Source: Clostridia bacterium (lineage in GTDB: Bacteria > Bacillota > Clostridia > Oscillospirales > CAG-272). Taken from it: DNA of 64,000 nucleotides. The DNA is taken from positions 68,224 through 132,223 of the forward strand of contig JAFUIQ010000011.1 of NCBI GenBank assembly GCA_017468385.1, in the 5' to 3' direction. The stretch's first letter is position 1, and each line of letters begins with the position of its first letter. Under the pieces are notes generated by a model. The model had not been told where the DNA came from. It saw only the letters and a list, made by a program, of their open reading frames with translations, and ran no database searches. The translations under genes were made by a program, and so were the position numbers. Below are positions 1 to 64,000 of this stretch, in pieces.

Positions 1-951
1 CAGCGTCAGTATGTGTCATCGCACAAGCAGTCGCTCATCCGATTGGATTTCAACAGTCCCGCATTCCGCAGCAAAAAATACAACCCTATCGGGCTGATCC
101 AGTTTTCAAGAGGCTGCAAATTCCATTGCGATTTTTGCTCGGTAGGCTCGTTTTATCATTGCGGCGTGCGCCAAAAAGATATCCAAAGCGTGGTGGATGA
201 GATCCGCGCCATGAAAGAAAAACTGATCTTTTTCATTGATGACAACATTTTCTTAAATGAAGCATCTGCGCTGGCCCTGTTTGACGCGATCCGACCTCTG
301 AAAAAGAAATGGGCGTGTCAGATCAGCATGGACGTGGCCATGAACGACAGGCTTTTGTCGGCCATGAAAAAAAGCGGGTGCGTGCTGGTTCTGATCGGAT
401 TTGAATCGCTGAGTGCAGAGAATCTGAAACTCATGAACAAAAGCGCCAATCTGCACATCGGAGCCTATGAAAAGGCCATCGAGAACATTTACCGCCACAA
501 GCTGATGATTTACGCGGCATTTGTGCTGGGTTATGATTACGATACGCGGTCGTCCATTGATGAGACCTTGGCGTTTGCATTAAAGCACAACTTTGCGGTG
601 GCCAACTTCAACCCTCTCATTCCATTTCCCGGTACGGCGCTGTACGAGCGCCTGGAGGCGGAAAACAAACTCATCTACAACAAATGGTGGCTGGAGCCGG
701 GATATCGCTACGGCGACACCGCCTTCTATCCCGAACGCATGTCGCCCGACGATTTATACGAGGGATGCAAGCATGCGCGCTTCCGCTTTAATTCGTATGC
801 GAACATTCTCAAGCGTCTTTTCCGCAATCCCATTCACCTGTCGCCCTTTCATGCCATTATGTTTTTGGCACTGAATCTGATCTCCCGCAAAGAGATTCAC
901 CGAAAGCAGGACAAGATTCTTGGCGGTCAAACAAAAAACAGCGGAGTGTAG
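1..951 (+). CDS. Radical SAM protein (B12-binding family), 5'-truncated by window edge
   Basis: Frame open from base 1; SRGCKFHCDFC (CxxxCxxC), FFIDDNI, GFESL, PFPGT motifs; paralogous to next two genes. Confidence 0.9.
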   Translation, partial: QRQYVSSHKQSLIRLDFNSPAFRSKKYNPIGLIQFSRGCKFHCDFCSVGSFYHCGVRQKDIQSVVDEIRAMKEKLIFFIDDNIFLNEASALALFDAIRPLKKKWACQISMDVAMNDRLLSAMKKSGCVLVLIGFESLSAENLKLMNKSANLHIGAYEKAIENIYRHKLMIYAAFVLGYDYDTRSSIDETLAFALKHNFAVANFNPLIPFPGTALYERLEAENKLIYNKWWLEPGYRYGDTAFYPERMSPDDLYEGCKHARFRFNSYANILKRLFRNPIHLSPFHAIMFLALNLISRKEIHRKQDKILGGQTKNSGV

Positions 952-952
952 T

Positions 953-2311
953 ATGAAGATCACACTGATAAAACCCAACATAGGCAGACGCGAGCACAGC
1001 CTGTATGTGGATAATGCCAGTATGGAGCCTCTGCAGCTCGGAATTCTGGCAGCGCTCACCCCCTCCGACATCCAGGTCGTCATGTACGACGATCGATTGG
1101 AAACGATCCCCTACGATGAGCCCACCGATCTGGTGGCCATTACGGTGGAAACCTTTACAGCCAGACGTGCCTACGAGATCAGTGAAGAATACCGCCGCCG
1201 CGGAAGAAAAGTCATCATGGGCGGTATGCATGCAGTGCTGATACCCGAGGAGGTAAAGCAGCATTGCGACAGCATCATGATCGGTGATGCGGAGGACAAA
1301 TGGGGCGAGATGATCGAGGATCTTCGCCGGGGCCATTTGAAAGAGGAATACCGCTGCAACCCGGTCACAGTTCCGCAGAAAGGGATCATCACGCGGCGCG
1401 ACATCTTTGAAAACAAAAAGTATATGCCCATTACCCTTATGCAATTCAGCCGCGGCTGCCGGTACAACTGCAAATACTGCGCATCCAGTGTCTATTTCAA
1501 GCAGAAGCATTTTTGCCGGGATATAGATGAGGTCATCGAAGAGATACGCAGTCAGAAACGAAAACTGATATTTTTTGTTGATGACAATATCGTTGGCGAC
1601 AAGGAGAAGGCGAAGGAACTGTTCAAACGGCTGATCCCGCTCAAGATCAAATGGGTGAGCCAGGGCAGTATCGATATGCTTGACGACGATGAGTTGATGA
1701 CACTTATGGTGAAAAGCGGCTGCCTCGGACACGTTATCGGATTTGAGTCCATCCGGCCGGACAGCATCCGTACCATGGGCAAGGGCGTGAACAAAAAATA
1801 TGTGCAGGATCAGTATAAGGACGCCATCAAAAAACTGAGAAAGTACGGTCTGCAGACCTGGGCGGCATTCACCGTGGGACACGACACGGACACGCTGGAG
1901 AGCATTGAAGCCACGTACCAATTCGCACGGAAAAACAAATTCTGTTTTTCGGCGTACAACATTCTCATGCCCTATCCCGGCACGGCGCTGTATGACCAGC
2001 TTGCGCGAGAGGGCAGACTGCTTTACGACGGGAAGTGGTGGCTGCATCCGGAATATAGATTCAACTACGCGGCGTTCGTCCCTGCCAATATGACCGCGCC
2101 CGAGCTGACGGAGGCGGCCTATCTTTGCCGAAAGAGATTCAACAGCATATCCTCCGTACTCTATCGGCTGTTTGAGCCGAGGACCAATCTGCGCAATCCG
2201 ATTCGCTTTTTTACCTACATAATCTACAATCCCGTGTTCCGCCGCGAAGTGTTTGAAAAACAGGGAATGACTTTCGGATGCAAAGAAAAGGACGAGGAGA
2301 ACAAGCCATGA
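953..2311 (+). CDS. B12-binding domain radical SAM protein
   Basis: ATG 953 one base after upstream stop; N-terminal MEPLQLGILAALTP..GGMH cobalamin-binding-like domain; SRGCRYNCKYC. Confidence 0.92.
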   Translation: MKITLIKPNIGRREHSLYVDNASMEPLQLGILAALTPSDIQVVMYDDRLETIPYDEPTDLVAITVETFTARRAYEISEEYRRRGRKVIMGGMHAVLIPEEVKQHCDSIMIGDAEDKWGEMIEDLRRGHLKEEYRCNPVTVPQKGIITRRDIFENKKYMPITLMQFSRGCRYNCKYCASSVYFKQKHFCRDIDEVIEEIRSQKRKLIFFVDDNIVGDKEKAKELFKRLIPLKIKWVSQGSIDMLDDDELMTLMVKSGCLGHVIGFESIRPDSIRTMGKGVNKKYVQDQYKDAIKKLRKYGLQTWAAFTVGHDTDTLESIEATYQFARKNKFCFSAYNILMPYPGTALYDQLAREGRLLYDGKWWLHPEYRFNYAAFVPANMTAPELTEAAYLCRKRFNSISSVLYRLFEPRTNLRNPIRFFTYIIYNPVFRREVFEKQGMTFGCKEKDEENKP

Positions 2312-3648
2312 AAATAACCTTTATACTTCCCGCAATCGGTAAAAAACCGGGGCAGAAATATCTGCGCAGCTGGCTCATGGAACCGCTTACGATCGCTGTG
2401 CTCAACTCTATGATTCCCGATACATGGGAGCGGGAGTTTTTCGACGACAGAATCGAGGGCATCCGTTACGATACCGACACGGATATCGTTTTCATAACGG
2501 TGGAGACCTACACCGCCAAACGCGCCTACTTTATCGCGTCCGAATTGCAAAAGCGCGGGAAGAAGGTCATTATGGGCGGTTATCACGTCACGCTCTGCCC
2601 CGAGGAAGCGGCCCAGCATGCGGATGCCATTATGGTCGGCAATGCAGACCGGATCCTCTCGTCTGTTTTGGCCGATATCGAAGCGGGCACATTGCAGAAG
2701 CGATACGACGGCGGTGCCTGCATTGCCTATAAAATGCCTGACAGAAGCATTTATGCGGACAAAATGAAGAAATACCTGCCCGTATCCCTGGTGGAAACGG
2801 GGCGCGGATGTTACCACAACTGCGAATTCTGCTCCATTGCGGGATATTATCACTCCCATTACATACACAGAGAAGTGGCGGATATTATCGCCGAGATCAA
2901 GTCCTGCCGGCACAGGATATTCTTCTTTGTGGACGACAGCATCTTTTCGGATAAAGCCTTTGCCCGGGAGCTGTTTGAGGAGCTGAAAAAGCTGAACATC
3001 ATCTGGACCACACAGATCACCCTGGATATTGCCAGGGATGACGAAATGCTCCGTTTGATGAAGGAGAGCGGCTGTGAGATGGTCCTCATCGGCTTTGAAT
3101 CCATCGAAAGCGATAACCTCCGCCAAATGAACAAGGGCTGGACGGAACGTCTGGGGGAGCGGGATGCGCTGATCCAAAAGATCCACGACGTGGGTATCAG
3201 TATCTATGCAAGCTTCGTGTTCGGCTTCGATTCGGATAACGAGGACACGTTCAAAGCAACGCTGGCGTTCTGTGAAAAGCATCAGTTCTTCGTTGTCGCG
3301 TTCAACCACCTTCTGATTTTCCCCAGCACAAAGACGTATGAGGCGTTCAAGGCGGACGGACGTTTGCTTTCGGAGCGCTGGTGGCTGGAGAGCGGATATA
3401 CCTTCGGTATGATCACCTTCACACCGAAGCAGTTGACACCCGAATCGCTGCGTGCCTTCTGCAAGCAGTATAAGAAAGAATTCTTCCGCTTTGGCTCTAT
3501 CTTCCGGCGCGGCAGAACCATGTTCAAGCGTACGCACAGCTTCATCATCCATTTTGCGTATTGGTTTATCAATATCCTTTTCCACTTTGAGGTGGATCGG
3601 CGTGCCGGGATTCCCATCGGCGAAAATCTTGAGGAAGAGAAGAAATGA
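2308..3648 (+). CDS. B12-binding domain radical SAM protein
   Basis: ATGA overlap with previous gene; MEPLTIAVL..GGYH; GRGCYHNCEFC. Confidence 0.92.
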   Translation: MKITFILPAIGKKPGQKYLRSWLMEPLTIAVLNSMIPDTWEREFFDDRIEGIRYDTDTDIVFITVETYTAKRAYFIASELQKRGKKVIMGGYHVTLCPEEAAQHADAIMVGNADRILSSVLADIEAGTLQKRYDGGACIAYKMPDRSIYADKMKKYLPVSLVETGRGCYHNCEFCSIAGYYHSHYIHREVADIIAEIKSCRHRIFFFVDDSIFSDKAFARELFEELKKLNIIWTTQITLDIARDDEMLRLMKESGCEMVLIGFESIESDNLRQMNKGWTERLGERDALIQKIHDVGISIYASFVFGFDSDNEDTFKATLAFCEKHQFFVVAFNHLLIFPSTKTYEAFKADGRLLSERWWLESGYTFGMITFTPKQLTPESLRAFCKQYKKEFFRFGSIFRRGRTMFKRTHSFIIHFAYWFINILFHFEVDRRAGIPIGENLEEEKK

Positions 3649-4709
3649 GCGGGACAAGATATCAGGCATCCCCCGCCGACGGTAAGGAAATACTGCGCGT
3701 TCTGGAGAGCTCCGCCGCCAAGGGAAGCATTGAGCTTATTTACACAAGGCGTCCCGATGCGTATGCGTCCTACAGGAAGGATGCCGCGGAAGCGCACGTG
3801 TTCGTTTCAAGAGACGGGGATCGCGTCATCGGCACCTGCGCCGAGCTGGTGCGTGAGGTGTATATCGGCGGTGAAGTCTGCCGTGCGGCGTATATCTGCG
3901 GTCTGAAAAAGGATGCGGAATATGCGGGCGGCGTTGGCTTTGGCGCGAGATTGATCCGTGAACTTCAGCGGGACGATGTGGATTGTTACTTCTGCTCGGT
4001 GGTGGAAGAAAACGCCGATGCCCGCCGGATGTTTGAAAAAAGCCGGCGGCTTCTGGCCATGAAGCCGATAACGGGATATACAACCTATATTGTAAGTCCG
4101 GCGGTCCGAATACAAGCACCGAAGCATACTCTCGCTTTCCGCCGGGCAGCGGGAAATGATACGGAGAGGCTGATCGACTTTCTGAACGCCGAGGGAAAGA
4201 AAAAGGATATGTTTCCCGTAGTAAAAACCTTTGATTCGTTTTGCAATTTGCGTGTCGAAGACTTTTATCTGCTCCTTGACGGAGAAACCATCGTTGCCGC
4301 CGCGGCTCTTTGGAATCAGACCGAGTACAAGCAGTACGTGGTAAAGCGGTACAGCCGATGGATGAAGCTGGCCCGGATGGCCAATCCGCTCCTTTCCGCT
4401 TTGCGGTATATCAAACTCCCCCAAGAGAACGAACCCCTTGCTTTCCCCATGCTGTCATTTTTCCTTTGCAAAAATGACAGTGCGGACCATTATCGGATTT
4501 TCCTTGACGGGATCCGGCGAGAGATTAAAAAAGAATACGGTATGTTTGTCATCGGCCTGCCCCATGGGCATGCTGCATCCTCCATTATGGATAATCTTCC
4601 AAGCATCCGTTTTTCCACCAAGCTCTACGAGATCCGATTCCCGTGGAGCCAGCAAACGTATAAAACGCCCGATTCGAATAATACCTTTTTCGAATGCGGA
4701 CTTCTGTAA
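3645..4709 (+). CDS. GNAT-fold (possibly tandem GNAT) acyltransferase-like protein
   Basis: ATGA overlap; AAYICGLKKDAEYAGGVG resembles GNAT motif A; second FRRAAGNDTERLIDFLN segment resembles the start of another GNAT domain. Confidence 0.65.
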   Translation: MSGTRYQASPADGKEILRVLESSAAKGSIELIYTRRPDAYASYRKDAAEAHVFVSRDGDRVIGTCAELVREVYIGGEVCRAAYICGLKKDAEYAGGVGFGARLIRELQRDDVDCYFCSVVEENADARRMFEKSRRLLAMKPITGYTTYIVSPAVRIQAPKHTLAFRRAAGNDTERLIDFLNAEGKKKDMFPVVKTFDSFCNLRVEDFYLLLDGETIVAAAALWNQTEYKQYVVKRYSRWMKLARMANPLLSALRYIKLPQENEPLAFPMLSFFLCKNDSADHYRIFLDGIRREIKKEYGMFVIGLPHGHAASSIMDNLPSIRFSTKLYEIRFPWSQQTYKTPDSNNTFFECGLL

Positions 4710-4718
4710 ACAGAAAAA

Positions 4719-4756
4719 CGGGGCTGTTGCATTTCGATGCAACAGCCCCGAATTTT
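4719..4756 (+). terminator. Rho-independent terminator
   Basis: CGGGGCTGTTGCAT/ATGCAACAGCCCCG perfect 14-bp stem flanked by A and T runs. Confidence 0.85.
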
Positions 4757-4879
4757 TACGTTTGCGAGGTAAAAATTCGAAATTTCGCAGAAATTTGCGG
4801 CGAGATCGCCCGTTTTTTGTCAGATAGTCAAATCTGATTTGGATTTGGTATTCATGCGTGTCCCGTCCGATGGAGTGCG

Positions 4880-5941
4880 TTACGGCTTTTCTTTGGCATC
4901 GCCGCAGTAATCCTTTAACACTTCAATCAGCGCACGGAAGTACTGATGATTGATGCTGTACAAAATCTTCTTTCCGCTGGTGCGGGTCTTTATCAGTTCG
5001 GCGCGTATCATGAGGTTCATATGGTAGTACGCATTGGTCCCGGCCAAATGCAGGGATTGCTCCACTTCCTTTATGGATGCCTCTCCTTTTTCGTGGAGAA
5101 ATTGCAGAATGGCCGCCCGGTTTTCCTCGGATACCGCCGTGCCGAACTCGTTCAGTTTCGGAGTGAATTTTTTGTCGATCAGGTATTGCAGCGTGTCGAT
5201 GTAATCATGCCCCATAACGATCAAGACCGCATCGTTAAAGAAATACGTGCATAAGTGGTTCTTGTGGTAATAACAAAACGTGATGACCACTTCATCATAT
5301 ATGTCAATGTCGGTGGAATTCAAGGGGTCCATTTTCATTTTCTCAGCAAAATCGGAAAAATCGAAGTTCTCCTGCAGTGAGCGCATCAAGGCAGAATTCT
5401 TCTCATATTGCTTGGAGAGCAGGAATTCCTTGGCCATCAACTCGTGGGACAGGCGCTGGATTACAGGAATGGGATCGATTAAAAAGGAGTACAGGGCGCT
5501 TTTTACACGGGTATCCAGGGAGGAGTTTTTGATCAGCGCATTGGCGGCAGGGAGGGATTCCTTGCATTTTTGCAGGGTTTCCGCCGGCTCATTCCGGAAG
5601 TAGTGCCGCAGTACATTCATAACTACCTGATCGTAATTCATCAGTTCGTTCTGAATGGCAGCCAAGCTATAGGTTCCCTTCAAAAAATCGTTACGGTAGG
5701 GTTTATAGTAAAATTCCGTTATAACTGTAAGAGGGTTGTCATCAAGATGGAAGAAGAGGCGCAGTTCCTCCGGAATGTCGGGGAACTCCTCCAGCATTTT
5801 TTCGGAAAAACGGACGTCCTCGGCATAAGTGTTAAAATTGGAAAAGTTGGCTAAAACATATTCTCTGTTAAAATAATGGATGAAGATGTAGAACAGATCG
5901 TAGGTATAGCCTGGATCTTTTAAAAACCGAATATTCTTCAA
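4880..5941 (-). CDS. ArsR/SmtB-type winged-helix regulator with long N-terminal domain
   Basis: C-terminal SEENRAAILQFL..SIKEVEQSLHL..AYYHMNLMIRAELI..GKKILYS; TTG start after GAGGTGG RBS. Confidence 0.8.
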   Translation of the reverse strand: MKNIRFLKDPGYTYDLFYIFIHYFNREYVLANFSNFNTYAEDVRFSEKMLEEFPDIPEELRLFFHLDDNPLTVITEFYYKPYRNDFLKGTYSLAAIQNELMNYDQVVMNVLRHYFRNEPAETLQKCKESLPAANALIKNSSLDTRVKSALYSFLIDPIPVIQRLSHELMAKEFLLSKQYEKNSALMRSLQENFDFSDFAEKMKMDPLNSTDIDIYDEVVITFCYYHKNHLCTYFFNDAVLIVMGHDYIDTLQYLIDKKFTPKLNEFGTAVSEENRAAILQFLHEKGEASIKEVEQSLHLAGTNAYYHMNLMIRAELIKTRTSGKKILYSINHQYFRALIEVLKDYCGDAKEKP

Positions 5942-5966
5942 CAAAACCACCTCTGTTTCAATAAGT

Positions 5967-5995
5967 ATTGTAACATCCCTCTTAAAAATAGTCAA
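5967..5995 (-). promoter_or_regulatory. sigmaA promoter of ArsR-type gene
   Basis: TTGACT-17-TACAAT with TG extension on minus strand. Confidence 0.7.
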
Positions 5996-6088
5996 GGGTC
6001 CTGGGGGAATTGACAGCAAATCGGGCGGAGTTCCTTGTGCGGAGCGGCGGGGCATGGGGTAAATGTTGCTTGTAACCATACTTTACCA

Positions 6089-6117
6089 TTGACAACTTTT
6101 GGTGGTTATTGTATAAT
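6089..6117 (+). promoter_or_regulatory. Consensus sigmaA promoter
   Basis: TTGACA-17-TATAAT. Confidence 0.85.
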
Positions 6118-6168
6118 GAATTTAAAAGATAATGGCGGTAACAAGAGAGATTTCACGGAGGCATGCAT

Positions 6169-6738
6169 ATGGAATTCTGGATTTTTTTAATTTGCGCTGT
6201 TCTGCTGTTTTTGCTGTATCCCTATCTACGCTGTTTTGTGAAACGAATTCAATGCGCGCAGAAAATCCACCGGGTGTGCCAGGCGAAAGGATTTCATCTG
6301 CATCCTACTCATTCCCTGTGGTTCCTCGGCCATAAGCGGGCGGGGAAGTGCGACTGTTATATCGAAACGCCGCATAACGTATTTGCCGTAAAACTCTTTG
6401 GCATGCCGGCCCGCATGTGTGTGCTGTTGTTTAAGGAAAACGGCGAATATTTCATACGGCGATATGTGGCTTTGGCCGGCCACGACGGCTCCGGTGTGCG
6501 GTATCCCATCGATTCCAAACCCAGGGCACTGCCCGTATATCATTTCCGTTATCAGTTCAAAGAGTCGTGGGAGACCAAGACACCCCACAACGTTTTGCTG
6601 GTGAATCCCGTTTCCATGGAAATTCGCCGCCAGCCCACAAAAGGCCCCGAGGTGATTCTGGGTGCGGGCGATGTGGTCAACGGAATGGAAATACAGACCC
6701 TGTCCCGACTGCTGGGCGTATTGGAGAGTGCATTATGA
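6169..6738 (+). CDS. Hypothetical protein with N-terminal membrane anchor
   Basis: GGAGG RBS; hydrophobic N-terminus; ATGA overlap with next gene. Confidence 0.8.
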   Translation: MEFWIFLICAVLLFLLYPYLRCFVKRIQCAQKIHRVCQAKGFHLHPTHSLWFLGHKRAGKCDCYIETPHNVFAVKLFGMPARMCVLLFKENGEYFIRRYVALAGHDGSGVRYPIDSKPRALPVYHFRYQFKESWETKTPHNVLLVNPVSMEIRRQPTKGPEVILGAGDVVNGMEIQTLSRLLGVLESAL

Positions 6739-8186
6739 GAGAAAATCCCCGTTTGCTGAAGGATTCCTCGGCTGCACGACTGCCGAGGGCATTGTTCCGT
6801 GATTTACAAATGGATTCCATACTCAGCGAAGCGGCCATTGCCGTTTTGCAAGTTCCCTGCGAGAGGGCAGAGATTCTGCGCCGCGGGGAACTTTTCGCCT
6901 TGCTTCAAAACGGCGGGAAGCGGGACAGGGTGAGTCATATCCTATCGGTTCTGACGGATCTTGAGCGGTCGCTTATGGTATTGCGGGATGCAAAGATCCC
7001 CCTGGATATGTATCACCGCCGAAGAGATGCATTCTGTGCGTACATCTGCGCCTGTGAGGTGTTGGCATCCGCGTCGGATCTGGGGAGTTTGTTTGGGGAC
7101 GTGGCGGCATATTATTCCTCTGCGGAAAGACAACAGACCGTCAGCCGAATGAAGGAGGCTTGCCGGATCATAACGGAGCGGCTTCAGGGCTTCCGCACGG
7201 GACTGCTGACCTTTTCGGACAAAAATTGGCTCACGCCCGATTATGATGCGGTCAGCGAGGCGGAGCGCATCGCCGATTGCGCCTGCAAACTGGGATTCTC
7301 TGTTCCCGAGCGGAAGCAGAGAAACGACAAAATACCGCTTGCGTTGTCGGACGCCCTGGGCCGCCTCTATGGGGCAGAGGTTTCGGAGATAGAAATTCTG
7401 TTCCGAGAATTCGCGGACGTGGATCTGAAGGAGCCGATTTCGTATATTGCCGAGATCCGTTTCTTTTTAGAGATATACGAACTGACGCAAAAAGCGGAAG
7501 AGGCGGGTATCCCCCATTGTTTCCCGGAGATCGCAGATCGACCGCAATTCACGGCAGAGGATCTGTACGATGTGTCCCTTTTGGCGAAGCAATGCGAGCG
7601 TATCGTCCCCAACGATACGGATTTTAAGGAAGCGGAGCCGTTCTGCTTCCTGGTTGGTGCCAACGGGGGCGGCAAGACCACCTATTTGCGGGCGGTCGGT
7701 ATCAATCTGGTGCTGTTTCTTTCGGGCTGTCCTGTGTTTGCCACGAAAGCGACCCTATATCCTTTCCAGATCGTTTTGGCCCACTTTCCCAAGGATGAGC
7801 GGTTTGATCACGTGGGACGGCTGGATGAGGAGCGGGCACGCACGGATGAAATGCTGCGGCAATCCGCAGGGCAGGAGGCATTTCTGCTGTTCAATGAAAC
7901 GTTCAGCGGTGCGGACGATACCCGCGGTTTTGTTCTTCTGAAGGAATTGGCGGATCGGATGCGTACTGCCCGGCATTTTGGCGTATACGTGACGCATTTC
8001 CATACGGTGATGACGTTGGATTATCCCGTTCTGTCGGCGGAGATCGATCCCGCTGATGAAAACAAGCGCACCTACCGTATTGTCAAAGCCAAAGGAAACG
8101 CCTCGTCGTATGCCGCCGATATTCTGAAAAAATACGGACTGGACAAGGATTCTTTGCGGAAACGGAGGGGTGGATATGGTAAATAG
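6735..8186 (+). CDS. MutS-family ATPase (domain V only)
   Basis: VPND..GANGGGKTTYLRAVG, GRLDEE, LLFNETFSG, VTHF motifs. Confidence 0.85.
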   Translation: MRENPRLLKDSSAARLPRALFRDLQMDSILSEAAIAVLQVPCERAEILRRGELFALLQNGGKRDRVSHILSVLTDLERSLMVLRDAKIPLDMYHRRRDAFCAYICACEVLASASDLGSLFGDVAAYYSSAERQQTVSRMKEACRIITERLQGFRTGLLTFSDKNWLTPDYDAVSEAERIADCACKLGFSVPERKQRNDKIPLALSDALGRLYGAEVSEIEILFREFADVDLKEPISYIAEIRFFLEIYELTQKAEEAGIPHCFPEIADRPQFTAEDLYDVSLLAKQCERIVPNDTDFKEAEPFCFLVGANGGGKTTYLRAVGINLVLFLSGCPVFATKATLYPFQIVLAHFPKDERFDHVGRLDEERARTDEMLRQSAGQEAFLLFNETFSGADDTRGFVLLKELADRMRTARHFGVYVTHFHTVMTLDYPVLSAEIDPADENKRTYRIVKAKGNASSYAADILKKYGLDKDSLRKRRGGYGK

Positions 8187-9645
8187 TCTTTTGTTTTGTA
8201 AAGAGAATCGCCATGCCGGATCATTGGATGCAAGAATACCGTATCAGCTTTCCCTGGACCGTTCCTTTTCCTATATTTGTGCCGACAGCCAAAAGCGGGA
8301 GCAGTTTCTGTCCGTCATATCGGATTGGACGGATGATGCGGAAACCATATCGTATCGCCGGGAGATTCTTTCGGATTTTTATAGCAATCCCTCGCTGCTG
8401 GCGGAGATGCTTTCCCTGAGTGGCCGATGGGAAGAGTTGCGTTTATCCCACAAAAGCGGGGATCGTGAGGGATACCGCCTGCGGGCGGAGCGAAATACCT
8501 CCCCCATCGCGGCAAAGAATATCCTGCAGGCGCAGGCTCTTGCCTGCAAGCGGGCGCTGCTGTTCATCAAAGCCTATGGGGAGATGCTGTCTGCATATGA
8601 TTTGCACTCCCGGGGATTGACAGCCTTTCGTGACGCTTGCCGGGAGGTGTATGAACACCCGGAGTTTCCCCATCTGATTACGTTCTGCGCTCAATACGAG
8701 AACTTCAGCGCCAGCGGATTTCTGGATTTCAAGTTTACCTTGCATGAGGACGGGCGCATCGCCCGATACGAATGGATCAATCACAGATACATTCACGTCA
8801 GTGATCCGGACATCCGGAAGAGCGGATTTTCCCTTTTCAAAAAGACGGCGGAAGTGGTTCACCCCTGTGTGCGTGTGTACCCGCCTGCGGATGGGTTCTT
8901 TGACAATTTGGCCGTAGGCGCTCTTGCCGAGCTGTCCCGGATCTTCTCATCCGTTTTTGAGCAGATCGCGGCACGCCTGGGGAATCTCTGTGCCGATCTG
9001 GATTTTTATGACACAGCCTGTCAGTATATCCACACCCTGGAGGCGAAGAAGATCCCGTACTGCTATCCCGGGTTTTCTGCGGATAACAGTATGCGTATAC
9101 ATAAGTTATACGATCTGTATCTTTTGATGACGAAAGCCAGTCCGTCAGAGGTGGTGCCAAACGATGTGGAAATGACAGCGGAATCGGGTGGGATCCTGGT
9201 GTTTGGGGACAACGGAAGCGGAAAAACCGTCTACTTGCGTTCTGTGGGAACGATGCAGGTTTTGGCGCAGGCCGGATTGCCTGTGCCGTGCGAGCGGGCG
9301 GAAATACCGCTCTTTTCGCAGATCGGCGCTCAGTTTTCCGAGGCCGAGAAGGAATTCCTTGAGGGCAATGAGGCGGGCCGCTTTGAGCAGGAAGTGCGGG
9401 AACTGGCGGGGATGGTGGATACTTTGCAGGAAGGTGCGCTGGTGTTTTTGAACGAGACGTTCCAAAGCACCGCCTACGCCGAGGGAGCGGAAGGCTTGTA
9501 TCATCTGCTGAAGCACTTTTCCGCCTCGGGTATCCGCTGGATCCTTGTGTCCCATCTGCGGCAGTTGGAATCCATGTTTTCCCACGGAGACGCAACCATT
9601 TTGCACATGGCGGAGGGGTATACTTTGCAAAGCGGGACTGTGTGA
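8176..9645 (+). CDS. MutS-family ATPase (domain V only), second paralog
   Basis: VPND..GDNGSGKTVYLRSVG..LAQAGLPVP, GRFEQE, FLNETFQST, VSHL. Confidence 0.85.
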   Translation: MVNSLLFCKENRHAGSLDARIPYQLSLDRSFSYICADSQKREQFLSVISDWTDDAETISYRREILSDFYSNPSLLAEMLSLSGRWEELRLSHKSGDREGYRLRAERNTSPIAAKNILQAQALACKRALLFIKAYGEMLSAYDLHSRGLTAFRDACREVYEHPEFPHLITFCAQYENFSASGFLDFKFTLHEDGRIARYEWINHRYIHVSDPDIRKSGFSLFKKTAEVVHPCVRVYPPADGFFDNLAVGALAELSRIFSSVFEQIAARLGNLCADLDFYDTACQYIHTLEAKKIPYCYPGFSADNSMRIHKLYDLYLLMTKASPSEVVPNDVEMTAESGGILVFGDNGSGKTVYLRSVGTMQVLAQAGLPVPCERAEIPLFSQIGAQFSEAEKEFLEGNEAGRFEQEVRELAGMVDTLQEGALVFLNETFQSTAYAEGAEGLYHLLKHFSASGIRWILVSHLRQLESMFSHGDATILHMAEGYTLQSGTV

Positions 9646-9687
9646 GAACAGTTCAACCAAAGAGCGAGCGACTAAACCAACGCTCCA

Positions 9688-9716
9688 TTTACATTTCCTC
9701 ACGGCAGTGATATGCT
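9688..9716 (+). promoter_or_regulatory. sigmaA-like promoter of ABC pair
   Basis: TTTACA-17-TATGCT with TG extension. Confidence 0.55.
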
Positions 9717-9755
9717 GAAGCTATGAGAGATTTTACGGAGGTAGAAAGAGACAAT

Positions 9756-11585
9756 ATGAAACTTTCTCAATTGTTCAAAAAGAAAAAATCCGATAAGATA
9801 AAAATGCCCATTCGGCGAATTATATCGAATAATATTTTCATGCTTCGTATGGCCCATCGCAGTGTGCCGGGGCTTCTGCTCTGTGATATTGTTGTGACTG
9901 TCGGGGCTGCCCTTACTTCGTTTTTGACTTCCACATATATGCTTCGCTATGCACTGAACGGAATCGCAGAAGGGAAGAGCTTCTCCGGTATTGCTGCTTT
10001 TGTCCTGGTGTGTCTGGCCGCCCAGCTCCTTTTGGGGTGGAGTCAATCGTTTTTTTACAGTAAGGTGTATCCCGTCAAGACCTGTAAGATGACAAACGAT
10101 ATCCGCAAAGTGGTTTACGAGAAAGCGGCCCAGGTGGAGTTGGGGTGCTATGAGAATCCGGAGTATTACGATACGTATGTCAAAGCCATAAACGAATGCA
10201 CATCCCGGGCGCAGGCAGTAATGGGGTCCGTGGGGAACATCGTATATATAATTACCAATTTCTCTGCCAATTTCGGGTTATTGCTTGCCATCGATCCTCT
10301 CTTGCTGCTCTTCGCGCTGCTTCCCCTGATGTGCATCCCGATTACCGCCGTTGCCAATAAAATTGTGTACAACCGAAATATGGAAATGACCGCGGCGAAC
10401 CGACGGAAGGAATATACCCGCCGCACCTTTTATCTGTCCGATTACGCCAAGGAGATGCGGCTTTCCAATATGCCGGCACTGATGCTGGAGCGTTTCTGGG
10501 AGGCTGGCACCCGTGTGATTGACATCATAAAAAAATACGGTTTTCGGGTGATTACGCTGAACTATCTGAAAACGGAATGTCTGGAAATGCTGACTCCCCT
10601 GAGTGCCACTATGTATGCGGTCTGGAAGACGCTGGGGGCGGGCACGATGGGATACGGAGACTGTGTGGTTGTGGTGAATTCCATCAGCACGGTGGCGTAT
10701 TCCCTGACAAACATTTCTGACACCTTACTGAAATTCCAGGATCATGCGCTGTATATTGAAAATCTGCGGAAATTTCTGGAATATTCCCCCAAAATCACCG
10801 ATGGGGATAAACCGCTGCCCGCGGGCGGAGATATCGTTCTTGAGAACGTCTCCTTCCGGTATGAGGGGGCTGAGGGATATACTCTGCGCAATATCTCCAT
10901 GCGGCTTGGCGAAAAAGAAAAAATCGCCATTGTGGGACACAATGGCGCCGGAAAAACCACGCTGGTGAAATTGCTCCTCCGTCTGTATGACGCGGAGGGC
11001 GAGATTACATACGGCGGGGAGAAAATATCCGACTTCGCTTTGCGGGAATATCGGGACGCGTTTTCTGCCGTGATGCAGGACTTCCATCTCTTTGCCTTGC
11101 CTGTGGCGGAGAATGTGCTCCTGCGCCCCCAAAATCCGGAGGATGAGGAGGTTATTATAGAATCCTTGAAAAAGAGCGGACTGTATGAGAAGGTAAAAGG
11201 ATTTGAAAATGGGGCGAACACCGTGATGACAAAAGAGTTTGACCCGAACGGTGTGCAGATGTCCGGCGGTGAACAGCAGAAGTTGGCCATTGCTCACGTG
11301 TATTCCAAGAACAATCGCTTTGTGATTTTGGATGAGCCATCCAGTGCGCTGGATCCCATAGCGGAGCACGAGATGTACGAGAGAATGAGTGAGGCGTGCC
11401 GGGATTGCGGTATGATATTTATCTCCCACCGTTTGTCCTCGGCTGTGTCCGCCGATCGGATTTATCTTATGGAAAACGGAGAGATTGCCGAGGTGGGCAC
11501 TCATAGGGAACTGATGGAGTTGAACGGCCGTTATGCGGAGATGTTCCGCCATCAGGCAGAGAATTACGCGGAGGTGGCAGTATGA
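9756..11585 (+). CDS. ABC exporter, fused permease/ATPase
   Basis: TM region + GHNGAGKTT, MSGGEQQK, ILDEPSS, ISHR; start could be 9723. Confidence 0.93.
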   Translation: MKLSQLFKKKKSDKIKMPIRRIISNNIFMLRMAHRSVPGLLLCDIVVTVGAALTSFLTSTYMLRYALNGIAEGKSFSGIAAFVLVCLAAQLLLGWSQSFFYSKVYPVKTCKMTNDIRKVVYEKAAQVELGCYENPEYYDTYVKAINECTSRAQAVMGSVGNIVYIITNFSANFGLLLAIDPLLLLFALLPLMCIPITAVANKIVYNRNMEMTAANRRKEYTRRTFYLSDYAKEMRLSNMPALMLERFWEAGTRVIDIIKKYGFRVITLNYLKTECLEMLTPLSATMYAVWKTLGAGTMGYGDCVVVVNSISTVAYSLTNISDTLLKFQDHALYIENLRKFLEYSPKITDGDKPLPAGGDIVLENVSFRYEGAEGYTLRNISMRLGEKEKIAIVGHNGAGKTTLVKLLLRLYDAEGEITYGGEKISDFALREYRDAFSAVMQDFHLFALPVAENVLLRPQNPEDEEVIIESLKKSGLYEKVKGFENGANTVMTKEFDPNGVQMSGGEQQKLAIAHVYSKNNRFVILDEPSSALDPIAEHEMYERMSEACRDCGMIFISHRLSSAVSADRIYLMENGEIAEVGTHRELMELNGRYAEMFRHQAENYAEVAV

Positions 11586-13384
11586 GTGAGAAAAAGAATC
11601 GTACATCCCCGAAGAATGTGTTGAAGAACAATCTTTGGATGATAGGGTTTGTGTGGAAATATACCCCCGGTTATGTGATCTGGATTGTACTGGAAGGGAT
11701 CCTCTGGGGTATTAACAACTCGGTGGGGATTATCTATACAAAGAATCTGCTGGATGCCTTGGGCGACGGTGCCGCGTTCCGTAAGGCGGCAGGCGTGATT
11801 TTGACGTACGCAGTATACTTGCTTTTGTTCCATGTGTGGCATTACTGGTATTGGAACTATTATCACGCTGTTGTCCGGGAAAAACTCCACCTTGGTATAC
11901 ATAAGGATTTGTTCCGTCAGGCAGTGCGGCTGGATATCTCCCGCTACGATGATCCCGTTTTCTACAACGATTTCGTTTGGGCGATGGATCAGGCCTATTC
12001 CCGCGCCGCCGGCGTTATGGAGGATACGGGAAAGCTGATCAACCGCACGGTGGCATCCTTTACGCTTACCGGTGTGCTGTTCAGTGTGGATGCAGCAACG
12101 GCAGTTATCATTCTGGGACTCGCGGGACTCCGTGTTTATTTGACTTCCCGCAGCAATCGGATGTATTTGCAGTACAGCGAAAGCATCAATCCGCTGGAGC
12201 GGAAAACACAGTACATCAACCGTGTGTTCCGTTTGCAGGACTATGCCAAAGAGATGCGCGTTACCCGGGTCAGTGAGAATCTGCTCCATGAACTGGATGA
12301 CAACACGGAAAAGATCAAAGAAGTGGAGCGGACCTTCGGGCAGAAACGTCTCACATTGGATACACTTCATGATGTGCTTCACGCCCTCGGAACCGGTGCG
12401 CCGCTGCTTCTGATCCTGTATAAAGTGATGATCACGGGCACGGTGGGCTTGGGTGGTTTTGCGATAGCCATGAATGGCATTTGGACCATGTCCTGGCTGA
12501 TTGGCGACTTGATCAACCGCATAATGAAATACCACGAGCACGGTATCTTTGTGGAGAAGATCCGCTGTTTCATGGAGTGTGAGCCGCAAATCCAAAGCGG
12601 GGAACAATCCGTGCCGCCCATGGAATCTATGACCTTGCGCGGTCTGACGTTCTCCTATCCGGGAAAAGAATCGGTCCATGCCCTGGAGGATGTGAATCTG
12701 GACATCCGCCGCGGGGAGAAGATCGCCATCGTTGGCTATAACGGTGCGGGCAAGACCACGCTGACCAAACTGCTCATGCGGTTGTACGATCCGGACAGCG
12801 GAGAGATTCTGTATAACGGAAAGAATATAAGGGAATACAAACTGGACGAGCTGCGCGGCCGCGTGGCCGCCGTGTTCCAGGATTATCGGATATTTGCCGC
12901 TTCGCTGGCGGAGAATGTGGCCGGCGGCGTATACACGGAGGATATGGAAGAGAAGGTGAGGGGGGCTCTGGAAAAGAGTACGTTTGGAGATAAACTGCAG
13001 AAGTTGCCCGACGGCCTCGATACCCCGCTTACCCGTGAGTTTGATAACAGCGGTACGCAGTTGTCGGGAGGGGAACAGCAGAAGGTGGCGATTGCCCGTG
13101 CCTTCTTCAAGGATGCGGATCTGATCATTCTGGATGAGCCGTCCAGCGCTCTGGATCCGGATGCGGAGTATGCACTCAATCAGGCGATTGCATCCTATGC
13201 GAATCAGAAAACCGTGATCTTCATCTCCCATCGGCTCTCCACCACGCGCCATGCGGATCGGATCTATATGTTCGAGGAAGGAAAGATCATTGAATCCGGC
13301 AGTCATGAAGAACTGATGGCGCTGGACGGAAAGTACGCCTATATGTTCAACCTCCAGGCGGAGAAGTACCAGACCGCATCGTGA
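11582..13384 (+). CDS. ABC exporter, fused permease/ATPase (heterodimer partner)
   Basis: ATGA overlap; GYNGAGKTT, LSGGEQQK, ILDEPSS. Confidence 0.93.
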   Translation: MSEKKNRTSPKNVLKNNLWMIGFVWKYTPGYVIWIVLEGILWGINNSVGIIYTKNLLDALGDGAAFRKAAGVILTYAVYLLLFHVWHYWYWNYYHAVVREKLHLGIHKDLFRQAVRLDISRYDDPVFYNDFVWAMDQAYSRAAGVMEDTGKLINRTVASFTLTGVLFSVDAATAVIILGLAGLRVYLTSRSNRMYLQYSESINPLERKTQYINRVFRLQDYAKEMRVTRVSENLLHELDDNTEKIKEVERTFGQKRLTLDTLHDVLHALGTGAPLLLILYKVMITGTVGLGGFAIAMNGIWTMSWLIGDLINRIMKYHEHGIFVEKIRCFMECEPQIQSGEQSVPPMESMTLRGLTFSYPGKESVHALEDVNLDIRRGEKIAIVGYNGAGKTTLTKLLMRLYDPDSGEILYNGKNIREYKLDELRGRVAAVFQDYRIFAASLAENVAGGVYTEDMEEKVRGALEKSTFGDKLQKLPDGLDTPLTREFDNSGTQLSGGEQQKVAIARAFFKDADLIILDEPSSALDPDAEYALNQAIASYANQKTVIFISHRLSTTRHADRIYMFEEGKIIESGSHEELMALDGKYAYMFNLQAEKYQTAS

Positions 13385-13394
13385 ATACAGAAAA

Positions 13395-13427
13395 GCGCCC
13401 TTGTACAGATTTCTGTGCAGGGGCGTT
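13395..13427 (+). terminator. Terminator-like hairpin after ABC pair
   Basis: GCGCCCTTGTACAGA/TCTGTGCAGGGGCGT stem. Confidence 0.65.
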
Positions 13428-13528
13428 CCATTTAATGCGTGTGATGGCAAAAACAAATCCGAACCACTTTCGCTTTGCGAAATAGTTCGGATGGGAAGGG
13501 CTCAATGAATTATCGAATAACGAAAAAA

Positions 13529-13560
13529 GAAGACACCCGAACAAGTTCGGATGTCTTTTT
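13529..13560 (-). terminator. Terminator downstream of tRNA
   Basis: AAGACACCCGAAC/GTTCGGATGTCTT stem flanked by A and T runs. Confidence 0.75.
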
Positions 13561-13561
13561 T

Positions 13562-13636
13562 TGGTGACCCGTGGGGGAATCGAACCCCCGTCTTCGCCGT
13601 GAGAGGGCGACGTCTTAGCCGCTTGACTAACAGGCC
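13562..13636 (-). tRNA. tRNA-Glu (anticodon CTC)
   Basis: Reverse complement starts GGCCTGTTAGTCAAGCGG, anticodon arm TCGCC-CTCTCAC-GGCGA, T-arm GGTTCGATTC, ends GGTCACCA with encoded CCA; upstream TTGCTT-17-TATACT promoter. Confidence 0.96.
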
Positions 13637-13725
13637 ATTTCGTTTCAGCCTGTATAGTATATCATATGTCTTTACAAAAAGCAAGACCTTTTTCGAAAAA
13701 AGTTGAAAAATATTTTTGAAATCCT

Positions 13726-14268
13726 TTACACGCACCCGGTCAGCGTGACGATCCGCGGGGTATGATGGATCGCGGGCAGAAAACGCTCCAGCACATCGGC
13801 GGTGCGGAGGCGGATACTGCTGGTGTTGATGCAGGGGTGACAGCAGAAATATTCCTGCTCGTACACATCCCGATCGATGAGCAGCTGCACCCGGTTTTCC
13901 CGATCGTTGGCCAGCCCCATGACGGTGACCGATCCCGGCGTCAGATCCAGATAATTCCGCATATGATTCTCGTCCGCGAAGGAAAGGCGGGTGCTTCCGA
14001 TCTGGGCGGACAGCTCCTTGGTTTTGAACGGCTTGTCCCCGGGCATCAGGAGCAGATAAAAGGCGCTCCCGTTGCTGTTGCGCAAAAACAGGTTCTTACA
14101 CATCCGGGTGCCGAAGGCGCAGTCGATGGCGGCGCAGGCCTCCATAGTGAAGGCGGGCTCGTGATCGATCCGATCGTAGGGGATGGACAGGGAATCCAGC
14201 AGGGCATAGCAGGCTTGCTCCTGGGGGATGCGGGATTCGTCGTGGGGATTTCCGCAGTAGACGGTCAT
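13726..14268 (-). CDS. Prolyl-tRNA editing protein (YbaK/ProX/PrdX family)
   Basis: HEPAFTM, CKNLFL, RLSFA, PGSVT, HPCINT motifs. Confidence 0.9.
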   Translation of the reverse strand: MTVYCGNPHDESRIPQEQACYALLDSLSIPYDRIDHEPAFTMEACAAIDCAFGTRMCKNLFLRNSNGSAFYLLLMPGDKPFKTKELSAQIGSTRLSFADENHMRNYLDLTPGSVTVMGLANDRENRVQLLIDRDVYEQEYFCCHPCINTSSIRLRTADVLERFLPAIHHTPRIVTLTGCV

Positions 14269-14425
14269 AGTGTTTCTCCGATCCGGGGATTTTTGGATAT
14301 GGTAGCACATCTTTCGAAAAAAAGCAAGAAAAAATGGAAGGAAATTTACAACCCCGCACAAATACGTTCACACATGGGCGGCGGAAATGTGCTACAATAT
14401 ATGCAATCCAATGAAATCAGGTGGC

Positions 14426-14839
14426 ATGATGGGAAACTGGAAAAATAAATTGATCGCATTTATGTACGGTCGCTACGGCGTGGATGCCTTGTACTACGCG
14501 CTGAATACGCTGTGGATTGTTTTGTGGATCGTGGGGATGTTCACGGGATTCTGGCCCCTGACCGCCCTGGCATGGCTGTGCCTCGGCTATATGTTTTTTC
14601 GCATGCTTTCGCGGAACATTGCCCGCCGCCGGGCGGAAAATGACCGCTTTCTGAAGATCTGGAATCCGATCCGAAGCTTTTTCAGCCTGCAATGGCGGCG
14701 GATCAAGGAATGCCGCACCGCGGTGTATCGGAAATGCCCGGATTGCGGTTCCATGCTTCGCCTGCCCCATCGCCGCGGCAAGCATACGGCCGCATGCCCC
14801 CGCTGCGGACGGCGATTTGATGTACGGATTCTGTTCTGA
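14426..14839 (+). CDS. Membrane protein with C-terminal zinc ribbon (conserved clostridial hypothetical)
   Basis: FMYGRYGVD N-terminus, TM helices, CPDC...CPRC. Confidence 0.85.
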   Translation: MMGNWKNKLIAFMYGRYGVDALYYALNTLWIVLWIVGMFTGFWPLTALAWLCLGYMFFRMLSRNIARRRAENDRFLKIWNPIRSFFSLQWRRIKECRTAVYRKCPDCGSMLRLPHRRGKHTAACPRCGRRFDVRILF

Positions 14840-14903
14840 CGGCGAAAGAGCCGAATGCCATCATAACAGCAAGCTGCTGCATGTCGATGCGGCGGCTTTT
14901 GAT

Positions 14904-15845
14904 TTACAAAACCGCATACAGCCCCCCGGCGAGGAGGTAGCCCAGCGCCGCGCAGGCGGGAAAGGTGATCACCCACGCGAGAATGCACCGGAAGAATTGC
15001 CGCTTGCGGATGAAGCCATCCGGTGATATGATGGCGCAGGCGGCCACCGCGGCGGTTTTGGTGTGGGTGGTGGAGGCGGGAATCCCCACCGCGCTGAGCA
15101 GCAGAAGTGCGGTGTCACAGGCGATATCCGCCGCCAAAGCGGTGCGCGGGCGAAGGGGCGCCAGATCGTCCCCCACTGCGTCCGTCATGCGCCGCCCGCC
15201 GCACAAGGCACCCATCCCCATCACCAGGGCGGCGATGCCGATCACTACAGGATGATCGGCCCGGGCAAAGCCGGACAGAGCCAGAAAAGCGCAGAATTTG
15301 GACAGATCCTGTACTCCGTGGAGCAGGGATGAGGCGGCGGCAGACAGAATCTGCCACCGATGCACCGTGGATTCCCGGGAGGTTCGGGGGATCAGCAGGG
15401 GCACAACGGTGCCCGCCGCCGCCCCCGCCAGGACACATAGGCTCATCCACAACACCGCGGGCAGCAGGACACGGAGCACGGAATCGCCCCCGCCCAGGGC
15501 GGCAGATGCCCCCGCCGCGGCGGACAGAATCCCATGACTTTCGCTGGTGGGCAATGCGGCGATCCATGCACCGAGGGCAAACAAAACCGACGCCCCCAGC
15601 GTGGCCAGTACGCCGATGTTCCCCGCATCCCCAAAATCGGTGGCGGACAAAACGGATTCGCCGATTCCCCCGAAGAACAGCACTCCGCACACGCCGCCCA
15701 CGGCGTTGCAGATGCCGCACAGGATGGCGGCACGCCTCATGGAGATAGCCCCCGAGCAGACGGCGGCGGCAATGGAGGTGCAGGCATCGGTGGCCCCGTT
15801 CAGAAAAATCAGCAAGACAATGACGATCGCAATGGCGTTGTGCAT
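14904..15845 (-). CDS. PiT (PHO4)-family inorganic phosphate transporter, divergent
   Basis: NGATDA, PTSESH, HGVQD, PASTTH motifs; hydrophobic; GGAGG RBS. Confidence 0.8.
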   Translation of the reverse strand: MHNAIAIVIVLLIFLNGATDACTSIAAAVCSGAISMRRAAILCGICNAVGGVCGVLFFGGIGESVLSATDFGDAGNIGVLATLGASVLFALGAWIAALPTSESHGILSAAAGASAALGGGDSVLRVLLPAVLWMSLCVLAGAAAGTVVPLLIPRTSRESTVHRWQILSAAASSLLHGVQDLSKFCAFLALSGFARADHPVVIGIAALVMGMGALCGGRRMTDAVGDDLAPLRPRTALAADIACDTALLLLSAVGIPASTTHTKTAAVAACAIISPDGFIRKRQFFRCILAWVITFPACAALGYLLAGGLYAVL

Positions 15846-15878
15846 AGGTCCTCCCCCGGGTGAAAATCGCGGTTTGGA

Positions 15879-15907
15879 TTGACAAAACCGCGGGAAATTG
15901 GTATCAT
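15879..15907 (+). promoter_or_regulatory. sigmaA promoter
   Basis: TTGACA-17-TATCAT. Confidence 0.7.
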
Positions 15908-15942
15908 ATACTATAGTAAAAATATGCAGACGTGAGGCAGAT

Positions 15943-16575
15943 ATGATAAGTGGGGCACGGACAGAGGGGGAGATCCTCTTTTTCAGTGGGGATGATACCC
16001 TGAGACAAACCCTGGCCGTGCTGTGCGGTGTCTCCGGTGAGGCGGCTTCCGGCGTGCGGCCCCGACTCTGCATCGCGGATGAGGACAGCCTGTCGCGTAA
16101 GCGGTGCATGGAGGGGGCCGGGAAGTACCGTGCCGCCGTGCTTTTGCTGGGGGGCGCGCCGCCGGATGCCCCCGCGAAGGGCATCTATCATCTGCCCCGT
16201 CCGTTTTTGTTTTCGGAGTTCACGGATCTTCTGCGGGGGATCCTGTCCGATACCGAAAAAACAGCCGAAACGGCTACGCCCACAGGGGCGGATCGGATTA
16301 TTCTGACACGGGATGGGTGGTTGTGCTGTGGGGAGAGAAGATGTCATCTGTCCCCCACGGAGGAGCAGATTCTGCGTCTTTTGCTGCAGGCGGCACCTGC
16401 GCCGGTTTCCCGCGGGCAGATCGCGCAGATCTTTGTGAGCCGACGGGGCAACGGTGTGGATGTATACATCAGTTATCTGCGGCGCAAATTGGGAGAACTA
16501 ACGCCCCAGGTGGGGATTTTGTCCGTCCGTGGCCGGGGATATGCCCTGGTCGGTGGGAAAATAGTATCAAAATGA
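15943..16575 (+). CDS. OmpR-type winged-helix regulator with degenerate receiver domain
   Basis: LSPTEEQILRLL..VSR..VDVYISYLRRKL..VRGRGY; N-terminus lacks the normal receiver signature. Confidence 0.8.
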   Translation: MISGARTEGEILFFSGDDTLRQTLAVLCGVSGEAASGVRPRLCIADEDSLSRKRCMEGAGKYRAAVLLLGGAPPDAPAKGIYHLPRPFLFSEFTDLLRGILSDTEKTAETATPTGADRIILTRDGWLCCGERRCHLSPTEEQILRLLLQAAPAPVSRGQIAQIFVSRRGNGVDVYISYLRRKLGELTPQVGILSVRGRGYALVGGKIVSK

Positions 16576-16596
16576 ATCAACAATGGAGATAGAAAT

Positions 16597-17778
16597 ATGA
16601 AAGAAGTCATCCTGTGCAAATACGGAGAAATTATCCTGAAGGGGGCGAACAAGTCCCAGTTTGAGAGCATTCTGCTCCGCGAGGTGCGCCGCCGTGCCGC
16701 CCATGTGGGACAGTTTGAGGTCAGCTATGCCCAGAGCACCGTGTGCATTGCTCCGCTGACGGATGAGGAAGATATGGAGGAAATGTTCCGCCAGGCCAAG
16801 CACGTCTTTGGCTTTGTAGGCATCACCCGCGCCGCAGTAGCGGAAAAGACGGTGGAGGATATCTGCCGTGTGGCGGCGGAGTATCTGCCCCCCTATCTGG
16901 CGGGTGCCCGAAAACTGCGGGTGGAGGCCAAGCGCTCCGATAAGCAGTTCCCCCTCAAATCCCCCGAATTGGCCGGGGAGGTAGGCGGAGCGATTCTGTC
17001 CGTCATGCCCCATCTGAAGGTGGATCTGACCCATCCCGACGTAACCGTGCGCATTGAGGTGCGGGATCAGTACGCCTATATTCACGCAGGCCAGGAAAAG
17101 GGCGCCGGCGGCATCCCGGTGGGATGCGGCGGACGGGGACTTCTGCTCCTCTCCGGCGGTATCGATAGCCCTGTGGCCGGCTATATGATGGCCCGCCGAG
17201 GACTGGCGCTGGATGCCCTGTATTTTGAAAGCATCCCCTATACCAGCGAACTGGCGCGGGAAAAAGTGTTTACCCTGGCCAAACTTATGACGGAGTACTG
17301 CGGCAAGATCCGCATGCACGTGATCTCCCTGACGAAGATTCAGGAAGCCATCCGCGACAACTGCGACGAGGATTACTTCACCTTGCTCCTTCGCCGCTTT
17401 ATGGTGCGTCTGTCCTGCCGGATGGCAGAGCAGTGCGGCGCGCCGGCTCTCGTGACCGGCGAGAGTCTGGGACAGGTAGCCAGCCAGACGCTGGCGGCGA
17501 TCTGCGTGACAGAGGCCGCGTCGGACCGGCCCATCCTTCGCCCCTGCATCGGTATGGACAAGGAAGAAATCGTGCGGACCGCTCGGGAAATCGGCACCTT
17601 TGAGACGTCGATTTTGCCCTACGAGGATTGCTGTACGGTGTTCACGCCCCGCCATCCCAAGACCCAGCCGGTACTGGAGAAAGTGCTGGAACAGGAAGCA
17701 AAGCTGGATTACGAGGCGCTCTTTGAGGAAGCCTGGCTGACCCGCAATACGCTGGTGGCCGAGCCGTTCTCGCTTTGA
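16597..17778 (+). CDS. thiI: tRNA 4-thiouridine synthase ThiI
   Basis: KYGEIILKG, THUMP domain, LLSGGIDSPVA, GESLGQVASQT, EDCC. Confidence 0.96.
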   Translation: MKEVILCKYGEIILKGANKSQFESILLREVRRRAAHVGQFEVSYAQSTVCIAPLTDEEDMEEMFRQAKHVFGFVGITRAAVAEKTVEDICRVAAEYLPPYLAGARKLRVEAKRSDKQFPLKSPELAGEVGGAILSVMPHLKVDLTHPDVTVRIEVRDQYAYIHAGQEKGAGGIPVGCGGRGLLLLSGGIDSPVAGYMMARRGLALDALYFESIPYTSELAREKVFTLAKLMTEYCGKIRMHVISLTKIQEAIRDNCDEDYFTLLLRRFMVRLSCRMAEQCGAPALVTGESLGQVASQTLAAICVTEAASDRPILRPCIGMDKEEIVRTAREIGTFETSILPYEDCCTVFTPRHPKTQPVLEKVLEQEAKLDYEALFEEAWLTRNTLVAEPFSL

Positions 17779-17810
17779 TTAAGAGACATCGTGAAAAGGT
17801 GGTGACAGTC

Positions 17811-18185
17811 ATGAAGCGGCATCTTTGGACCATCGTGTATATTGCTTTGCATGCCATTGTATTTGGCGCCATGTTTTTGCCGCCGCTGTGGATTCCCAAC
17901 CATGGCAACGGAAATGGCTATGAATATCATCTGTGGCTGGCGGCCATGTTCCCCATCGGAAGTGGAGCCATGGGCATCCTGGCGGCCTTCTTACCCGTGA
18001 AGCGGCAGGTGCGGCTGATCGCCGCCGCCTTGCTTTTGCTGGGGCTTCTGTTTCCGGGATGGGTTGGGACGGCGTTCTATGTGGTTTGTTATACATTGTG
18101 CTTTTTTGCCGCCCGACTGCTTATCTGGATGATTTGTTCCACTATGGCGGACTACCGGGCCTATCGGGCACGAAACCGGGAATAA
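17811..18185 (+). CDS. Small membrane protein, hypothetical
   Basis: About 4 hydrophobic segments; AGGTGG RBS. Confidence 0.7.
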   Translation: MKRHLWTIVYIALHAIVFGAMFLPPLWIPNHGNGNGYEYHLWLAAMFPIGSGAMGILAAFLPVKRQVRLIAAALLLLGLLFPGWVGTAFYVVCYTLCFFAARLLIWMICSTMADYRAYRARNRE

Positions 18186-18230
18186 AATAAAGACGGCTGC
18201 TTTGCCCAACTTCTCATAAGGAAGTTGGGC

Positions 18231-18378
18231 AGTTTTATTCGCCTGCAGCGAGTTCTATTGCTTTGCAGTGATATTCGGCTTACGCCGAGTGGTATTCGCT
18301 GCGCGAGTTTAGGAGGCGAATAAAATACCACTGAAGCTAAAGGCTTCAATATCACTATTGCGGAGCAATAATATCACT
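18231..18378. repeat. Modular hairpin array (conserved 9-nt linker + variable mini-hairpins)
   Basis: AGTKNTATT x4 then inverted AATAYCACT x3, each separated by short stems. Confidence 0.75.
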
Positions 18379-18493
18379 CTTACTTTCTCTGCCAATTCAT
18401 GATATAATATAATCAGCATTATAGGGGTATGGGCATTGCCCTATGCATTTGTAATACAAAGGCGAAACTTGCGATAAAAAGGAGAAAAGAATA

Positions 18494-18859
18494 ATGAATA
18501 ACAGTGTATCAAATTGGATTGATAAAGTTTTGGATCAAGAAATTCCCAATACGGTTGTAGCTTTCTGCTTTAATCTTTACGAGGAATCCGATGGCAGTTG
18601 GGCAATGGAATTGGTTGGAACAGAACGCTTTGACCTCGAAGACGAAGACTGGGCATGCAACGAATTGACCGATTTTGGATCACGAGAGTGTTTGTATAAT
18701 TGGGAAATGGAGTGTGAATGGGACGAAGCTTTAGAATATATGGTTAAGGAATTGAGCCGGTATTTAGAAAACGGTAAATATGCAGATTTGCTGAAATCAA
18801 AAGATGGTGTTGGCGTTGGATTTGTAGACGGGAATATCGAAATTTTGCACACTAAATAA
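18494..18859 (+). CDS. AT-rich acidic hypothetical protein (immunity-protein-like, inferred)
   Basis: AAGGAG RBS, TG-n-TATAAT at 18400-18408, 121 aa, D/E/W-rich. Confidence 0.85.
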   Translation: MNNSVSNWIDKVLDQEIPNTVVAFCFNLYEESDGSWAMELVGTERFDLEDEDWACNELTDFGSRECLYNWEMECEWDEALEYMVKELSRYLENGKYADLLKSKDGVGVGFVDGNIEILHTK

Positions 18860-18865
18860 AAAACG

Positions 18866-18898
18866 AACCCCAACAAATTTTAAAAATCTGTTGGGGTT
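18866..18898 (+). terminator. Terminator of cassette gene
   Basis: AACCCCAACA/TGTTGGGGTT stem. Confidence 0.75.
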
Positions 18899-18933
18899 AA
18901 TCTTTGTCTTCTGCAGAGCAATTATGCCTTTTT

Positions 18934-18960
18934 GGACCGTCGAGGACGCCGGTCCCTACA
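18934..18960 (-). repeat. GTAG-type REP element
   Basis: Reverse complement TGTAG-GGACCG-GCGTCCTCGA-CGGTCC: GTAG tetranucleotide followed by GC hairpin. Confidence 0.7.
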
Positions 18961-19011
18961 AGGAAAATCAAACTTCCTTATGAGAACCAGCCCTTCGCAG
19001 CCGTCTTTTAC

Positions 19012-20937
19012 TTATGCCAGAGGGAATGTCAGGGTGACCTTGAACAGATCCCCATCGGTGCTCAGGGCCAGACGGCCCTTTTGCAGTGCCGTCAGGGAAT
19101 TGGCGATGGACAATCCGAGTCCGCTTCCTTCGGTGGAGCGGGAGGAATCCCCCCGGGTGAATCGCTCCAGCAGCTCCTCACCGGGGATGTTCAGCGGATC
19201 CTGGGACATATTGCGGAAGGTGAAGCAGGCGGATGTGTCCGACGTCTCCAGATTCAGATATACCCGGGATCCGGGCATGGCGTATTTGAGGATGTTGCTC
19301 ATCAGATTGTCAAATACCCGCCACATGAGCCGTCCGTCCGCCAGAATGGTGACGGGATGCTCCGGCTTGGTGACGATCAGCGTCAGATTTCGCCCGGCAA
19401 GACGCTCCTCGTATTCCCCCTCGATCTGGCCGATCAGCATGGCGGCATCGCAGGGGCGAAGATCCACGGCCACGTTGCCCGTGGCGGCCTTGGACGCTTC
19501 AATCAGATCCTCCGTCAGTTTCTTCAGCCGGGAGGACTGCCGATCCAGCACGCGGATGTATTCCGCCATGGGCTCCTCCGTCACGTTCTCTTTCTTCATC
19601 AGATCCACGTAATTGACGATGGAGGTGAGGGGCGTCTTGATGTCGTGGGATACGTTGGTGATCAACTCCGTCCGGAATCGCTCGCTCTTCATCCGCTCCT
19701 CCACCGCACGGCCCATGCCTTCGCCCAGCTGATTCATGGTGTGGGCGAACTTTTTGAAATCTCCCATCAAGTATTCTTCCTCCACGGGGGCATCCAGGTG
19801 TCCTGCCGCCATCCGCTCTCCGCCCACCTGGATCTTTCGCATCATGGACACGGAGGTAAGCAAAATCAGGGCAAGACAGGCATCCTTGATAAGAAGAAAC
19901 AGAATACCGATCATCGGCACCCCGCGGGTGATGAGGAGAATGAGAAGATCCGCCACCCCATTGACCGCGATCAGTATGGCGGTTTTCGGGATCAGGGGGA
20001 TCGATCCCAAAGCGAAGCCGATGAAGCGGAAGAAACGGAAGATGCCGCCGCCGATGAAGCGGAAAACGGGCCATACGATGCGGCGCCAGAGGAACGTGAG
20101 GATGCGCCAGATGAGAAGGACACCCTGCCAGATCACGGTGTTTTTCAGAGTGGTTCCGGACTTTACACGAACGGCCAGACTGGTGAAAAAAACCGTCAGC
20201 AACACCGCATCCACAAAAGCTGCGGCAACGCCGAGGGCGAGCAGAACGCGCCAAGGCAGATCCCACATAGAATCGATGACGGCGATGTGCAGAGCGAATA
20301 GCAGAATGTATCCGCCAAGCAGAAGATCCAGGGGAATCTTGTCAAACCAGCTGCGGGTGATTTCCTCGGATTTGCGCCGATGACCTGCTGTGCACATCAG
20401 AAGGATCAGCAGAATCACATACAGAACGGCACAGCCTGCGGCGATGTAGGGCATCGCGTATCGGAGAGGGAAGAAAGTGCTCAGTCCCTCGTGCAGTGTC
20501 TTATATACATCGCTGTGGGGAAGATCCGGATTCACCTGCAGGGTAACGTGGTATCGCGGGGATTCATAATCGTCGCTGTACCACTCCCGCCGCCAAATGG
20601 TGTACTGTAGTTTTCGGTCTGCCTCCGTGTTCGGGAGGGGAATGTCGGAGGAGGCCACGATGTTGTAAGCATCGTCCTTGATCTGGAACAGTACGTTGGA
20701 GTGCTTGTAAATCTCCGACGGATCATCTCCCCGCAGATGGGCACTCCAGATTTTTTCCTCATCAAGGGCCAGCATCTCACGGAAAACGGTGCTCTCCACA
20801 TACGCCTGGGACATGCGGTCCACATCGCCGGCATAAATGATCACCGACAAAAAAGATGCGGCTACGGCCGTCAGCAGAAGGATCACCGCCAACGCACCGA
20901 GAACTATTTTTGCTGCGCTGCTGTGCAGAAGCTTCAT
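19012..20937 (-). CDS. Membrane sensor histidine kinase
   Basis: NVSHDIKTPLT H-box, NLMSNILKY, ERFTRGD, GSGLGLSI. Confidence 0.95.
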   Translation of the reverse strand: MKLLHSSAAKIVLGALAVILLLTAVAASFLSVIIYAGDVDRMSQAYVESTVFREMLALDEEKIWSAHLRGDDPSEIYKHSNVLFQIKDDAYNIVASSDIPLPNTEADRKLQYTIWRREWYSDDYESPRYHVTLQVNPDLPHSDVYKTLHEGLSTFFPLRYAMPYIAAGCAVLYVILLILLMCTAGHRRKSEEITRSWFDKIPLDLLLGGYILLFALHIAVIDSMWDLPWRVLLALGVAAAFVDAVLLTVFFTSLAVRVKSGTTLKNTVIWQGVLLIWRILTFLWRRIVWPVFRFIGGGIFRFFRFIGFALGSIPLIPKTAILIAVNGVADLLILLITRGVPMIGILFLLIKDACLALILLTSVSMMRKIQVGGERMAAGHLDAPVEEEYLMGDFKKFAHTMNQLGEGMGRAVEERMKSERFRTELITNVSHDIKTPLTSIVNYVDLMKKENVTEEPMAEYIRVLDRQSSRLKKLTEDLIEASKAATGNVAVDLRPCDAAMLIGQIEGEYEERLAGRNLTLIVTKPEHPVTILADGRLMWRVFDNLMSNILKYAMPGSRVYLNLETSDTSACFTFRNMSQDPLNIPGEELLERFTRGDSSRSTEGSGLGLSIANSLTALQKGRLALSTDGDLFKVTLTFPLA

Positions 20938-21641
20938 CGTTTTATACCTCCATCGTTCTTTTCGCCCATTACGTATCCCTGGCCCCAGACCACCCGCAGA
21001 TAGCGGGGCGAGGCGGGATCGATCTCAATCTTTTCCCGCAGATGACGGATATGTACCGCTACGGTGCTTTCCGCCCCGTAGGGGGAATCCTTCCAGACCC
21101 GGCGGTAGATTTCCTTCGGCGGCAGAATCTCCCCCGGATGCTTCATCAGAAGCCGCAGAATCTCGTACTCCGTGGGGGTCAGGGTGAGGGGATCCCCGTC
21201 CAGGGTGACGGTACGGGACCGCTCGGCCAGAGTGATGCCCCCCAGGCGGATTTCATCGTCTCGCCTGGCACCGCCCAAGGTGGTGTACCGTCTGAGTTGG
21301 GAGCGCACCCGGGCGGACAATTCCACCGGATTGAAGGGCTTGGTGACGTAATCGTCCGCGCCGATGTTCAGCCCCAGGATTTTGTCCGTGTCCTCCCCCT
21401 TGGCGGTCAGCAGGATCACGGGCACATTGTATTCCTCCCGCAGGCGGGCGGTGGCACCCAGCCCGTCCATCTTCGGCATCATAATGTCCATCAGCACCAG
21501 ATGGATCTCCTCCCGGGAGAGGATCTCCAGAGCCTCCACGCCGTTTCCCGCGGAGAAGGTTTCGTATCCGTCGGCGTGGAGATAAATCTCCAAAGCCGAC
21601 ACGATGTCTTTTTCGTCATCGCAAATCAGAATGTTGTACAT
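20934..21641 (-). CDS. OmpR-family response regulator
   Basis: ILICDDE, MDIMMP, TKPF, wHTH VWGQGY. Confidence 0.96.
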   Translation of the reverse strand: MYNILICDDEKDIVSALEIYLHADGYETFSAGNGVEALEILSREEIHLVLMDIMMPKMDGLGATARLREEYNVPVILLTAKGEDTDKILGLNIGADDYVTKPFNPVELSARVRSQLRRYTTLGGARRDDEIRLGGITLAERSRTVTLDGDPLTLTPTEYEILRLLMKHPGEILPPKEIYRRVWKDSPYGAESTVAVHIRHLREKIEIDPASPRYLRVVWGQGYVMGEKNDGGIKR

Positions 21642-21717
21642 AGGGCTACCTCTTTACCGATCTCGTTCTCTATATGTATTATAGCAAATGGATCCTTAAT
21701 TGAAAAGTGCAAAGAGT

Positions 21718-21732
21718 TTAAGATTTCTTAAG
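21718..21732. promoter_or_regulatory. Probable OmpR-type binding site (autoregulation)
   Basis: TTAAG-N5-TTAAG direct repeat upstream of TGCTATAAT -10 of the response regulator. Confidence 0.55.
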
Positions 21733-21778
21733 GAATCGGAAAAAGGAAAGAAAAGCCCCGCACAAGGCGGGGCGAGAA

Positions 21779-22948
21779 TCAGGTATTCTTTGGTTTGGTG
21801 ACAATCAGCGCTTTTACGCGCTCACAGAGTTTTTCAAATTCCGGGTGATTGCGAAGAGGATCAAAATCTTTTCTCGTTAGCGCAGCCAAATGTTCGCTGG
21901 GATGCAAACAGGTTCCGGTCATCATACCGTTCATGGTTGTAGTAATAAAAATCATTCGCTCCTTTAAAGCATCCGGATCGTTGTGGACGGTATGCCAACT
22001 CTCTTTTGCACTCCATTCCATTCCATCGAGAAAACGGCAGGAAGTGGGCAATTGCACCTTGGTTGTGATTTTCATGGTTTCTTCCAACAGATTCACCACC
22101 GATTCTGCTTTCGCTATTGCTTCGTCCAATTTGCCACCAGCAGCCAGTCGAGCAGCGGATTTGAGTCCCAATTCAATCCGATCCTGTACCCACATATCCG
22201 GTCGGTCATCCTCGGCATCGCAGCGAATGCATGACAGTATCGTTTCCATAAATTGATCAGCCGCTGCTTTATTTTCGCTGCTTTCTCCCCATTTTAACAG
22301 ATTGCTTGGGTAAAGCAGGCCTTCGAAGGCTTTGTATAGTTGATATCTGCGTTCGGGCTCGAATTTTTCCGCGTCCCCGCGACGCAGATATCTTCTGAAC
22401 AGCAACGCACGTTCCGAGCAATCAAAGGAAGTGGTATGCTTTTTCAGAAAATCAGGCAAATGCTCTTCATCCTCAATATCTGCCATGGTTTGAATGGTGT
22501 GGGGATGCATCGGATTACGTTCCAGATACGCTTCCGCCAGCAAGCGCACCTCGGGCAGTATTTTGGGATCACGGAAAGCCCGGTCGTTTCCTTCACTCCA
22601 CGGACGCCAGGCGGAGTCGCTGCCCAGATAATTTCTGCGTATGTCACGAAGAAGATGTACAATTTTATCCGCATCATAATCCCGTTTCATACACTCGCGC
22701 CGGAGCTCGTCGAATGTTTTTTCAGCGCGTTTTTCTTTTTCGATCTGCGGCATGCCGAGAAGCTCGTCAACCGACACAGAAAGCACCTCGGCAATGGCAG
22801 GGATCAGTTCCAGATCGGGATAGGTGGTGCCGTTTTCCCAGCGGCTGATCGATTGATACGTTACGCCCAAGCACTCGGCCAGGGCTTCCTGGGTCAGATC
22901 GTTTTTCTTTCGGAAACGGCGGATATTCTCACCGATAGTCAGTTTCAT
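21779..22948 (-). CDS. XRE-family HTH regulator with long C-terminal domain
   Basis: IGENIRRFRKKNDLTQEALAECLGVTYQSISRWENG..PD. Confidence 0.9.
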   Translation of the reverse strand: MKLTIGENIRRFRKKNDLTQEALAECLGVTYQSISRWENGTTYPDLELIPAIAEVLSVSVDELLGMPQIEKEKRAEKTFDELRRECMKRDYDADKIVHLLRDIRRNYLGSDSAWRPWSEGNDRAFRDPKILPEVRLLAEAYLERNPMHPHTIQTMADIEDEEHLPDFLKKHTTSFDCSERALLFRRYLRRGDAEKFEPERRYQLYKAFEGLLYPSNLLKWGESSENKAAADQFMETILSCIRCDAEDDRPDMWVQDRIELGLKSAARLAAGGKLDEAIAKAESVVNLLEETMKITTKVQLPTSCRFLDGMEWSAKESWHTVHNDPDALKERMIFITTTMNGMMTGTCLHPSEHLAALTRKDFDPLRNHPEFEKLCERVKALIVTKPKNT

Positions 22949-23115
22949 AATTTCCTCCTTGTGGGGTTTTCTTCAGCCCTGCAAAGCGTTTTCTCTGTCG
23001 ACATCTTTATTTTACAGTAGGGGCAGACGAAAATCAATAACGCATTTAGTGAGAAAAATTATCAGTATATGTTAGGTTTTCCCGGGCGATCGTACCCGCA
23101 TCCCCACAAGAAAAA

Positions 23116-23140
23116 ACACCACCGAGCGACCCGGTGGTGT
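23116..23140 (-). terminator. Terminator
   Basis: ACACCACCG/CGGTGGTGT with adjacent A run. Confidence 0.75.
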
Positions 23141-23156
23141 CTTTGCGTTTATTTCA

Positions 23157-24152
23157 TCAATAGGGGAAGATTCCGTTTTGTACGTGCTTTTTGTAGGTGT
23201 CCTCGCTGACCATGGATTCGGTGACGATCAGCCGATTGAACACGCCGAATCCGCCCTCCTCGCCCGCGTTCAGAACGATGCTCTTCACCTCGGGGAAGCG
23301 GAAGCCGACGCGCAGATTGTCAAACAGGGCATTGAATCGCTTGTCTGCTTTTACGACGGTATGAATACCTCCGCCGGGGCCGTACCAATAGGCGAAGCAT
23401 CCGGTAAACTGGCTGCGGCAGCAGTCTGCCACGCGGAATCCCACGCCGTACTGATCGCTGTAGCAGTAGTAGTACCAGTTGTTGGTGTTTTCATCCCAGA
23501 ACGCGCAGGCGTCGGCGTAATCCGAATAGTTCCCGCTGTACAACGGATGCACGTTCTGCAAAGCGTTGCCGCCGGTCTTGATGCGCACGCCCACATGGGC
23601 ACGGCAGATGCGCATATTGGTCAGGGTATTGTCCGCGCCCTCGATCAGCACGCCTACAGAATCCTTCGTGCCGGTGCAGGTGATGTTCACGCCGGAAATG
23701 TCGCTGTCGGAGGAGCCGCTGTTGGCGCCGTGCTTGATATGGATACCCATGATCACGTGCTTGATGGAGGTGTCCCGGATCACGGTTTCCCGGCCGCTGT
23801 CGATGGAGATGCCGTTTGCCACGTTATTGCCGTCCACGATGCCGCCGCTGAAGAAATAATTGCTTCCGTTTTCAAAGATGTTGTTGGCGGGGTGAATGGC
23901 GCCCAGACGGACCATGGCCTCCGGCGAATCCCAATCGGGGGATGCCTGGAACACTGCAAAGGAAGCCAGCTGCAGGGATACGCTTTTCGCCGGATCGGCG
24001 GGGGTGCAGATGGGCTTTCTCAGCCGATACACGCCGTCAGGGAAAAAGATGGTGCGATTGGGGTTTTCGTCAATCAGTTGCTGGATGGCATCCGACGCAT
24101 CCGTGATGCCGTCCCGCGGCACATTGTCCGCCACAAGATATGCTGTGTTCAT
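23157..24152 (-). CDS. Pectate-lyase-superfamily / GH28-related beta-helix protein
   Basis: DGITDASDAIQQLID..TIFFPDGVY N-terminal motif; beta-helix-like repeats; no signal peptide. Confidence 0.75.
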   Translation of the reverse strand: MNTAYLVADNVPRDGITDASDAIQQLIDENPNRTIFFPDGVYRLRKPICTPADPAKSVSLQLASFAVFQASPDWDSPEAMVRLGAIHPANNIFENGSNYFFSGGIVDGNNVANGISIDSGRETVIRDTSIKHVIMGIHIKHGANSGSSDSDISGVNITCTGTKDSVGVLIEGADNTLTNMRICRAHVGVRIKTGGNALQNVHPLYSGNYSDYADACAFWDENTNNWYYYCYSDQYGVGFRVADCCRSQFTGCFAYWYGPGGGIHTVVKADKRFNALFDNLRVGFRFPEVKSIVLNAGEEGGFGVFNRLIVTESMVSEDTYKKHVQNGIFPY

Positions 24153-24210
24153 GTTTGATTCCTCCGCCTGTGCGAGTTTTTTCTCATTTTAAAATATGCC
24201 GGGGAGGATG

Positions 24211-25758
24211 TCAAGGGTGCGGCCGCTTTTTATAAAAAAACAGACCGTTTTCTGTGAGGAGCAAACACAGCAAGTACAAAAGGATGACTGCCGCGATCCG
24301 CACACCGCACATTCCGCCCGCGCCGATCAGCGGGACTGACGGGAATCCGGAGAGAAAATGGATGGCGGATGTGGCGAAGATCACGCACAGAAGGGGACGG
24401 AGCACCCAACTGCCCACCCGGGGGCGCAGTCCCGTCACCTGCAGAAGACGGCTGATGGAGAGCGCGGCGTTCATCAATTCGCAGGAGTACTGCACGAAAA
24501 AGTATCCCGCCAGCCCGAAGCGGGGGATCAGGAGCAGCACAAGGATCAGACAGCAGAAGGAATCGACGATGTTCACACGCATGCAGTACACCTGCTCCCC
24601 CAGCCCCTTCAGCATCGCGTCCACGGCGGTGTCCAGATACATCACGGGGATCAGCGGGGCAATTCGTGCCAGCTGCAGCGCCGCATCGGTGCCGGGATAG
24701 AGGGCGGTGCCCAGATCGTAAGCGAAGCTGAGGAAGATGCCCGCCGTGCCGATGGCGAACAGCAGGGAAGTGCGCATGACCTTTCCCGCGATGGCGCGGA
24801 TTTTGTCCGTTTCGCCCCGGGCCTGGAATTCGGTGAATTCCGGTATCAGCAATCCCGCAAAGGCGCCCAGCACCGCCGAGGGGAAAAAGATCAGCGGATA
24901 CACCATCCCATGCAGAACGCCGTAGGAGGCCAGGGCGGACGAGGCGGATGCGCCGTTCTTCCGGAATCCCCACGGGATGGCCAGATGCTCCGCCGTCAGC
25001 AGGCCCTGCCGGGCATAGGCTCCCACCGCCACGGGAAAGGCGGTGTGGAACACCTGCGAAAAGGCTGACGGGATCGAATGGGAATCCCCCCGCCTCCGGC
25101 GGAGACTGTCCCGCAGATACAATAGCAGGGACGTGATCATGGATGCCCCCTCCGAGAGAGCAGCCCCGCCCACCACGGCCAGACAGGCGTATTCGATCCC
25201 CGCCGGGGCAAACAGAAGCAGGGCCGATGCGGTGAGGCTGATCTTCACAAACTGCTCCAGCACGGATACGAGGGCGTTTTTGTACACGCGGCGTACCCCC
25301 GTAAAGTATCCCGCCAGGGCGGAGGAGAGGGATATGGCGGGCAAACTGCCGGCCAGCACCCGCAAAGAGGGGATCGTCCGAGTGTCTCCCAGCAGATGGA
25401 TGCCGATCGCCTCCGAGGCGGAAAACAGGATCAGGGCGGCACCGATCCCGAACAGAAGACTGTAGGCGATGCACCCCCGCATCACCCGCCGCAGCCGGGC
25501 GGATCCGTGGGCAAAATCTTCCACTTCGCTTTCGCTGAGGGCGCGGGCGGTCAATCGCACTGCCGCCAGATTGACGCCGGATGTAGCCACGGTGACGGAC
25601 AGGCCGTATACGCTCATCACCAGCGTCACGAGGCCCATGCCCTCTGCCCCCACCTTGGCGGATACATAGGTGTTGAAGCTGACGGTAACAAACCGCAGAA
25701 ACAGTTGCACGCCCGCCAGGAGCGCGGCGTTTCGGAAAAAACGTTGGCCGTTTCGCAT
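24211..25758 (-). CDS. spoVB: SpoVB-like MOP/MurJ-family flippase
   Basis: VGAEGMGL, EQFVKI, YGVLHGMVYPLIFFP, LKGLGEQ; many TM helices. Confidence 0.8.
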   Translation of the reverse strand: MRNGQRFFRNAALLAGVQLFLRFVTVSFNTYVSAKVGAEGMGLVTLVMSVYGLSVTVATSGVNLAAVRLTARALSESEVEDFAHGSARLRRVMRGCIAYSLLFGIGAALILFSASEAIGIHLLGDTRTIPSLRVLAGSLPAISLSSALAGYFTGVRRVYKNALVSVLEQFVKISLTASALLLFAPAGIEYACLAVVGGAALSEGASMITSLLLYLRDSLRRRRGDSHSIPSAFSQVFHTAFPVAVGAYARQGLLTAEHLAIPWGFRKNGASASSALASYGVLHGMVYPLIFFPSAVLGAFAGLLIPEFTEFQARGETDKIRAIAGKVMRTSLLFAIGTAGIFLSFAYDLGTALYPGTDAALQLARIAPLIPVMYLDTAVDAMLKGLGEQVYCMRVNIVDSFCCLILVLLLIPRFGLAGYFFVQYSCELMNAALSISRLLQVTGLRPRVGSWVLRPLLCVIFATSAIHFLSGFPSVPLIGAGGMCGVRIAAVILLYLLCLLLTENGLFFYKKRPHP

Positions 25759-25795
25759 GGGTGGTGATCCTTCTCCCTGATGAATTGTTTCGGTA

Positions 25796-25825
25796 ATGTG
25801 TATGGCGGAGGCGGTTTTTCTATGC
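25796..25825 (-). promoter_or_regulatory. sigmaE-like sporulation promoter of spoVB
   Basis: GCATAGA-14-CATACACA on minus strand. Confidence 0.5.
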
Positions 25826-25937
25826 ATCGGCGGCGGTCGGTGCAGGATTTTGGGGGAATCTTTCACTTCGGCTATTGCAATCGGGGGCACTTCTTGGTAA
25901 AATAAAATAAGAGATTTTTTGTCCGGGAGAATATATA

Positions 25938-26426
25938 ATGGAAAGAGTTTCCAAGGAAAATTATTATCTGGATATTGCACAGACCGTGGCGGAGCGCAGC
26001 ACCTGTCTTCGCCGCTGCTACGGTGCGATCATTGTAAAGGATGACACCATTGTGTCCACCGGCTACAACGGTGCTCCCCGTGGCCGCAAGAACTGCAGCG
26101 ACCTGGGATACTGTATGCGGGAGAAATTGCAGATCCCCCGCGGGGAGCGGTATGAGATGTGCCGGTCCCTCCACTCGGAGGCCAATGCCATTATTGCCGC
26201 CGCCCGGGAGCGGATGCTGGGCGCCACGCTGTACATGTGCTGCATCGATCCCGCGACCCATGCGGTGGTGGGCGGCACCTGCTCCTGCGCTATGTGCAAG
26301 CGAATGATCATCAACGCGGGCATTGAGACCGTGGTGGTCCGGGAAGATAAGGATACCTACACCGTGTATCCCGTGCAGGATTGGATCGAGAACGACGACA
26401 GCCTGAGTGGCGAGTTCGGGTATTGA
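25938..26426 (+). CDS. dCMP/cytidine deaminase (ComEB-like)
   Basis: RSTCLRR, TGYNG, HSEANA, CAMC. Confidence 0.92.
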   Translation: MERVSKENYYLDIAQTVAERSTCLRRCYGAIIVKDDTIVSTGYNGAPRGRKNCSDLGYCMREKLQIPRGERYEMCRSLHSEANAIIAAARERMLGATLYMCCIDPATHAVVGGTCSCAMCKRMIINAGIETVVVREDKDTYTVYPVQDWIENDDSLSGEFGY

Positions 26427-26436
26427 GGCGGTATAT

Positions 26437-27057
26437 ATGCGGAAAACAGCCCTGCTTCTTGCCTTGCTTCTGTGCGCCTCCCTGCTTGTTTCCTGCGGGG
26501 ATTCTCTGGCATCCTTCCAATACAAAAACGGAAAATACGCCGTGGGTAAGGATGTGTACCTTCCTGCGGATCTGATCTACGAGCCCACCTATGTGGGGGA
26601 GGCATACGCCTTTTATAAGCGCGGCAACATCACATTGTATCGGATCGGGGACAACGATCCCTCCCTTTGGCTGACGGAGGAATACGTCAGCGGCATGACC
26701 ACGGTGTTCCACGCGGAGTCCATCACCCTGCCCACCCTTGCCGATTTGGATGCGGAGAAGGTGATCGTGTGCCGGCCCGGGGAGATTACGGTTGCGCTGT
26801 TTGATATCACGGACAAAGAGACCATCCGCACCCTGACGAATCTGTACGAACAGGGGGAGGAGGCAGACATGCCCCTCACCGATGCGGATGTGGAATATGA
26901 ATTGAAATTTTATTCTCCCGATTGGCCCCAGATCTATATGAATCTGTCCTGCCTGCAGTACGGGGAGGATATGTATCTGTATGATAACGCCGCCCACCGG
27001 GGCGTCGCCCTGGGCGATCTGTTGGACGGATATTTTGCGGACGGGGCACAGCCGTGA
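26437..27057 (+). CDS. Lipoprotein, hypothetical
   Basis: Signal peptide with LVSC lipobox. Confidence 0.8.
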   Translation: MRKTALLLALLLCASLLVSCGDSLASFQYKNGKYAVGKDVYLPADLIYEPTYVGEAYAFYKRGNITLYRIGDNDPSLWLTEEYVSGMTTVFHAESITLPTLADLDAEKVIVCRPGEITVALFDITDKETIRTLTNLYEQGEEADMPLTDADVEYELKFYSPDWPQIYMNLSCLQYGEDMYLYDNAAHRGVALGDLLDGYFADGAQP

Positions 27058-27521
27058 TGGAGTATCGGATCGTACCGCTGTGCGGAGCGCTTACGGAGGC
27101 GGCCGCCCGGATGGAATCGGAATGCTTCGGGGAGGAAATCACCGCCGAAGCCCTGTCCCGCTTTGCGGATGCGCCGGCCAATCACTATTTCTGCGCAGTG
27201 GGGGCGGACGGAGATCTGCTGGGCTACGGGGGCATATCCCTGGTGGCCGATGAGGCGGAGATCATCACGGTGGCCGTGTCGCCGGTGTATCGCCGCCGGG
27301 GCATCGCCCGCGCTTTGATGGAGCATATGCTTCGCCTGGCGGCGGATGCGGGTGCCGCGGTGTATCTGGAGGTCCGCGCCTCCAATATTCCAGCCAGAGA
27401 ATTGTATCGTGTCCTCGGCTTCGCCGAAACGGGCATGCGGAAAAATTACTATAGCGCACCGCGGGAGGATGCGGTCCTTATGATGCGTCCCGCCGGTGCT
27501 CAGGAGACATTGTTATGCTGA
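27054..27521 (+). CDS. rimI: Ribosomal-protein-alanine N-acetyltransferase
   Basis: VAVSPVYRRRGIA, LEVRASN, RKNYY..EDA. Confidence 0.92.
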   Translation: MMEYRIVPLCGALTEAAARMESECFGEEITAEALSRFADAPANHYFCAVGADGDLLGYGGISLVADEAEIITVAVSPVYRRRGIARALMEHMLRLAADAGAAVYLEVRASNIPARELYRVLGFAETGMRKNYYSAPREDAVLMMRPAGAQETLLC

Positions 27522-28573
27522 TTCTTGCCATTGAAAGTTCCTGCGATGAAACGGCTGCTGCCGTTGTGGAGATGGAACAGGGCCTGCGCCGAATCCGCTC
27601 CTCGGTGGTGGCGTCGCAGGTGGATGTACATGCCCTGTATGGCGGCGTGGTGCCGGAAATCGCCAGCCGGGCTCATATTGAAGCCATCTCCGGGGTGGTG
27701 AGCCGTGCCCTGACCGAGGCGGAGATGACCATGGAGGATATCGACGCCATCGGCGTTACCTATGCTCCGGGCCTGATCGGATCCCTGCTGGTGGGCGTCA
27801 GCTTCGCCAAAGGATTGGCTTTCGCCCACGGCAAGCCGCTGGTGGGCGTGAATCACATCAAGGGCCACGCGGCCGCGGCCTATCTGACGGATGAGACGCT
27901 GGAAGCGCCCTTCTGCGCGCTGATCGTGTCCGGTGGACACACCTCTTTGTACGATGTGACGTGCCCCACCTCCTTTGTGGAGATCGGCGGCACAAGAGAC
28001 GATGCGGCCGGTGAGGCTTTTGATAAAGTGGGCCGCGTGATGGGACTGCCTTATCCCGGCGGTGCCGCCATGGATCGGCTGGCCACGGCGGGATTTGCCA
28101 ACGGACGGGGGGAGATGTTCCGCTTTCCGTCCCCGGCCGTCCATGACGAATCCTATGATTATTCCTTCAGCGGGCTGAAAACCGCTGTTATCAATCAGAT
28201 CCATACCATCCGCCAGCGGTTGAATCTGGGGGACGATGGAGAACTGCCGGAGGATATCCGGGAGGGCATTGCCGCTTCCTTCACCCGTGCCGTGGTGGAT
28301 GGGGTGACGGCCAAACTGCGCCGCGCCATCACGGAAAAGAAGATCCGCCGCCTGGTTCTGGCGGGGGGCGTGGCCGCCAATTCCCATTTGCGTGCGGCGG
28401 TGGAATCGGTGGCGAAGGAGATGGGCGTAACCCTCACGGTGCCGCCGCTTTCCCTGTGCGGAGACAATGCCGCCATGATCGGTGCTCAGGCCTATTTTGA
28501 GGTTTTGGCGGGGAATTTTGCTGACGAATCCCTGAACGCATACGCTTCCGATGAGGAGGCGGCGTTCGTTTAA
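27515..28573 (+). CDS. tsaD: t6A threonylcarbamoyltransferase TsaD
   Basis: IESSCDET, GGVVPEIASRAH, VSGGHT, DDAAGEAFDK, DNAAMI. Confidence 0.97.
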   Translation: MLILAIESSCDETAAAVVEMEQGLRRIRSSVVASQVDVHALYGGVVPEIASRAHIEAISGVVSRALTEAEMTMEDIDAIGVTYAPGLIGSLLVGVSFAKGLAFAHGKPLVGVNHIKGHAAAAYLTDETLEAPFCALIVSGGHTSLYDVTCPTSFVEIGGTRDDAAGEAFDKVGRVMGLPYPGGAAMDRLATAGFANGRGEMFRFPSPAVHDESYDYSFSGLKTAVINQIHTIRQRLNLGDDGELPEDIREGIAASFTRAVVDGVTAKLRRAITEKKIRRLVLAGGVAANSHLRAAVESVAKEMGVTLTVPPLSLCGDNAAMIGAQAYFEVLAGNFADESLNAYASDEEAAFV

Positions 28574-28628
28574 ATCCTGCCTAAATCGGCGCATGCCGAA
28601 AGTGGCGAAATGCCATGACACGTGCCAA

Positions 28629-28728
28629 ATATCAACAGGGTTTTCAACAACTTGTGGAAAACTTGGTGTAAATCTCGGAAAACAGCCCCTTTTTCCGCCG
28701 CCGGGCTGTGGGAAACTTCTGTGGAAAC
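28629..28728. promoter_or_regulatory. Cluster of DnaA-box-like 9-mers
   Basis: ATATCAACA, TTTTCAACA (+); TTTTCCACA, TTTCCCACA, GTTTCCACA (-). Confidence 0.6.
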
Positions 28729-28782
28729 CGGCGGAATGTGTTTTTGCTCCCCAAAATTCGAAGAAAATTGTGGTTTTTTGTT

Positions 28783-29772
28783 ATGCGTTTGACGAAAATA
28801 AAGATTACTCCCCGATACGGAAGCCGCGTGGCGGTGGTCCCGGTGCCGGAGGATGCATCCCTGTGGAAAAACGCCACCCGCGATCAGCTGGCGCTGTTGC
28901 TTGTGCTGATGGCGGAGGGGGAGTGCACGCCCGATGTGCTGTCGGAGAGAAGCGGCGTTCTGAAAAAGAATATGGACGAGGCCCTTGCCTATTGGGTGGA
29001 TGCGGGCGTGATCGCCGTGGAGGGAATGCGTCCCACTGCCGCCAAGGGATCGGGATACCGGGGCGTGGTCAGAAAGACGCCCGAGCGGGCGGCGGAACTG
29101 CCCCACTACAATACGGATGAGGCGGCCCGCTATCTGGAGAAGCACCCCTCCGCCTCCAATCTGATCGACTGCTGTCAGCAGGAGTTGGGGAAGATTTTCA
29201 ACACCTCCGAGGCGGAGATTATCATCGGCCTTTTGGATTATCTGTCTTTGGATCCGGAGTACATACTGCTTCTGTTCGCCCATTGCGCTAAGCGGGAATT
29301 GAAATCCCTCCGTTATATCGAGAAGATGGCCATCACCCTGCACGACGCGGGCATCGTCACCTACGATCAGCTGGATCAGCATCTGAAGAAGGTGGATCGG
29401 GCCAACAGCGCGGAGCATGCTTTGCGGGATCTGTTCGGCATCGGCAAGCGGGCCCTCATCAAGCGGGAGCGGGAGGCCTTCTTCCGCTGGATCTCCGAGT
29501 GGGAGATGCCGCTGGATGTGATCGAGCGGGCTTACGAGATCACGGTGGGATCTACCAAGGAGCCCTCCGTGCCGTACACCAATGCCATCCTGGAAAAATG
29601 GCACGCCAAGGGACTGAAAACCCTGGCCGATGTGGAAGCGGAGGAGGCGGCGAAATCCCCGGCTACCCCCAAGCCTGCCATGGGCAATTTTGATACGGAC
29701 GATTTCTTTGAGGCGGCCCTCAGCCGCTCCTATGATGTGACACAGGAGGACAACCATGGCGTTCAATCGTGA
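28783..29772 (+). CDS. DnaD/DnaB-domain replication protein
   Basis: Two DnaD-like domains (SLRYIEKMA; SVPYTNAILEKWHAKGLKT); SFD-like tail NFDTDDFF. Confidence 0.85.
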   Translation: MRLTKIKITPRYGSRVAVVPVPEDASLWKNATRDQLALLLVLMAEGECTPDVLSERSGVLKKNMDEALAYWVDAGVIAVEGMRPTAAKGSGYRGVVRKTPERAAELPHYNTDEAARYLEKHPSASNLIDCCQQELGKIFNTSEAEIIIGLLDYLSLDPEYILLLFAHCAKRELKSLRYIEKMAITLHDAGIVTYDQLDQHLKKVDRANSAEHALRDLFGIGKRALIKREREAFFRWISEWEMPLDVIERAYEITVGSTKEPSVPYTNAILEKWHAKGLKTLADVEAEEAAKSPATPKPAMGNFDTDDFFEAALSRSYDVTQEDNHGVQS

Positions 29773-30718
29773 GAATATTGCCCGCGTGCGGGAGGAATTT
29801 GTCACCCGCCGGGCGCAGGCCGCCGAGGAAAGTGAGCGCAAAAAGCTGGAAGTGTACCGACACATCCCCGCCGCGGCGGATCTGGATCGGCAGATTGCGT
29901 CGGTGGGGGCCCGCGTGATGGCGGCGGCGCTGAAAGGCGGCGACGTGGCGGACGCGGTGGAGAAAATGCGGGAGGAGAATCAGGAACTGCGCCGGCAGCG
30001 TGCCGCGCTTCTGACGCAGAACGGATACCCGGCGGACTACACCGATATCCGCTACCGCTGTGAGACTTGCGGCGATACGGGCTTTGTGGGCACGAGAATG
30101 TGCCATTGCATGCGGGAAGAGCTGGTGCTGGCCGGATACGAAAGCTCCGGCATCGGCCGACTGATGCAGACACAGAGCTTTGAGAGCTTTTCCCTGGATT
30201 ACTACCCCGCCGCGGATCGGACGGGGATGGAGGCCAATCTCCGCACCCTGCGGGAATTTGCCCATCGGTTTGATACGCATCGCGGCGAGAATTATCTTTT
30301 GATCGGCGGCACGGGCCTGGGTAAGACCCATCTGTCCACCGCAGTGGCGCGGGGCGTCATCGATTCCGGATTCGATGTGGTCTACGACACGGCCCAGGGC
30401 GTATTTTCCGCCTTTGAGGCGGCCCAGTTCGGTCGGGATCAGGATGCGGGCGAGGAAAAATATCTGCGGTGTGAGTTGCTCATCATGGACGATCTGGGAA
30501 CAGAGTTGACCAACAACTTCACCGTGTCCTGCCTGTACAATATCATCAATACCCGCCTGAACAATCGCCTGTCCACGATCATCAACACCAATCTTACCCA
30601 CAGCGAATTGCGCACAAGATATGCGGACCGCATCACCAGCCGCCTGTTCGGCGAGTTCCGTCCGTTGCTGTTTTCCGGCAGCGATATCCGCCGGGAGAAA
30701 CTGAAGCGGGGAAACTGA
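29756..30718 (+). CDS. DnaC/DnaI-like helicase loader ATPase
   Basis: CETCGDTG..CHC, GGTGLGKTHLS, MDDLGTE, NTNL, RITSRL. Confidence 0.9.
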   Translation: MAFNRENIARVREEFVTRRAQAAEESERKKLEVYRHIPAAADLDRQIASVGARVMAAALKGGDVADAVEKMREENQELRRQRAALLTQNGYPADYTDIRYRCETCGDTGFVGTRMCHCMREELVLAGYESSGIGRLMQTQSFESFSLDYYPAADRTGMEANLRTLREFAHRFDTHRGENYLLIGGTGLGKTHLSTAVARGVIDSGFDVVYDTAQGVFSAFEAAQFGRDQDAGEEKYLRCELLIMDDLGTELTNNFTVSCLYNIINTRLNNRLSTIINTNLTHSELRTRYADRITSRLFGEFRPLLFSGSDIRREKLKRGN

Positions 30719-30839
30719 CATTTTCTCATATATTCCGAAAAGTTATCATATTCTTCATGGATTATTTTTCCCGATTCCATTATAATGGAATCAAATCGTA
30801 CAGAAAGGCGGATCCGACGGATCCGATGGTAAATGAATT

Positions 30840-31697
30840 ATGAAAATCGGTGCAATGGTAGAATCGTTCCGTGCCGGCTTCCGTGGCGGCGTGGAAAAAG
30901 CGGCCGCTCTCGGCGTGGAGGGTATCCAGGCGTATGCCACCTATGGTGAGTTGGCGCCTGAGAATATGACGCCCGCCAAGATTAAAGAAACTCTGGATAT
31001 CGTGCATTCTCACGGCCTGGTGTTCTCCGCAATCTGCGGTGACTTCTGCGTGGGCTTTGCCGATCCCGAAAAGAATAAAATCTATGTGGAAAAATCCAAG
31101 CGGGTGCTGGATCTGGCGAAGGAGTTGAACTGCAATGTGGTAACCACCCACATCGGCGTGGTTCCCGTGGAGGAAAACGAGAAGAAGAAGATCATGCGGG
31201 AGGCCTGCCACGAGCTGGCTGTGTACGCCGATTCCATCGGTTCCGCTTTCGCTGTGGAGACCGGTCCGGAACTGGCTACGGTTCTGTGCGATTTCCTGGA
31301 TTCTCTGGATGCCGGCGGCGTGCGCGTCAACTTCGACCCGGCCAATCTGGTTATGGTGGCGGGAGATCGTCCCGAAACCGCTGTCAAGACCTTGGGCAAG
31401 TACATCGTACATACCCATGCCAAGGACGGCATCAAGCTGCAGCGTACCGTGGCCGAGGGCGTGGAACTGAGCCCTGAAGCCAAAGCACATAACGAAATGA
31501 TGGATATGGGCAAGCGCTATCTGGAACTGCCGCTGGGACAGGGCGGTGTGAATTTCGACACCTATCTGCCCGCCCTCAAGGAAACCGGATTTGACGGATT
31601 CCTCACCATCGAGCGCGAAGTGGGCGCCACTCCTGAAGAAGATATCGGTATGGCGGCCCGTTTCCTTGCGGAAAAGATCCGTCAGTACAATCTCTGA
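30840..31697 (+). CDS. Sugar phosphate isomerase/epimerase (xylose-isomerase-like TIM barrel)
   Basis: AVETGPE, NFDPAN, HTHAKD, LTIERE. Confidence 0.9.
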   Translation: MKIGAMVESFRAGFRGGVEKAAALGVEGIQAYATYGELAPENMTPAKIKETLDIVHSHGLVFSAICGDFCVGFADPEKNKIYVEKSKRVLDLAKELNCNVVTTHIGVVPVEENEKKKIMREACHELAVYADSIGSAFAVETGPELATVLCDFLDSLDAGGVRVNFDPANLVMVAGDRPETAVKTLGKYIVHTHAKDGIKLQRTVAEGVELSPEAKAHNEMMDMGKRYLELPLGQGGVNFDTYLPALKETGFDGFLTIEREVGATPEEDIGMAARFLAEKIRQYNL

Positions 31698-31720
31698 TAT
31701 ATCGCCCGATAAAACAAACC

Positions 31721-31746
31721 GGGGGAATGCCCGAAGGCATTCCCCC
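31721..31746. terminator. Bidirectional terminator-like hairpin
   Basis: GGGGGAATGCC-CGAA-GGCATTCCCCC between convergent genes. Confidence 0.75.
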
Positions 31747-31766
31747 ATGTGTTTGTGAGTAGTTAT

Positions 31767-31901
31767 TTAACGGCAGCCGCAGGTATTTACGCCGCATCCG
31801 CAGCCACAGCCGTTGTTGCCGCAGACAAGGGTCAGAATAAGCAGGGTGAGCAGGATCAGCCACAGAGTCTCGTTCTCAAAGATTTCGCAAATGCATCCCA
31901 T
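31767..31901 (-). CDS. 44-aa Cys/Gly-rich single-TM small protein (possibly spore-associated)
   Basis: AAAGGA RBS; MGCICEIFENETLWLILLTLLILTLVCGNNGCGCGCGVNTCGCR. Confidence 0.75.
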   Translation of the reverse strand: MGCICEIFENETLWLILLTLLILTLVCGNNGCGCGCGVNTCGCR

Positions 31902-32027
31902 ATTCCAATTTCCTTTTCGTTCATAGTATTGCGGGGGTTTCACCCGCTGCCGGGCCGCGGCTCTCACCGCATCCCTGATACTATACTATGACCGAGGGGA
32001 CGCTTTGCTACTGTTTGCGACAAAAAG

Positions 32028-32669
32028 TTATTCCAGATCGATGTGGGTGCAGTGCAGAAAGGCGTTGGCACTGACAATGCTGTCCGTGGGAATCTCTGTC
32101 TTGGCACCGCAGTCCTTGCAGGAGATCTGCACGCAGTCGTCCAGAATGTCCACGGCATAGTGGCCGTGACCCTTCGGGCATTGGCATCGGATTTCGCCCT
32201 CCGCGCTCAGTTCATGGATCACATACATAATGATGTCCATGATCTGCGGATCGCTGAACATGCGGTCGCGATCCCGGCGGTTTTCCGCTATGGAGGAGAA
32301 TTCCTCCCCGCTGAGGATTTCCTTCAGCTCCCGATCCGCGTCGGCCAGAGCCCGATCCACATCCTCCTTGTGTCCCACAAAGCCGATGTTCATGCCCGAA
32401 TAGGGGCAGGGAAACGCCATCAGATCCGTCTCGAAAAAGAACTGGGAGGAGATGGTGAAGGTGTGGGGATTGGGGCAGAGGAAGCAAGGGATCTGCAGGC
32501 GGACTTTTTTATCTTTGGTGTACACCACGGAAAGATCGCTTTTTCCGCAGGGGCATTTCATGCGGATCATGTCGGCAGACAGAGAGAACACGCCGATCAG
32601 GCTGATCACCGCGGAGCCGCAGTGCGGACAGCGATAGGCAAGAGTGGTTTGTTTTTGATTCAGAATCAT
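32028..32669 (-). CDS. Conserved Cys-rich (zinc-binding) hypothetical protein
   Basis: CPHC, CPCG, CFLC, CQC, CKDC. Confidence 0.85.
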   Translation of the reverse strand: MILNQKQTTLAYRCPHCGSAVISLIGVFSLSADMIRMKCPCGKSDLSVVYTKDKKVRLQIPCFLCPNPHTFTISSQFFFETDLMAFPCPYSGMNIGFVGHKEDVDRALADADRELKEILSGEEFSSIAENRRDRDRMFSDPQIMDIIMYVIHELSAEGEIRCQCPKGHGHYAVDILDDCVQISCKDCGAKTEIPTDSIVSANAFLHCTHIDLE

Positions 32670-32848
32670 ATTTATCCGATCCAATCCATAGAATGTATGT
32701 ATTATTATAACACCTGATATTATTTTATGTCAATCTTTTGAAAAGGGAATCTTTTCCCCGGGCCAATGAATCAGCAAAAATGCCACGTTCCACAGGGAAA
32801 CGAGGATTTGGGGAAGGATTCGTCAGATTATGACGGAAAGGAGGAGCC

Positions 32849-35254
32849 ATGCATCTGACGTTCGGTGAGAATTTCCGCACCGTCTTTTTGGACGTGGCGG
32901 AGTTGTGCGTTTTTGCCCGCCGTAAGGCGGGTGTGCCCACGGGATTTCACACAAGCTGTGGGGACGGCCATTTGGGCGAGGGTTTGTCCGATGTCCGTCG
33001 GAATGTGCCGGTTTCCGCTGTGCGGGAAGCGGATGGCTTTTCCTTTGTTTTCCGTGGGGAGATCGATGCGGTGTCCTTTGACGGGACAACCTTGTGTTGT
33101 GAATACCGGAAATTTGTGCGCCGCTCCCCCGACAGAGTGTATCCCGGGGATGACGCGGCCTATCTGGCCCGGGTGATGCTGTGCGCCTGTATGCTGGCGG
33201 AGGAGGAAGGCCGGGAGAGCCTGGCTATCCGCATGGCGTTTGTGCGGGAATCCGACGGAGCGGTGCAGTGCTGGGAGGGGATGTTTGCCCGGGCTGTGCT
33301 GGCCCGTTCTCTGGATGCTTTGTTTGAGCGTGCCGCGCCTTTTCTGGCGATGGAGGCTTGCCGCATGGGTGAGGGCAGGGAACAGCTGAAAAAGCTTCGC
33401 TTCCCCTATCCCACCATCCGGGAGGGACAAAGAGATCTGATGGAGGAGATGTTCCGCTGTGCGCGTACATCCCGCCGTCTGCTGGCCAGCGCTCCCACCG
33501 GAATCGGCAAGACCATGTCCGGCGTGTATCCCGCCTTGCGGGCATTGGGCGTCGGATATGGGGATCGGATCTTCTACTTCACCGCCAAAACGGTGACGGG
33601 CAACGCGGCATTGGATGCGGTGCGCACCCTGAGCGAACAGTGCCCCACTCTGCGATGCTGCCGCATTGCGGCCAAAGAGCGGCTGTGTCCCCGCCGCAAA
33701 AACGGGGAGAACGCCCACGGCATGTGCCGCCGCTGTGAGATGCTGGCCCCCCTGGGGAAGCAGTCCTATGAGGAACGGCGGGATCGGGCCCTTCTTTCCG
33801 TTTTGGAAAGCGGCACGGTGTACGACAGCCCCGATATGGTGAAAATCGCCGAGCAGTACGGCATCTGCCCCTATGAATTGTCGCTGGATGTCAGCGAATA
33901 CTGCGATATGATCGTCTGCGATTACGGCTATCTGCTGGATCCCCATGTGCGCTTCCAGCGGTATTTCGTGCAGGATCGGGGAGAGAAATATATTTTCCTC
34001 TTCGATGAGGCCCACAATCTGCCTGACCGGGCCAGAGAAACCTATTCCGCCGCACTGAGCCGCTCGGAATTTCTCCGCTTTGCGGAGAGCGTCTGCGCCG
34101 CCTTGCCCGACGATCGGCCTCTGGCCGACGGATGCGATTGCATGCGTGCTGCATTCGACGGCATCGAAGCCATGTGCGCCGCCGAAGCGGAGGAATCGCC
34201 GGAGGGGGAGCGGGCGGGATGTATCCTGTTGTCCGCGGTGCCGCCTTTCCTTGTGGAGGCGGTGGGACGTATGCGGGCGGTGTGCGACGAATATCTGCGG
34301 CGGGATTACGAGAGTGCCGCGCCCCTCTTTGAGGATATGCGCACGGCCCTGCGCCGCTTTGCGGAATCCGTCGCCCTGGCGGACGATGCCTTCGCCTTCT
34401 ATGCCGAAGCGGCGGGTGGGGAGTGCCTTGTGCGTCTCATGTGTCTGGATCCTGCGCGGATGCTGGATGAGGCCATGAAGAAGGCGGTGAGTACCGCCCT
34501 GTTTTCCGCCACCCTGTCTCCCATGGATTACTATGCCGACGTGTGCGGCTGCAAAAACGCCGTGCGGCTGGAACTGCCATCCCCCTATGAGCGGGAGAAT
34601 CTGTGTCTGGTGACGGTGGATTCCGTGGGAACCCGATTGTCCCAGCGGCGGGATACCTCCGCCGACGTGGCGGAATTGATTGCCGCCGTGACGGAGAGCC
34701 GGGCGGGGAACTACATCGTCTATTTCCCGTCTTACAAATACATGAACGCCGTGTGCCGGCAGTATCTGAAACTGTCTCCGGGCAGTAAGGTTATTTTGCA
34801 GAAGCAGGGCATGAGCATCGGCGAGCGGGATCGGTTCCTGCGTGCCTTTGCATCCTCCGCCGCACGGGGAGAGGGACTGACCGCATTCTGCGTGCTGGGC
34901 GGCATCTTCTCCGAGGGAATCGATCTGCAGGGAGAGAGTCTCATCGGCTCCATCATCGTGGGGATCGGTCTGCCCGGCTTGTCCAGTGAGTTGAATATCC
35001 TGTCGGAATATTACGAAAAGACAAGAGAAAGCGGCCACGATTACGCCTATCTCTATCCAGCCATGAACAAGATCCTGCAGGCGGCGGGCCGCGTGATCCG
35101 CAGTGAAGAGGATCGGGGCGTGGTGGTGCTGATCGACGATCGGTACGCCGATCCGGGCATACGAAAGTTGTTCCCCGCCCATTGGAGCCGGATGCAGTAC
35201 ACGGGCGACGCCTACTCCCTCAGCCGGATTCTGGAAAAGTTCTGGGATGAATAA
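32849..35254 (+). CDS. DinG/XPD(Rad3)-family Fe-S helicase with N-terminal nuclease-like remnant
   Basis: APTGIGKT, CP..C..C..CPY, DEAHN, SATL, FPSY, SEGID, QAAGRVIR. Confidence 0.92.
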   Translation: MHLTFGENFRTVFLDVAELCVFARRKAGVPTGFHTSCGDGHLGEGLSDVRRNVPVSAVREADGFSFVFRGEIDAVSFDGTTLCCEYRKFVRRSPDRVYPGDDAAYLARVMLCACMLAEEEGRESLAIRMAFVRESDGAVQCWEGMFARAVLARSLDALFERAAPFLAMEACRMGEGREQLKKLRFPYPTIREGQRDLMEEMFRCARTSRRLLASAPTGIGKTMSGVYPALRALGVGYGDRIFYFTAKTVTGNAALDAVRTLSEQCPTLRCCRIAAKERLCPRRKNGENAHGMCRRCEMLAPLGKQSYEERRDRALLSVLESGTVYDSPDMVKIAEQYGICPYELSLDVSEYCDMIVCDYGYLLDPHVRFQRYFVQDRGEKYIFLFDEAHNLPDRARETYSAALSRSEFLRFAESVCAALPDDRPLADGCDCMRAAFDGIEAMCAAEAEESPEGERAGCILLSAVPPFLVEAVGRMRAVCDEYLRRDYESAAPLFEDMRTALRRFAESVALADDAFAFYAEAAGGECLVRLMCLDPARMLDEAMKKAVSTALFSATLSPMDYYADVCGCKNAVRLELPSPYERENLCLVTVDSVGTRLSQRRDTSADVAELIAAVTESRAGNYIVYFPSYKYMNAVCRQYLKLSPGSKVILQKQGMSIGERDRFLRAFASSAARGEGLTAFCVLGGIFSEGIDLQGESLIGSIIVGIGLPGLSSELNILSEYYEKTRESGHDYAYLYPAMNKILQAAGRVIRSEEDRGVVVLIDDRYADPGIRKLFPAHWSRMQYTGDAYSLSRILEKFWDE

Positions 35255-35290
35255 AATCGCTTCTGCCCCCCGCGGGCGAGGCGATTTTTT
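35253..35290 (+). terminator. Terminator
   Basis: AAAATCGC..GCGATTTT stem plus T run. Confidence 0.7.
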
Positions 35291-35458
35291 CTTTTTTTGC
35301 CCCAAAATCCCATAAAAATGCGAAGAATTCCCCATTCCGACGGGCGTTTTTTGTTGCACAGTGCCGAAATTCAAAAAAATGCAAAAAGCCTGTTTTCATT
35401 GGGCTTTTTTTGTGATATACTATGTAAGTTAATTATATAGAAAGATCGGGATACTATT

Positions 35459-37285
35459 TTGGTAAGAGAAGATTTGCGCAACATAGCGATCATCGCCCAC
35501 GTTGACCACGGTAAGACTACCCTGGTGGACGGCATGCTGAAGCAGGGCGGTGCGTACCATGAAAACCAGGCCGTGGTAGAGCGCGTGATGGACTCGGGCG
35601 CCATCGAAAAGGAACGCGGCATCACGATTCTCGCAAAGAACACCTCCGTATATTATAACGGTGTAAAGATCAACATCGTAGACACCCCCGGACACGCGGA
35701 CTTCGGCGGCGAAGTAGAGCGTATTCTGAAGATGGTCAACGGCGTCATCCTGCTGGTAGACGCGGCGGAGGGCCCCATGCCCCAGACCCGCTTCGTGCTT
35801 CAGCGAGCCATGGAGCTGAATCACCGCATCATCGTGGTGGTCAATAAGGTGGACCGTCCCGATGCCCGTATCAATGAGGTTATCGATGAAACGCTGGAGC
35901 TTCTGATGGATCTGAACGCCACCGACGAGCAGCTGGATTCTCCCATGCTGTTCTGCTGCGGCCGCTCCGGCACCGCATCACTGGATCCGGAAACCCCGGG
36001 CGAGGATCTGCGCCCTCTGTTCGACACCATTCTGGAGTACATCCCCAGCCCCGAGGGCGAGGTGGACGAGCCGCTGCAGCTTCTGGTTTCCTCCATCGAC
36101 TACAACGATTACGTGGGCCGTATCGGCATCGGCCGTATTGAGCGGGGATCTCTCCGTGTCAATCAGGATGTTACCATCTGCAACTATCACAATCCCGGTG
36201 AGACCCGCCGGGCCCGCATCGCGGCCTTGTACCAGATCAGCGGTCTGGACCGGGTGGCGGTGGATTCTGCCAAGATGGGCGACATCGTTTGTTTCTCCGG
36301 TGCGGCGGATATCGGTATCGGCGACACCATTTGCGCCACCGACCGTCCCGAGCCCCTGGAGTTTGTGAAGGTGTCCGAGCCCACCATGGAGATGACCTTC
36401 TCCGTCAACGACAGCCCCTTTGCCGGCAAGGAGGGCAAATTCGTTACCTCCCGCCAGATCCGTGACCGTCTGTTCAAGGAGACCTTGAAGGACGTGTCCC
36501 TGCGGGTCAGCGACGGCGAGACCACCGATTCCTTTAAGGTGGCCGGCCGCGGTGAGATGCATCTGTCCATCCTCATCGAGACCATGCGCCGGGAGAATTA
36601 CGAGCTGTGCTGCTCCATGCCCCACGTTCTCTATAAGGAGATCGACGGCAAGCTCTGCGAGCCCATGGAGAAGGTGTCCATCGACGTGCCCGATGACGCG
36701 GTGGGCAGCGTAATGCAGAAACTGGGTGCCCGCAAGGGTGAACTCATCGAGATGGCCAAGGTGGGATCCCGTACCCGCATCGAGTACTCCATCCCCTCCC
36801 GCTGTCTGTTCGGCTACCGCAGCGAGTTCATGACCGATACCAAGGGCGAGGGCGTCATCAACACTCTCTTCGACGGTTATCAGCCCTACAAGGGCGACGT
36901 GACCACCCGCTTTACCGGTTCTCTGATCGCCTCCGAGGATGGCGAGGCCACCTCCTACGGTCTGTTCAACGCACAGGATCGCGGCGCTATGTTCATCGGC
37001 GTACAGACGCCCGTGTACGAGGGTATGATCGTGGGCGAGTGCCCCAAGCAGGAGGATATTGCCCTCAACGTCTGCAAGAAGAAGCACCTGACCTCCATCC
37101 GCTCCAAGGGCGCGGATGAGGCACTGATCCTCACCCCGCCGAAGGTGATGTCCCTGGAGCAGGCCATCGAATATATTGGTGATGATGAACTGATCGAGGT
37201 AACTCCCAAGTCCATCCGCCTGCGCAAGAAGATCCTGAATACGGAATTGCGCCTGAAGGCCGAGGCAAAGCTGAAGAAATCCTGA
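35459..37285 (+). CDS. typA: Translational GTPase TypA/BipA
   Basis: [41 protein letters not shown]. Confidence 0.98.
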
Positions 37286-37505
37286 CGCACCCGTGTGCGG
37301 CGGAGATTCCGGAATAGGGCGATGCGGCACGATGTACCGCTCCGTGCGAATCGTCTCCCGGAATCCCCAAAATGGATTTTTTGCGAAAAACTATTGATTT
37401 TACGGACGAAATTTGCTATACTGATTATAGGTGTTGGAATTTCGTCGCTGAGCGGACGGAATTTTGTATAAATTTAAAGAAATTTTGTGCACAGGAGCAT
37501 ATTAT

Positions 37506-37769
37506 ATGATTTCTCGTGATGTTACAATAAAAAATAATGTCGGTCTGCACGCAAGACCTGCAACATTTTTTATTCAGAAGGCGAATTCCTATCGTAGTTC
37601 TATCTGGGTGGAGCGTGAGGACAGACGTGTCAACGCCAAGAGCCTCCTGGGTGTTCTTTCCCTGGGTATTGTGAAGGGAACTACCATTACTTTGATCGCA
37701 GACGGTGCGGATGAAACCGAGGCCCTGGACGGCCTTGCCGCGCTGATCGATACCGGATTCAACGAATAA
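37506..37769 (+). CDS. ptsH: HPr phosphocarrier protein
   Basis: GLHARPA (His15), NAKSLLGV (Ser46). Confidence 0.93.
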   Translation: MISRDVTIKNNVGLHARPATFFIQKANSYRSSIWVEREDRRVNAKSLLGVLSLGIVKGTTITLIADGADETEALDGLAALIDTGFNE

Positions 37770-37868
37770 TCCGGCATGTTCCCGCAATGGGGACAATAAG
37801 TCTATAGGTTTTATGGCGAAAAGCGCGGTCGGTATGCTTTTCGCCACTTTTGCTTTTGGGAGGATCGT

Positions 37869-39749
37869 ATGGAGTCACTGGCACATACCCCGCAAAGTGA
37901 GCAGGTGCTGTCCCATCTGCGCTCCAAGGCGGCGGCACTGCCCCGCGTGCCGGGGGTGTATATCATGCGCGCCCCGTCGGGAAAAGTGATCTATGTGGGA
38001 AAATCCCGCTCTCTTCGTGATCGGGTGTCCCAGTATTTCCACGGTGCCCACGATGTGAAAACCGCACGAATGGCGGGCAGTGTCCACGATTTCGATTTCA
38101 TCGTGTGCGACACGGAGATGGAAGCGCTGGCGCTGGAAAACCGCCTGATCAAGCAGTATTCTCCCAAGTATAATATTCGTCTGAAAGACGCAAAATCCTA
38201 TCCGTATATCCGCCTCAGTATGGGGGATGAGTATCCAAGACTGTCCATGACGCGGAGCCGGGCGGGGGATGATTCCCTCTACTTCGGGCCCTATTCCGGC
38301 GTGTCCACCGTGTTCTCCATCATCCATACGCTGGAGAGTACCCTGGGCCTTCCGTCCTGCAAGCGGGTTTTCCCCCGGGATATCGGGCGGGAACGCCCCT
38401 GCGTCTATCGGCAGATGGGAAAGTGTGTGGGCGTGTGCGCCGGGGATGTGGATAAAGAAGAATACGCCGCCTTGGTTCGCTGTGCGATCCAGATTTTGCG
38501 GGGCGGCACCAAAGACGCCATTGCGGATCTGGAGACGCGGATGAGCGACGCCTCGGAAAATCTCCGCTTTGAGGAGGCCGCCCGCTGTCGGGATTCTATC
38601 GCCGCCCTCAGACGGTTGGGCGAAAAGCAGAAGGCTGTGGGCGCACCGGATTTCGAGTGCGATGTGATCGCCCTGGCCCGGGACGAGGCGGGGGATTGTG
38701 CCTCCGTATTCTATGTCCGCGGCGGCTATATTGCGGACAGCGAACAGTTCCTTTTTGCTCCCGACGCCATCACGGAGGACGGCGGCGACGCCGATTCTCC
38801 CATGAGCGCGTTCATTCTGGGCTTGTATCAAAGCCGGGAGTATATTCCCCGGGAGATCCTTTTGTCCTTTCCCCTGCCGGAGGAGGAGATGGCGGCCCTG
38901 TCTGCCTGCCTCAGCGAGCGGGCCGGGCACCGTACCGTCGTGCGCACGCCCCAGCGGGGCGATGCCCGCCAGCTTTGTCTGATGGCGGAAAAGGATGCGG
39001 CCCAGCACAGGGAGAATCAGCGGCGACGGGAGGAGGGCGATATGAAGGTCCTCGTCCGTCTGGCATCCCTTCTGGAATTGGAAACGGTGCCGGAGCGCAT
39101 CGAGGTGTACGACATATCCAATCTGGGAGCGGAGCACATCACCGCCGGCATGATCGTGGCGGAAAACGGCCGCTTCAAAAAGAGCGACTATCGCTATTTC
39201 AAGATTCGCTCCGTCACGGGCGCGCCCGATGACTATGCCTCCATGCGGGAGGTGATCCTTCGGCGGATCGCCCATCTGGAGGATGCGTCGGGAGGGTATT
39301 CCATCCGTCCCGATCTGATCCTGTTGGACGGCGGTAAGGGACATGTGTCCGTGGTGCGGGAAGCACTCCGGGAGGCGGGAGTGGATATCCCCGTGTACGG
39401 TCTTGCCAAGGATGAGCATCACAAGACCCGCACCGTGGTGGGCGAGGAGGAGGAAATCCAGATCGCACGGGACCCGCTGGTGTTCCCGTTCCTTTACAAA
39501 TTGCAGGAGGAGGTTCACCGCTTCACCGTGTCCGGCATGAGTGCCGCCAAGCGGAAAACCCTGCGCACATCGTCTTTGGAGAAAGTAAAAGGCATCGGCC
39601 CCGCTAAGGCCAAAACACTGCTCTCCCATTTCGGCACGCTGGCCAATATGCGCCTCGCTTCCGCGGCCGACATCGAGGAGGTGCGCGGTCTGTCCCGGGC
39701 GGATGCGGAGAATATCTACGAATTTTTGCATAAAAACACATCGGATTGA
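37869..39749 (+). CDS. uvrC: Excinuclease ABC subunit C
   Basis: PGVY..IYVGK GIY-YIG domain, PKYNI, YDISN, DDYASM, LDGGKG, HhH. Confidence 0.97.
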   Translation: MESLAHTPQSEQVLSHLRSKAAALPRVPGVYIMRAPSGKVIYVGKSRSLRDRVSQYFHGAHDVKTARMAGSVHDFDFIVCDTEMEALALENRLIKQYSPKYNIRLKDAKSYPYIRLSMGDEYPRLSMTRSRAGDDSLYFGPYSGVSTVFSIIHTLESTLGLPSCKRVFPRDIGRERPCVYRQMGKCVGVCAGDVDKEEYAALVRCAIQILRGGTKDAIADLETRMSDASENLRFEEAARCRDSIAALRRLGEKQKAVGAPDFECDVIALARDEAGDCASVFYVRGGYIADSEQFLFAPDAITEDGGDADSPMSAFILGLYQSREYIPREILLSFPLPEEEMAALSACLSERAGHRTVVRTPQRGDARQLCLMAEKDAAQHRENQRRREEGDMKVLVRLASLLELETVPERIEVYDISNLGAEHITAGMIVAENGRFKKSDYRYFKIRSVTGAPDDYASMREVILRRIAHLEDASGGYSIRPDLILLDGGKGHVSVVREALREAGVDIPVYGLAKDEHHKTRTVVGEEEEIQIARDPLVFPFLYKLQEEVHRFTVSGMSAAKRKTLRTSSLEKVKGIGPAKAKTLLSHFGTLANMRLASAADIEEVRGLSRADAENIYEFLHKNTSD

Positions 39750-39766
39750 GTACGAGGTAAGTAAAC

Positions 39767-40414
39767 ATGATGCGGATTATTACGGGCACAGCCCGGGGAA
39801 TCAAATTGACCACGCTGGAGGGCGAGACCACCCGCCCTACCGCCGAGCGGGTGAAGGAAGCCGTTTTTTCCATGATCCAGTTTGAGATCGAGGGACGGGC
39901 GGTGCTGGATCTCTTTGCGGGATCGGGCCAGCTGGCCCTGGAGGCACTGAGCCGCGGCGCGGCCCGTGCTACGATTATCGACGCCTCCCGCGAGGCGGCC
40001 AATGTGATTATGGACAACGCCAAAAAGACCCGGCTGTTTGATCGGTGCCGCATTTCCTGTGCGGATTATGCGTCCTTTATCCGGGGCGCCGCCCATCGCG
40101 AACAGTACGATATCGTGTTCCTGGATCCGCCTTACGCCGCTGGACTGGTGCCGGAGGCGCTGCGCAAGCTGGCCCAGGGAGATCTGTATGCTCCCGGTGC
40201 GGTGATCGTGTGCGAGACGGACAACGGTACCGATGCCCGTCCTTCCCGCCGGAATCGGAGCGAGGAGGAGATCGAGGCGCGGGAAAACGAGGCGATTCTG
40301 CAGGATGTGTTCGGCGGAAGCGAGGAGCTGGCCGCGCTGTATACCGTGCAGAAATCCGTATCCTACGGGCGGTCGCGGATCACACTGCTTCGCCCGGTGG
40401 CAGGTGAGGCGTGA
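39767..40414 (+). CDS. rsmD: 16S rRNA m2G966 methyltransferase
   Basis: RIITG, TRPT..VKEA, DLFAGSG, DPPY. Confidence 0.95.
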   Translation: MMRIITGTARGIKLTTLEGETTRPTAERVKEAVFSMIQFEIEGRAVLDLFAGSGQLALEALSRGAARATIIDASREAANVIMDNAKKTRLFDRCRISCADYASFIRGAAHREQYDIVFLDPPYAAGLVPEALRKLAQGDLYAPGAVIVCETDNGTDARPSRRNRSEEEIEARENEAILQDVFGGSEELAALYTVQKSVSYGRSRITLLRPVAGEA

Positions 40415-40415
40415 T

Positions 40416-40937
40416 ATGGCAAACGAAAAAAGGATTGCAATGATCACCGGCAGTTTTGATCCGGTGACAAGCGGCCATGCGGATCTGATCCGACGGGCGG
40501 CTAAAATGTTCGATTTTGTGTACGTGGCACTGATGTCCAACGGAGAGAAGGACTCCGCCGCTCACGGCATGTTTACCTATGGGGAGCGTCTTGCCATGCT
40601 GGAGGCGGCCTGCGCCGATCTGGCAGGGGAGGGAATCACCAACGTGAAGGCGGAATTATGCGTCGGCCTGTCCTCCGCCTATGCTGCGGAGCGGGGTGTG
40701 AAATATATCGTCCGCGGCGTGCGCAGCGCGTCGGATTTCGATTACGAATACTCCCTTGCCGCCATCATGAAGCGGTTTGACGCGGATCTGGAAACGGTGA
40801 TGCTGCCCGCAGAGCCATCCATCGCCTGTGTTAGCTCCACCTACGTGCGGGAATTGATCAAATACGGCCATCCCATCGGCGATGCCATGCCGAAGAGCGC
40901 AGCACGGTTGGCTGTGTCCCTCTATGGGAAAAAATAA
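40416..40937 (+). CDS. coaD: Pantetheine-phosphate adenylyltransferase
   Basis: GSFDPVTSGH, VRGVR..DFDYE, VSSTYVRE. Confidence 0.95.
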   Translation: MANEKRIAMITGSFDPVTSGHADLIRRAAKMFDFVYVALMSNGEKDSAAHGMFTYGERLAMLEAACADLAGEGITNVKAELCVGLSSAYAAERGVKYIVRGVRSASDFDYEYSLAAIMKRFDADLETVMLPAEPSIACVSSTYVRELIKYGHPIGDAMPKSAARLAVSLYGKK

Positions 40938-41058
40938 TATTTCAAAAACAGCGCCGGACAGGCGCTGCTTTTTTATTGCAAATTATCGGAGCGGGTTGCG
41001 GACGGAGGGAATATGTGCTATAATCAAAATAATAAACGCAGTGGAGGAATTGAAAAAT

Positions 41059-42780
41059 ATGAAACACGGCTTTCGATGGATCATGGCGTGTGTGCTGTTG
41101 TCCTGTGCGGTTTTCAGCGGATGCACGGGCAAGGAGAATCCCGACACACCGACCGACACAGCCCAAACACCGGAGCAGCAAGGCTTTGTGCCGTCGCAGA
41201 TCACCTTGATCGAGAACGGCGGGAGCGCGTACACCATTGTATATGCATCCGGAAGCGGCGTGGATTATCGCGCTATCGCAACGGATGTGCAGCGGCAGAT
41301 TGAGAAATACACCGGGATAAAGCTGCCCATGAGCCGGGACGGATCCACCGGTGCGCCCACCGAGAACTGTATTCTGGTAGGCCCCACCTCCTTTGCCCAG
41401 TCGATGGCGGTGTGTGACGGAATGCGTGCCCACGATTATACGGTACGTACCGATGGAACACATCTTGTGCTTGGTTTGATCGGGGAAAAGGCAGCGGGAA
41501 ATGCGCTGGATGTACTGATCGATGCCGTCGCGGATTATGATGAGACATCGGCCTCTCCGCTGGTTCTGTCGCTGAACGAGTCGGTCACGTTTACCGGATA
41601 CCGCCTGCGCTCCTTTACGGTGGAGGGCGTGTCGCTGAGTGAGTTTGCCATCGTTTACGGAAAGGATGAAAACGCGGATGCGGCTTTGGAGGTACAGGCA
41701 CAGATTTTTGATGCCTACGGAAGCCTTTTGCCGGTATATATGGACTGGGAAGCGGACCCCACGGGTCATGAGATCCTCGTGGGTGAGACAAAACGGCCGG
41801 CTTCCAAATCTGTTGCGGCACCCACCGACGCGCTTGGCTATGCCTGGAGCGTGTCTGACGGGAATCTGGTGCTGAAATCCGCGGGACTTCATTCCCTGAT
41901 CCGGGGGGCAGGGCTCACTGCCGATCATTTTGCCGCACTAGGCAAGGAGATCGCTTTGGAAAACGGATATACGGCCGCCGGCACCATTCACAAGCCTGCC
42001 TGGGAGGCTGCATGGGCCGCGGGTACGGACATTCGTGTTATGAGCACTAACGTGCTGGCAGATACGTATATTGTGGATTGGAATGCATATCCCCACGTCG
42101 AGCACCGGAGTGAGATGTTCTTTGCCGCTGTGGAGTATTATCAGCCTGCCATCATCGGTGCCCAGGAGTTTGATGTATACTGGTGGCGGGAATGGAACAA
42201 GTACGCGCACAAGGATCAGTATGCGATCCATACAGCCGACAATCCCAGAGTCAGTGGGGAAAAATACCTATCCAACATCATCTACCGCACCGATCTTCTG
42301 GAGATGGAAGAGGGAGGGAATGTTTACTACAAATACAACACCAACGGCCGGTGCCGTGTGATGTGCTGGGGTGTGTTCAAGGTGAAGGCCACCGGGGAGC
42401 GGTTCATCTTCCTCAACACCCATTGGGATGTGGACGGAGTGAATGCCGACGGCACAAAAAACCCCGGATACAAGCCGCAACAGGCTGCGGAGACGGTGAC
42501 CATGCTCCGGGATCTGCAGGCGAAGTATGACCTTCCCGTGATCTGCACGGCGGACTGGAACACACAGGAGACTTCCGACATCATGCAGAACTTCCTCAAG
42601 GAGATGGACATGGTGATTACCCGGCAAGTGCTGCACTCGGAACAGATTAATTATATCGATATGATTCTGGCCACCAAGGATGTGAGCGTGCTGCGCTGGG
42701 ATCGGCTGGAATACCACAGAAAACCGGATCTGGGAACGGATCACCCGTGGGTGATGGCGGACTTGAAACTGCCGGATTGA
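41059..42780 (+). CDS. Lipoprotein with C-terminal endonuclease/exonuclease/phosphatase (EEP) domain
   Basis: FSGC lipobox; two (Y/F)xIVY..ILVGxT repeats; VMSTNV, GAQE, NTHW, ADWN, IDMI, TDH. Confidence 0.85.
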   Translation: MKHGFRWIMACVLLSCAVFSGCTGKENPDTPTDTAQTPEQQGFVPSQITLIENGGSAYTIVYASGSGVDYRAIATDVQRQIEKYTGIKLPMSRDGSTGAPTENCILVGPTSFAQSMAVCDGMRAHDYTVRTDGTHLVLGLIGEKAAGNALDVLIDAVADYDETSASPLVLSLNESVTFTGYRLRSFTVEGVSLSEFAIVYGKDENADAALEVQAQIFDAYGSLLPVYMDWEADPTGHEILVGETKRPASKSVAAPTDALGYAWSVSDGNLVLKSAGLHSLIRGAGLTADHFAALGKEIALENGYTAAGTIHKPAWEAAWAAGTDIRVMSTNVLADTYIVDWNAYPHVEHRSEMFFAAVEYYQPAIIGAQEFDVYWWREWNKYAHKDQYAIHTADNPRVSGEKYLSNIIYRTDLLEMEEGGNVYYKYNTNGRCRVMCWGVFKVKATGERFIFLNTHWDVDGVNADGTKNPGYKPQQAAETVTMLRDLQAKYDLPVICTADWNTQETSDIMQNFLKEMDMVITRQVLHSEQINYIDMILATKDVSVLRWDRLEYHRKPDLGTDHPWVMADLKLPD

Positions 42781-42796
42781 ATAACCTGACAAACAG

Positions 42797-42826
42797 GGCG
42801 AGAGGAAACTCTCGCCTTGTTTTTTT
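42797..42826 (+). terminator. Terminator
   Basis: GGCGAGAG-GAAA-CTCTCGCC + T run. Confidence 0.8.
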
Positions 42827-43009
42827 GCACTCCGAATACGGTTATCCGTGTGCGAAAAATGTATAATTTTGGCGATTGCGGAAAGTGCAGGAATAGCCAA
42901 AATGTTGGAAAATGTTGGAAGGGACAGAATTCCCCTCGGGAAATGCTGCGGATTTGAGAAAAATGAGGAGAAATACCAAGAAAAATTTCATAAAATGCAA
43001 AAAAAACTA

Positions 43010-43071
43010 TTGAATTTCCCATGAAAGTGTATTATAATGTTTACAGTGTGGTGAAGTGTGGGGGAAAGTAG
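43010..43071 (+). promoter_or_regulatory. dcw promoter with MraZ boxes
   Basis: TTGAAT-17-TATAAT, then GTGG/GTGG/GTAG at 10-bp period (43048, 43058, 43068). Confidence 0.8.
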
Positions 43072-43103
43072 TGTAAAATTCCACAGGAAAGGAGCTGAAA
43101 ACT

Positions 43104-43523
43104 ATGTTGATGGGGAAATTCACGCATAATCTGGATGCGAAGAATCGTCTGTTCATCCCGGCCAAGCATCGGGATCAGTTGGGCGAAACTTTTGTGATTA
43201 CCCGCAATATAGACAAGTGCCTTTCTGTGTTCTCCATGGAAGAGTGGGAAAAGTACACGGACAAGCTGGAACAGCTCCCCTCCACCCAGGCCCGTGAGAT
43301 CGCCCGCTTCATCTACTCCAACGCCGCGGATGTACAGCCCGACTCCCAGGGGCGTGTTCTGATTCCCGCCGAACTGCTTGCCTATGCCGGCATCGAAAAG
43401 AGTGCTGTGGTGGTTGGCTGCGGCCGCCATGCGGAGATCTGGGCAGAGGAAATCTGGAACGAAAAGAACAGCGGCGAAAATGCAGAGTCCCTGACGGAGC
43501 AGATGATCCGTCTCGGCTTCTGA
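43104..43523 (+). CDS. mraZ: Division/cell wall cluster repressor MraZ
   Basis: LDAKNRL.IP, DSQGRVLIP, EIW. Confidence 0.96.
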   Translation: MLMGKFTHNLDAKNRLFIPAKHRDQLGETFVITRNIDKCLSVFSMEEWEKYTDKLEQLPSTQAREIARFIYSNAADVQPDSQGRVLIPAELLAYAGIEKSAVVVGCGRHAEIWAEEIWNEKNSGENAESLTEQMIRLGF

Positions 43524-43542
43524 CGGATACGGAGTTTCATCT

Positions 43543-44481
43543 ATGGAATTTTCTCACGTATCGATTCTGGCTCCCGAATGTATGGAGATCCTGCAGCCGG
43601 AGCGAGGCGGTGTGTATGTGGATTGCACGGCCGGCGGCGGCGGGCACTCCTTTGAAATAGCACGGCGGCTGCCCGAGGGCGGTCGGCTGATCTGCCTGGA
43701 TCGGGATGATGCCGCCCTGGCGGCCTGCGAGAAACGGCTCGCCCCCTTCTCCGATCGGGTAACTTTGGTGAAAACGAATTTTTCCGGCATCGGCGCCGCG
43801 CTGGATATGCTGGGCATCGAACAGATTCACGGCGTTATGTGGGATCTGGGCGTGTCCTCCTACCAGTTGGACGAAAAAGGACGGGGCTTCTCCTATACCG
43901 CCGAGGCTCCTCTGGATATGCGGATGGATCAAACCGCTGCTTTCTGTGCGAGGGATGTGGTCAACGGTTATTCCGAGGCGGAACTCACCCGCGTGATCCG
44001 TGACTACGGCGAGGAAAAATTTGCGGCCCGCGTGGCCCGCGCCATCTGCGAAAAACGGGCAGAAAAAGAAATTGAAACTACCTCCGAGCTGGCACAGATC
44101 GTCCATCAGGCGATTCCCGCGGCGGCTCGGTTCAAGGAAAATCAGCATCCCGCACGCCGCACCTTTCAGGCGATCCGCATTGAGGTGAACGGGGAGCTGG
44201 ATTCCATCCCGCCCTCCCTGGAGGAGGCTATCCGGCGACTGGCCCCCGGCGGCCGCGCCGCGGTGATCACCTTCCATTCGCTGGAGGACCGCATCGCCAA
44301 GCAAACCTTTGCCAATCTGGCATCGGGATGCACTTGCCCGCCCAACTTCCCCGTGTGTGTGTGCGGCAAGAAACCTACCGTCAAAATCCTGAACAAGAAA
44401 CCGATTCTCCCCACCGAGGCGGAGATGAACGATAACCCCCGCTCCCGCAGTGCGAAATTGCGCGGAGTGGAAAAACTGTAA
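43543..44481 (+). CDS. rsmH: 16S rRNA m4C1402 methyltransferase
   Basis: DCTAGGGGHS, DLGVSS, RGFSY, FQAIRIEVN, FHSLED, NPRSRSAKLR. Confidence 0.97.
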   Translation: MEFSHVSILAPECMEILQPERGGVYVDCTAGGGGHSFEIARRLPEGGRLICLDRDDAALAACEKRLAPFSDRVTLVKTNFSGIGAALDMLGIEQIHGVMWDLGVSSYQLDEKGRGFSYTAEAPLDMRMDQTAAFCARDVVNGYSEAELTRVIRDYGEEKFAARVARAICEKRAEKEIETTSELAQIVHQAIPAAARFKENQHPARRTFQAIRIEVNGELDSIPPSLEEAIRRLAPGGRAAVITFHSLEDRIAKQTFANLASGCTCPPNFPVCVCGKKPTVKILNKKPILPTEAEMNDNPRSRSAKLRGVEKL

Positions 44482-44516
44482 CGAACGAATTTGATTAGTA
44501 TTTGGGAGGCTCTCAC

Positions 44517-45353
44517 ATGACCACGTATCATGCTGCTGATCCGCGCGCCACTACCGGGAATCCCCTCTGCGATAAACTGAGACGGCAGTACAGCGGGCGT
44601 CTTACCGCCGCTGCCGCTCGCTCCGTACCTACATCGGAATTGATGGCACGGGTACAGCAGGGGCTGAATCCCTATGAGAATACTCCCGCCGTTACCTATC
44701 AGAGTGCCCGTCCGGCACCGGCCCGTCCTGCACAGCCGATGCAGAATCGCGCACCGCAGTCGATGAGCCGTCCGGCACCCGCCCGCACGGAGACCGTACG
44801 CCGGAATGCCCAGGCAAGACCTGCTGGGGACCGTGTGAAAAAATCCGCCGCTCCGGCCGCCCGCACCAGACAGGCAGCCCCCACCGCCCGCCGTCCTATG
44901 CCCGTATCCGCTGTGAGACGCGCTCCCGCGGCAAAGGAAATCCGCATGGCCAGCAAGCCCTTCCCGCTGGCAACGGTATCCCTGCTTGCTATCTTCACTG
45001 TAATGATCATGGTCATCATGGTCAGTTTCGCACAGAATTATGAACTGAACGGCGAGATCTCCGCCTTGGAAGCCCAGGCACAGGCGCTGGCACAGAGTGA
45101 GAGAGAGTTGTCTCTGGCTTTGGAGGAGCGGGACGACATCCGCGTCATCGAGGATATCGCCATCAACCGCATCGGTATGGTCCGCGGCAATCTGGTGGAA
45201 AGCCGTTTTGTGTCCGTGTCCGGCGGTGACCGCATTGTTTTGAATAATGCCGCTCAGGAATCCGATAAGCAGGAGGGCGGTTACGGATTGTTCTCCACCA
45301 TGCTGTCCGCTATCGGAGAGAATCTGGATAAATTGAGAGAGTACGTGGACTGA
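44517..45353 (+). CDS. FtsL-like protein with long Ala/Pro/Arg-rich N-terminus
   Basis: Position between rsmH and PBP; single TM, coiled coil, IEDIAINRIGMV. Confidence 0.7.
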   Translation: MTTYHAADPRATTGNPLCDKLRRQYSGRLTAAAARSVPTSELMARVQQGLNPYENTPAVTYQSARPAPARPAQPMQNRAPQSMSRPAPARTETVRRNAQARPAGDRVKKSAAPAARTRQAAPTARRPMPVSAVRRAPAAKEIRMASKPFPLATVSLLAIFTVMIMVIMVSFAQNYELNGEISALEAQAQALAQSERELSLALEERDDIRVIEDIAINRIGMVRGNLVESRFVSVSGGDRIVLNNAAQESDKQEGGYGLFSTMLSAIGENLDKLREYVD

Positions 45354-45414
45354 CGCGAGGATGCAGCATTGCGCCCCGCGTTTTTTCCAAAAAGATACAT
45401 ATATCCCGTTTTTT

Positions 45415-45443
45415 GCATATTTACGCCAAGGCACGCGTACAAT
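45415..45443 (+). promoter_or_regulatory. sigmaE-like promoter upstream of PBP
   Basis: GCATATT-14-CGTACAAT. Confidence 0.5.
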
Positions 45444-45532
45444 ACATACGGGAATCCGCAAGCATAGTGGGTGCTTGCGGTTTTTCGGCCAGTAAGTGGC
45501 TTTGCAAACTGTTCGGTAATGGAGGAGATATC

Positions 45533-47893
45533 GTGGCGTCATCTGCCAAGAGGATTGATAGGCGCACCGTAATGCGGTCGCTGATCGTTATGGCTGTGTT
45601 TCTGCTGGTGGCGGCAGTGCTGATCTTTGCGCTGTTCCGACTGCAGATTCTGGAATACGATTATTACCAAAAAGAAGTAATCGATCAGCTGACCCACGAA
45701 ACGGAGGTCAATCCGGAGCGGGGCATCATCTACGATCGGAACGGAAATATACTGGCTACCAACACCACGGTGTATCTGATCTTCATCTCTCCCCAGGATA
45801 TCATCGACGCCATGGCGGAGGCGGAAGCCGCGGCCGTGGAAGCCGCCGCGGACGGAAAGGAATCCGAATCGGATTACAAAACCGCCTATACATGGACATC
45901 CGCCGACGGAACAGTACATAACGATGTGAAGATGAACGAACTGATCGCCCGGGCGCTGTCGGATATTCTCGGCGTGGATTACGATTCCGTGATCGAGAAA
46001 GCGGCGATGAACGGCCGCCGGTATGAGGTGATCAAGAAAAACGTGGAGCAATCAGACGCGGAGCGGGTGCGGGAGTTTATCTCCGAATACGGCTTCACCC
46101 GCCAGATCTACCTGCGCGCCTCGGCCAAGCGATACTATCCTTACGATACGCTGGCCTGCCACGTTCTGGGATTCACCAACAGCGACGGCGTGGGCATCTA
46201 CGGTCTGGAGGCCCAGTACAACAACATCCTGGAGGGCACATCCGGCCGCTATATCAAGGCCCAGGACGCCCACAACGGTGACATGCCCTTCGATTACGAG
46301 AGCTATGTGGAGGCCGAAAACGGCTACAACATCGTCACCACGCTGGATCTGTACATCCAGTATGAGCTGGAGAACCAACTGAAAACCACCTATTACGAAT
46401 CCGGGGCGGGCAACCGCGTGTCCGGCATCGTAATCGACGTGAATACGGGCGGCGTTCTGGCCATGGCCACCTATCCCGCCTTTGACTTGAACAATCCCTA
46501 CAAGCTGGATGAGGATTCCCAGAAGAAACTGGATACGCTGGATCCGGAATCGGATGAGTACACCCAGATGTATTACAATCTGCTCTACACCATGTGGAAA
46601 AACAAGGCTACTACGGAGCTGTATGAGCCGGGATCCACGTTCAAGATCGTTACTACCGCTATGGGCCTGGAGGAAAACGTCATCCGCCTGGAGGAGAATT
46701 TCACCTGCACCGGTGCTCTCAAGATTGAGGGCTGGACACAGCCGATCAAATGCCACAAAAAAGGCGGTCACGGTACACTGCCGTTCTATCAGATGCTGCA
46801 GCAATCCTGCAACCCCACCATGATGCAGCTGGCCAACCGGCTGGGGCAGGATACCTTCTATAACTATTTCCTGTCCTTCGGATACAATTCCATCACGGGC
46901 ATCGATCTGCCCGGAGAAAGCTATCCCATCGTCAGCTCCAAAAACAATTTCGGCGGGGTTTCCCTGGCGGTCTATTCCTTCGGTCAGACCTTCAAGATTA
47001 CCCCCATCCAGCAGATCACGGCGGTATCCGCCGTGGCCAACGGCGGCTATCTGATGACACCCCATCTTCTGCGGGAAATCGTGGACGATGAAGGCAACGT
47101 GATCCAGTCCTACGAGACGGACGCGGTCCGTCAGGTGGTCAGCACGGAAACCTGCGATACCATCGACTGGATTCTGGAAGACGGCGTGTCCGGCAACGGC
47201 GGCGCGAAAAACGCCTACGTGAAAGGATACAAGGTAGCGGCCAAGACCGGTACCTCCCAGAAGCAGGATAAATACGACGCAAACGGAGAGCGTTCCTTCC
47301 GTATCGGCTCCTGTGTGGCTTATGCCCCCGCCGATGACGCCAAAATCGCCGCATTGATCATGGTGGATGAACCTATGAAAGGCTCGGTGTACGGCAGCGT
47401 GGTGGCGGCTCCCTATGTGTCCAAACTGTTGTCCTTCGTTCTCCCTTATATGGGAATCGAGGCCCAGTATACCGAGGAAGAACTGAAGAAAATCGAGATC
47501 AGCCTATCCAACTACGTGGGTGCTACCGTGGAGGCGTCCAAAGCCGATCTGGGCTGGCGCGGCATCCAGTACACCATCGTAGGCGATGGCGACAAGATCA
47601 CGGCGCAGGTTCCTGCCGCCGGATCCACCATATTCAAGGATACCGGCAAACTGATCCTGTATACAGGTGAGGAAGTGCCGAAAAATACAGTCAAAGTGCC
47701 CGATCTCGTCGGTAAGACGGCGGAGGCGGCCAATCGACTGCTTGTGAATGCAGGCCTGAATGTTTCGATCACTGGCGCGACCAACGGCGATACCGCAACG
47801 GTTATCAGCCAGACGCCCGCCGCGGGCGAAACGGTTCCGTCCGCCACCGTTGTCACCATTGAGGTGCGCCATCTGGGACTGACGGACGACTGA
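45533..47893 (+). CDS. Class B PBP (SpoVD/FtsI-like) with PASTA domains
   Basis: RGIIYDRNG, EPGSTFK, SCN, KTGT; two PASTA-like repeats; GTG after GGAGGAG. Confidence 0.93.
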   Translation: MASSAKRIDRRTVMRSLIVMAVFLLVAAVLIFALFRLQILEYDYYQKEVIDQLTHETEVNPERGIIYDRNGNILATNTTVYLIFISPQDIIDAMAEAEAAAVEAAADGKESESDYKTAYTWTSADGTVHNDVKMNELIARALSDILGVDYDSVIEKAAMNGRRYEVIKKNVEQSDAERVREFISEYGFTRQIYLRASAKRYYPYDTLACHVLGFTNSDGVGIYGLEAQYNNILEGTSGRYIKAQDAHNGDMPFDYESYVEAENGYNIVTTLDLYIQYELENQLKTTYYESGAGNRVSGIVIDVNTGGVLAMATYPAFDLNNPYKLDEDSQKKLDTLDPESDEYTQMYYNLLYTMWKNKATTELYEPGSTFKIVTTAMGLEENVIRLEENFTCTGALKIEGWTQPIKCHKKGGHGTLPFYQMLQQSCNPTMMQLANRLGQDTFYNYFLSFGYNSITGIDLPGESYPIVSSKNNFGGVSLAVYSFGQTFKITPIQQITAVSAVANGGYLMTPHLLREIVDDEGNVIQSYETDAVRQVVSTETCDTIDWILEDGVSGNGGAKNAYVKGYKVAAKTGTSQKQDKYDANGERSFRIGSCVAYAPADDAKIAALIMVDEPMKGSVYGSVVAAPYVSKLLSFVLPYMGIEAQYTEEELKKIEISLSNYVGATVEASKADLGWRGIQYTIVGDGDKITAQVPAAGSTIFKDTGKLILYTGEEVPKNTVKVPDLVGKTAEAANRLLVNAGLNVSITGATNGDTATVISQTPAAGETVPSATVVTIEVRHLGLTDD

Positions 47894-47942
47894 TACGGGC
47901 CGGAAGTGAAAAGTCATACAACTTCACTTCCGGAGGTATCCT

Positions 47943-49448
47943 ATGCGGCTGTATGAACTTTTGCGCGGCGTGGATGTGCTTCAATCGCACGCCGACGAGT
48001 GCATGGAGATTCCCCATATCGTGTCCGATTCCCGTCGGGCGCGGTCGGGATGTATGTTTCTTTGCCTGCGCGGCGTGCGCACCGACGGACATCGGTACAT
48101 ACCGCAGGCAAAAGAGAAGGGCGCGGCTGTGGCCGTCATTGACGATACAGCCTGCGCGCCGGCGGATCTGCCCTATGTGGTGGTGGGGAATACCCGCGCC
48201 GCGGCGGCGCAGATTTGGAACAATTACTACGGTGATCCCACCCGGGATATGCGGGTGGTGGCCATCACGGGAACAAACGGAAAAACATCCACGTCCTACA
48301 TCCTGCGTGCCATCCTGGCCGCCGCCGGGTACAAAACCGGGCTGATCGGCACGGTGCGCTGTCTGTGCGGGGACGAGGAGATCGATCTGGGCGGCGGCGG
48401 AGAAATCGCCGATGTGCCGGCCGCCATGACCACGCCCGATCCGGAATTTCTATACGGCGCGGCGGCGCAGATGCGGGATCGGGGGACGGAGGTGCTGATT
48501 CTGGAAGCCACCTCCCACGCCTTGGATCTGCATAAGGTGGATGCCATGCATATCGACATCGGTATCTTTACCAATCTGACGCCGGAGCATATGGATTATC
48601 ACGGCACCATGGAGCGCTATCTGGCGGCAAAGGCCCGCCTGTTCGCCATGTGCCCCGTGGGTATCGTCCTGGCTGACGATCCGTACGCCGGGCCGCTGAT
48701 GGAGCTGGCACCGGCGTGCCGGTATATCCGATGCCGCGCCCGAGAGGATGCCGAGGGGGATGTTTACGCCCTGCGGCAGCAGATGCAGGGCATTGACGGC
48801 GTGTCCTATGTATATTATGCAAAAAACACGGTGTTTCGGGTGAAGTGCCCCGTGCCGGGACAGTTCACCGTGGCCAACACTATGCTGGCCATCACAGCGG
48901 CTTTGCGTCTCGGCATCGATCCGCTGACGATTCAGGATGCCCTGCGCAGCTTCTCCGGGGTGGAGGGGCGCATGGAGCGGGTGATCCTGCCCGGTGCACC
49001 GTTTACATTGTTTCTCGATTATGCACATACGCCGGCGGCGCTGGAAACGCTTCTTCGTACTGTCCGCCAAGCCCGGCGGGAGGGGCAGAAGATCACCTTG
49101 CTGTTTGGATGCGGCGGGGACAGAGATCCCGCCAAACGGCCCGTCATGGGACGGATCGCATCCGCTTTGGCGGATTTTGTGATCCTGACCTCCGACAACT
49201 GCCGCACGGAGAATCCCGCGGAAATCCTCTCGCAGATCCGGCGGGGGATGGATCGGGAAAAGCCCCACATCGTCCTCCCCGACCGGCGGGAAGCGATCCG
49301 CTACGCCATAAGGGAAGCGGGGACGGGGGATATCCTTCTGTTTGCGGGCAAAGGACATGAAAAATACGAGATCGACGCCTACGGCAAGCATCCGTTTGAT
49401 GAAGCGGACATTGCCCGCCGTGCCTATGCGGAGATCACACGGGGATAG
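47943..49448 (+). CDS. murE: UDP-MurNAc-dipeptide:DAP ligase
   Basis: TGTNGKTST, TTPD, DYAHTP, FGCGGDRD, DNCR, AGKGHE. Confidence 0.96.
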   Translation: MRLYELLRGVDVLQSHADECMEIPHIVSDSRRARSGCMFLCLRGVRTDGHRYIPQAKEKGAAVAVIDDTACAPADLPYVVVGNTRAAAAQIWNNYYGDPTRDMRVVAITGTNGKTSTSYILRAILAAAGYKTGLIGTVRCLCGDEEIDLGGGGEIADVPAAMTTPDPEFLYGAAAQMRDRGTEVLILEATSHALDLHKVDAMHIDIGIFTNLTPEHMDYHGTMERYLAAKARLFAMCPVGIVLADDPYAGPLMELAPACRYIRCRAREDAEGDVYALRQQMQGIDGVSYVYYAKNTVFRVKCPVPGQFTVANTMLAITAALRLGIDPLTIQDALRSFSGVEGRMERVILPGAPFTLFLDYAHTPAALETLLRTVRQARREGQKITLLFGCGGDRDPAKRPVMGRIASALADFVILTSDNCRTENPAEILSQIRRGMDREKPHIVLPDRREAIRYAIREAGTGDILLFAGKGHEKYEIDAYGKHPFDEADIARRAYAEITRG

Positions 49449-49504
49449 TGTATCCCCCATACCAAGGAAAGGGAATAAGCGGCTCCGGCCGCCGGAAATA
49501 CAGA

Positions 49505-50938
49505 ATGAAAGCTGAGTGGAAGATCCGATCCTATACCTCTGAGGAGATCGCCGGAATCACGGGCGGTACGCTGTTTCGCGGAACCGGGGCGAGCGGAGTG
49601 TGTACCGGCATCTGCACCGACTCCCGGGAAGTGACGGAGGGGATGTTGTTCTGCGCCATCGTCGGCGAGCGTACGGATGGACATTTGTATATTGACACGG
49701 CCTGCCGGGCCGGTGCCGCCTGTATCCTGGCCCAGCAGAAACCTACGGATTGCCCGTGCGATGTGGTCATCGTGCCGGACACGGTCCGCGCCATCGGCGA
49801 GTTGGCGGGCCATTATCGGGATCAGTCCGCCGTGCGGGTAGTGGCCATTACGGGCAGCGTGGGCAAAACCACCACCAAGGAATTCATTGCCGCTGTAGCC
49901 TCTGCCGGATTCAAGACCCACAAAACCGAGGGCAACCACAACAACGATCTGGGTATGTCCATGACGCTGTTTACCCTGTCCCCGGAGGATCGGATATCCG
50001 TTCTGGAGATGGGCATGAGCAATGCCGGAGAAATCCGCCGCCTGTCGGAGTTGGCGAAGCCGGATATCGCCGTCATCACCAATATCGGCACCTCCCATAT
50101 GGAATCCCTTGGCTCCCGGGAGAATATCTGCCGCGCCAAGCTGGAGATCGTTTCCGGTATGCGGGAGGGAGGAATCCTTCTGTTCAACGGTGACGAGCCG
50201 CTCCTTCGGGAGGGCGCGCCCGCATCCTTCCATACCACGCGCACCTTCAGTGCGGACAGCCGTGAAGGGGATTACCGCGCGGTCAACGTCCGCCAGGCGG
50301 GCGAGGGCATGCTGTTTGATCTGATCTGCGGCGGAAAAGTGCTGACCAATGTGTCCATTCCCACCCTGGGACGGCACAATGTATACAACGCGCTGGCGGC
50401 GTACGCCGTCGGCAATCTCCTGGGTCTGGAGGAGGATACGATCCGTGAGGGACTTTTGCAGTTCTGCGGTGCGGATCGCCGCCAGAAGATCTACGAGATC
50501 GGCGAGGTCACGGTCATCGACGATTGCTACAACGCCAGCCCCGAATCCATGCGGGCGGCGCTGGATGTGCTGGCTTCCGTAGCCGCCTCCAAAGGAAAGC
50601 GCGCGGCCGCGCTGTTGGGCGATATGCTGGAATTGGGTGAGTATTCCCGCCTGATGCATGATCAGGTGGGGCAGTACGCCGCCCAGATGAAGGTAAACCA
50701 GTTGTTCTGCTACGGCATGATGGCGGATGTGGTGGCCGAAGCGGCCATCAAGCACGGCATCCGGGCGGAGAACGTGTTTGTCTGCCTGGATACCAAAAAT
50801 CCGGCGGCCATGGCGGAGATGATCTTCTCTGCTCTGCAGCCGGGGGATGTGCTTCTGGTGAAGGCCAGCCGCGGCGTGGCGGCAGAAAATGTAATCGAAT
50901 GTCTGCGGGAAAACTACAGCCGCAAACAGAAAAAGTAA
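49505..50938 (+). CDS. murF: UDP-MurNAc-tripeptide:D-Ala-D-Ala ligase
   Basis: TGSVGKTTTK, EMGM, DCYNASPES, GDMLELG, KASR. Confidence 0.96.
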   Translation: MKAEWKIRSYTSEEIAGITGGTLFRGTGASGVCTGICTDSREVTEGMLFCAIVGERTDGHLYIDTACRAGAACILAQQKPTDCPCDVVIVPDTVRAIGELAGHYRDQSAVRVVAITGSVGKTTTKEFIAAVASAGFKTHKTEGNHNNDLGMSMTLFTLSPEDRISVLEMGMSNAGEIRRLSELAKPDIAVITNIGTSHMESLGSRENICRAKLEIVSGMREGGILLFNGDEPLLREGAPASFHTTRTFSADSREGDYRAVNVRQAGEGMLFDLICGGKVLTNVSIPTLGRHNVYNALAAYAVGNLLGLEEDTIREGLLQFCGADRRQKIYEIGEVTVIDDCYNASPESMRAALDVLASVAASKGKRAAALLGDMLELGEYSRLMHDQVGQYAAQMKVNQLFCYGMMADVVAEAAIKHGIRAENVFVCLDTKNPAAMAEMIFSALQPGDVLLVKASRGVAAENVIECLRENYSRKQKK

Positions 50939-50953
50939 AGGAAGCGTTTTTGT

Positions 50954-51958
50954 ATGTTTGACGTAATCTTGTATATTTCCGCGCTGATTCTGACCTTCGT
51001 GATCACGGTGGTGATCTCCCATAAGCTGATTCCCGTGCTGAAAAGCAAAAAAATGGGCCAGAAGATTCTGGAGATCGGCCCCCGCTGGCACAAGAGCAAA
51101 GAGGGTACTCCCACCATGGGTGGTATTGCCTTCATTTGCGCGACGGTGATCGTGTGCATCCTTGCCTGCATTGCTGCTGCTGTGTGGGGAAATGGCAAAG
51201 AGGTGCTTCCTTTTGTGTATGTGCTTCTGTACGGCGTGCTCAACGGCCTTATCGGCGTGGTGGATGACAGTGCCAAACTGCGCAAAAAGCAGAACGAGGG
51301 ACTGACCGCCCGGCAGAAATATCTTCTGCAGTTGGTGGCGGCGGCCTTGTTCCTGATTCTGATCGCCGCAACGGATATCGTGAACACGACCCTGTATATC
51401 CCGTTCATCGGCTATACGCTGGAATTGGGCATCTTCTATTATATCATTGCCCTTCTGCTGCTGACCGGCATGGTCAACAGCGTCAACCTGACCGACGGAA
51501 TCGACGGACTGGCGTCTTCGGTGACGCTGGTGGTGGGCATTTTCTTCTCCGCGGCCGCGTTTTTCGCCATCCAGGCGGCACCGTTTTCCACCGCGCTGGC
51601 GCTTCTTGGCGCTACGCTGATCGGCGGAACGCTGGGATTCCTGGTGTACAATTTCTATCCGGCCCGGGTGTTCATGGGCGACACGGGATCCCTGTTCCTC
51701 GGCGGTATGGTGGTCGCCGGTGCGTTCCTTTTGGGAAATCCCCTGATCGTTGTGGTGTGCGGCATCGTGTACATCTGCGAGACCGCCTCCGTAATGCTGC
51801 AGGTAACCTATTTCAAATTGACTCACGGAAAAAGACTGTTCCGTATGGCGCCCATCCATCATCATTTTGAGCAGTGCGGATGGAGCGAAGTAAAGATTGT
51901 GACGGTATTTACGGTGGTGAGTGCACTCTTTTGCGTGCTGGCCTGGTTCGGGCTGTAA
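50954..51958 (+). CDS. mraY: Phospho-MurNAc-pentapeptide translocase
   Basis: GTPTMGG, NSVNLTDGIDGL, FMGDTGS, APIHHHFE. Confidence 0.97.
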   Translation: MFDVILYISALILTFVITVVISHKLIPVLKSKKMGQKILEIGPRWHKSKEGTPTMGGIAFICATVIVCILACIAAAVWGNGKEVLPFVYVLLYGVLNGLIGVVDDSAKLRKKQNEGLTARQKYLLQLVAAALFLILIAATDIVNTTLYIPFIGYTLELGIFYYIIALLLLTGMVNSVNLTDGIDGLASSVTLVVGIFFSAAAFFAIQAAPFSTALALLGATLIGGTLGFLVYNFYPARVFMGDTGSLFLGGMVVAGAFLLGNPLIVVVCGIVYICETASVMLQVTYFKLTHGKRLFRMAPIHHHFEQCGWSEVKIVTVFTVVSALFCVLAWFGL

Positions 51959-51996
51959 ACCGATCGTACCGATGAAACCAAGAGAGGAGACGGCGT

Positions 51997-53340
51997 ATGC
52001 CAACCCCCAGCGGAAATCGCCCGACGGGCGCATCCAAAGCCAATACCAACGCACCGCGCAAGCGCGTCGCTGTTTCCCAGGAACCCCGGCAGGCATCGGA
52101 TGATGCACCCGTGCGCCGCGGCCGTGCCGTGCGCCGTGTCAGCGATCTGACGGTGCAGCGGGAGAAGCTACACCCTGCCAAAGCGAAGAGTGGGGATGAG
52201 GAGATCATCCGTGTAAAAACAGGCGTGGACCGCACCATGCTGGTCCTGATCCTGATCCTTCTGTCCCTTGGTTCCATTATGGTGTTCAGCGCCAGCTATC
52301 CGTCGGCTCTGGCCGAGCGGGGGGATAGCCTGTTCTATATCAAAAAGCAGCTTTTGTTCATCGCGGTGGGCCTCGGCGCCATGGCTCTTGCCAGTATTGT
52401 GCCCCCGTCTCTTTATAAAAAAGTATCGATTATTGCGTTCGCCGTAGCCTTGTTCCTGTTGGTGATCGTGCTGATCCCCGGAATCGGTATCAGCAACGGC
52501 GAGGCCCGCCGGTGGCTGGGCCTGAAAGGCACGCCCTTCACGTTCCAACCGTCGGAATTGATGAAGGTGGCGCTGGTCATGGTGCTTGCCTGGTATCTGG
52601 ACAGATTCCGTGATGCGGTACTGGATCGCCTCGACAAGAAAAAATACATCCTGTACGGCACGCTGTTCCCCTGTGCCCTGGTGGGCCTGGCCTGCATTCT
52701 CGTGATGCTGGAAAAGCATCTGTCGGGGACCATCATCGTGGGCATGATCGGCGTGTGCATGATGTTCATCGGCGGTGTCCATCCCGGATGGATGTCGGCT
52801 GTGGTGGGCGTGGGCGGCCTCGGTGCCATCGCCGCGTTTCTGGCGGCCAATCCCTACGCTTGGAAGCGAATCACCAGCTTCACGGACGAGAATGCCGACA
52901 AACTGGATGAGGCGTGGCAGACCACCCAGGGGCTGTATGCCATCGGCTCCGGCGGCGCACTGGGCGTGGGCCTCGGTGCCAGCCGTCAGAAATACAGTTA
53001 CGTATCCGAGGCGCAGAACGACTTTATCTTCACCATCTGGTGTGAGGAGATGGGATTCGTCGGCGCGGTGGTGCTGATCGTGTTGTTCCTTCTGTTCATC
53101 TGGCGAGGGTATGTGATCGCCATGCGGGCACCGGATACCTTCTCCGCGCTGCTGGTTTTCGGCATCATCAGCCAGGTGGGCATCCAGGCATTCCTCAATA
53201 TCGGTGTGGTCACCGATGTACTGCCCAATACGGGCATCGCGCTTCCGTTTTTCTCCTATGGGGGCACGTCCCTCATTATCCTTTTGGCGGAAATGGGCAT
53301 CGTTTTGTCCGTTTCCAAACATTCCTATCAGAAAAAATAA
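51997..53340 (+). CDS. ftsW: SEDS glycosyltransferase FtsW/SpoVE
   Basis: MVFSAS, FQPSE, EAQNDFIF, LPNTGIALPFFSYGGTS. Confidence 0.9.
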   Translation: MPTPSGNRPTGASKANTNAPRKRVAVSQEPRQASDDAPVRRGRAVRRVSDLTVQREKLHPAKAKSGDEEIIRVKTGVDRTMLVLILILLSLGSIMVFSASYPSALAERGDSLFYIKKQLLFIAVGLGAMALASIVPPSLYKKVSIIAFAVALFLLVIVLIPGIGISNGEARRWLGLKGTPFTFQPSELMKVALVMVLAWYLDRFRDAVLDRLDKKKYILYGTLFPCALVGLACILVMLEKHLSGTIIVGMIGVCMMFIGGVHPGWMSAVVGVGGLGAIAAFLAANPYAWKRITSFTDENADKLDEAWQTTQGLYAIGSGGALGVGLGASRQKYSYVSEAQNDFIFTIWCEEMGFVGAVVLIVLFLLFIWRGYVIAMRAPDTFSALLVFGIISQVGIQAFLNIGVVTDVLPNTGIALPFFSYGGTSLIILLAEMGIVLSVSKHSYQKK

Positions 53341-53352
53341 TCCGGAGGACTT

Positions 53353-54483
53353 ATGCGTGTTCTAATGACCGGCGGCGGTACGGGAGGCCATGTGAATCCC
53401 GCCCTCGCCATTGCCAATACCATCAAACAGAATGACTCCACGGCTGAGATCGCGTATGTGGGAACACAGCACGGCATTGAATCCAAACTGGTGCCCGCCG
53501 CCGGATATCCGTTGTATTTTGTGGAGATCCGCGGCATCCGCCGATCTCTGTCCTTATCCAATCTGAAAACCGCCTACCTGACGCTGGTTTCTCCCATTAA
53601 GGCAAAGAAGATCCTGCGGGAGTTCAAGCCCGACTTGGTGGTGGGTACGGGCGGCTATGTGAGCTGGCCCGTGGTGAAGGCCGCATCCCGGATGGGAATC
53701 CCCTGTGCCTTGCACGAGTCCAACGCCATCCCCGGCGTGGCAGTCCGTATGCTGGCGCCTTGCGTGGACCGTGTGTATTTGAATTTTGAGGAAACCGGGA
53801 AGAATTTGAAATGTCCCGAGAAACTGCTTCGCGTGGGCAATCCCACCCTGCATCCCGCCGTGGCACCCAGCCGCGAGGAAGCGCGGAGGATTCTTGGCAT
53901 TCCCGATAAATATAAGTATTTCATTCTTTCCTACGGCGGAAGCATGGGCGCGGAGCGCCTGAACGCGGCCGTTCTGAAACTGATGCGGGATTTCACCGCC
54001 AAGCATCCTGAGGTCTATCATCTCCATGCCACCGGCGCCATTGAAAAAGAACTGTGCGGCGGCTGGTTCAAGGAAATGGGACTGGATCAGTATGAAAACA
54101 TCAAGCTGGTGGAATATATCTACGATATGCCGTACCAGATGGCGGCGGCAGATGTGACCATCTGCCGTGCCGGTGCCATGACCATATCGGAATTGGCCAT
54201 TGGCGGCAAGTGCGCCGTGTTCATCCCGTCCCCCAACGTGACGGATAATCATCAGTACAAAAATGCCAAGGTGCTGGTGGATGCGGGCGCGGCATCGCTG
54301 TTTGAGGAAAAGGATCTGGAAACCACGGAGGCAGCCCCTCTGACACAGAAGGTGGCTTATCTGCTCTCCGACGCCGGTGCGGCGGAGCGGCATGAAATGG
54401 AGGAAAAGATTCGTCCCTTCGCTGTCCCCGATGCGAATAAGAAAATTTACCTGGATCTTCTGGATCTGGTGAAAAAGAAGTAA
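53353..54483 (+). CDS. murG: Lipid II GlcNAc transferase
   Basis: GGGTGGHVNP, GGYVS, HESN, GGSMGA, RAGA, HQYKNA. Confidence 0.97.
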   Translation: MRVLMTGGGTGGHVNPALAIANTIKQNDSTAEIAYVGTQHGIESKLVPAAGYPLYFVEIRGIRRSLSLSNLKTAYLTLVSPIKAKKILREFKPDLVVGTGGYVSWPVVKAASRMGIPCALHESNAIPGVAVRMLAPCVDRVYLNFEETGKNLKCPEKLLRVGNPTLHPAVAPSREEARRILGIPDKYKYFILSYGGSMGAERLNAAVLKLMRDFTAKHPEVYHLHATGAIEKELCGGWFKEMGLDQYENIKLVEYIYDMPYQMAAADVTICRAGAMTISELAIGGKCAVFIPSPNVTDNHQYKNAKVLVDAGAASLFEEKDLETTEAAPLTQKVAYLLSDAGAAERHEMEEKIRPFAVPDANKKIYLDLLDLVKKK

Positions 54484-54516
54484 ATACGCACATCCCATAA
54501 GAGAGGAGGAGATGCG

Positions 54517-55812
54517 GTGAACAAAACGGAATACTTCACTGCCTACGGCGTAAGGGAACGGGCAGGGCACTATACCAAAACCCGTCGCCCGGTGCATGAG
54601 ATCCGGGGCGAGGACGCGGTGCCTCTGCGGCGATCCCGGGTGCAGCCAACCATTCCCGATGCCGGATTGGCGCAGAAAATCCGTGAGGCGGAGATTTTGT
54701 ACGGCATGCATCCCAAAGACGAGCCGCGGGCGCGGAATCCGTACAAAGTGCGGGATGCCATGGCGCGAACAGCCGCCGCGGCATCACCCGGACGTGCCCG
54801 GCCTGCCCATGCGCAAGCCGCGTCCCATGGACCGGCCACCGGCGCCAAACGCGTCAGCCGGATGGGAACAGAGGGCATCCGCCACGGGCCTCATACAGGC
54901 CGGGCGGCGCCGAAAGCTCCCCCCCGGGCCGCACCGCGGCAGGGACGCCGCAGTGATCCCGATCCGGCGATGAATACGGACGAAATTTTCATCAGCCAGA
55001 AGGAGCGGGATGCCCGCAAGCTGGAAGCCTACCGGCTGGCCCGCAAGCGGAAGATCCACTACCAGATGAACCGGGCGCTGTCCGCGCTTCTCATGATGAC
55101 CTTATTCGTGGGCTGTGCGCTGGCGTTGGTGTACAAGCTGGTGTATGTGATCCGGGATGTGGATGTGACGGGATCCCAGCGGTATACCTCCGAGGAGATT
55201 CTGCTGGCATCCGGCGTGGAGGCGGGAGACAATCTGTACTCCTTCAGCTCGCGGATTGCGGAAAACGCGGTGACACTGCAATATCCCTACGTCCGTGAAT
55301 TGGATGTGTCCCGTAAGGCGCCCTCCACGGTGCATTTCACCGTCACGGAGGACACGGCAGTCTTCTATGCGGAGATCTACGGGGAAATGCGAGCGCTGTC
55401 GCCGTCCCTTCGCGTACTGGATCGGGTCAGCCAAAGCGATATTGATGCTTTGGGATTGATCCGACTGCGCATGCCTGAGATCGAGAGTGCCATGGCGGGC
55501 CGCGTCGTCCAGTTCCGGGAGGAAAAACTCGCCCGGCAGATCCGGGAGACTACGGCGGAGATTTTGTCCTCCGTACTGTCGGAGCGGATCACGTCGGTGG
55601 ATCTGCGCAACCCCTATCAGGTACGCATGGTGGCGGACAAGCGGTTCCTTTTGGAGTTCGGCAGCAACGCAGATCTGGGCATCAAGATGAAAGTGGCTTC
55701 TGCTGTACTGGCGGACGAGCTGTTTAAAACGGATATCAAGGCCCAGATTGACTTGAGCGTCAGCGATTCCACCAGCGTCATTCTGGACAATCAGCTGAAT
55801 CTGGACGCATAA
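54517..55812 (+). CDS. FtsQ/DivIB-like protein with long basic N-terminal extension
   Basis: TM + POTRA (VTGSQRYTSEEIL..PYV..PSTV); dcw position. Confidence 0.8.
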   Translation: MNKTEYFTAYGVRERAGHYTKTRRPVHEIRGEDAVPLRRSRVQPTIPDAGLAQKIREAEILYGMHPKDEPRARNPYKVRDAMARTAAAASPGRARPAHAQAASHGPATGAKRVSRMGTEGIRHGPHTGRAAPKAPPRAAPRQGRRSDPDPAMNTDEIFISQKERDARKLEAYRLARKRKIHYQMNRALSALLMMTLFVGCALALVYKLVYVIRDVDVTGSQRYTSEEILLASGVEAGDNLYSFSSRIAENAVTLQYPYVRELDVSRKAPSTVHFTVTEDTAVFYAEIYGEMRALSPSLRVLDRVSQSDIDALGLIRLRMPEIESAMAGRVVQFREEKLARQIRETTAEILSSVLSERITSVDLRNPYQVRMVADKRFLLEFGSNADLGIKMKVASAVLADELFKTDIKAQIDLSVSDSTSVILDNQLNLDA

Positions 55813-55937
55813 TCTGTTCCGCAATTGCATAAAACCAGAAACTGACATTTTACAGATGCAGAAAAAAGGTTTGAGCCGCTTTTTGATAAAAAAAAGGCAA
55901 AAAATCAAAAAAATCTTGAAAAAATCTGCGAAATGTA

Positions 55938-55966
55938 TTGCAAAAATCAAAAATAAAGTATATTAT
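55938..55966 (+). promoter_or_regulatory. ftsZ promoter
   Basis: TTGCAA-17-TATTAT with AT-rich upstream tract. Confidence 0.6.
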
Positions 55967-56042
55967 ATTGTATAAGACAATTGCCGCACTATGCCTGTGC
56001 GGCGGCACGCTTCCATAAATAATGTTAACGGAGGACATAATA

Positions 56043-57179
56043 ATGCCATTCGAATTTGATGATAACTTTGAAACCGGTGTAAATATTAAAGTAATTGGTG
56101 TCGGCGGCGGCGGAAACAACGCTGTCAACCGCATGATTTCGTCCAATGTCCGCGGCGTGGATTTCATCGCCATCAACACGGACAAGCAGGCCCTGGCCCG
56201 CTCCAGCGCACAGCACAAGATTCCGATCGGTGAGAAGATCACCAAGGGGCACGGTGCCGGCGCGAATCCCGAGATCGGCGCACGCGCCGCTGAGGAGAGC
56301 CTGGAGGAGATCCGCAACTCCATTTCCGGTGCGGATATGGTGTTCATCACCGCCGGCATGGGCGGCGGTACCGGTACCGGTGCGGCTCCCATCGTAGCCA
56401 AGATCGCCCAGGAAATGGGCATCCTCACCATCGGTGTGGTAACCAAGCCCTTCGCTTTCGAGGGTGAGAAGAGAATGACCCAGGCTGAGGCCGGTATCCA
56501 GGAGTTCGGCCAGTTCGTGGATTCTCTGGTTATCATCCCCAACGAGAGACTGAAGCAGGTTTCCGAAACCCGCATCACCCTGTTCAATGCATTCGCTATC
56601 GCGGACGATGTTCTCAGCCACGGCGTACAGAGCATCTGCGAGATGATCAATGTTCCCGGTTACATCAATCTGGACTTCGCCGACGTAACTGCCGTTATGA
56701 AGGAAGCCGGCTACGCACACATGGGCGTAGGCGAGGCTACCGGCAAGGAAAAGGCAGAGCTGGCAGCCAAGGCCGCTATCTCCAGCCCGCTGCTTGAGAC
56801 CTCTATCTCCGGCGCACGCGGTATCATCATCAGCATCACTGCTTCTCCCGACATCGGTCTGGAGGATATCGATATTGCTTCCACTATGATCAAGTCCGAG
56901 ACTGCACCCGACGCCAACGTAATCTTCGGTGTGGCCTTCGATCCTGAGTTGGAAGATAAGATGAAGATCACCATCATCGCTACTGGTTTTGCCAACAAGG
57001 CAGAAGAGGCTGCGCAGAACGGCGCTGCATCGGCGGAAGACGAAAAAAAAAATAATGATGTGAACGACGAGGAGAATGCTTCCTCTATCTCTGACGACGA
57101 GTTCAACGAGATCATTGATATGCTGAAGAACCGCCGCAAGGCAGAGCCTGCCAAGAACAACGGAACCCAGTTGTTCTGA
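56043..57179 (+). CDS. ftsZ: Cell division protein FtsZ
   Basis: [25 protein letters not shown]. Confidence 0.98.
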
Positions 57180-57196
57180 TTCCATCAACGAAATAC

Positions 57197-57228
57197 GAAA
57201 GGGATGCCGTTTTTGCGGCATCCCTTTC
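57197..57228 (+). terminator. Hairpin/terminator after ftsZ
   Basis: GAAAGGGATGCCG/CGGCATCCCTTTC 13-bp stem. Confidence 0.7.
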
Positions 57229-57280
57229 CATTGGCAGACCGGCTCTGCGGTCTGCGAATTATCACAATCGAGGTTGTTGT

Positions 57281-58990
57281 ATGCTTCAACGATTTATCCG
57301 GTATTATAAACCCCATATGCGGCTGTTTATGGCCGATCTGGCCTGCGCACTTCTGTTGTCCTTCTGCGATCTGGTGTACCCCATGATCACCCGGGAGATG
57401 ATCAATGAGCACATCCCCAATCGGATGCTGGATTTGCTGCTCATCTGCGCCGCTGTCCTTCTCGGTATTTATATTCTGAAAATGTGCCTGAATTACTTCA
57501 TCCAGTACTACGGCCATCTGGTGGGCGTGCGGATGCAGGCGGATATGCGCCGGGATGTGTTTGACCATCTGCAGAAACTGCCTTTTTCCTATTTCGACAA
57601 TCATAAAACGGGTACCATCATGTCCCGCATCACCAGCGACCTGATGGATATTACAGAACTGGCCCACCACGGGCCGGAGGATCTGTTTATCTCCCTCATT
57701 ATGCTGATCGGTTCCTTTATTCTGATGTGTGACATCTACGTGCCCTTGGCACTGATCGTGGTGGCAATGGTGCCGTTTATGGTATTCTTTGCCGCTAAAA
57801 AACGGCGTAAAATGAGCGATGCCTTTGCGGCCACCCGCGTGGAGATGGGCGAAATCAATGCCAATCTGGAAAACAGCATTTCCGGTATCCGGGTGTCCAA
57901 GGCGTACACCAACCGGGCGTACGAGAACAACAATTTTGCCGCAGGCAATAACCGATTCGTCCACGCCCGCACCGGGGCGTACAAGGTCATGGCGGAGTTT
58001 TCCGCCGGCACGACCATGATCGGGGATCTGCTGAATGTGGTTTTGTATCTGTCCGGCGGCCTTTTTGTCTACTATGGAAAAATCAATGTAGGTGACTTTG
58101 CCGCGTTCCTTCTCTACATCAGCGTGTTCATGAATCCCATCCGCCGGCTGATCGGCTTTGTGGAACAGTTCCAGAACGGTATGACGGGCTTCAAGCGGTT
58201 CGTGGAGATCATGGAAGCCCGGCCCGAGCAGGATGCTCCCGACGCGGTGGATGTGGGAACTCTGCGGGGCGAGATCGCCTTCAACGATGTGACCTTCTCC
58301 TACGACGACGGCAAGACAGTGCTGGATGGCCTGTCCTTCACCCTGGAGGCAGGCAAAACGCTGGCGCTGGTTGGCCCCTCCGGCGGCGGTAAAACCACCA
58401 TCTGCCATCTGATCCCCCGCTTCTACGAGGTGGATGGCGGATCCATCTCCATCGATGGGATGGATGTCCGGGCGATGAGCCGTTTGTCCCTGCGGCATAA
58501 CATCGGTATCGTGGCCCAGGATGTGTTCATGTTTAACGCGTCCATTTACGATAATATTGCCTACGGATGCCCCGACGCTACCCGCGAGGCGGTGGAAGAG
58601 GCGGCACGGCGTGCCAATATCCACGACTATATTTTGACCATGCCCGAGGGATATCAGACCGTGGTGGGCGAGCGGGGCATGAAGCTGTCCGGCGGCCAGA
58701 AGCAGAGATTGGCCATCGCCCGTATCTTTTTGAAGAATCCGCCGATCCTGATTCTGGATGAGGCCACCTCCGCCCTCGATAACGTGACGGAGCAGATGAT
58801 CCAGCACAGCCTGGAGGAGCTCTGTAAGGGCAGAACCACCATCGTGGTGGCTCACCGATTGACTACGGTGCGGAACGCAGACGAGATCCTGGTGGTGACG
58901 GACAGCGGTATCGCGGAGCGGGGCAATCACGACAGCCTGCTTGCGCAAAATGGAATATACGCCGGCCTGTGGCGCGGCGTGGAAAAATAA
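57281..58990 (+). CDS. ABC exporter permease/ATPase (MsbA-like)
   Basis: ELAHHGPED, GPSGGGKTT, LSGGQKQR, LDEATS. Confidence 0.94.
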   Translation: MLQRFIRYYKPHMRLFMADLACALLLSFCDLVYPMITREMINEHIPNRMLDLLLICAAVLLGIYILKMCLNYFIQYYGHLVGVRMQADMRRDVFDHLQKLPFSYFDNHKTGTIMSRITSDLMDITELAHHGPEDLFISLIMLIGSFILMCDIYVPLALIVVAMVPFMVFFAAKKRRKMSDAFAATRVEMGEINANLENSISGIRVSKAYTNRAYENNNFAAGNNRFVHARTGAYKVMAEFSAGTTMIGDLLNVVLYLSGGLFVYYGKINVGDFAAFLLYISVFMNPIRRLIGFVEQFQNGMTGFKRFVEIMEARPEQDAPDAVDVGTLRGEIAFNDVTFSYDDGKTVLDGLSFTLEAGKTLALVGPSGGGKTTICHLIPRFYEVDGGSISIDGMDVRAMSRLSLRHNIGIVAQDVFMFNASIYDNIAYGCPDATREAVEEAARRANIHDYILTMPEGYQTVVGERGMKLSGGQKQRLAIARIFLKNPPILILDEATSALDNVTEQMIQHSLEELCKGRTTIVVAHRLTTVRNADEILVVTDSGIAERGNHDSLLAQNGIYAGLWRGVEK

Positions 58991-59030
58991 AAGGAGATGC
59001 CATAAGGGTTATACTCTAAAGGATAATAAA

Positions 59031-59060
59031 AAAGGAAGCACGAATTTTCATGCTTCCTTT
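59031..59060. terminator. Bidirectional terminator within cassette 2
   Basis: AAAGGAAGCA/TGCTTCCTTT. Confidence 0.7.
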
Positions 59061-59153
59061 AATTATATCTTATACCATAACAAGCAGGACATTTGGGCGC
59101 CCAAGTGTCACTCGTTAGGTGAACCTAAACCCCTTTGACTAACTCAAAAAAAC

Positions 59154-59738
59154 TTAATAAAACTTTGAAGTTGCAACCCATTTTATAAACTCCGCAAAAG
59201 TTCGTTTAGATGGAATAAAATCACGCAATTCATTATCCATCCAAATTTCACCAAAATGGTTTCCCGTGAGCACTAAACAATATTGATAAGTGCAACCCGC
59301 ATAACAGATTGAAATCACACCACTATAGTATGGCATACTATCTGTATCGAGAGAATCAACATAAGCAAAAGGACATTTATCAAAGTGCTTGCATTTAGAA
59401 CAAATTTCATCATCGTCAAGTTCGGGATTTATGCAATCCTTAAACCACTCTACAGGGTCTTGATTTTCGGTATGTAAAAAAGCTTTATCAAAGATAAAAG
59501 GTTGACTCAATAACTTGTTGTGATTATTAAGATTTGCACGTTTAATTCCGTTTACAATTCTTTCTTTACCATTAGGCATGGTAATACGAACGCCATTTCC
59601 AATATGCATCAAAAAATATTTATAATCTTCCGGTAAGGAAATGTTATTTGTTTTTTCAAATGTTTCGATTTCTGTTTGAGAAAGGTTGTCTTCGATTTTT
59701 TCGTATTTTATCTTTTTTAGAAAACTAAAAGTTTTCAT
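59154..59738 (-). CDS. SMI1/KNR4 (SUKH) family protein with Cys-rich insert
   Basis: EIETFEKTNNISLPEDYKYFL..GNG, GC...LVLTG..GEIW, TFAEFIKW; GGAGGTG RBS; TTGCTT-17-TACAAT promoter at 59764-59792. Confidence 0.85.
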   Translation of the reverse strand: MKTFSFLKKIKYEKIEDNLSQTEIETFEKTNNISLPEDYKYFLMHIGNGVRITMPNGKERIVNGIKRANLNNHNKLLSQPFIFDKAFLHTENQDPVEWFKDCINPELDDDEICSKCKHFDKCPFAYVDSLDTDSMPYYSGVISICYAGCTYQYCLVLTGNHFGEIWMDNELRDFIPSKRTFAEFIKWVATSKFY

Positions 59739-59867
59739 ATTGCACCTCCCGAAATTTTATTCAATTGTAACTAAATACGCTACTGTAAGCAATAATATTA
59801 TTAAGCGATATAAAATGGTTATGCCAAGTATCCTTACGGGTACTTGGCATAAATCATCTTCTTTTTG

Positions 59868-60248
59868 TTACCGTACAATCTCCTTGCCGCACCGGGCACA
59901 GAATCTGGCATCCTTGGCCAGATCCGCACCGCAATAGGGACAGAATCCCGCCGCCGCCATATCTACGGTGCCGTTGGCGGTTTCCTTCATGCGGCGGATG
60001 GTTCGCTCGTTTTCTGCGATCTGTCCTTTGAGTTTCTTGATCTCGGCGCACAGATTCTCAATCTCCGGATCGAGCTCGTCTCCGGCCCGGTACTTGCTGA
60101 AGCAGATCTCGCCGATCTGTTTTTTCAGTTCGTTTGCCTTTTCGTTTTTGCTGAAATTGCTGGCGTGCAGCTTGCCGATTTCCACCACTTCGTTGGTCTT
60201 GTCGGAAATCTTCTGCGCCCATTCGCTCATCTTATCCATGAAATCCAT
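59868..60248 (-). CDS. Coiled-coil + double zinc-ribbon protein
   Basis: CPYCG..ARFCARCG; GGAGG RBS. Confidence 0.85.
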   Translation of the reverse strand: MDFMDKMSEWAQKISDKTNEVVEIGKLHASNFSKNEKANELKKQIGEICFSKYRAGDELDPEIENLCAEIKKLKGQIAENERTIRRMKETANGTVDMAAAGFCPYCGADLAKDARFCARCGKEIVR

Positions 60249-60288
60249 ATGTAGATCCTCCATGTTCTATTCTATGCAGGGACATTGA

Positions 60289-60690
60289 TTACGGTTCCGG
60301 TCCCATAATATCCGGGTAGGCAAGGCGGAACAGACATTCCATGCGATCCGTATCCCCCATCAGGTGCAGATAGGCAAAGAGCGCCTCAAATCCTGTAGCA
60401 CGGCGGTATTGAGCCACGGTGGCCCGCTTCGGCACATTGGCGTGCACGGAGTTGCGTGCCCGGCGGTAGATGGCTTCCTCCTCCTCGGTCAAATGGGGGA
60501 GAATCCGCTCCAGGGCATCGCTTTGGGCGGCGGCGGTCACATAAGAGAGTGCCGTTTCGCTGGGGTGGGGTGCGTTGTTCAGCACCAATTGACGGCGGAC
60601 CAGCACCTCCAGCACCGCGTCACCCAGATAGGCCAATTGCGCGGAGGAGGCGGCTTGCGCCGCTTGTTGATTGTTCAAATTCGTATCCAT
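60289..60690 (-). CDS. mrnC: Mini-ribonuclease III
   Basis: LAYLGDAV, VTAAAQ, RRARN, YRRATGFEAL. Confidence 0.92.
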   Translation of the reverse strand: MDTNLNNQQAAQAASSAQLAYLGDAVLEVLVRRQLVLNNAPHPSETALSYVTAAAQSDALERILPHLTEEEEAIYRRARNSVHANVPKRATVAQYRRATGFEALFAYLHLMGDTDRMECLFRLAYPDIMGPEP

Positions 60691-60945
60691 ACTATTAGTA
60701 TAGCATCCGCCGCGGCGATTTGCAAGATGCGGCGAAAAAAAGATGCATCTTTTCCCATGGACGGACGTTTTTTCTCACTGTGTATGTACAGAAATGTGCA
60801 AAGTAACGGATCTTGTATTTTTACAAACAGTATATTTATATATTTTGATGGCATGAAAATATGGCATAACCGCTTGTTTGCGCGAAAAAAATGTGCTATA
60901 CTTCTATTGAAGAAATACGTTTGCAGACGGAAACGGAGTGACAAC

Positions 60946-62418
60946 ATGATTTACGATGTACTGATTATCGGTGCAGGAATCACGGGGACGATGACGGCAC
61001 GCTGCCTGGCGGCATACGACTGCTCAGTGGCCGTGGCCGAGGCGGGACCGGACGTGGCCTGGGAGGCCACCCGTGCCAATTCCGCCATTATCCATGCGGG
61101 ATACGATTGCGTTCCCGGCACCGTGAAAGCAAAAATGAACGTGCGCGGATGCGCCATGATGGAGGAGATCTGCCGCACGCTGGGCGTGTCCTACAAGAAG
61201 TGCGGATCCCATGTGGTAGCTTTCGGCGAGGAAGATGAGGCCACTCTGCGCGAACTGTACGACCGGGGCATCCGAAACGGTGTGACGGGCCTGCGGATAC
61301 TGACCCGGGAGGAACTGCGGCAAATGGAGCCCAACATCTCCGAGGCGGCTACCGCCTCGCTGTGGGCACCCGGCGCGGGCATCGTGTGCCCCTATGGGCT
61401 GGCCATCGCGGCGGCGGAGAATGCCGCCACCAACGGGGTGGATTTCTATTTCCGATTTGCCGTCAGCGGCGTCCGGGAGACGGATGGCTACTATACGGTG
61501 AGTAACGGAACGGATACCATCTGCGCCCGCCGCATCGTCAATGCGGCCGGGGTATCCTCGGCGGATGTGGCAAAAATGCTGGGCGACGAGGGGCTGGATG
61601 TACAGATCACCCCGCGCCGCGGCGAATATATCCTGATGGATAAAAAGTGCGGCGGTACAGTGAACTCCACGCTGTTTGCCGCGCCCTCCGCCAAAGGCAA
61701 GGGCGTTTTGGTGGCGCGCACCGTCCACGGGAATCTGCTGATCGGCCCCAACGCCAATGAGGTGGAGCGGGGCGATACATCCGTGACGGCGGCCGGCCTG
61801 GCCGAGATCACGGCGGGGGCTAAACGGCTCGTGCCGTCGGTGAATCCCCGCCAGTCCATCACGAACTTCGCGGGCATCCGTGCCACGCCGTCCACCCACG
61901 ATTTCATGCTCTTTGCCTCGGAGGAGAAAAAAGGCATCATCCACGCCATCGGCGTGGAATCCCCGGGACTGGCGTCCTCACCCGCTGTGGCGGAGTATAT
62001 TGTGCAGCTGCTCTCTGAGGACGGATTGATCTTGCGGAAGCGGGAGAATTATATCCCCACCCGGCGGGCAGAGGGGAATCCCAAACTGTTTGCCGAGATG
62101 ACGGACGAGGAGCGCGCCGCCGCCATCGCCGCCGATCCTGCCTACGGACGGATCATCTGCCGATGCGAAACGGTGACGGAGGGCGATCTGCTGAGTGCCA
62201 TGCACTCGCCCCTCCCGGCCCGGGATATCGATATGCTGAAGCGGCGCACGCGGGCCGGTATGGGACGCTGCCAGGGCGGATTCTGCTCCCCCCGTGCGGC
62301 GGCACTGCTGGCGGCGGATCAGGGCACCACACTGGATCACATCACGAAATCCGGCGGCGGATCCTGGCTGGTGCGCAAGAGAGAAGACATAGTGCGGGAG
62401 GTGGAGGATCATGCGTAA
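60946..62418 (+). CDS. FAD-dependent oxidoreductase, GlpA-like with C-terminal BFD [2Fe-2S] domain
   Basis: IIGAGITG, NSAIIHAG, SPGLASSP, CRCE..RAGMGRCQGGFC. Confidence 0.9.
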   Translation: MIYDVLIIGAGITGTMTARCLAAYDCSVAVAEAGPDVAWEATRANSAIIHAGYDCVPGTVKAKMNVRGCAMMEEICRTLGVSYKKCGSHVVAFGEEDEATLRELYDRGIRNGVTGLRILTREELRQMEPNISEAATASLWAPGAGIVCPYGLAIAAAENAATNGVDFYFRFAVSGVRETDGYYTVSNGTDTICARRIVNAAGVSSADVAKMLGDEGLDVQITPRRGEYILMDKKCGGTVNSTLFAAPSAKGKGVLVARTVHGNLLIGPNANEVERGDTSVTAAGLAEITAGAKRLVPSVNPRQSITNFAGIRATPSTHDFMLFASEEKKGIIHAIGVESPGLASSPAVAEYIVQLLSEDGLILRKRENYIPTRRAEGNPKLFAEMTDEERAAAIAADPAYGRIICRCETVTEGDLLSAMHSPLPARDIDMLKRRTRAGMGRCQGGFCSPRAAALLAADQGTTLDHITKSGGGSWLVRKREDIVREVEDHA

Positions 62419-63697
62419 GAAACTGATTGTGATCGGCGGCGGCCCGGCGGGATTGGCCGCGGCGGTGGCCGCCTGTGATGCGGGAATCGCTCCCTCGGAT
62501 ATTCTGATTCTGGAACGGGATCGGGAGCCGGGCGGTATTCTGAATCAGTGCATCCACACCGGATTCGGGCTTCACCGCTTCGGGGAGGAATTGTCCGGCC
62601 CCGAGTACGCGGGCCGGTACGTGGACATGGTGCGCCAGCGGCAGATCAAGATCGTCACCGACGCCATGGTTTTGTCCCTGTCGGAGGATCGGCATCTGAG
62701 CTTTGTATCCCCCGCCACGGGATTTGTCCGCGCAGAGGCGGATGCGGTCATTCTGGCCATGGGGTGCCGTGAGCGGACCCGCGGTGCGTTGAGCATCCCC
62801 GGTACGCGTCCTGCCGGTGTGTACACCGCCGGCTGTGCCCAGCGGTATGTGAATATGGAAGGATATATGCCCGGAAGCCGGGTGGTGATCCTGGGCTCCG
62901 GCGATATAGGCCTCATTATGGCGCGCCGCATGACGTTGGAAGGCGCGAAAGTATTGTGCGTGTGCGAGCTGATGCCGTATTCCGGCGGTCTGGCGCGGAA
63001 CATTGTCCAGTGCCTGAACGATTTTGATATCCCTTTGCATTTGTCCCATACGGTGACGCAGATTCACGGCAAGGATCGGGTCACGGGCGTGACCATCGCT
63101 GCGGTGGATGAGGCAAACGGCCGTCGTCCTATCCCGGGCACGGAGCAGTATATCCCCTGCGATACGCTGCTTTTGTCCGTGGGGCTGATCCCCGAGAACG
63201 AGCTGACCGTAGGGGCGGGCATCCATATGGATCCCGTGACCGGCGGTGCGGATGTGAATCAGCATCGGGAAACCTCCGCAGAGGGCATTTACGCGTGCGG
63301 AAATGCTCTGCACGTCCATGATCTGGTGGACTACGTATCCGAAGAAGCGGAGATCGCGGGACGCGCCGCCGCCCAGCGGATTCAGGCAATGGAAAAGCAA
63401 TCCGCCCACACGATCACTGTAAAAACGGGCTTTGGCGTGCGGTACAGCGTGCCCCAGCGGATCGATGTGACGGATGGCGTGGAGGATGTGCGGCTGTTCT
63501 TCCGCGTGTGCGATCCGTACAAAAAGGTACGGGTGCTGGTGACGGATGAACAGGGAAATGCAATCGCCAAACGGGCGAGAAACGCGGTGGCACCGGGCGA
63601 GATGGAAAGCATCACGCTGAGGGCGGATGCGATTCGGATGCTGGCGGACAGCGGATGTACTCAGATCGGGCTGTGCCTGGAGCAGATGGAGGTGTGA
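62411..63697 (+). CDS. NAD(P)/FAD-dependent oxidoreductase
   Basis: IGGGPAG, GGILNQCIHTGFG, GSGDIGLIMARR, CGNALHVHDLVD. Confidence 0.9.
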   Translation: MRKKLIVIGGGPAGLAAAVAACDAGIAPSDILILERDREPGGILNQCIHTGFGLHRFGEELSGPEYAGRYVDMVRQRQIKIVTDAMVLSLSEDRHLSFVSPATGFVRAEADAVILAMGCRERTRGALSIPGTRPAGVYTAGCAQRYVNMEGYMPGSRVVILGSGDIGLIMARRMTLEGAKVLCVCELMPYSGGLARNIVQCLNDFDIPLHLSHTVTQIHGKDRVTGVTIAAVDEANGRRPIPGTEQYIPCDTLLLSVGLIPENELTVGAGIHMDPVTGGADVNQHRETSAEGIYACGNALHVHDLVDYVSEEAEIAGRAAAQRIQAMEKQSAHTITVKTGFGVRYSVPQRIDVTDGVEDVRLFFRVCDPYKKVRVLVTDEQGNAIAKRARNAVAPGEMESITLRADAIRMLADSGCTQIGLCLEQMEV

Positions 63698-63701
63698 CGG
63701 T

Positions 63702-64000
63702 ATGGAAACGGTAGTAAAACTGACATGCGTGGTATGTCCCGCCGGCTGTCCCATAACGGTGACGCGGGCGGAGGACGGAACAATTATGAGCGTGACGGGG
63801 AACACCTGCGCCCGCGGAAAGACCTACGCGGAGGCGGAACTGACCCATCCCGTGCGCACGCTGACCACCACTGTGGCGCTGGAGGGGGCGGAGGAATGCC
63901 GCCTGCCGGTGAAGACGGACAAACCGATCTCCAAATCGGCATTGTTTGACGCCATGCGGATCATCGCGGGGATTACGGTGCAGGCACCGATCCGGTGCGG
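63702..64000 (+). CDS. DUF1667-type CxxC..C protein, 3'-truncated
   Basis: METVVKLTCVVCPAGC..GNTCARG..E..HPVRTLTTTV; GGAGGTG RBS; usual third gene of this operon type. Confidence 0.85.
   Translation, partial: METVVKLTCVVCPAGCPITVTRAEDGTIMSVTGNTCARGKTYAEAELTHPVRTLTTTVALEGAEECRLPVKTDKPISKSALFDAMRIIAGITVQAPIRC

Follow-up and report, generated by a model that had tools for sequence, protein, structure and literature searches.

A 0.8-kb gene cassette in the loop of a transcription terminator of a gut Clostridium and its probable relationship to RAYT-type elements

The closest published kind of element to the one described here is the TIRtron, or TIRYT, in which terminal inverted repeats enclose a gene for a RAYT-like tyrosine transposase (Di Nocera et al. 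2013, PMC3733652; Quentin et al. 2018, PMC6006769). The available text of these two papers makes no mention of cargo, of promoter, leader and terminator modules, or of transposase-less derivatives that carry a gene, and the word "terminator" appears in it zero times; their supplements list TIRtron and TIRYT elements. REPINs are described as short noncoding doublets that pass vertically along with a RAYT present in single copy (Bertels et al. 2017, PMC5581495), IS200/IS605 elements as users of a Y1 HUH transposase and single-strand transposition (abstract of PMC6006769), and Gut-1 (RF01706) as a candidate noncoding RNA known solely from sequence of the human gut (Weinberg et al. 2010, PMC2864571). 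A search of the literature on Gut-1, RAYTs, cassettes of Clostridia or Firmicutes, and terminator-targeting insertions returned no description of cassettes such as those reported below. RAYTs are usually viewed as domesticated single-copy genes, and GTAG-REPs are a known class of RAYT substrate. The ends of IS200/IS605 elements are subterminal hairpins without terminal inverted repeats, and we know of no IS200/IS605 element that targets hairpin loops. Hairpin-homing elements do exist: IS1397-type elements insert into REP loops, and class C group II introns insert behind terminators.

The window, the whole 64,000-nt stretch of gut Clostridium DNA that was analyzed, contains a self-contained gene cassette of 0.8 kb in the loop of a terminator between two genes. 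Its neighbors are convergent, with a small membrane-protein gene upstream (ORF 17775-18185, +) and a two-component system on the other side, whose histidine-kinase gene is the ORF at 19012-20937 (−). A bidirectional intrinsic terminator is common to the membrane-protein and histidine-kinase genes. The features of the locus are as follows.

18189-18200 (+): left half of the host bidirectional terminator stem, AAAGACGGCTGC, exact complement of 18997-19008
18201-18203 (+): loop remnant TTT; possible positions of the junction are after 18201, 18202 and 18203
18202-18239 (+): left-repeat hairpin, stem 18203-18213/18221-18231 (inverted repeat, 11 of 11 positions), followed by TTTTATT
18204-18226 (+): left (promoter-side) terminal inverted repeat, GCCCAAC plus the 16-mer TTCTCATAAGGAAGTT
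18230-18385 (+): hairpin array, the first ~71 nt of which match Rfam Gut-1 (RF01706)
18386-18420 (+): putative promoter module with an extended −10, TGATATAAT, at 18400-18408, read from the sequence
18421-18480 (+): conserved leader (5′ UTR module), a GGGC-loop-GCCC hairpin and the near-palindrome GCATTTGTAATACAAAGGC
18494-18859 (+): cargo gene, encoding a 121-aa acidic protein
18866-18898 (no strand assigned): the cassette's own terminator hairpin, an inverted repeat flagged as terminator-like (15 pairs) on the − strand
18934-18959 (−): REP hairpin, GGACCG..CGGTCC, with its GTAG tag on the bottom strand
18971-18993 (−): right (distal) terminal inverted repeat, the 16-mer plus CCAGCCC
18994-18996 (+): loop remnant TTC, the first letters past the joint in the empty allele
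18997-19008 (+): right half of the host terminator stem, GCAGCCGTCTTT, from the inverted repeat and the empty allele

A sequence-only reading of this DNA had described a solo gene bounded by inverted repeats of 12 and 16 bp with equal spacing, and the particulars hold. The 12-mer at 18189-18200 and its reverse complement at 18997-19008 form an exact pair, as do the 16-mer at 18211-18226 and its reverse complement at 18971-18986, with a 10-nt spacer on both sides; the outer 12-mers begin 3 bp from each of the convergent stop codons, in agreement with the ORF coordinates. Within the window, the 12-mer (up to one mismatch) occurs at two places only (0.29 expected; two of 100 shuffles reach two), and so does the 16-mer (up to two mismatches; 0.03 expected; none of 100 shuffles). 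The GCCC direct repeat that had been noted is present at 18204 and 18990 and, judged by the empty allele, comprises the terminal letters of the element. The interior is composed as that reading had it, of hairpin array, promoter, acidic 121-aa gene, terminator and REP, and the asserted lack of a mobility gene is matched by a single ORF without a transposase match. The cassette has a G+C content of 40%, compared with 57% in the flanking genes.

The same reading predicted that an empty site, a 12-bp stem closed by a short loop, would be found in relatives, and it exists within the species itself. Gut-metagenome contigs about 99% identical to the window carry AAAGACGGCTGC-TTTC-GCAGCCGTCTTT, the two terminator halves parted by four letters alone; the joint 18201->18994, which skips 792 letters, is present in contigs from three of four runs, representing three studies. 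This allele is known from Logan contigs, not raw reads: that of run X5 is 4398 nt long, has a depth of 34.8, and differs at 10 + 5 letters over 660 + 707 nt, and those of X9 and X13 measure 1245 and 1003 nt. At the joint two letters (TT) fit either side, and the last skipped letters are ..CC at 18993. Because the contigs join 18201 to 18994, the element is 792 bp long with TT at both junctions; positions 18202-18993 are this cassette, with a register uncertain by up to 2 nt. The insert has TT on either side, as would result from a 2-bp duplication or, alternatively, if an element with a terminal TT of its own inserted 3′ of TT. Folded as RNA, the empty site forms a 12-bp stem with a 4-nt loop (−25 kcal/mol), which is the ordinary terminator that joining of the outer 12-mers had been expected to yield. 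Filled and empty alleles coexist in natural populations of one species. Run X7 has no contig across the site, and its kinase contig begins at 19008. Contig C61 of the same assembly, which breaks at 18990, was considered as a hint of the empty allele and rejected; because the GCCC of the right repeat is still present, it represents another filled strain broken at the repeat.

The alternative outcome proposed for relatives was different cargo, and the sister species G013 (C20) has this at the same site: between flanks 92-96% identical to those of the window, and next to a left repeat identical to the window's, it has a different cargo of 155 aa and no REP. The proposed insertion into a terminator loop is supported by this other cargo as well as by the empty allele. 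The Gut module of G013 is 90% identical to that of the window and copies from unrelated genomes are 88-89.5% identical; being no closer than these, it makes shared and independent gain by G000 and G013 indistinguishable. Joints in X13 contigs (18477->18966, 18478->18882 and 18480->18922) place further cargos between the same modules, and eight of 18 variable cargos have a Pfam match, each to a different family. Conversely, the window's cargo travels. In locus L058, sequence collinear with 18202-18914 (84%) occupies a different terminator; in G046 (L177), a stretch that lies downstream of a RAYT gene matches 18478-18986 at 91%; and G020 (L016) carries the same cargo, with 95% identity over the gene. 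Two sibling cassettes in the source genome interrupt terminator hairpins of which relatives have unbroken versions: G013 has an empty C18 site, with stem GGGCTGATGC and loop GTAATG, and the C7 site is empty in G008, G013, G002 and G012. In the C18 pair the loop letters depart from the simple TT rule and the flanks are 8% diverged, and the left junction of the C7 cassette was not found in the assembly.

A run of at least 8 complementary nucleotides, differing from unit to unit, is shared by the outer flanks of 17 of the 25 paired units; among 598 mismatched pairings the proportion is 12%. The three RAYT-bearing units among the 25 also have such complementary outer flanks. With the units aligned in the direction of their cargo, all 25 have TT at the 5′ junction, T stands at +8 and +9 of the 3′ junction in 20 and 22 of 25, and the 16-mer reads GGATG at the promoter-side end in 12 units and at the distal end in one. 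Strand asymmetry of this sort fits a strand-specific mechanism.

The hairpin array folds as DNA at −44.7 kcal/mol (18230-18385; z −5.8), and its match to Gut-1 (18230-18300) spans the full model at 41.5 bits (E 5.6e-7), under the gathering score of 50; the orthologous G013 copy scores 56.3 bits, and five of 15 related loci pass the gathering score. From these scores the family matches Gut-1, and the window copy appears slightly degenerate. A simple promoter scan of the window did not flag the extended −10. Copies of the promoter module in other cassettes overlap with sequence that matches the L016 RAYT promoter; judged by eye, the window promoter seems related to the one that would drive RAYT in larger members. 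The leader exists in 57 distinct copies among the fetched loci, at 74-98% identity. Gut metagenomes contain the cassette modules in high copy: their summed depths are 450-2150 (450-710 for the leader), compared with 6-35 in the flanks. Hairpins related to that at 18866-18898 stand after other cargos, and the left end as found in the window is shared by nine further Gut-type ends in other genomes. The cassette's REP adjoins the 16-mer in many loci; it also occurs as a free inverted doublet at G000:C5:21783-21870 and, elsewhere, inside RAYT-like ORFs.

The possibility, raised by the sequence-only reading, that the 16-mer is unique to this locus did not materialize: it recurs across gut Clostridia, where it marks an abundant, large and apparently undescribed family of such cassettes. 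With up to one mismatch it is present in 34 of 121 genomes of the taxonomic family. The cassettes follow a constant order (terminal repeat, Gut-1 array or GTAG-REP, promoter, leader, variable gene, terminator, terminal repeat), and in full-length members a RAYT-like HUH (Y1) transposase gene precedes the leader, between it and the promoter, with cargo, terminator and terminal repeat following. The recommended search for linked RAYT genes was productive, as some members of the 16-mer family carry one. The L016 protein matches NCBIfam REP_Tyr_transpos (E 1.5e-16) and E. coli TnpA-REP 4ER8 (E 4e-8), with the HUH and C-terminal Tyr regions aligned; the match of the RAYT-like protein to Pfam Y1_Tnp (E 0.021, 15.4 bits) lies below the cut-off of 23. 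Among 25 RAYT loci, the leader lies directly 3′ of the RAYT stop codon in 11, and the 16-mer (up to three mismatches) bounds five. A RAYT match is present in 23 of 34 genomes with the 16-mer and in 23 of 87 without it (Fisher p = 5e-5, uncorrected for kinship). The remaining 11 16-mer genomes have no RAYT match, and of 10 searched again with the protein, eight gave none and two gave fragments only; RAYT lies inside one of the 22 units found via the 16-mer. The source genome has RAYT-like genes of its own; the two that were examined, at C32, show no 16-mer repeats, and their internal REP-like stretches belong to a different sequence type from the cassette's REP. Since larger members have a RAYT-like HUH transposase gene before the leader, the window copy is non-autonomous.

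How, then, does this cassette compare with the described systems? Like TIRtrons and TIRYTs, the family has a RAYT-like HUH/Y1 gene within terminal inverted repeats that themselves form a repeat family, with GTAG-tagged REPs nearby; the published TIR motif, GGGGWSAS, differs from the cassette 16-mer. In the window cassette the terminal repeat family and the GTAG-REP are present and the RAYT-like transposase gene is absent; relatives that share its repeats, leader and cargo encode such an enzyme. By this comparison the copy is a non-autonomous relative of a RAYT-type element, not an autonomous member. The cassettes recall the REPIN-RAYT system in being non-autonomous repeats thought to be moved by a RAYT in trans, with GTAG-REP hairpins, at gene ends; unlike REPINs, they are units of 0.8-1.3 kb with a gene predicted to be expressed, they are found across genera, and RAYT can lie inside them. 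They share with IS200/IS605 a related transposase fold, strand-specific ends and insertion by a short fixed sequence (here TT), and a similar dependence on DNA hairpins is plausible by analogy; their ends, however, are inverted repeats, and the related protein is closer to RAYT. The first three hairpins of the array match the Gut-1 model end to end, but unlike Gut-1 as published, the cassette copy lies between a terminator-like hairpin and a promoter, as what may be a mobile-element end module. The cassette is MITE-like in its terminal inverted repeats, lack of a transposase, presence/absence polymorphism and many copies; it is unlike a miniature noncoding MITE in being 792 bp long with a promoter, a conserved 121-aa gene and a terminator. 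As with IS1397-type elements and class C introns, its target is a stem-loop at a gene end, not a long sequence, and insertion there should therefore be nearly harmless; those elements, unlike the cassettes, use a DDE transposase or an intron RNP and are not known to have a cargo gene.

Taken together, these comparisons show that the window contains a 792-bp non-autonomous cassette in the 4-nt TTTC loop of a terminator, and we think it probable that a RAYT-like enzyme acts on it in trans. That a RAYT would move the cassette in trans we infer from evidence that is comparative throughout. Such an enzyme, supplied from elsewhere, might act on single-stranded DNA of the cassette, which would land just 3′ of a TT exposed in the extruded terminator loop, the strand concerned being the cargo's sense strand. 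The left terminal repeat would then fold into a new terminator-like hairpin for the upstream gene, rendering the insertion harmless; a terminator scan finds a terminator-like site of 13 pairs with a T tail at 18202-18232, and this hairpin is likely the substitute terminator. Cassettes could also trade cargo by recombining across their conserved leader and right-end modules.

Among the observations that count against mobilization by a RAYT are the TT at either junction, which may be a 2-bp target duplication, and the terminal inverted repeats, which are unlike IS200/IS605 ends; so are the lack of a transposase in the cassette, the C32 genes without 16-mers, and the 16-mer units and genomes without RAYT. 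A 2-bp target duplication is typical of DDE enzymes, not HUH enzymes. With terminal inverted repeats of 22-23 bp, the element might be served by a classical DDE-type transposase that duplicates TT in hairpin loops, the RAYT-like gene being a mere passenger, as its rarity in 16-mer-seeded units and its absence from eight cassette genomes on re-search would suggest. We consider this unlikely: no other transposase gene was found inside the repeat-bounded units of the fetched loci, the largest of which (~1.3 kb) hold RAYT or DUF559, and RAYT, in 11 of 25 loci, has a fixed place between promoter and leader. GTAG-REPs adjoin the repeats, the 16-mer and RAYT co-occur, and the two ends differ systematically, in one orientation relative to the cargo. 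Turnover of cargo, for its part, might reflect integron-like site-specific recombination at the leader palindrome instead of whole-cassette transposition combined with homologous recombination. Like integron cassettes, these are small single-gene units with diverse accessory cargo, recombination-prone ends and turnover at a fixed site; cargo boundaries are sharp at the leader end (18477-18480), and the near-palindrome is conserved, with compensatory variants. We nevertheless hold this to be improbable. Unlike integron cassettes, they have no integrase, attI platform or arrays, and they are solitary, with their own promoter and terminator, in dispersed terminator loops that either hold an entire cassette or lack it; conserved modules of 60-140 bp should be long enough for homologous exchange.

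It might also be argued that the "empty" form arose by secondary deletion or faulty assembly, and that the 0.8-kb segment is ancestral intergenic DNA, given that the G013 site is occupied too and that the empty-allele records are contigs. Against this, in three runs from as many studies the joined form restores a perfect 12-bp hairpin with a 4-nt loop, precisely where the repeats end; two sibling cassettes have the same relation to intact hairpins in relatives, and the cassette differs from its flanks in base composition; we give the idea very little credence. To an invertible switch, the alternative that the sequence-only reading had left standing, we give next to none. Exact inverted repeats, which could be recombination sites for an invertase, do bound the segment, but contigs of the four runs (which drop rare forms) contain no strand-changing joint, and three runs contain the excised or empty form. 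Neighboring ORFs include no invertase or recombinase gene, the outer 12-mers are host terminator halves by the empty allele, and the gene and its promoter would flip together, so that nothing obvious would change.

The RAYT-dependent cassette remains, in our estimation, the better account, and it has consequences beyond this locus. It provides a specific, testable example of a gene-bearing element whose landing sites are terminator loops, at almost no cost to the host, and the family ties together RAYT-type transposases, whose activity and role are debated, GTAG-REPs, and the orphan Gut-1 motif. More tentatively, and at somewhat less than even odds in our view, the cassettes may constitute an undescribed class of element, promoter-equipped and single-gene, driven by RAYT/TIRYT enzymes, homing to TT in terminator loops and swapping cargo. 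If so, they would amount to a dispersed "integron without a platform" that carries small accessory genes between genera, replaces the terminators it splits, and swaps cargo through shared leader and end modules; the Gut-1 "RNA" would be one of the element's DNA end modules, and RAYTs here would be active, horizontally moving transposases with passengers.

The 121-aa cargo protein has a pI of 4.05 and 28 D+E against 9 K+R residues; Pfam and NCBIfam searches returned zero matches. Its homologues number 322, and among the 120 listed none has a Pfam domain and none has an informative name ("hypothetical protein" and one "shikimate kinase"). The AF2 model has a pLDDT of 94.4; Foldseek against the PDB found nothing at E <= 0.001, and the best Z of a VIA-align wide search, 4.3, is within noise. 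An ESM Atlas search yielded only clusters without names and, at 0.86, a weak lead to DUF4303/DUF6389. Given that the protein is small and acidic, our guess would be an immunity- or inhibitor-like function. The cassettes may provide a route for the spread of such small accessory genes, many of them without a known family, among gut Clostridia. Because cassettes break short-read assemblies, this gene pool is probably under-counted; among the matches listed, contigs of 0.5-1.5 kb bear most cargo homologues. A search of a plasmid collection with the cassette gave zero matches, and in a phage collection a single record has a match, at 78%, to 113 nt of the Gut-1 part.

The window cassette is bounded as the sequence-only reading had described, by bipartite, exact inverted repeats that start 3 bp from each of two convergent stop codons. 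The features concerned are:

18189-18200, outer 12-mer AAAGACGGCTGC, exact reverse complement at 18997-19008 (repeat search)
18211-18226, inner 16-mer TTCTCATAAGGAAGTT, exact reverse complement at 18971-18986 (repeat search)
17775-18185, small membrane-protein ORF, one convergent flanking gene
19012-20937, histidine kinase (HisKA and HATPase_c), the other convergent flanking gene, followed by a response regulator

The 12-mer and 16-mer are separated by 10 nt on either side, and neither recurs in the 64-kb window (16-mer with up to 2 mismatches, expected count 0.03; 12-mer with up to 1 mismatch, expected count 0.29). The ThiI gene lies upstream of the locus. The interior of the cassette has a G+C content of 40%, against 57% in the flanking genes, and holds a hairpin array that folds strongly (z = -5.8), an extended -10 box, a cargo gene consisting of a 121-aa acidic ORF (pI 4.05), a terminator hairpin and a REP.

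When Logan contigs from four gut-metagenome runs, belonging to four studies, were compared with window 17500-19700, three of the runs yielded the joint 18201->18994, which skips 792 nt. The empty-site contigs are:

X5, 4398 nt, depth 34.8, with 10 differences in 660 aligned nt on one side and 5 in 707 on the other
X9, 1245 nt
X13, 1003 nt

Because both flanks abut in these contigs with no letters between them, the empty allele must read stem-TTTC-stem, in which a 12-bp stem closes a loop of 4 nt (-25 kcal/mol folded as RNA). The flanks match the window at approximately 99% identity, so one species carries both the filled and the empty allele. The empty site AAAGACGGCTGC-short loop-GCAGCCGTCTTT, which the sequence-only reading had proposed looking for, therefore exists, and the main point of that reading, a cassette inserted into a terminator loop, has the direct support of this allele. 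Two letters, TT, fit either side of the joint, so the element spans 18202-18993 or is shifted by at most 2 nt; given the joint, the GCCC noted earlier at 18204 and 18990 represents the terminal letters of the element. The fourth run, X7, has no contig spanning the insertion site, and no inversion joint is listed among the contigs of the four runs, these being contigs rather than reads, in which rare forms could be missed.

The same terminator is occupied by a different cassette in the closest species-level relative, G013, whose flanks are 92-96% identical to the window. The left repeat is identical there, and the array, promoter and leader (the conserved 5'UTR module at 18421-18480) are homologous, but homology stops at 18477 and restarts at 18967; between these points lies a different 155-aa gene, with no REP, so that the different cargo for which a check in relatives had been suggested is indeed found. 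Contigs of X13 carry still other cargos between the same breakpoints. The window's 121-aa gene, for its part, occurs in other genomes and at other terminators at approximately 95% nucleotide identity. It is the cargo of L058, a collinear Gut-type cassette (84% identity over 18202-18914), and it lies 3' of a RAYT-like gene at L016 in G020 and at L177 in G046, the latter matching the window at 91% over 18478-18986, terminator, REP and right repeat included. In its left half the window cassette resembles Gut-type cassettes; in its right half it resembles the G046 unit that bears RAYT. In two other species of the genus, one shared terminator just after thiI (outer stem AAAAAGCGTCTGC) is occupied in both (L020, G003:C4; L024, G007:C18), and the repeat variant, REP type and cargo all differ between the two cassettes.

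Beyond the window copy, the assembly of the window's own genome (G000; 62 contigs, 93.6% complete) contains further family members. One on contig C18, with a variant repeat, is flanked by AAAAGGGCTGATGC and GCATCAGCCCTTTT; at the same site G013 has an unbroken hairpin whose loop is GTAATG. Another, on C7, has a HEAT-like cargo and a right end that abuts one hairpin half, and G008, G013, G002 and G012 have this hairpin unbroken, upstream of the neighbouring gene. Uninterrupted counterparts at the window, C18 and C7 sites place all three such cassettes inside terminator-hairpin loops.

The same assembly offers several lesser observations. At G000:C5:48925-50060 a further cassette combines a variant repeat with the conserved leader; its cargo is a P-loop kinase-like gene and then a DUF559-type gene, the latter flanked by its own long inverted repeat, which in G013 also lies next to the empty C18 site. 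A REPIN-like inverted doublet, free-standing and of precisely the window cassette's REP type, is intergenic at G000:C5:21783-21870. Contig C61, in its whole 6364 bp, duplicates window 18990-25353 at 99.97% identity. Its end falls precisely at 18990, within the right repeat, and its outer 12-mer carries a single change; the contig apparently represents a second strain, its assembly interrupted by the repeated module.

An exact 16-mer scan of one genome per species (596 Gb, in which simple arithmetic gives a chance expectation of approximately 280 matches) found at least 120 stretches. Among the 80 listed, 59 belong to records whose label is Clostridia or one of its orders or families, mostly gut MAGs, and roughly 53, judged by eye, have one end architecture in common: reading inward, an A-run, 8-12 variable G+C-rich nt, a semi-conserved 6-7 nt and the 16-mer, inside which follows a Gut-1 array (9 ends), a GTAG-REP/REP doublet (several sequence types) or the promoter. 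The outer variable parts of 25 two-ended units are complementary within a unit and different between units; a complementary run of at least 8 nt is present in 17 of the 25, against 12% of 598 mismatched pairings, a control rate raised by the shared A-runs. In every unit examined, a promoter and the conserved leader come with a single small gene and a terminator. The genes are diverse: among 18 other cargos scanned, 10 have no Pfam match and 8 each match a different family (HD_3, GNAT, Peptidase_S51, DUF559, DUF3795, DUF3885, SF0329 and, below its cut-off, DUF2691). With up to 1 mismatch, the 16-mer occurs in 34 of 121 sampled genomes of the taxonomic family, at a maximum of 19 copies per genome. 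Cassette modules reach depths of 450-2150 in gut metagenomes, against 6-35 for the flanks, and so are common in gut samples. Within the leader, a near-palindrome at 18446-18464 (57 copies in fetched loci) shows compensatory variants, GCC..GGC versus GCA..TGC, and one variant has an inserted GC-rich hairpin; the constraint could be that of an RNA hairpin or of a symmetric DNA site.

A 41.5-bit match to Rfam Gut-1 (RF01706), spanning the whole model, covers the array's initial 71 nt and falls short of the gathering score, 50 bits. For the orthologous copy in G013 the score is 56.3 bits, and among 15 related loci 5 reach the threshold. Gut-1 entered the literature as a candidate non-coding RNA, with human gut sequence its only reported source (PMC2864571). 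Since the array of the window cassette lies between a terminator-like hairpin and the cassette promoter, it may act as DNA.

What moves these units? An ORF between promoter and leader at L016 matches the NCBIfam model REP_Tyr_transpos (E 1.5e-16; 60.6 bits, under the cut-off of 80) and aligns with the solved E. coli TnpA-REP (4ER8; E 4e-8) over the HUH segment and a C-terminal tyrosine region, within which the choice of catalytic tyrosine is our assumption. Among 25 loci with the closest relatives of this RAYT-like protein, drawn from 121 genomes, the leader immediately follows the RAYT stop codon in 11, and the 16-mer (up to 3 mismatches) bounds 5, a sixth being cut by a contig end; three RAYT-bearing units also lie between complementary terminator halves. 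The search for the 16-mer and linked RAYT genes that had been recommended from sequence has recovered a 16-mer family, some members of which carry a RAYT-like gene. A RAYT match is present in 23 of 34 genomes with the 16-mer and 23 of 87 without it (Fisher p = 5e-5, uncorrected for kinship). Several findings weigh against RAYT as the mobilising enzyme: the enzyme gene is inside only 1 of 22 units found via the 16-mer; two RAYT-like genes inspected in G000 have no 16-mer repeats, and the REP-like stretches inside them differ in type from the cassette REP; and of 10 genomes with the 16-mer and no first RAYT match, a renewed search found nothing in 8 and fragments only in 2. A classical transposase could instead have made the TT that flanks the window insert on both sides, as a 2-bp duplication, although no classical transposase gene is seen inside any unit (loci of up to 8 kb). 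We infer that the mobilising enzyme of the window cassette is RAYT-like; the natural reading is that RAYT-bearing units would be the autonomous forms and the window cassette a derivative without the enzyme.

Once the 25 units are oriented by cargo, their two ends are not equivalent. TT stands at -9/-8 before the promoter-side 16-mer in all 25, T follows the distal 16-mer at +8 in 20 and at +9 in 22, and GGATG is found in the promoter-side 16-mer of 12 units and the distal 16-mer of one. Together with the empty-site loops, TTTC at the window and a TT-containing loop at the C7 site, this asymmetry suggests that insertion would occur directly 3' of a TT presented by a hairpin loop, the target strand being the one that becomes the cargo's sense strand. 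Y1 HUH transposases act on single-stranded DNA with strand specificity and a short-target rule, and the rule suggested here would be of the same kind. The C18 pair, with flanks 8% diverged, shows no simple fit to it. For the upstream gene, the split terminator would plausibly be replaced by the left-repeat hairpin, since the left repeat and 7 flanking nt form an 11-13-bp hairpin with a T tail. Both proposals are drawn from the anatomy of the units.

The nearest published kind is TIRtron/TIRYT, in which terminal inverted repeats, in part members of repeat families, flank a RAYT-like gene (PMC3733652, PMC6006769); Clostridia are reported to have RAYT of group 1 (PMC5581495). Full-text literature searches and passages of these articles yielded no cargo-carrying RAYT/TIR elements, no transposase-less gene cassettes derived from them and no homing to terminator loops. 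The window element belongs with RAYT/TIR elements and their non-autonomous derivatives.

REP copies also lie in frame inside RAYT-like ORFs, in opposite orientations on the two sides of the HUH region, so that the transposase gene holds its own presumed substrate sequence:

L016, 1005-1086 and 1244-1298, three and two tandem copies
G000:C32, 10440-10461 and 10614-10635

G069, among the repeat-richest genomes with 15 copies of the 16-mer, has a RAYT in the form of a broken fragment only. Elsewhere in the window, a second AT-rich island (58990-59880, 38% G+C), at which no 16-mer family ends were seen, carries on the - strand a gene (59154-59738) for a 194-aa protein of the SMI1/KNR4 (SUKH-1) family (E 4e-8), a family known for immunity proteins.

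Follow-up and report, generated by a model that had tools for sequence, protein, structure and literature searches.

Two AT-rich segments of the window (the whole stretch of DNA analysed, 64,000 nucleotides) each hold a single gene between convergent host genes and begin with similar palindromes, which raises the question whether they are mobile cassettes of one kind and which enzyme delivers them. Both palindromes were found where an earlier note on this DNA had placed them, the first, TGCCCAACTTC-TCATAAG-GAAGTTGGGCA, at 18203-18231 (+) and the second, TGCCAAGTAC-CCGTAAG-GATACTTGGCA, as the reverse complement of 59822-59849. The motif proposed along with them matched these two places only, both in the window (2 matches, a number reached by 0/100 shuffles) and in the whole genome (2,225,653 bases), whereby the scan is circular as a test because the motif had been written from these very sites. 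The GC content amounts to 0.38 at 18401-18800 and to 0.345-0.385 at 59201-60000 as compared to 0.539 genome-wide, in agreement with the AT-rich character ascribed to both cassettes, and each of them possesses, as was also claimed, a terminator of its own (Table 1). The promoters of both cassettes are putative, and TGATATAAT at 18400..18408 is not among the sites listed by a consensus promoter scan.

Cassette 1 was identified as a 790-bp insertion (18204..18993, +) with a 2-bp TT repeat on both sides. Metagenome contigs from two studies, X6 (4398 nt) and X9 (793 nt), lack cassette 1 and join 18201 straight to 18994; with such empty-site contigs of the same species in two of four metagenome runs, the cassette is strain-variable. 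The block skipped in both contigs comprises 792 letters (790 plus one TT, ends TT..CC), whereby two letters fit either side, and the junction forms an intact hairpin, GACGGCTGC-TTTC-GCAGCCGTC, in which the bidirectional terminator is whole again. In the window its arms are exactly complementary over 12 nt (AAAGACGGCTGC at 18189-18200 and the partner ending at 19008), and a homologous, unsplit terminator is present at this locus in genomes G012 and G008. A circular junction or excision product was not found among the metagenome contigs, which cannot reveal rare forms. At locus 2 the congeners G008 and G012 possess a 4-nt loop instead of cassette 2, within the same terminator and between the same two flanking genes, and G013 carries cassette 2 at 97% identity. 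The claim that complementary arms enclose both cassettes held for locus 1, whereas locus 2 has kept a single intact arm and its second arm is decayed, as read from a by-eye alignment of TCATCTTC to GCATCTCC of G008 and G012. The inverted core copy expected at the far end was confirmed at locus 1, where 18971-18986 matches 16/16 and encloses CCTTATGA at 18976. Its counterpart proposed at locus 2, CCATAAGG at 59000, turned out to consist of host arm, loop and first insert bases, and the true inverted partner of this core, as judged by a manual count, is 59011-59026 (11/16). The precise presence or absence of cassette 1 and the empty sites for both loci bear out the cassette and terminator idea of the earlier note. 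The cassettes are small mobile single-gene units found in gut Clostridia, and they occupy the hairpin loops of bidirectional terminators where two genes converge.

Table 1. Features of the two cassettes and their host terminators (positions in the window; a dot marks features without strand).
Feature	Position	Strand	Basis
Host bidirectional terminator, left arm AAAGACGGCTGC	18189..18200	+	adjoins right arm in empty-site contigs
TT, left repeat copy, putative crossover dinucleotide	18202..18203	.	18201->18994 joint in X6, X9
Left-end hairpin then T-run, cassette 1	18203..18231	+	fold -22.8 kcal/mol, z -4.0; listed terminator-like
Left core TTCTCATAAGGAAGTT, putative P' half-site	18211..18226	+	recurs in family genomes
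Gut-1-type hairpin arrays	18230..18379	+	array one 18230-18300 (+); second, inverted, ~18316-18379, read from sequence
Putative extended -10 promoter TGATATAAT of cargo gene 1	18400..18408	+	read from sequence
Conserved leader motif before cargo gene 1	18421..18484	+	83-93% identical copies, 13 loci, unrelated cargo genes
Cargo gene 1, 121 aa	18494..18859	+	322 homologue clusters of ~121 aa
Cassette 1's own bidirectional terminator	18866..18898	.	terminator scan; fold -16.0 kcal/mol, z -4.7
REP-like hairpin ending CCCTAC, subterminal, optional	18934..18959	+	recurs near many cassette ends
Right core, putative P half-site	18971..18986	-	16/16 reverse complement of 18211-18226
TT, right repeat copy	18994..18995	.	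empty-site contigs
Split host terminator, right arm GCAGCCGTC + T-run	18997..19009	+	empty-site contigs; complementarity to left arm
Host terminator, kept arm GGAGATGC	58993..59000	+	identical arm in G008/G012 empty sites
Cassette 2, ~846 bp	59006..59851	-	putative borders, within ~2 nt
Right-end partner ATACTCTAAAGGATAA of L2 core	59011..59026	+	11/16 identical to opposite-end core, read inward; manual count
Cassette 2's own terminator	59031..59060	.	fold -18.2 kcal/mol, z -6.9
Cargo gene 2, 194 aa, SMI1_KNR4/SUKH-1 family	59154..59738	-	PF09346, PF14568
Left-end hairpin, cassette 2, core GTACCCGTAAGGATAC	59822..59849	-	fold -23.1 kcal/mol, z -6.5
Host terminator, decayed second arm TCATCTTC	59854..59861	+	by-eye alignment to GCATCTCC of G008, G012

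Both left ends recur in relatives. Nine further copies of the hairpin type found at cassette 1 (L1), inspected from eight other genomes, share one layout, i.e., A-run, arm, 1-3 nt, hairpin and GTTTTATTCGCC, which is also that of the copies of the cassette 2 type (L2). The L1 core, with one mismatch at most, gave 62 matches in 17 of 61 family genomes as compared to 6 for the reversed control, and the exact 16-nt L2 core was found nine times in 151 genomes of the order, the window's own included, against an estimated chance expectation of ~0.1. The stems vary in a compensatory manner (GCCCAA/TTGGGC, GCGAGA/TCTCGC, GGCGTT/AACGCC, GGCCAA/TTGGCC and TGCCAA/TTGGCA). The recurrence of each hairpin elsewhere provides support that is independent of the circular motif scan. 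The two palindromes are homologous end structures, as had been proposed, and their resemblance goes beyond chance; on this comparison of genomes, cassette families distributed over the order have them as conserved left termini. At the right ends the core recurs in inverted form, and 11 copies from relatives have AAACTTCCTTATGAGAA followed by arm and T-run; outside the 16-nt core, hairpin-type left ends and right ends do not match each other. All 13 complete elements have an upstream A-run and a downstream T-run, and exact complementary flanking arms of at least 10 nt occur in eight of the 13, a number reached by 0-6 of 300 shuffles. The 2-bp repeat was verified against a same-species empty site for locus 1 only, and for other copies TT, AA or TA was assigned by visual inspection; in loops as rich in A and T as these, a dinucleotide may readily be shared by chance.

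The end modules of cassette 1 are dispersed repeats in relatives, and in four gut metagenomes end modules were 6 to ~200 times deeper than the flanks, with a depth of 319-1022 for the leader as compared to 5-35 for the flanks. This leader has no Rfam match. The array behind the left hairpin matches Rfam RF01706 (Gut-1) at 41.5 bits (E 1.5e-6), which is below the gathering score of 50, and homologous copies at six loci reach 50.5-71.4 bits. Gut-1-type arrays follow most left-end copies of both palindrome types, among them seven of the eight other places with the exact L2 core. As the array is often paired with an inverted second one, any role it may have is as likely to be exerted at the DNA level as by RNA. 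The subterminal REP-like hairpin also recurs inside RAYT-like genes. Concerning the cargo, gene 1 belongs to no Pfam or NCBIfam family and its confident structure model (pLDDT 89) found no fold match, whereas gene 2 was assigned to the SMI1_KNR4/SUKH family by PF09346 (E 4.2e-8, 34.3 bits, cut-off 25.4) and PF14568 (32.8 bits, cut-off 27), so that the immunity-like character attributed to both genes is confirmed for the second only. Next to such proteins, a scan of 25 cargo proteins returned a peptidase, a kinase-like ATPase, DUF559 and 23S-IVS proteins and many without family, and cassette cargo is not generally immunity-like.

Neither cassette encodes an enzyme that could move it, and as a consequence one acting in trans is needed, in line with the earlier note. 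The cassettes' ends also bound two mobilizable elements, L053 (16.3 kb) and L054 (13.5 kb), whose cores are the same and lie in split terminators of perfect complementarity. Both encode a MobA/VirD2 relaxase and, 59-72 nt from one core, a protein composed of Resolvase, Recombinase, Zn_ribbon_recom and DUF4368 domains; this large serine recombinase is the sole recombinase seen on them, and the best plasmid-borne relative is just 45% identical. The 61 family genomes contain five close homologues (76-100% identity), each of which is followed by the core or a near variant (5/5). Behind the recombinase of a second clade (G081, 42% identity) lies a third core type, ATTTCTCCGCTAAGAA, which also bounds cassette C5 of the window's genome and, in variant form, cassette C18. 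Published accounts portray the DUF4368 clade as multi-targeting and place TndX-like transposases in it (Durrant et al. 2022, PMC10083194; MNGE paper, PMC13137831), and one of its members was reported to have 21 attB sites, in which the core is TT and the ends are enriched in T/A (PMC10083194). The window's genome (93.6% complete) contains no close recombinase homologue, the best matches being 40% and 37% identical; such a homologue is present in three of the 17 family genomes with L1 cores (G046, G072, G074), and G069, with 15 L1 core matches, has no recombinase match at E <= 1e-100.

The explanation which we favour, and regard as reasonably probable, is that the cassettes are non-autonomous, have attachment half-sites of a serine recombinase as their boundaries and are moved in trans, whereby the enzyme that inserts them is probably a serine recombinase of larger related elements. 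According to this model, both cassettes would be bounded by the half-sites (P' left, P right) of an attachment site used by a DUF4368 (TndX/TnpX-like, multi-targeting) recombinase, and the target would be the loop of a bidirectional intrinsic terminator, consisting of A-run, GC-rich arm, loop with TT (or AA, TA), GC-rich arm and T-run. Recombination at the 2-bp core would split the terminator, which is why its arms come to flank the insert on either side. The cassette's own parts would render the insertion nearly harmless: the left-end hairpin with its T-run, in cassette 1 the element terminus and presumably a replacement terminator, would end the upstream host gene, promoter, leader and gene would be supplied by the cassette itself, and its bidirectional terminator would serve the cargo gene as well as the host gene that converges on it. 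The recombinase acting on the cassettes would be provided in trans by the 13-16-kb integrative mobilizable elements with the same ends.

Alternatively, though rather unlikely, a RAYT-like (REP-associated, HUH Y1) transposase may move the cassettes single-stranded by reading terminal and subterminal hairpins. The window's genome contains ~7 RAYT-like loci, with matches to family NF047646 (E 4.9e-19) and to the solved TnpArep (4er8, E 1.5e-6), and in L005, a cassette bounded by such ends, a gene for a RAYT-like Y1 transposase precedes a 92% homologue of cargo 1; moreover, GTAGGG-hairpin units lie just inside many ends, and the covariation of the hairpin stems is expected if the structure is read single-stranded. 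However, the NCBIfam score of 68.6 is below the curated cut-off of 80, Pfam Y1_Tnp was matched only at E 0.007, and the REP-like units are optional, as they are missing from L031, L042 and the left end of cassette 1. On L053 and L054 no RAYT was found among the scanned ORFs (5/30 and 5/20 of those of at least 100 aa), while the serine recombinase was seen there. Furthermore, the ends consist of repeats in inverted orientation, located on opposite strands, and the insertion has a 2-bp repeat, neither of which corresponds to the known pattern of IS200/IS605-type elements. Hence, given the DUF4368 recombinase on same-ended elements and the 2-bp TT repeat, the HUH reading raised in the earlier note is weaker than the serine-recombinase reading.

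Less probable still are MITE- or MIC-like derivatives of a DDE insertion sequence, moved in trans, with terminal inverted repeats of ~25 bp and a 2-bp target duplication. Such an origin would fit the inverted repeats at the termini, the 2-bp repeat flanking them and the numerous short copies with or without cargo, e.g., the 370-bp copy in L056. Yet no DDE transposase was found between such ends, the only one seen, DDE_Tnp_1_6 at L053:10675-12108, being located mid-element in L053 and far from its ends. The serine recombinase of same-ended elements is encoded at a fixed short distance from one end, and the least conserved part of the repeat is its outermost 6-9 nt, which is unusual for DDE ends. 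The idea of a tyrosine recombinase using the palindrome as core site (11-bp arms and 7-bp spacer) reproduces the 11 + 7 + 11 nt geometry of the left hairpin but is very improbable: the asymmetric spacer reads TCATAAG at the left and CTTATGA at the right end of cassette 1 and is thereby inverted, whereas simple integration would leave it in direct orientation like attL/attR; the empty site has no such core; the hypothetical unoccupied core TTCTCATATGAGAA occurs just five times in 61 genomes, each time in an apparent coding region (5/5); and no tyrosine recombinase was seen in the elements. That the palindromes are ordinary terminators of flanking genes which resemble each other by chance, as their position just past a stop codon, the T-run after each and the few letters shared between their loops might suggest, is hardly credible, since the hairpin of locus 1 lies within the block skipped by the empty-site contigs, that of locus 2 is missing from the G008 and G012 empty sites, and both recur beside unrelated genes in many genomes.

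As compared to known systems, the serine-recombinase cassettes resemble CIMEs, mobile insertion cassettes (MICs) and MITEs, in which recombination or transposition ends enclose passenger DNA without an enzyme of its own, in lacking their own enzyme and in exceeding the master element in copy number; they differ in that their ends look like serine-recombinase half-sites, each cassette forms a full expression unit with promoter, leader, gene and a terminator at either end, and the terminator which is split becomes replaced. Integron gene cassettes are likewise single-gene units, delivered by a site-specific recombinase and endowed with a hairpin-forming end, here too of conserved structure and variable sequence. 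However, the cassettes described here are scattered over many terminators rather than stacked at one platform, possess their own promoter, have no integrase gene beside them and are likely to be served by a serine instead of a tyrosine recombinase. With REP/REPIN sequences and their RAYTs (TnpArep, 4er8) they share GTAGGG-headed hairpins in inverted pairs, RAYT-like genes and gene-end positions, but here the units are optional passengers near the ends, and invariant cores together with the 2-bp repeat argue for another enzyme than a RAYT. Gut-1 was published as a stand-alone candidate for a non-coding RNA, labelled 'human gut only' and given neither context nor function (Weinberg et al. 2010, PMC2864571). 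In the cassettes, the sequence that matches its model (RF01706) directly follows the left hairpin and is a constant component of the left end of a mobile unit.

Among larger elements, the IME_Rho_tet family of integrative mobilizable elements (~10 kb) possesses a relaxase, a serine recombinase and terminal inverted repeats, which are regarded as the sites of recombination; the distance from the recombinase stop codon to the 3' boundary amounts to 81-90 bp, and recombinase cluster and repeat are reported to co-vary (PMC12904643). The layout of L053 and L054 is similar, but IME_Rho_tet carries tetracycline-resistance genes, has small MAFF2 ORFs of conjugative elements rather than terminators as its main integration sites and is, in the accessible part of that paper, not reported with small non-autonomous cassettes (PMC12904643). 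Literature searches found no earlier description of the cassettes, the terminator-loop target or the Gut-1 link; 'terminator' and 'palindrom' do not occur in the accessible main text of PMC10083194, nor do 'terminator' and 'hairpin' in that of PMC13137831. The system was suggested to be undescribed, which applies to these three aspects but not to multi-targeting DUF4368 recombinases with a TT core, which are already in print. With the latter, as far as covered by the accessible text (PMC10083194, PMC13137831), L053 and L054 share the domain set including DUF4368, and the likeness extends to many different targets, a 2-bp core (TT at locus 1) and A/T-rich target ends. In contrast to them, the window's cassettes encode no recombinase, and insertion is directed specifically to bidirectional terminators, into the loop between the complementary GC-rich arms.

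Both loci share the same setting, i.e., a pair of convergent host genes between which one low-GC block with a single gene is located, and the palindromes described for them in the earlier note were recovered at exactly the positions reported there. A scan of the window's whole genome (2.23 Mb in 62 contigs, 53.9% G+C) with the motif derived from these palindromes matched only the two of them, a result which is circular, so that evidence for the cassettes has to be drawn from other genomes. Either block has been inserted into the loop of a terminator, for which direct proof was obtained at locus 1. The runs containing the window are gut metagenomes, and contigs of four such runs were compared with window positions 17300-19900, whereby parts uncovered in two of them (X5, X9) were not counted as evidence. 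In contigs of two runs from different studies (X6, 4398 nt with 17 differences over ~1.6 kb, and X9, 793 nt), 18201 is joined to 18994, so that 792 bases are skipped and two letters (TT) are compatible with either side of the joint. As a consequence, the insert spans 18204-18993 (790 bp) and is bordered on each side by a 2-bp TT repeat, which occurs once in the empty site. The latter reads AAAGACGGCTGC-TTTC-GCAGCCGTCTTTT and is an ordinary bidirectional terminator. A homologous terminator is intact in the congeners G012 and G008, whose left neighbour gene differs, while the sister species G013 carries another cassette in it (L002, G013:C20:81580-85782), which has left hairpin, Gut-1 block and leader in common with cassette 1 (~86% identical) but differs from it in its gene (155 aa, opposite strand) and in its right end.

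At locus 2, the sister species carries the cassette with 97% identity, and in G008 and G012 GGAGATGC, a 4-nt loop and GCATCTCC lie between the same two genes, with nothing more. One terminator arm survives in the window (58993-59000), the other one (59854-59861) has decayed, and from other species only, as the dinucleotide was verified within the species for locus 1 alone, we infer an insert of ~59006-59851 with TT (AA on the plus strand) available at both junctions. Scanning the genome for terminators split into exact arms of 9 nt returned 14 rows as compared to 1 in the control, mostly repeated whole terminators, and truly split ones were found solely on contigs C18, C21 (locus 1) and C15. 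The insert on C15 (1507-1881) is gene-less, comprises 357 bp between the arms AACCGGGCACCCG and CGGGTGCCCGGTT, and possesses many small hairpins and yet another end type, making it a miniature representative of these elements.

The hairpin, the gene and the inverted core that had been noted at locus 1 all lie within the mobile unit, the parts of which are listed in the table. Judged by its Rfam score, the block following the left hairpin belongs to the Gut-1 family, the window copy being a diverged member below the gathering score, while homologous counterparts occupying the same position in six other loci (L025, L027, L035, L041, L042, L079) score 50.5-71.4. Cassette 2 has lost this block, and the Rfam search of locus 2 yielded only chance-level rows (E 0.29-0.74). 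As cassette 1 replaces the split terminator on both sides, a plausible reason is given for the tolerance of such insertions.

Features of the two cassettes, their neighbours and related elements (plain coordinates are window positions; G000, the window's genome; C, its contigs; L, loci excerpted from genomes)
Feature	Position	Strand	Remarks
Locus 1, left neighbour: small membrane-protein gene	17775-18185	+	converges on histidine-kinase gene
Cassette 1, left hairpin and T-run	18203-18231		-22.8 kcal/mol, z -4.0
Cassette 1, Gut-1-type block	after hairpin		Rfam RF01706, 41.5 bits (gathering score 50)
Cassette 1, second, inverted array	~18316-18379		read from sequence
Cassette 1, putative extended -10 promoter	18400-18408		inferred
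Cassette 1, leader	18421-18484		64 nt; 83-93% identity before unrelated cargo genes
Cassette 1, cargo gene	18494-18859	+	121 aa, no family
Cassette 1, bidirectional terminator	18866-18898
Cassette 1, GTAGGG-type hairpin	18934-18959		optional
Cassette 1, right core	18971-18986
Locus 1, right neighbour: histidine-kinase gene	19012-20937	-
Locus 2, left neighbour: ABC-transporter gene	57281-58990	+	converges on zinc-ribbon gene
Cassette 2, right core	59011-59026		diverged, 11/16
Cassette 2, terminator	59031-59060
Cassette 2, left hairpin and cargo gene 2	59154-59738 (gene)	-
Locus 2, right neighbour: zinc-ribbon gene	59868-60263	-
Promoter module	G000:C18:66003-66052; L005:~830-880; L043:~30-80; L059; L067
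RAYT-like genes with hairpins	G000:C32:10245-10772 (L045:1498-2073, -); G000:C39:3227-3787; L005:842-1501
L053, recombinase	15478-17142		DUF4368 E 1.7e-22
L054, recombinase	694-2331		DUF4368 E 6.3e-20
Covarying repeat at recombinase-proximal core	L053:~17190-17245; L054:~600-660; L066; L088; L089

Three further modules recur apart from the ends. The leader of cassette 1 folds into two small hairpins, is also found between the genes of two-gene cassettes, reaches a metagenome depth of 319-1022 and has copies elsewhere in the window's genome (C5:49015-49069, C18:66191-66228 and C39:~3790-3850); it gave no Rfam match and may be a novel RNA motif with a function in regulation or processing or, alternatively, a site at which cargo is exchanged by recombination. 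A promoter module, in which ATTTGTGTTATAATGGG comes immediately after a hairpin (CGGCAGAGA...TCTCTGCCG), serves the first gene of many cassettes as well as the RAYT-like genes. Finally, the stretch 3' of cargo gene 2 (59058-59136) recurs at 80-89% identity adjoining Gut-1 blocks in two other genomes (G015, G026), where its orientation relative to the left end is the opposite one.

Searching locus 1 against 41 genomes, i.e., the window's own and 40 relatives, identified 18183-18500, 18421-18484 and 18855-19013 as repeats dispersed in many genera of several families, in contrast to the cargo gene enclosed by them. Nine further left ends from eight genomes follow one layout of A-run, short GC-rich arm, 1-3 nt, hairpin and GTTTTATTCGCC, and 11 right ends have AAACTTCCTTATGAGAA in common, followed by 6-9 less conserved bases, an arm and a T-run. 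The stems of the left ends vary with compensation (GCCCAA/TTGGGC, GCGAGA/TCTCGC, GGCGTT/AACGCC, GGCCAA/TTGGCC, TGCCAA/TTGGCA). At locus 1, the 16-nt core within the left hairpin (18211-18226) is the exact inverse of the right core (16/16), the match at locus 2 being 11/16, and inverted-repeat ends were likewise found for 13 complete elements in relatives. Exact complementary flanking arms of 10-20 nt are present in 8 of these 13, which was reached by 0-6 of 300 shuffles, and all 13 possess flanking A- and T-runs. Within a set of 61 family genomes, which holds one per genus except for the window's genus, to which G006 is added, the core of the locus 1 type (L1, up to one mismatch) occurs in 17 genomes with 62 matches, compared to 6 for the reversed control, and often as facing pairs 0.35-1.4 kb apart. 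Besides the window's own copy, 151 genomes of the order contain 8 exact copies of the 16-nt core of the locus 2 type (L2), all of them preceded by an A-run and a short arm, and 7 of these are followed by GTTTTATTCGCC or the Gut-1 block as in the L1 type; with two mismatches the matches of this core are about as many as those of the reversed control, and the L2 counts are those of exact matches alone. Two additional cassettes of the window's genome (C5:48927-50175, C18:65948-66793) are bounded by cores of a third type (ATTTCTCCGCTAAGAA, together with its inverse), a type occurring in 17 of the 61 family genomes (45 matches, 7 for the control).

Direct homology of cassettes 1 and 2 was not detected by blastn (best E 0.25), and their kinship follows from the layout and from other genomes, in which hairpins of both types stand before one and the same block (GTTTTATTCGCC or Gut-1). 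The suggestion that the two palindromes are related thus holds, as they occupy the equivalent position in two sub-families of one element class. A different origin of the cores was also considered, namely that the outer half of each is part of a pre-existing palindromic site. The 14-nt palindrome so predicted occurs five times in the 61 genomes (control 1), each time within apparent coding sequence, and is absent from the empty site of locus 1, and this idea was rejected. Depth in the four metagenomes is 180-1060 for the end modules as compared to 5-35 for the flanking genes, and the highly repeated nature of the modules explains why breaks in the assemblies of these bacteria are located there. 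Contig C61 of the window's genome (5454-6364) repeats window positions 18990-19900 with few differences and stops precisely where cassette 1 has its right border; it represents an assembly break at the repeat with nothing beyond and hints at a strain mixture in the sample.

As to the cargo, the immunity-like character proposed for both genes found support for cargo 2, whose product (194 aa) matches the SMI1_KNR4/SUKH family (PF09346, 34.3 bits with a gathering score of 25.4). No toxin gene lies beside it within the cassette, and on this ground it would be an orphan immunity-family protein. For cargo 1, this character is unproven, since its product has no Pfam or NCBIfam family, falls into unnamed Atlas clusters only and, although modelled with confidence (pLDDT 89), gave nothing at E <= 0.001 with Foldseek and a noise-level best Z of 4.5 in the wide VIA-align search. 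Homologues equal in length to cargo 1 form 322 clusters, most of them on short contigs. Across the cassettes, the cargo comprises SUKH (in the window), DUF4304, two 23S-rRNA-IVS four-helix proteins, Peptidase_S51, YcxB, an AAA_18 kinase-like protein together with DUF559, a RAYT-like protein and at least nine proteins without family. The four-helix genes directly follow Gut-1 arrays (L028:1358-1717, L031:1322-1696) and are the first gene of a two-gene cassette in each of the two genomes.

A candidate for the enzyme moving the cassettes came from two widely spaced pairs of facing cores, L053 from G072 (16.3 kb) and L054 from G046 (13.5 kb), both of which are located within a split terminator with perfectly complementary arms. 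Either element contains a MobA/VirD2 relaxase and, at a distance of 59-72 nt from one core, an outward-directed gene for a recombinase of 545-554 aa with the domains Resolvase, Recombinase, Zn_ribbon_recom and DUF4368 (ORFs of at least 100 aa scanned: 5/30 in L053, 5/20 in L054). The 61 family genomes contain five close homologues of this recombinase (76-100% identical), behind all of which the core or a variant close to it is located, and the recombinase of G081, which belongs to another clade (42% identical), is followed by the third core type. The DUF4368 clade is described, in the parts of the sources available, as one of 'multi-targeting' large serine recombinases including TndX-like transposases (PMC10083194, PMC13137831), one member having 21 targets with TT as the core and an enrichment of T and A at the ends (PMC10083194). 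Multi-targeting is likewise seen here, as the 13 complete elements sit between different genes, and TT is the dinucleotide at locus 1. The 2-bp repeat, the inverted end repeats and the A/T-rich flanks correspond to this published pattern, and hence the ends are read as attachment half-sites. The inverted cores would then serve as P and P' half-sites and the split terminator as attB, with the cassettes being non-autonomous units moved in trans. TndX and TnpX are both said to excise and insert without a helper. A recombinase adjoins the ends in L053, L054, L066, G045 and G051; none is found inside or adjoining cassette 1 or 2, and as it is confined to the larger elements, the cassettes are classed as non-autonomous.

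Co-occurrence is weak and counts against the DUF4368 recombinase, as a close homologue is present in no more than 3 of the 17 genomes carrying the L1 core. Likewise on the negative side, the metagenome contigs compared with locus 1 showed no circular form. The window's genome has none (best 40%), and G069, richest in cores (15 matches), gave no recombinase match at E <= 1e-100. Contig C10 of the window's genome (6760-8482) carries a DUF4368-type recombinase of its own, 40% identical to that of L054 and followed by a related end AGTTCCTTACGACTG, TT and a complete terminator hairpin; this end, the only one of the element present in the assembly, may constitute a fourth core type. At recombinase-proximal ends, an inverted repeat of 8 bp, which covaries between elements (TTACGCTA...TAGCGTAA versus CACGCAAG...CTTGCGTG), encloses the core and would place it in a hairpin loop.

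This sparse distribution of the recombinase and the verification of the dinucleotide at one locus are among the reasons for which transposition by an HUH enzyme of the RAYT-like Y1 type, albeit unlikely, is kept as the main rival. In addition, a RAYT-like Y1 transposase gene precedes a 92% homologue of cargo 1 in one cassette bounded by such ends (L005), GTAGGG hairpins are close to many ends, and RAYT-like genes are frequent (~7 loci in the window's genome), matching NF047646 (E 4.9e-19) and 4er8 (E 1.5e-6). However, the NF047646 score of 68.6 stays below the curated cut-off of 80, and the 2-bp repeat and inverted ends argue against an HUH enzyme. IS200/IS605-RAYT elements depend on a hairpin-recognising Y1 transposase of the HUH type and lack a flanking repeat. 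The RAYT-like genes listed in the table each hold, in frame, an inverted pair of GTAGGG-headed hairpins around the HUH motif while their ORFs stay open (191-219 aa), and these hairpin units are of the kind scattered in intergenic DNA. Movement of the cassettes by a DDE transposase is considered quite improbable. An IS-type DDE transposase (DDE_Tnp_1_6 and DUF772) is located mid-element in the 16.3-kb mobilizable element (L053:10675-12108) and looks like a secondary insertion. The tyrosine-recombinase core site proposed in the earlier note hardly survives, as its asymmetric spacer is inverted between the ends (TCATAAG versus CTTATGA) and the empty site offers the TTTC loop only, with no matching core.

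Considering the DUF4368 recombinase as the candidate enzyme, gut Clostridia might possess an integron-like but dispersed route of gene delivery, in which a serine recombinase clade reads terminator shape and A/T tracts and drops insulated single-gene cassettes into loops, with Gut-1 as a working part of the cassette end, a picture that we regard as possible rather than probable. If it holds true, Gut-1 would be, e.g., an accessory binding array or a recombination regulator and not a free-standing small RNA. The cassettes as such account for the spread of small orphan genes, including those of immunity type, between gut Clostridia with the neighbours left undisturbed, since insertion takes place in the loop of a terminator and the replacement terminators come with the insert. 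The finding further suggests that the published 'TT core, A/T-rich ends' may be a preference for bidirectional terminators, which, if true, would represent a natural safe-harbour rule useful to genome engineers.

The DUF4368 multi-targeting recombinases and their TT, A/T-rich targets, mobilizable elements of this kind, non-autonomous derivatives and Gut-1 as an orphan are already known. IME_Rho_tet, as far as presented in the available part of the source, is a mobilizable element with relaxase, serine recombinase and terminal repeats, whose boundary lies 81-90 bp past the recombinase stop and which integrates in MAFF2 ORFs (PMC12904643). Within the literature searched, mostly open-access main texts, neither a bidirectional-terminator loop as serine-recombinase target, nor families of self-contained single-gene cassettes with these ends, nor a left end acting as a covarying terminator hairpin, nor Gut-1 as a cassette part or in any context was found, whereby supplementary logos may bear on novelty. 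Integron cassettes form stacked arrays at an attI platform with adjoining intI, whereas the cassettes of the window are solitary and lie between host genes. Gut-1 has been on record as an RNA motif since 2010, with neither context nor function assigned, and is, in the portion of the published account available, an orphan of the 'human gut only'; here, it is part of the left end of a cassette and thereby obtains a genomic context.
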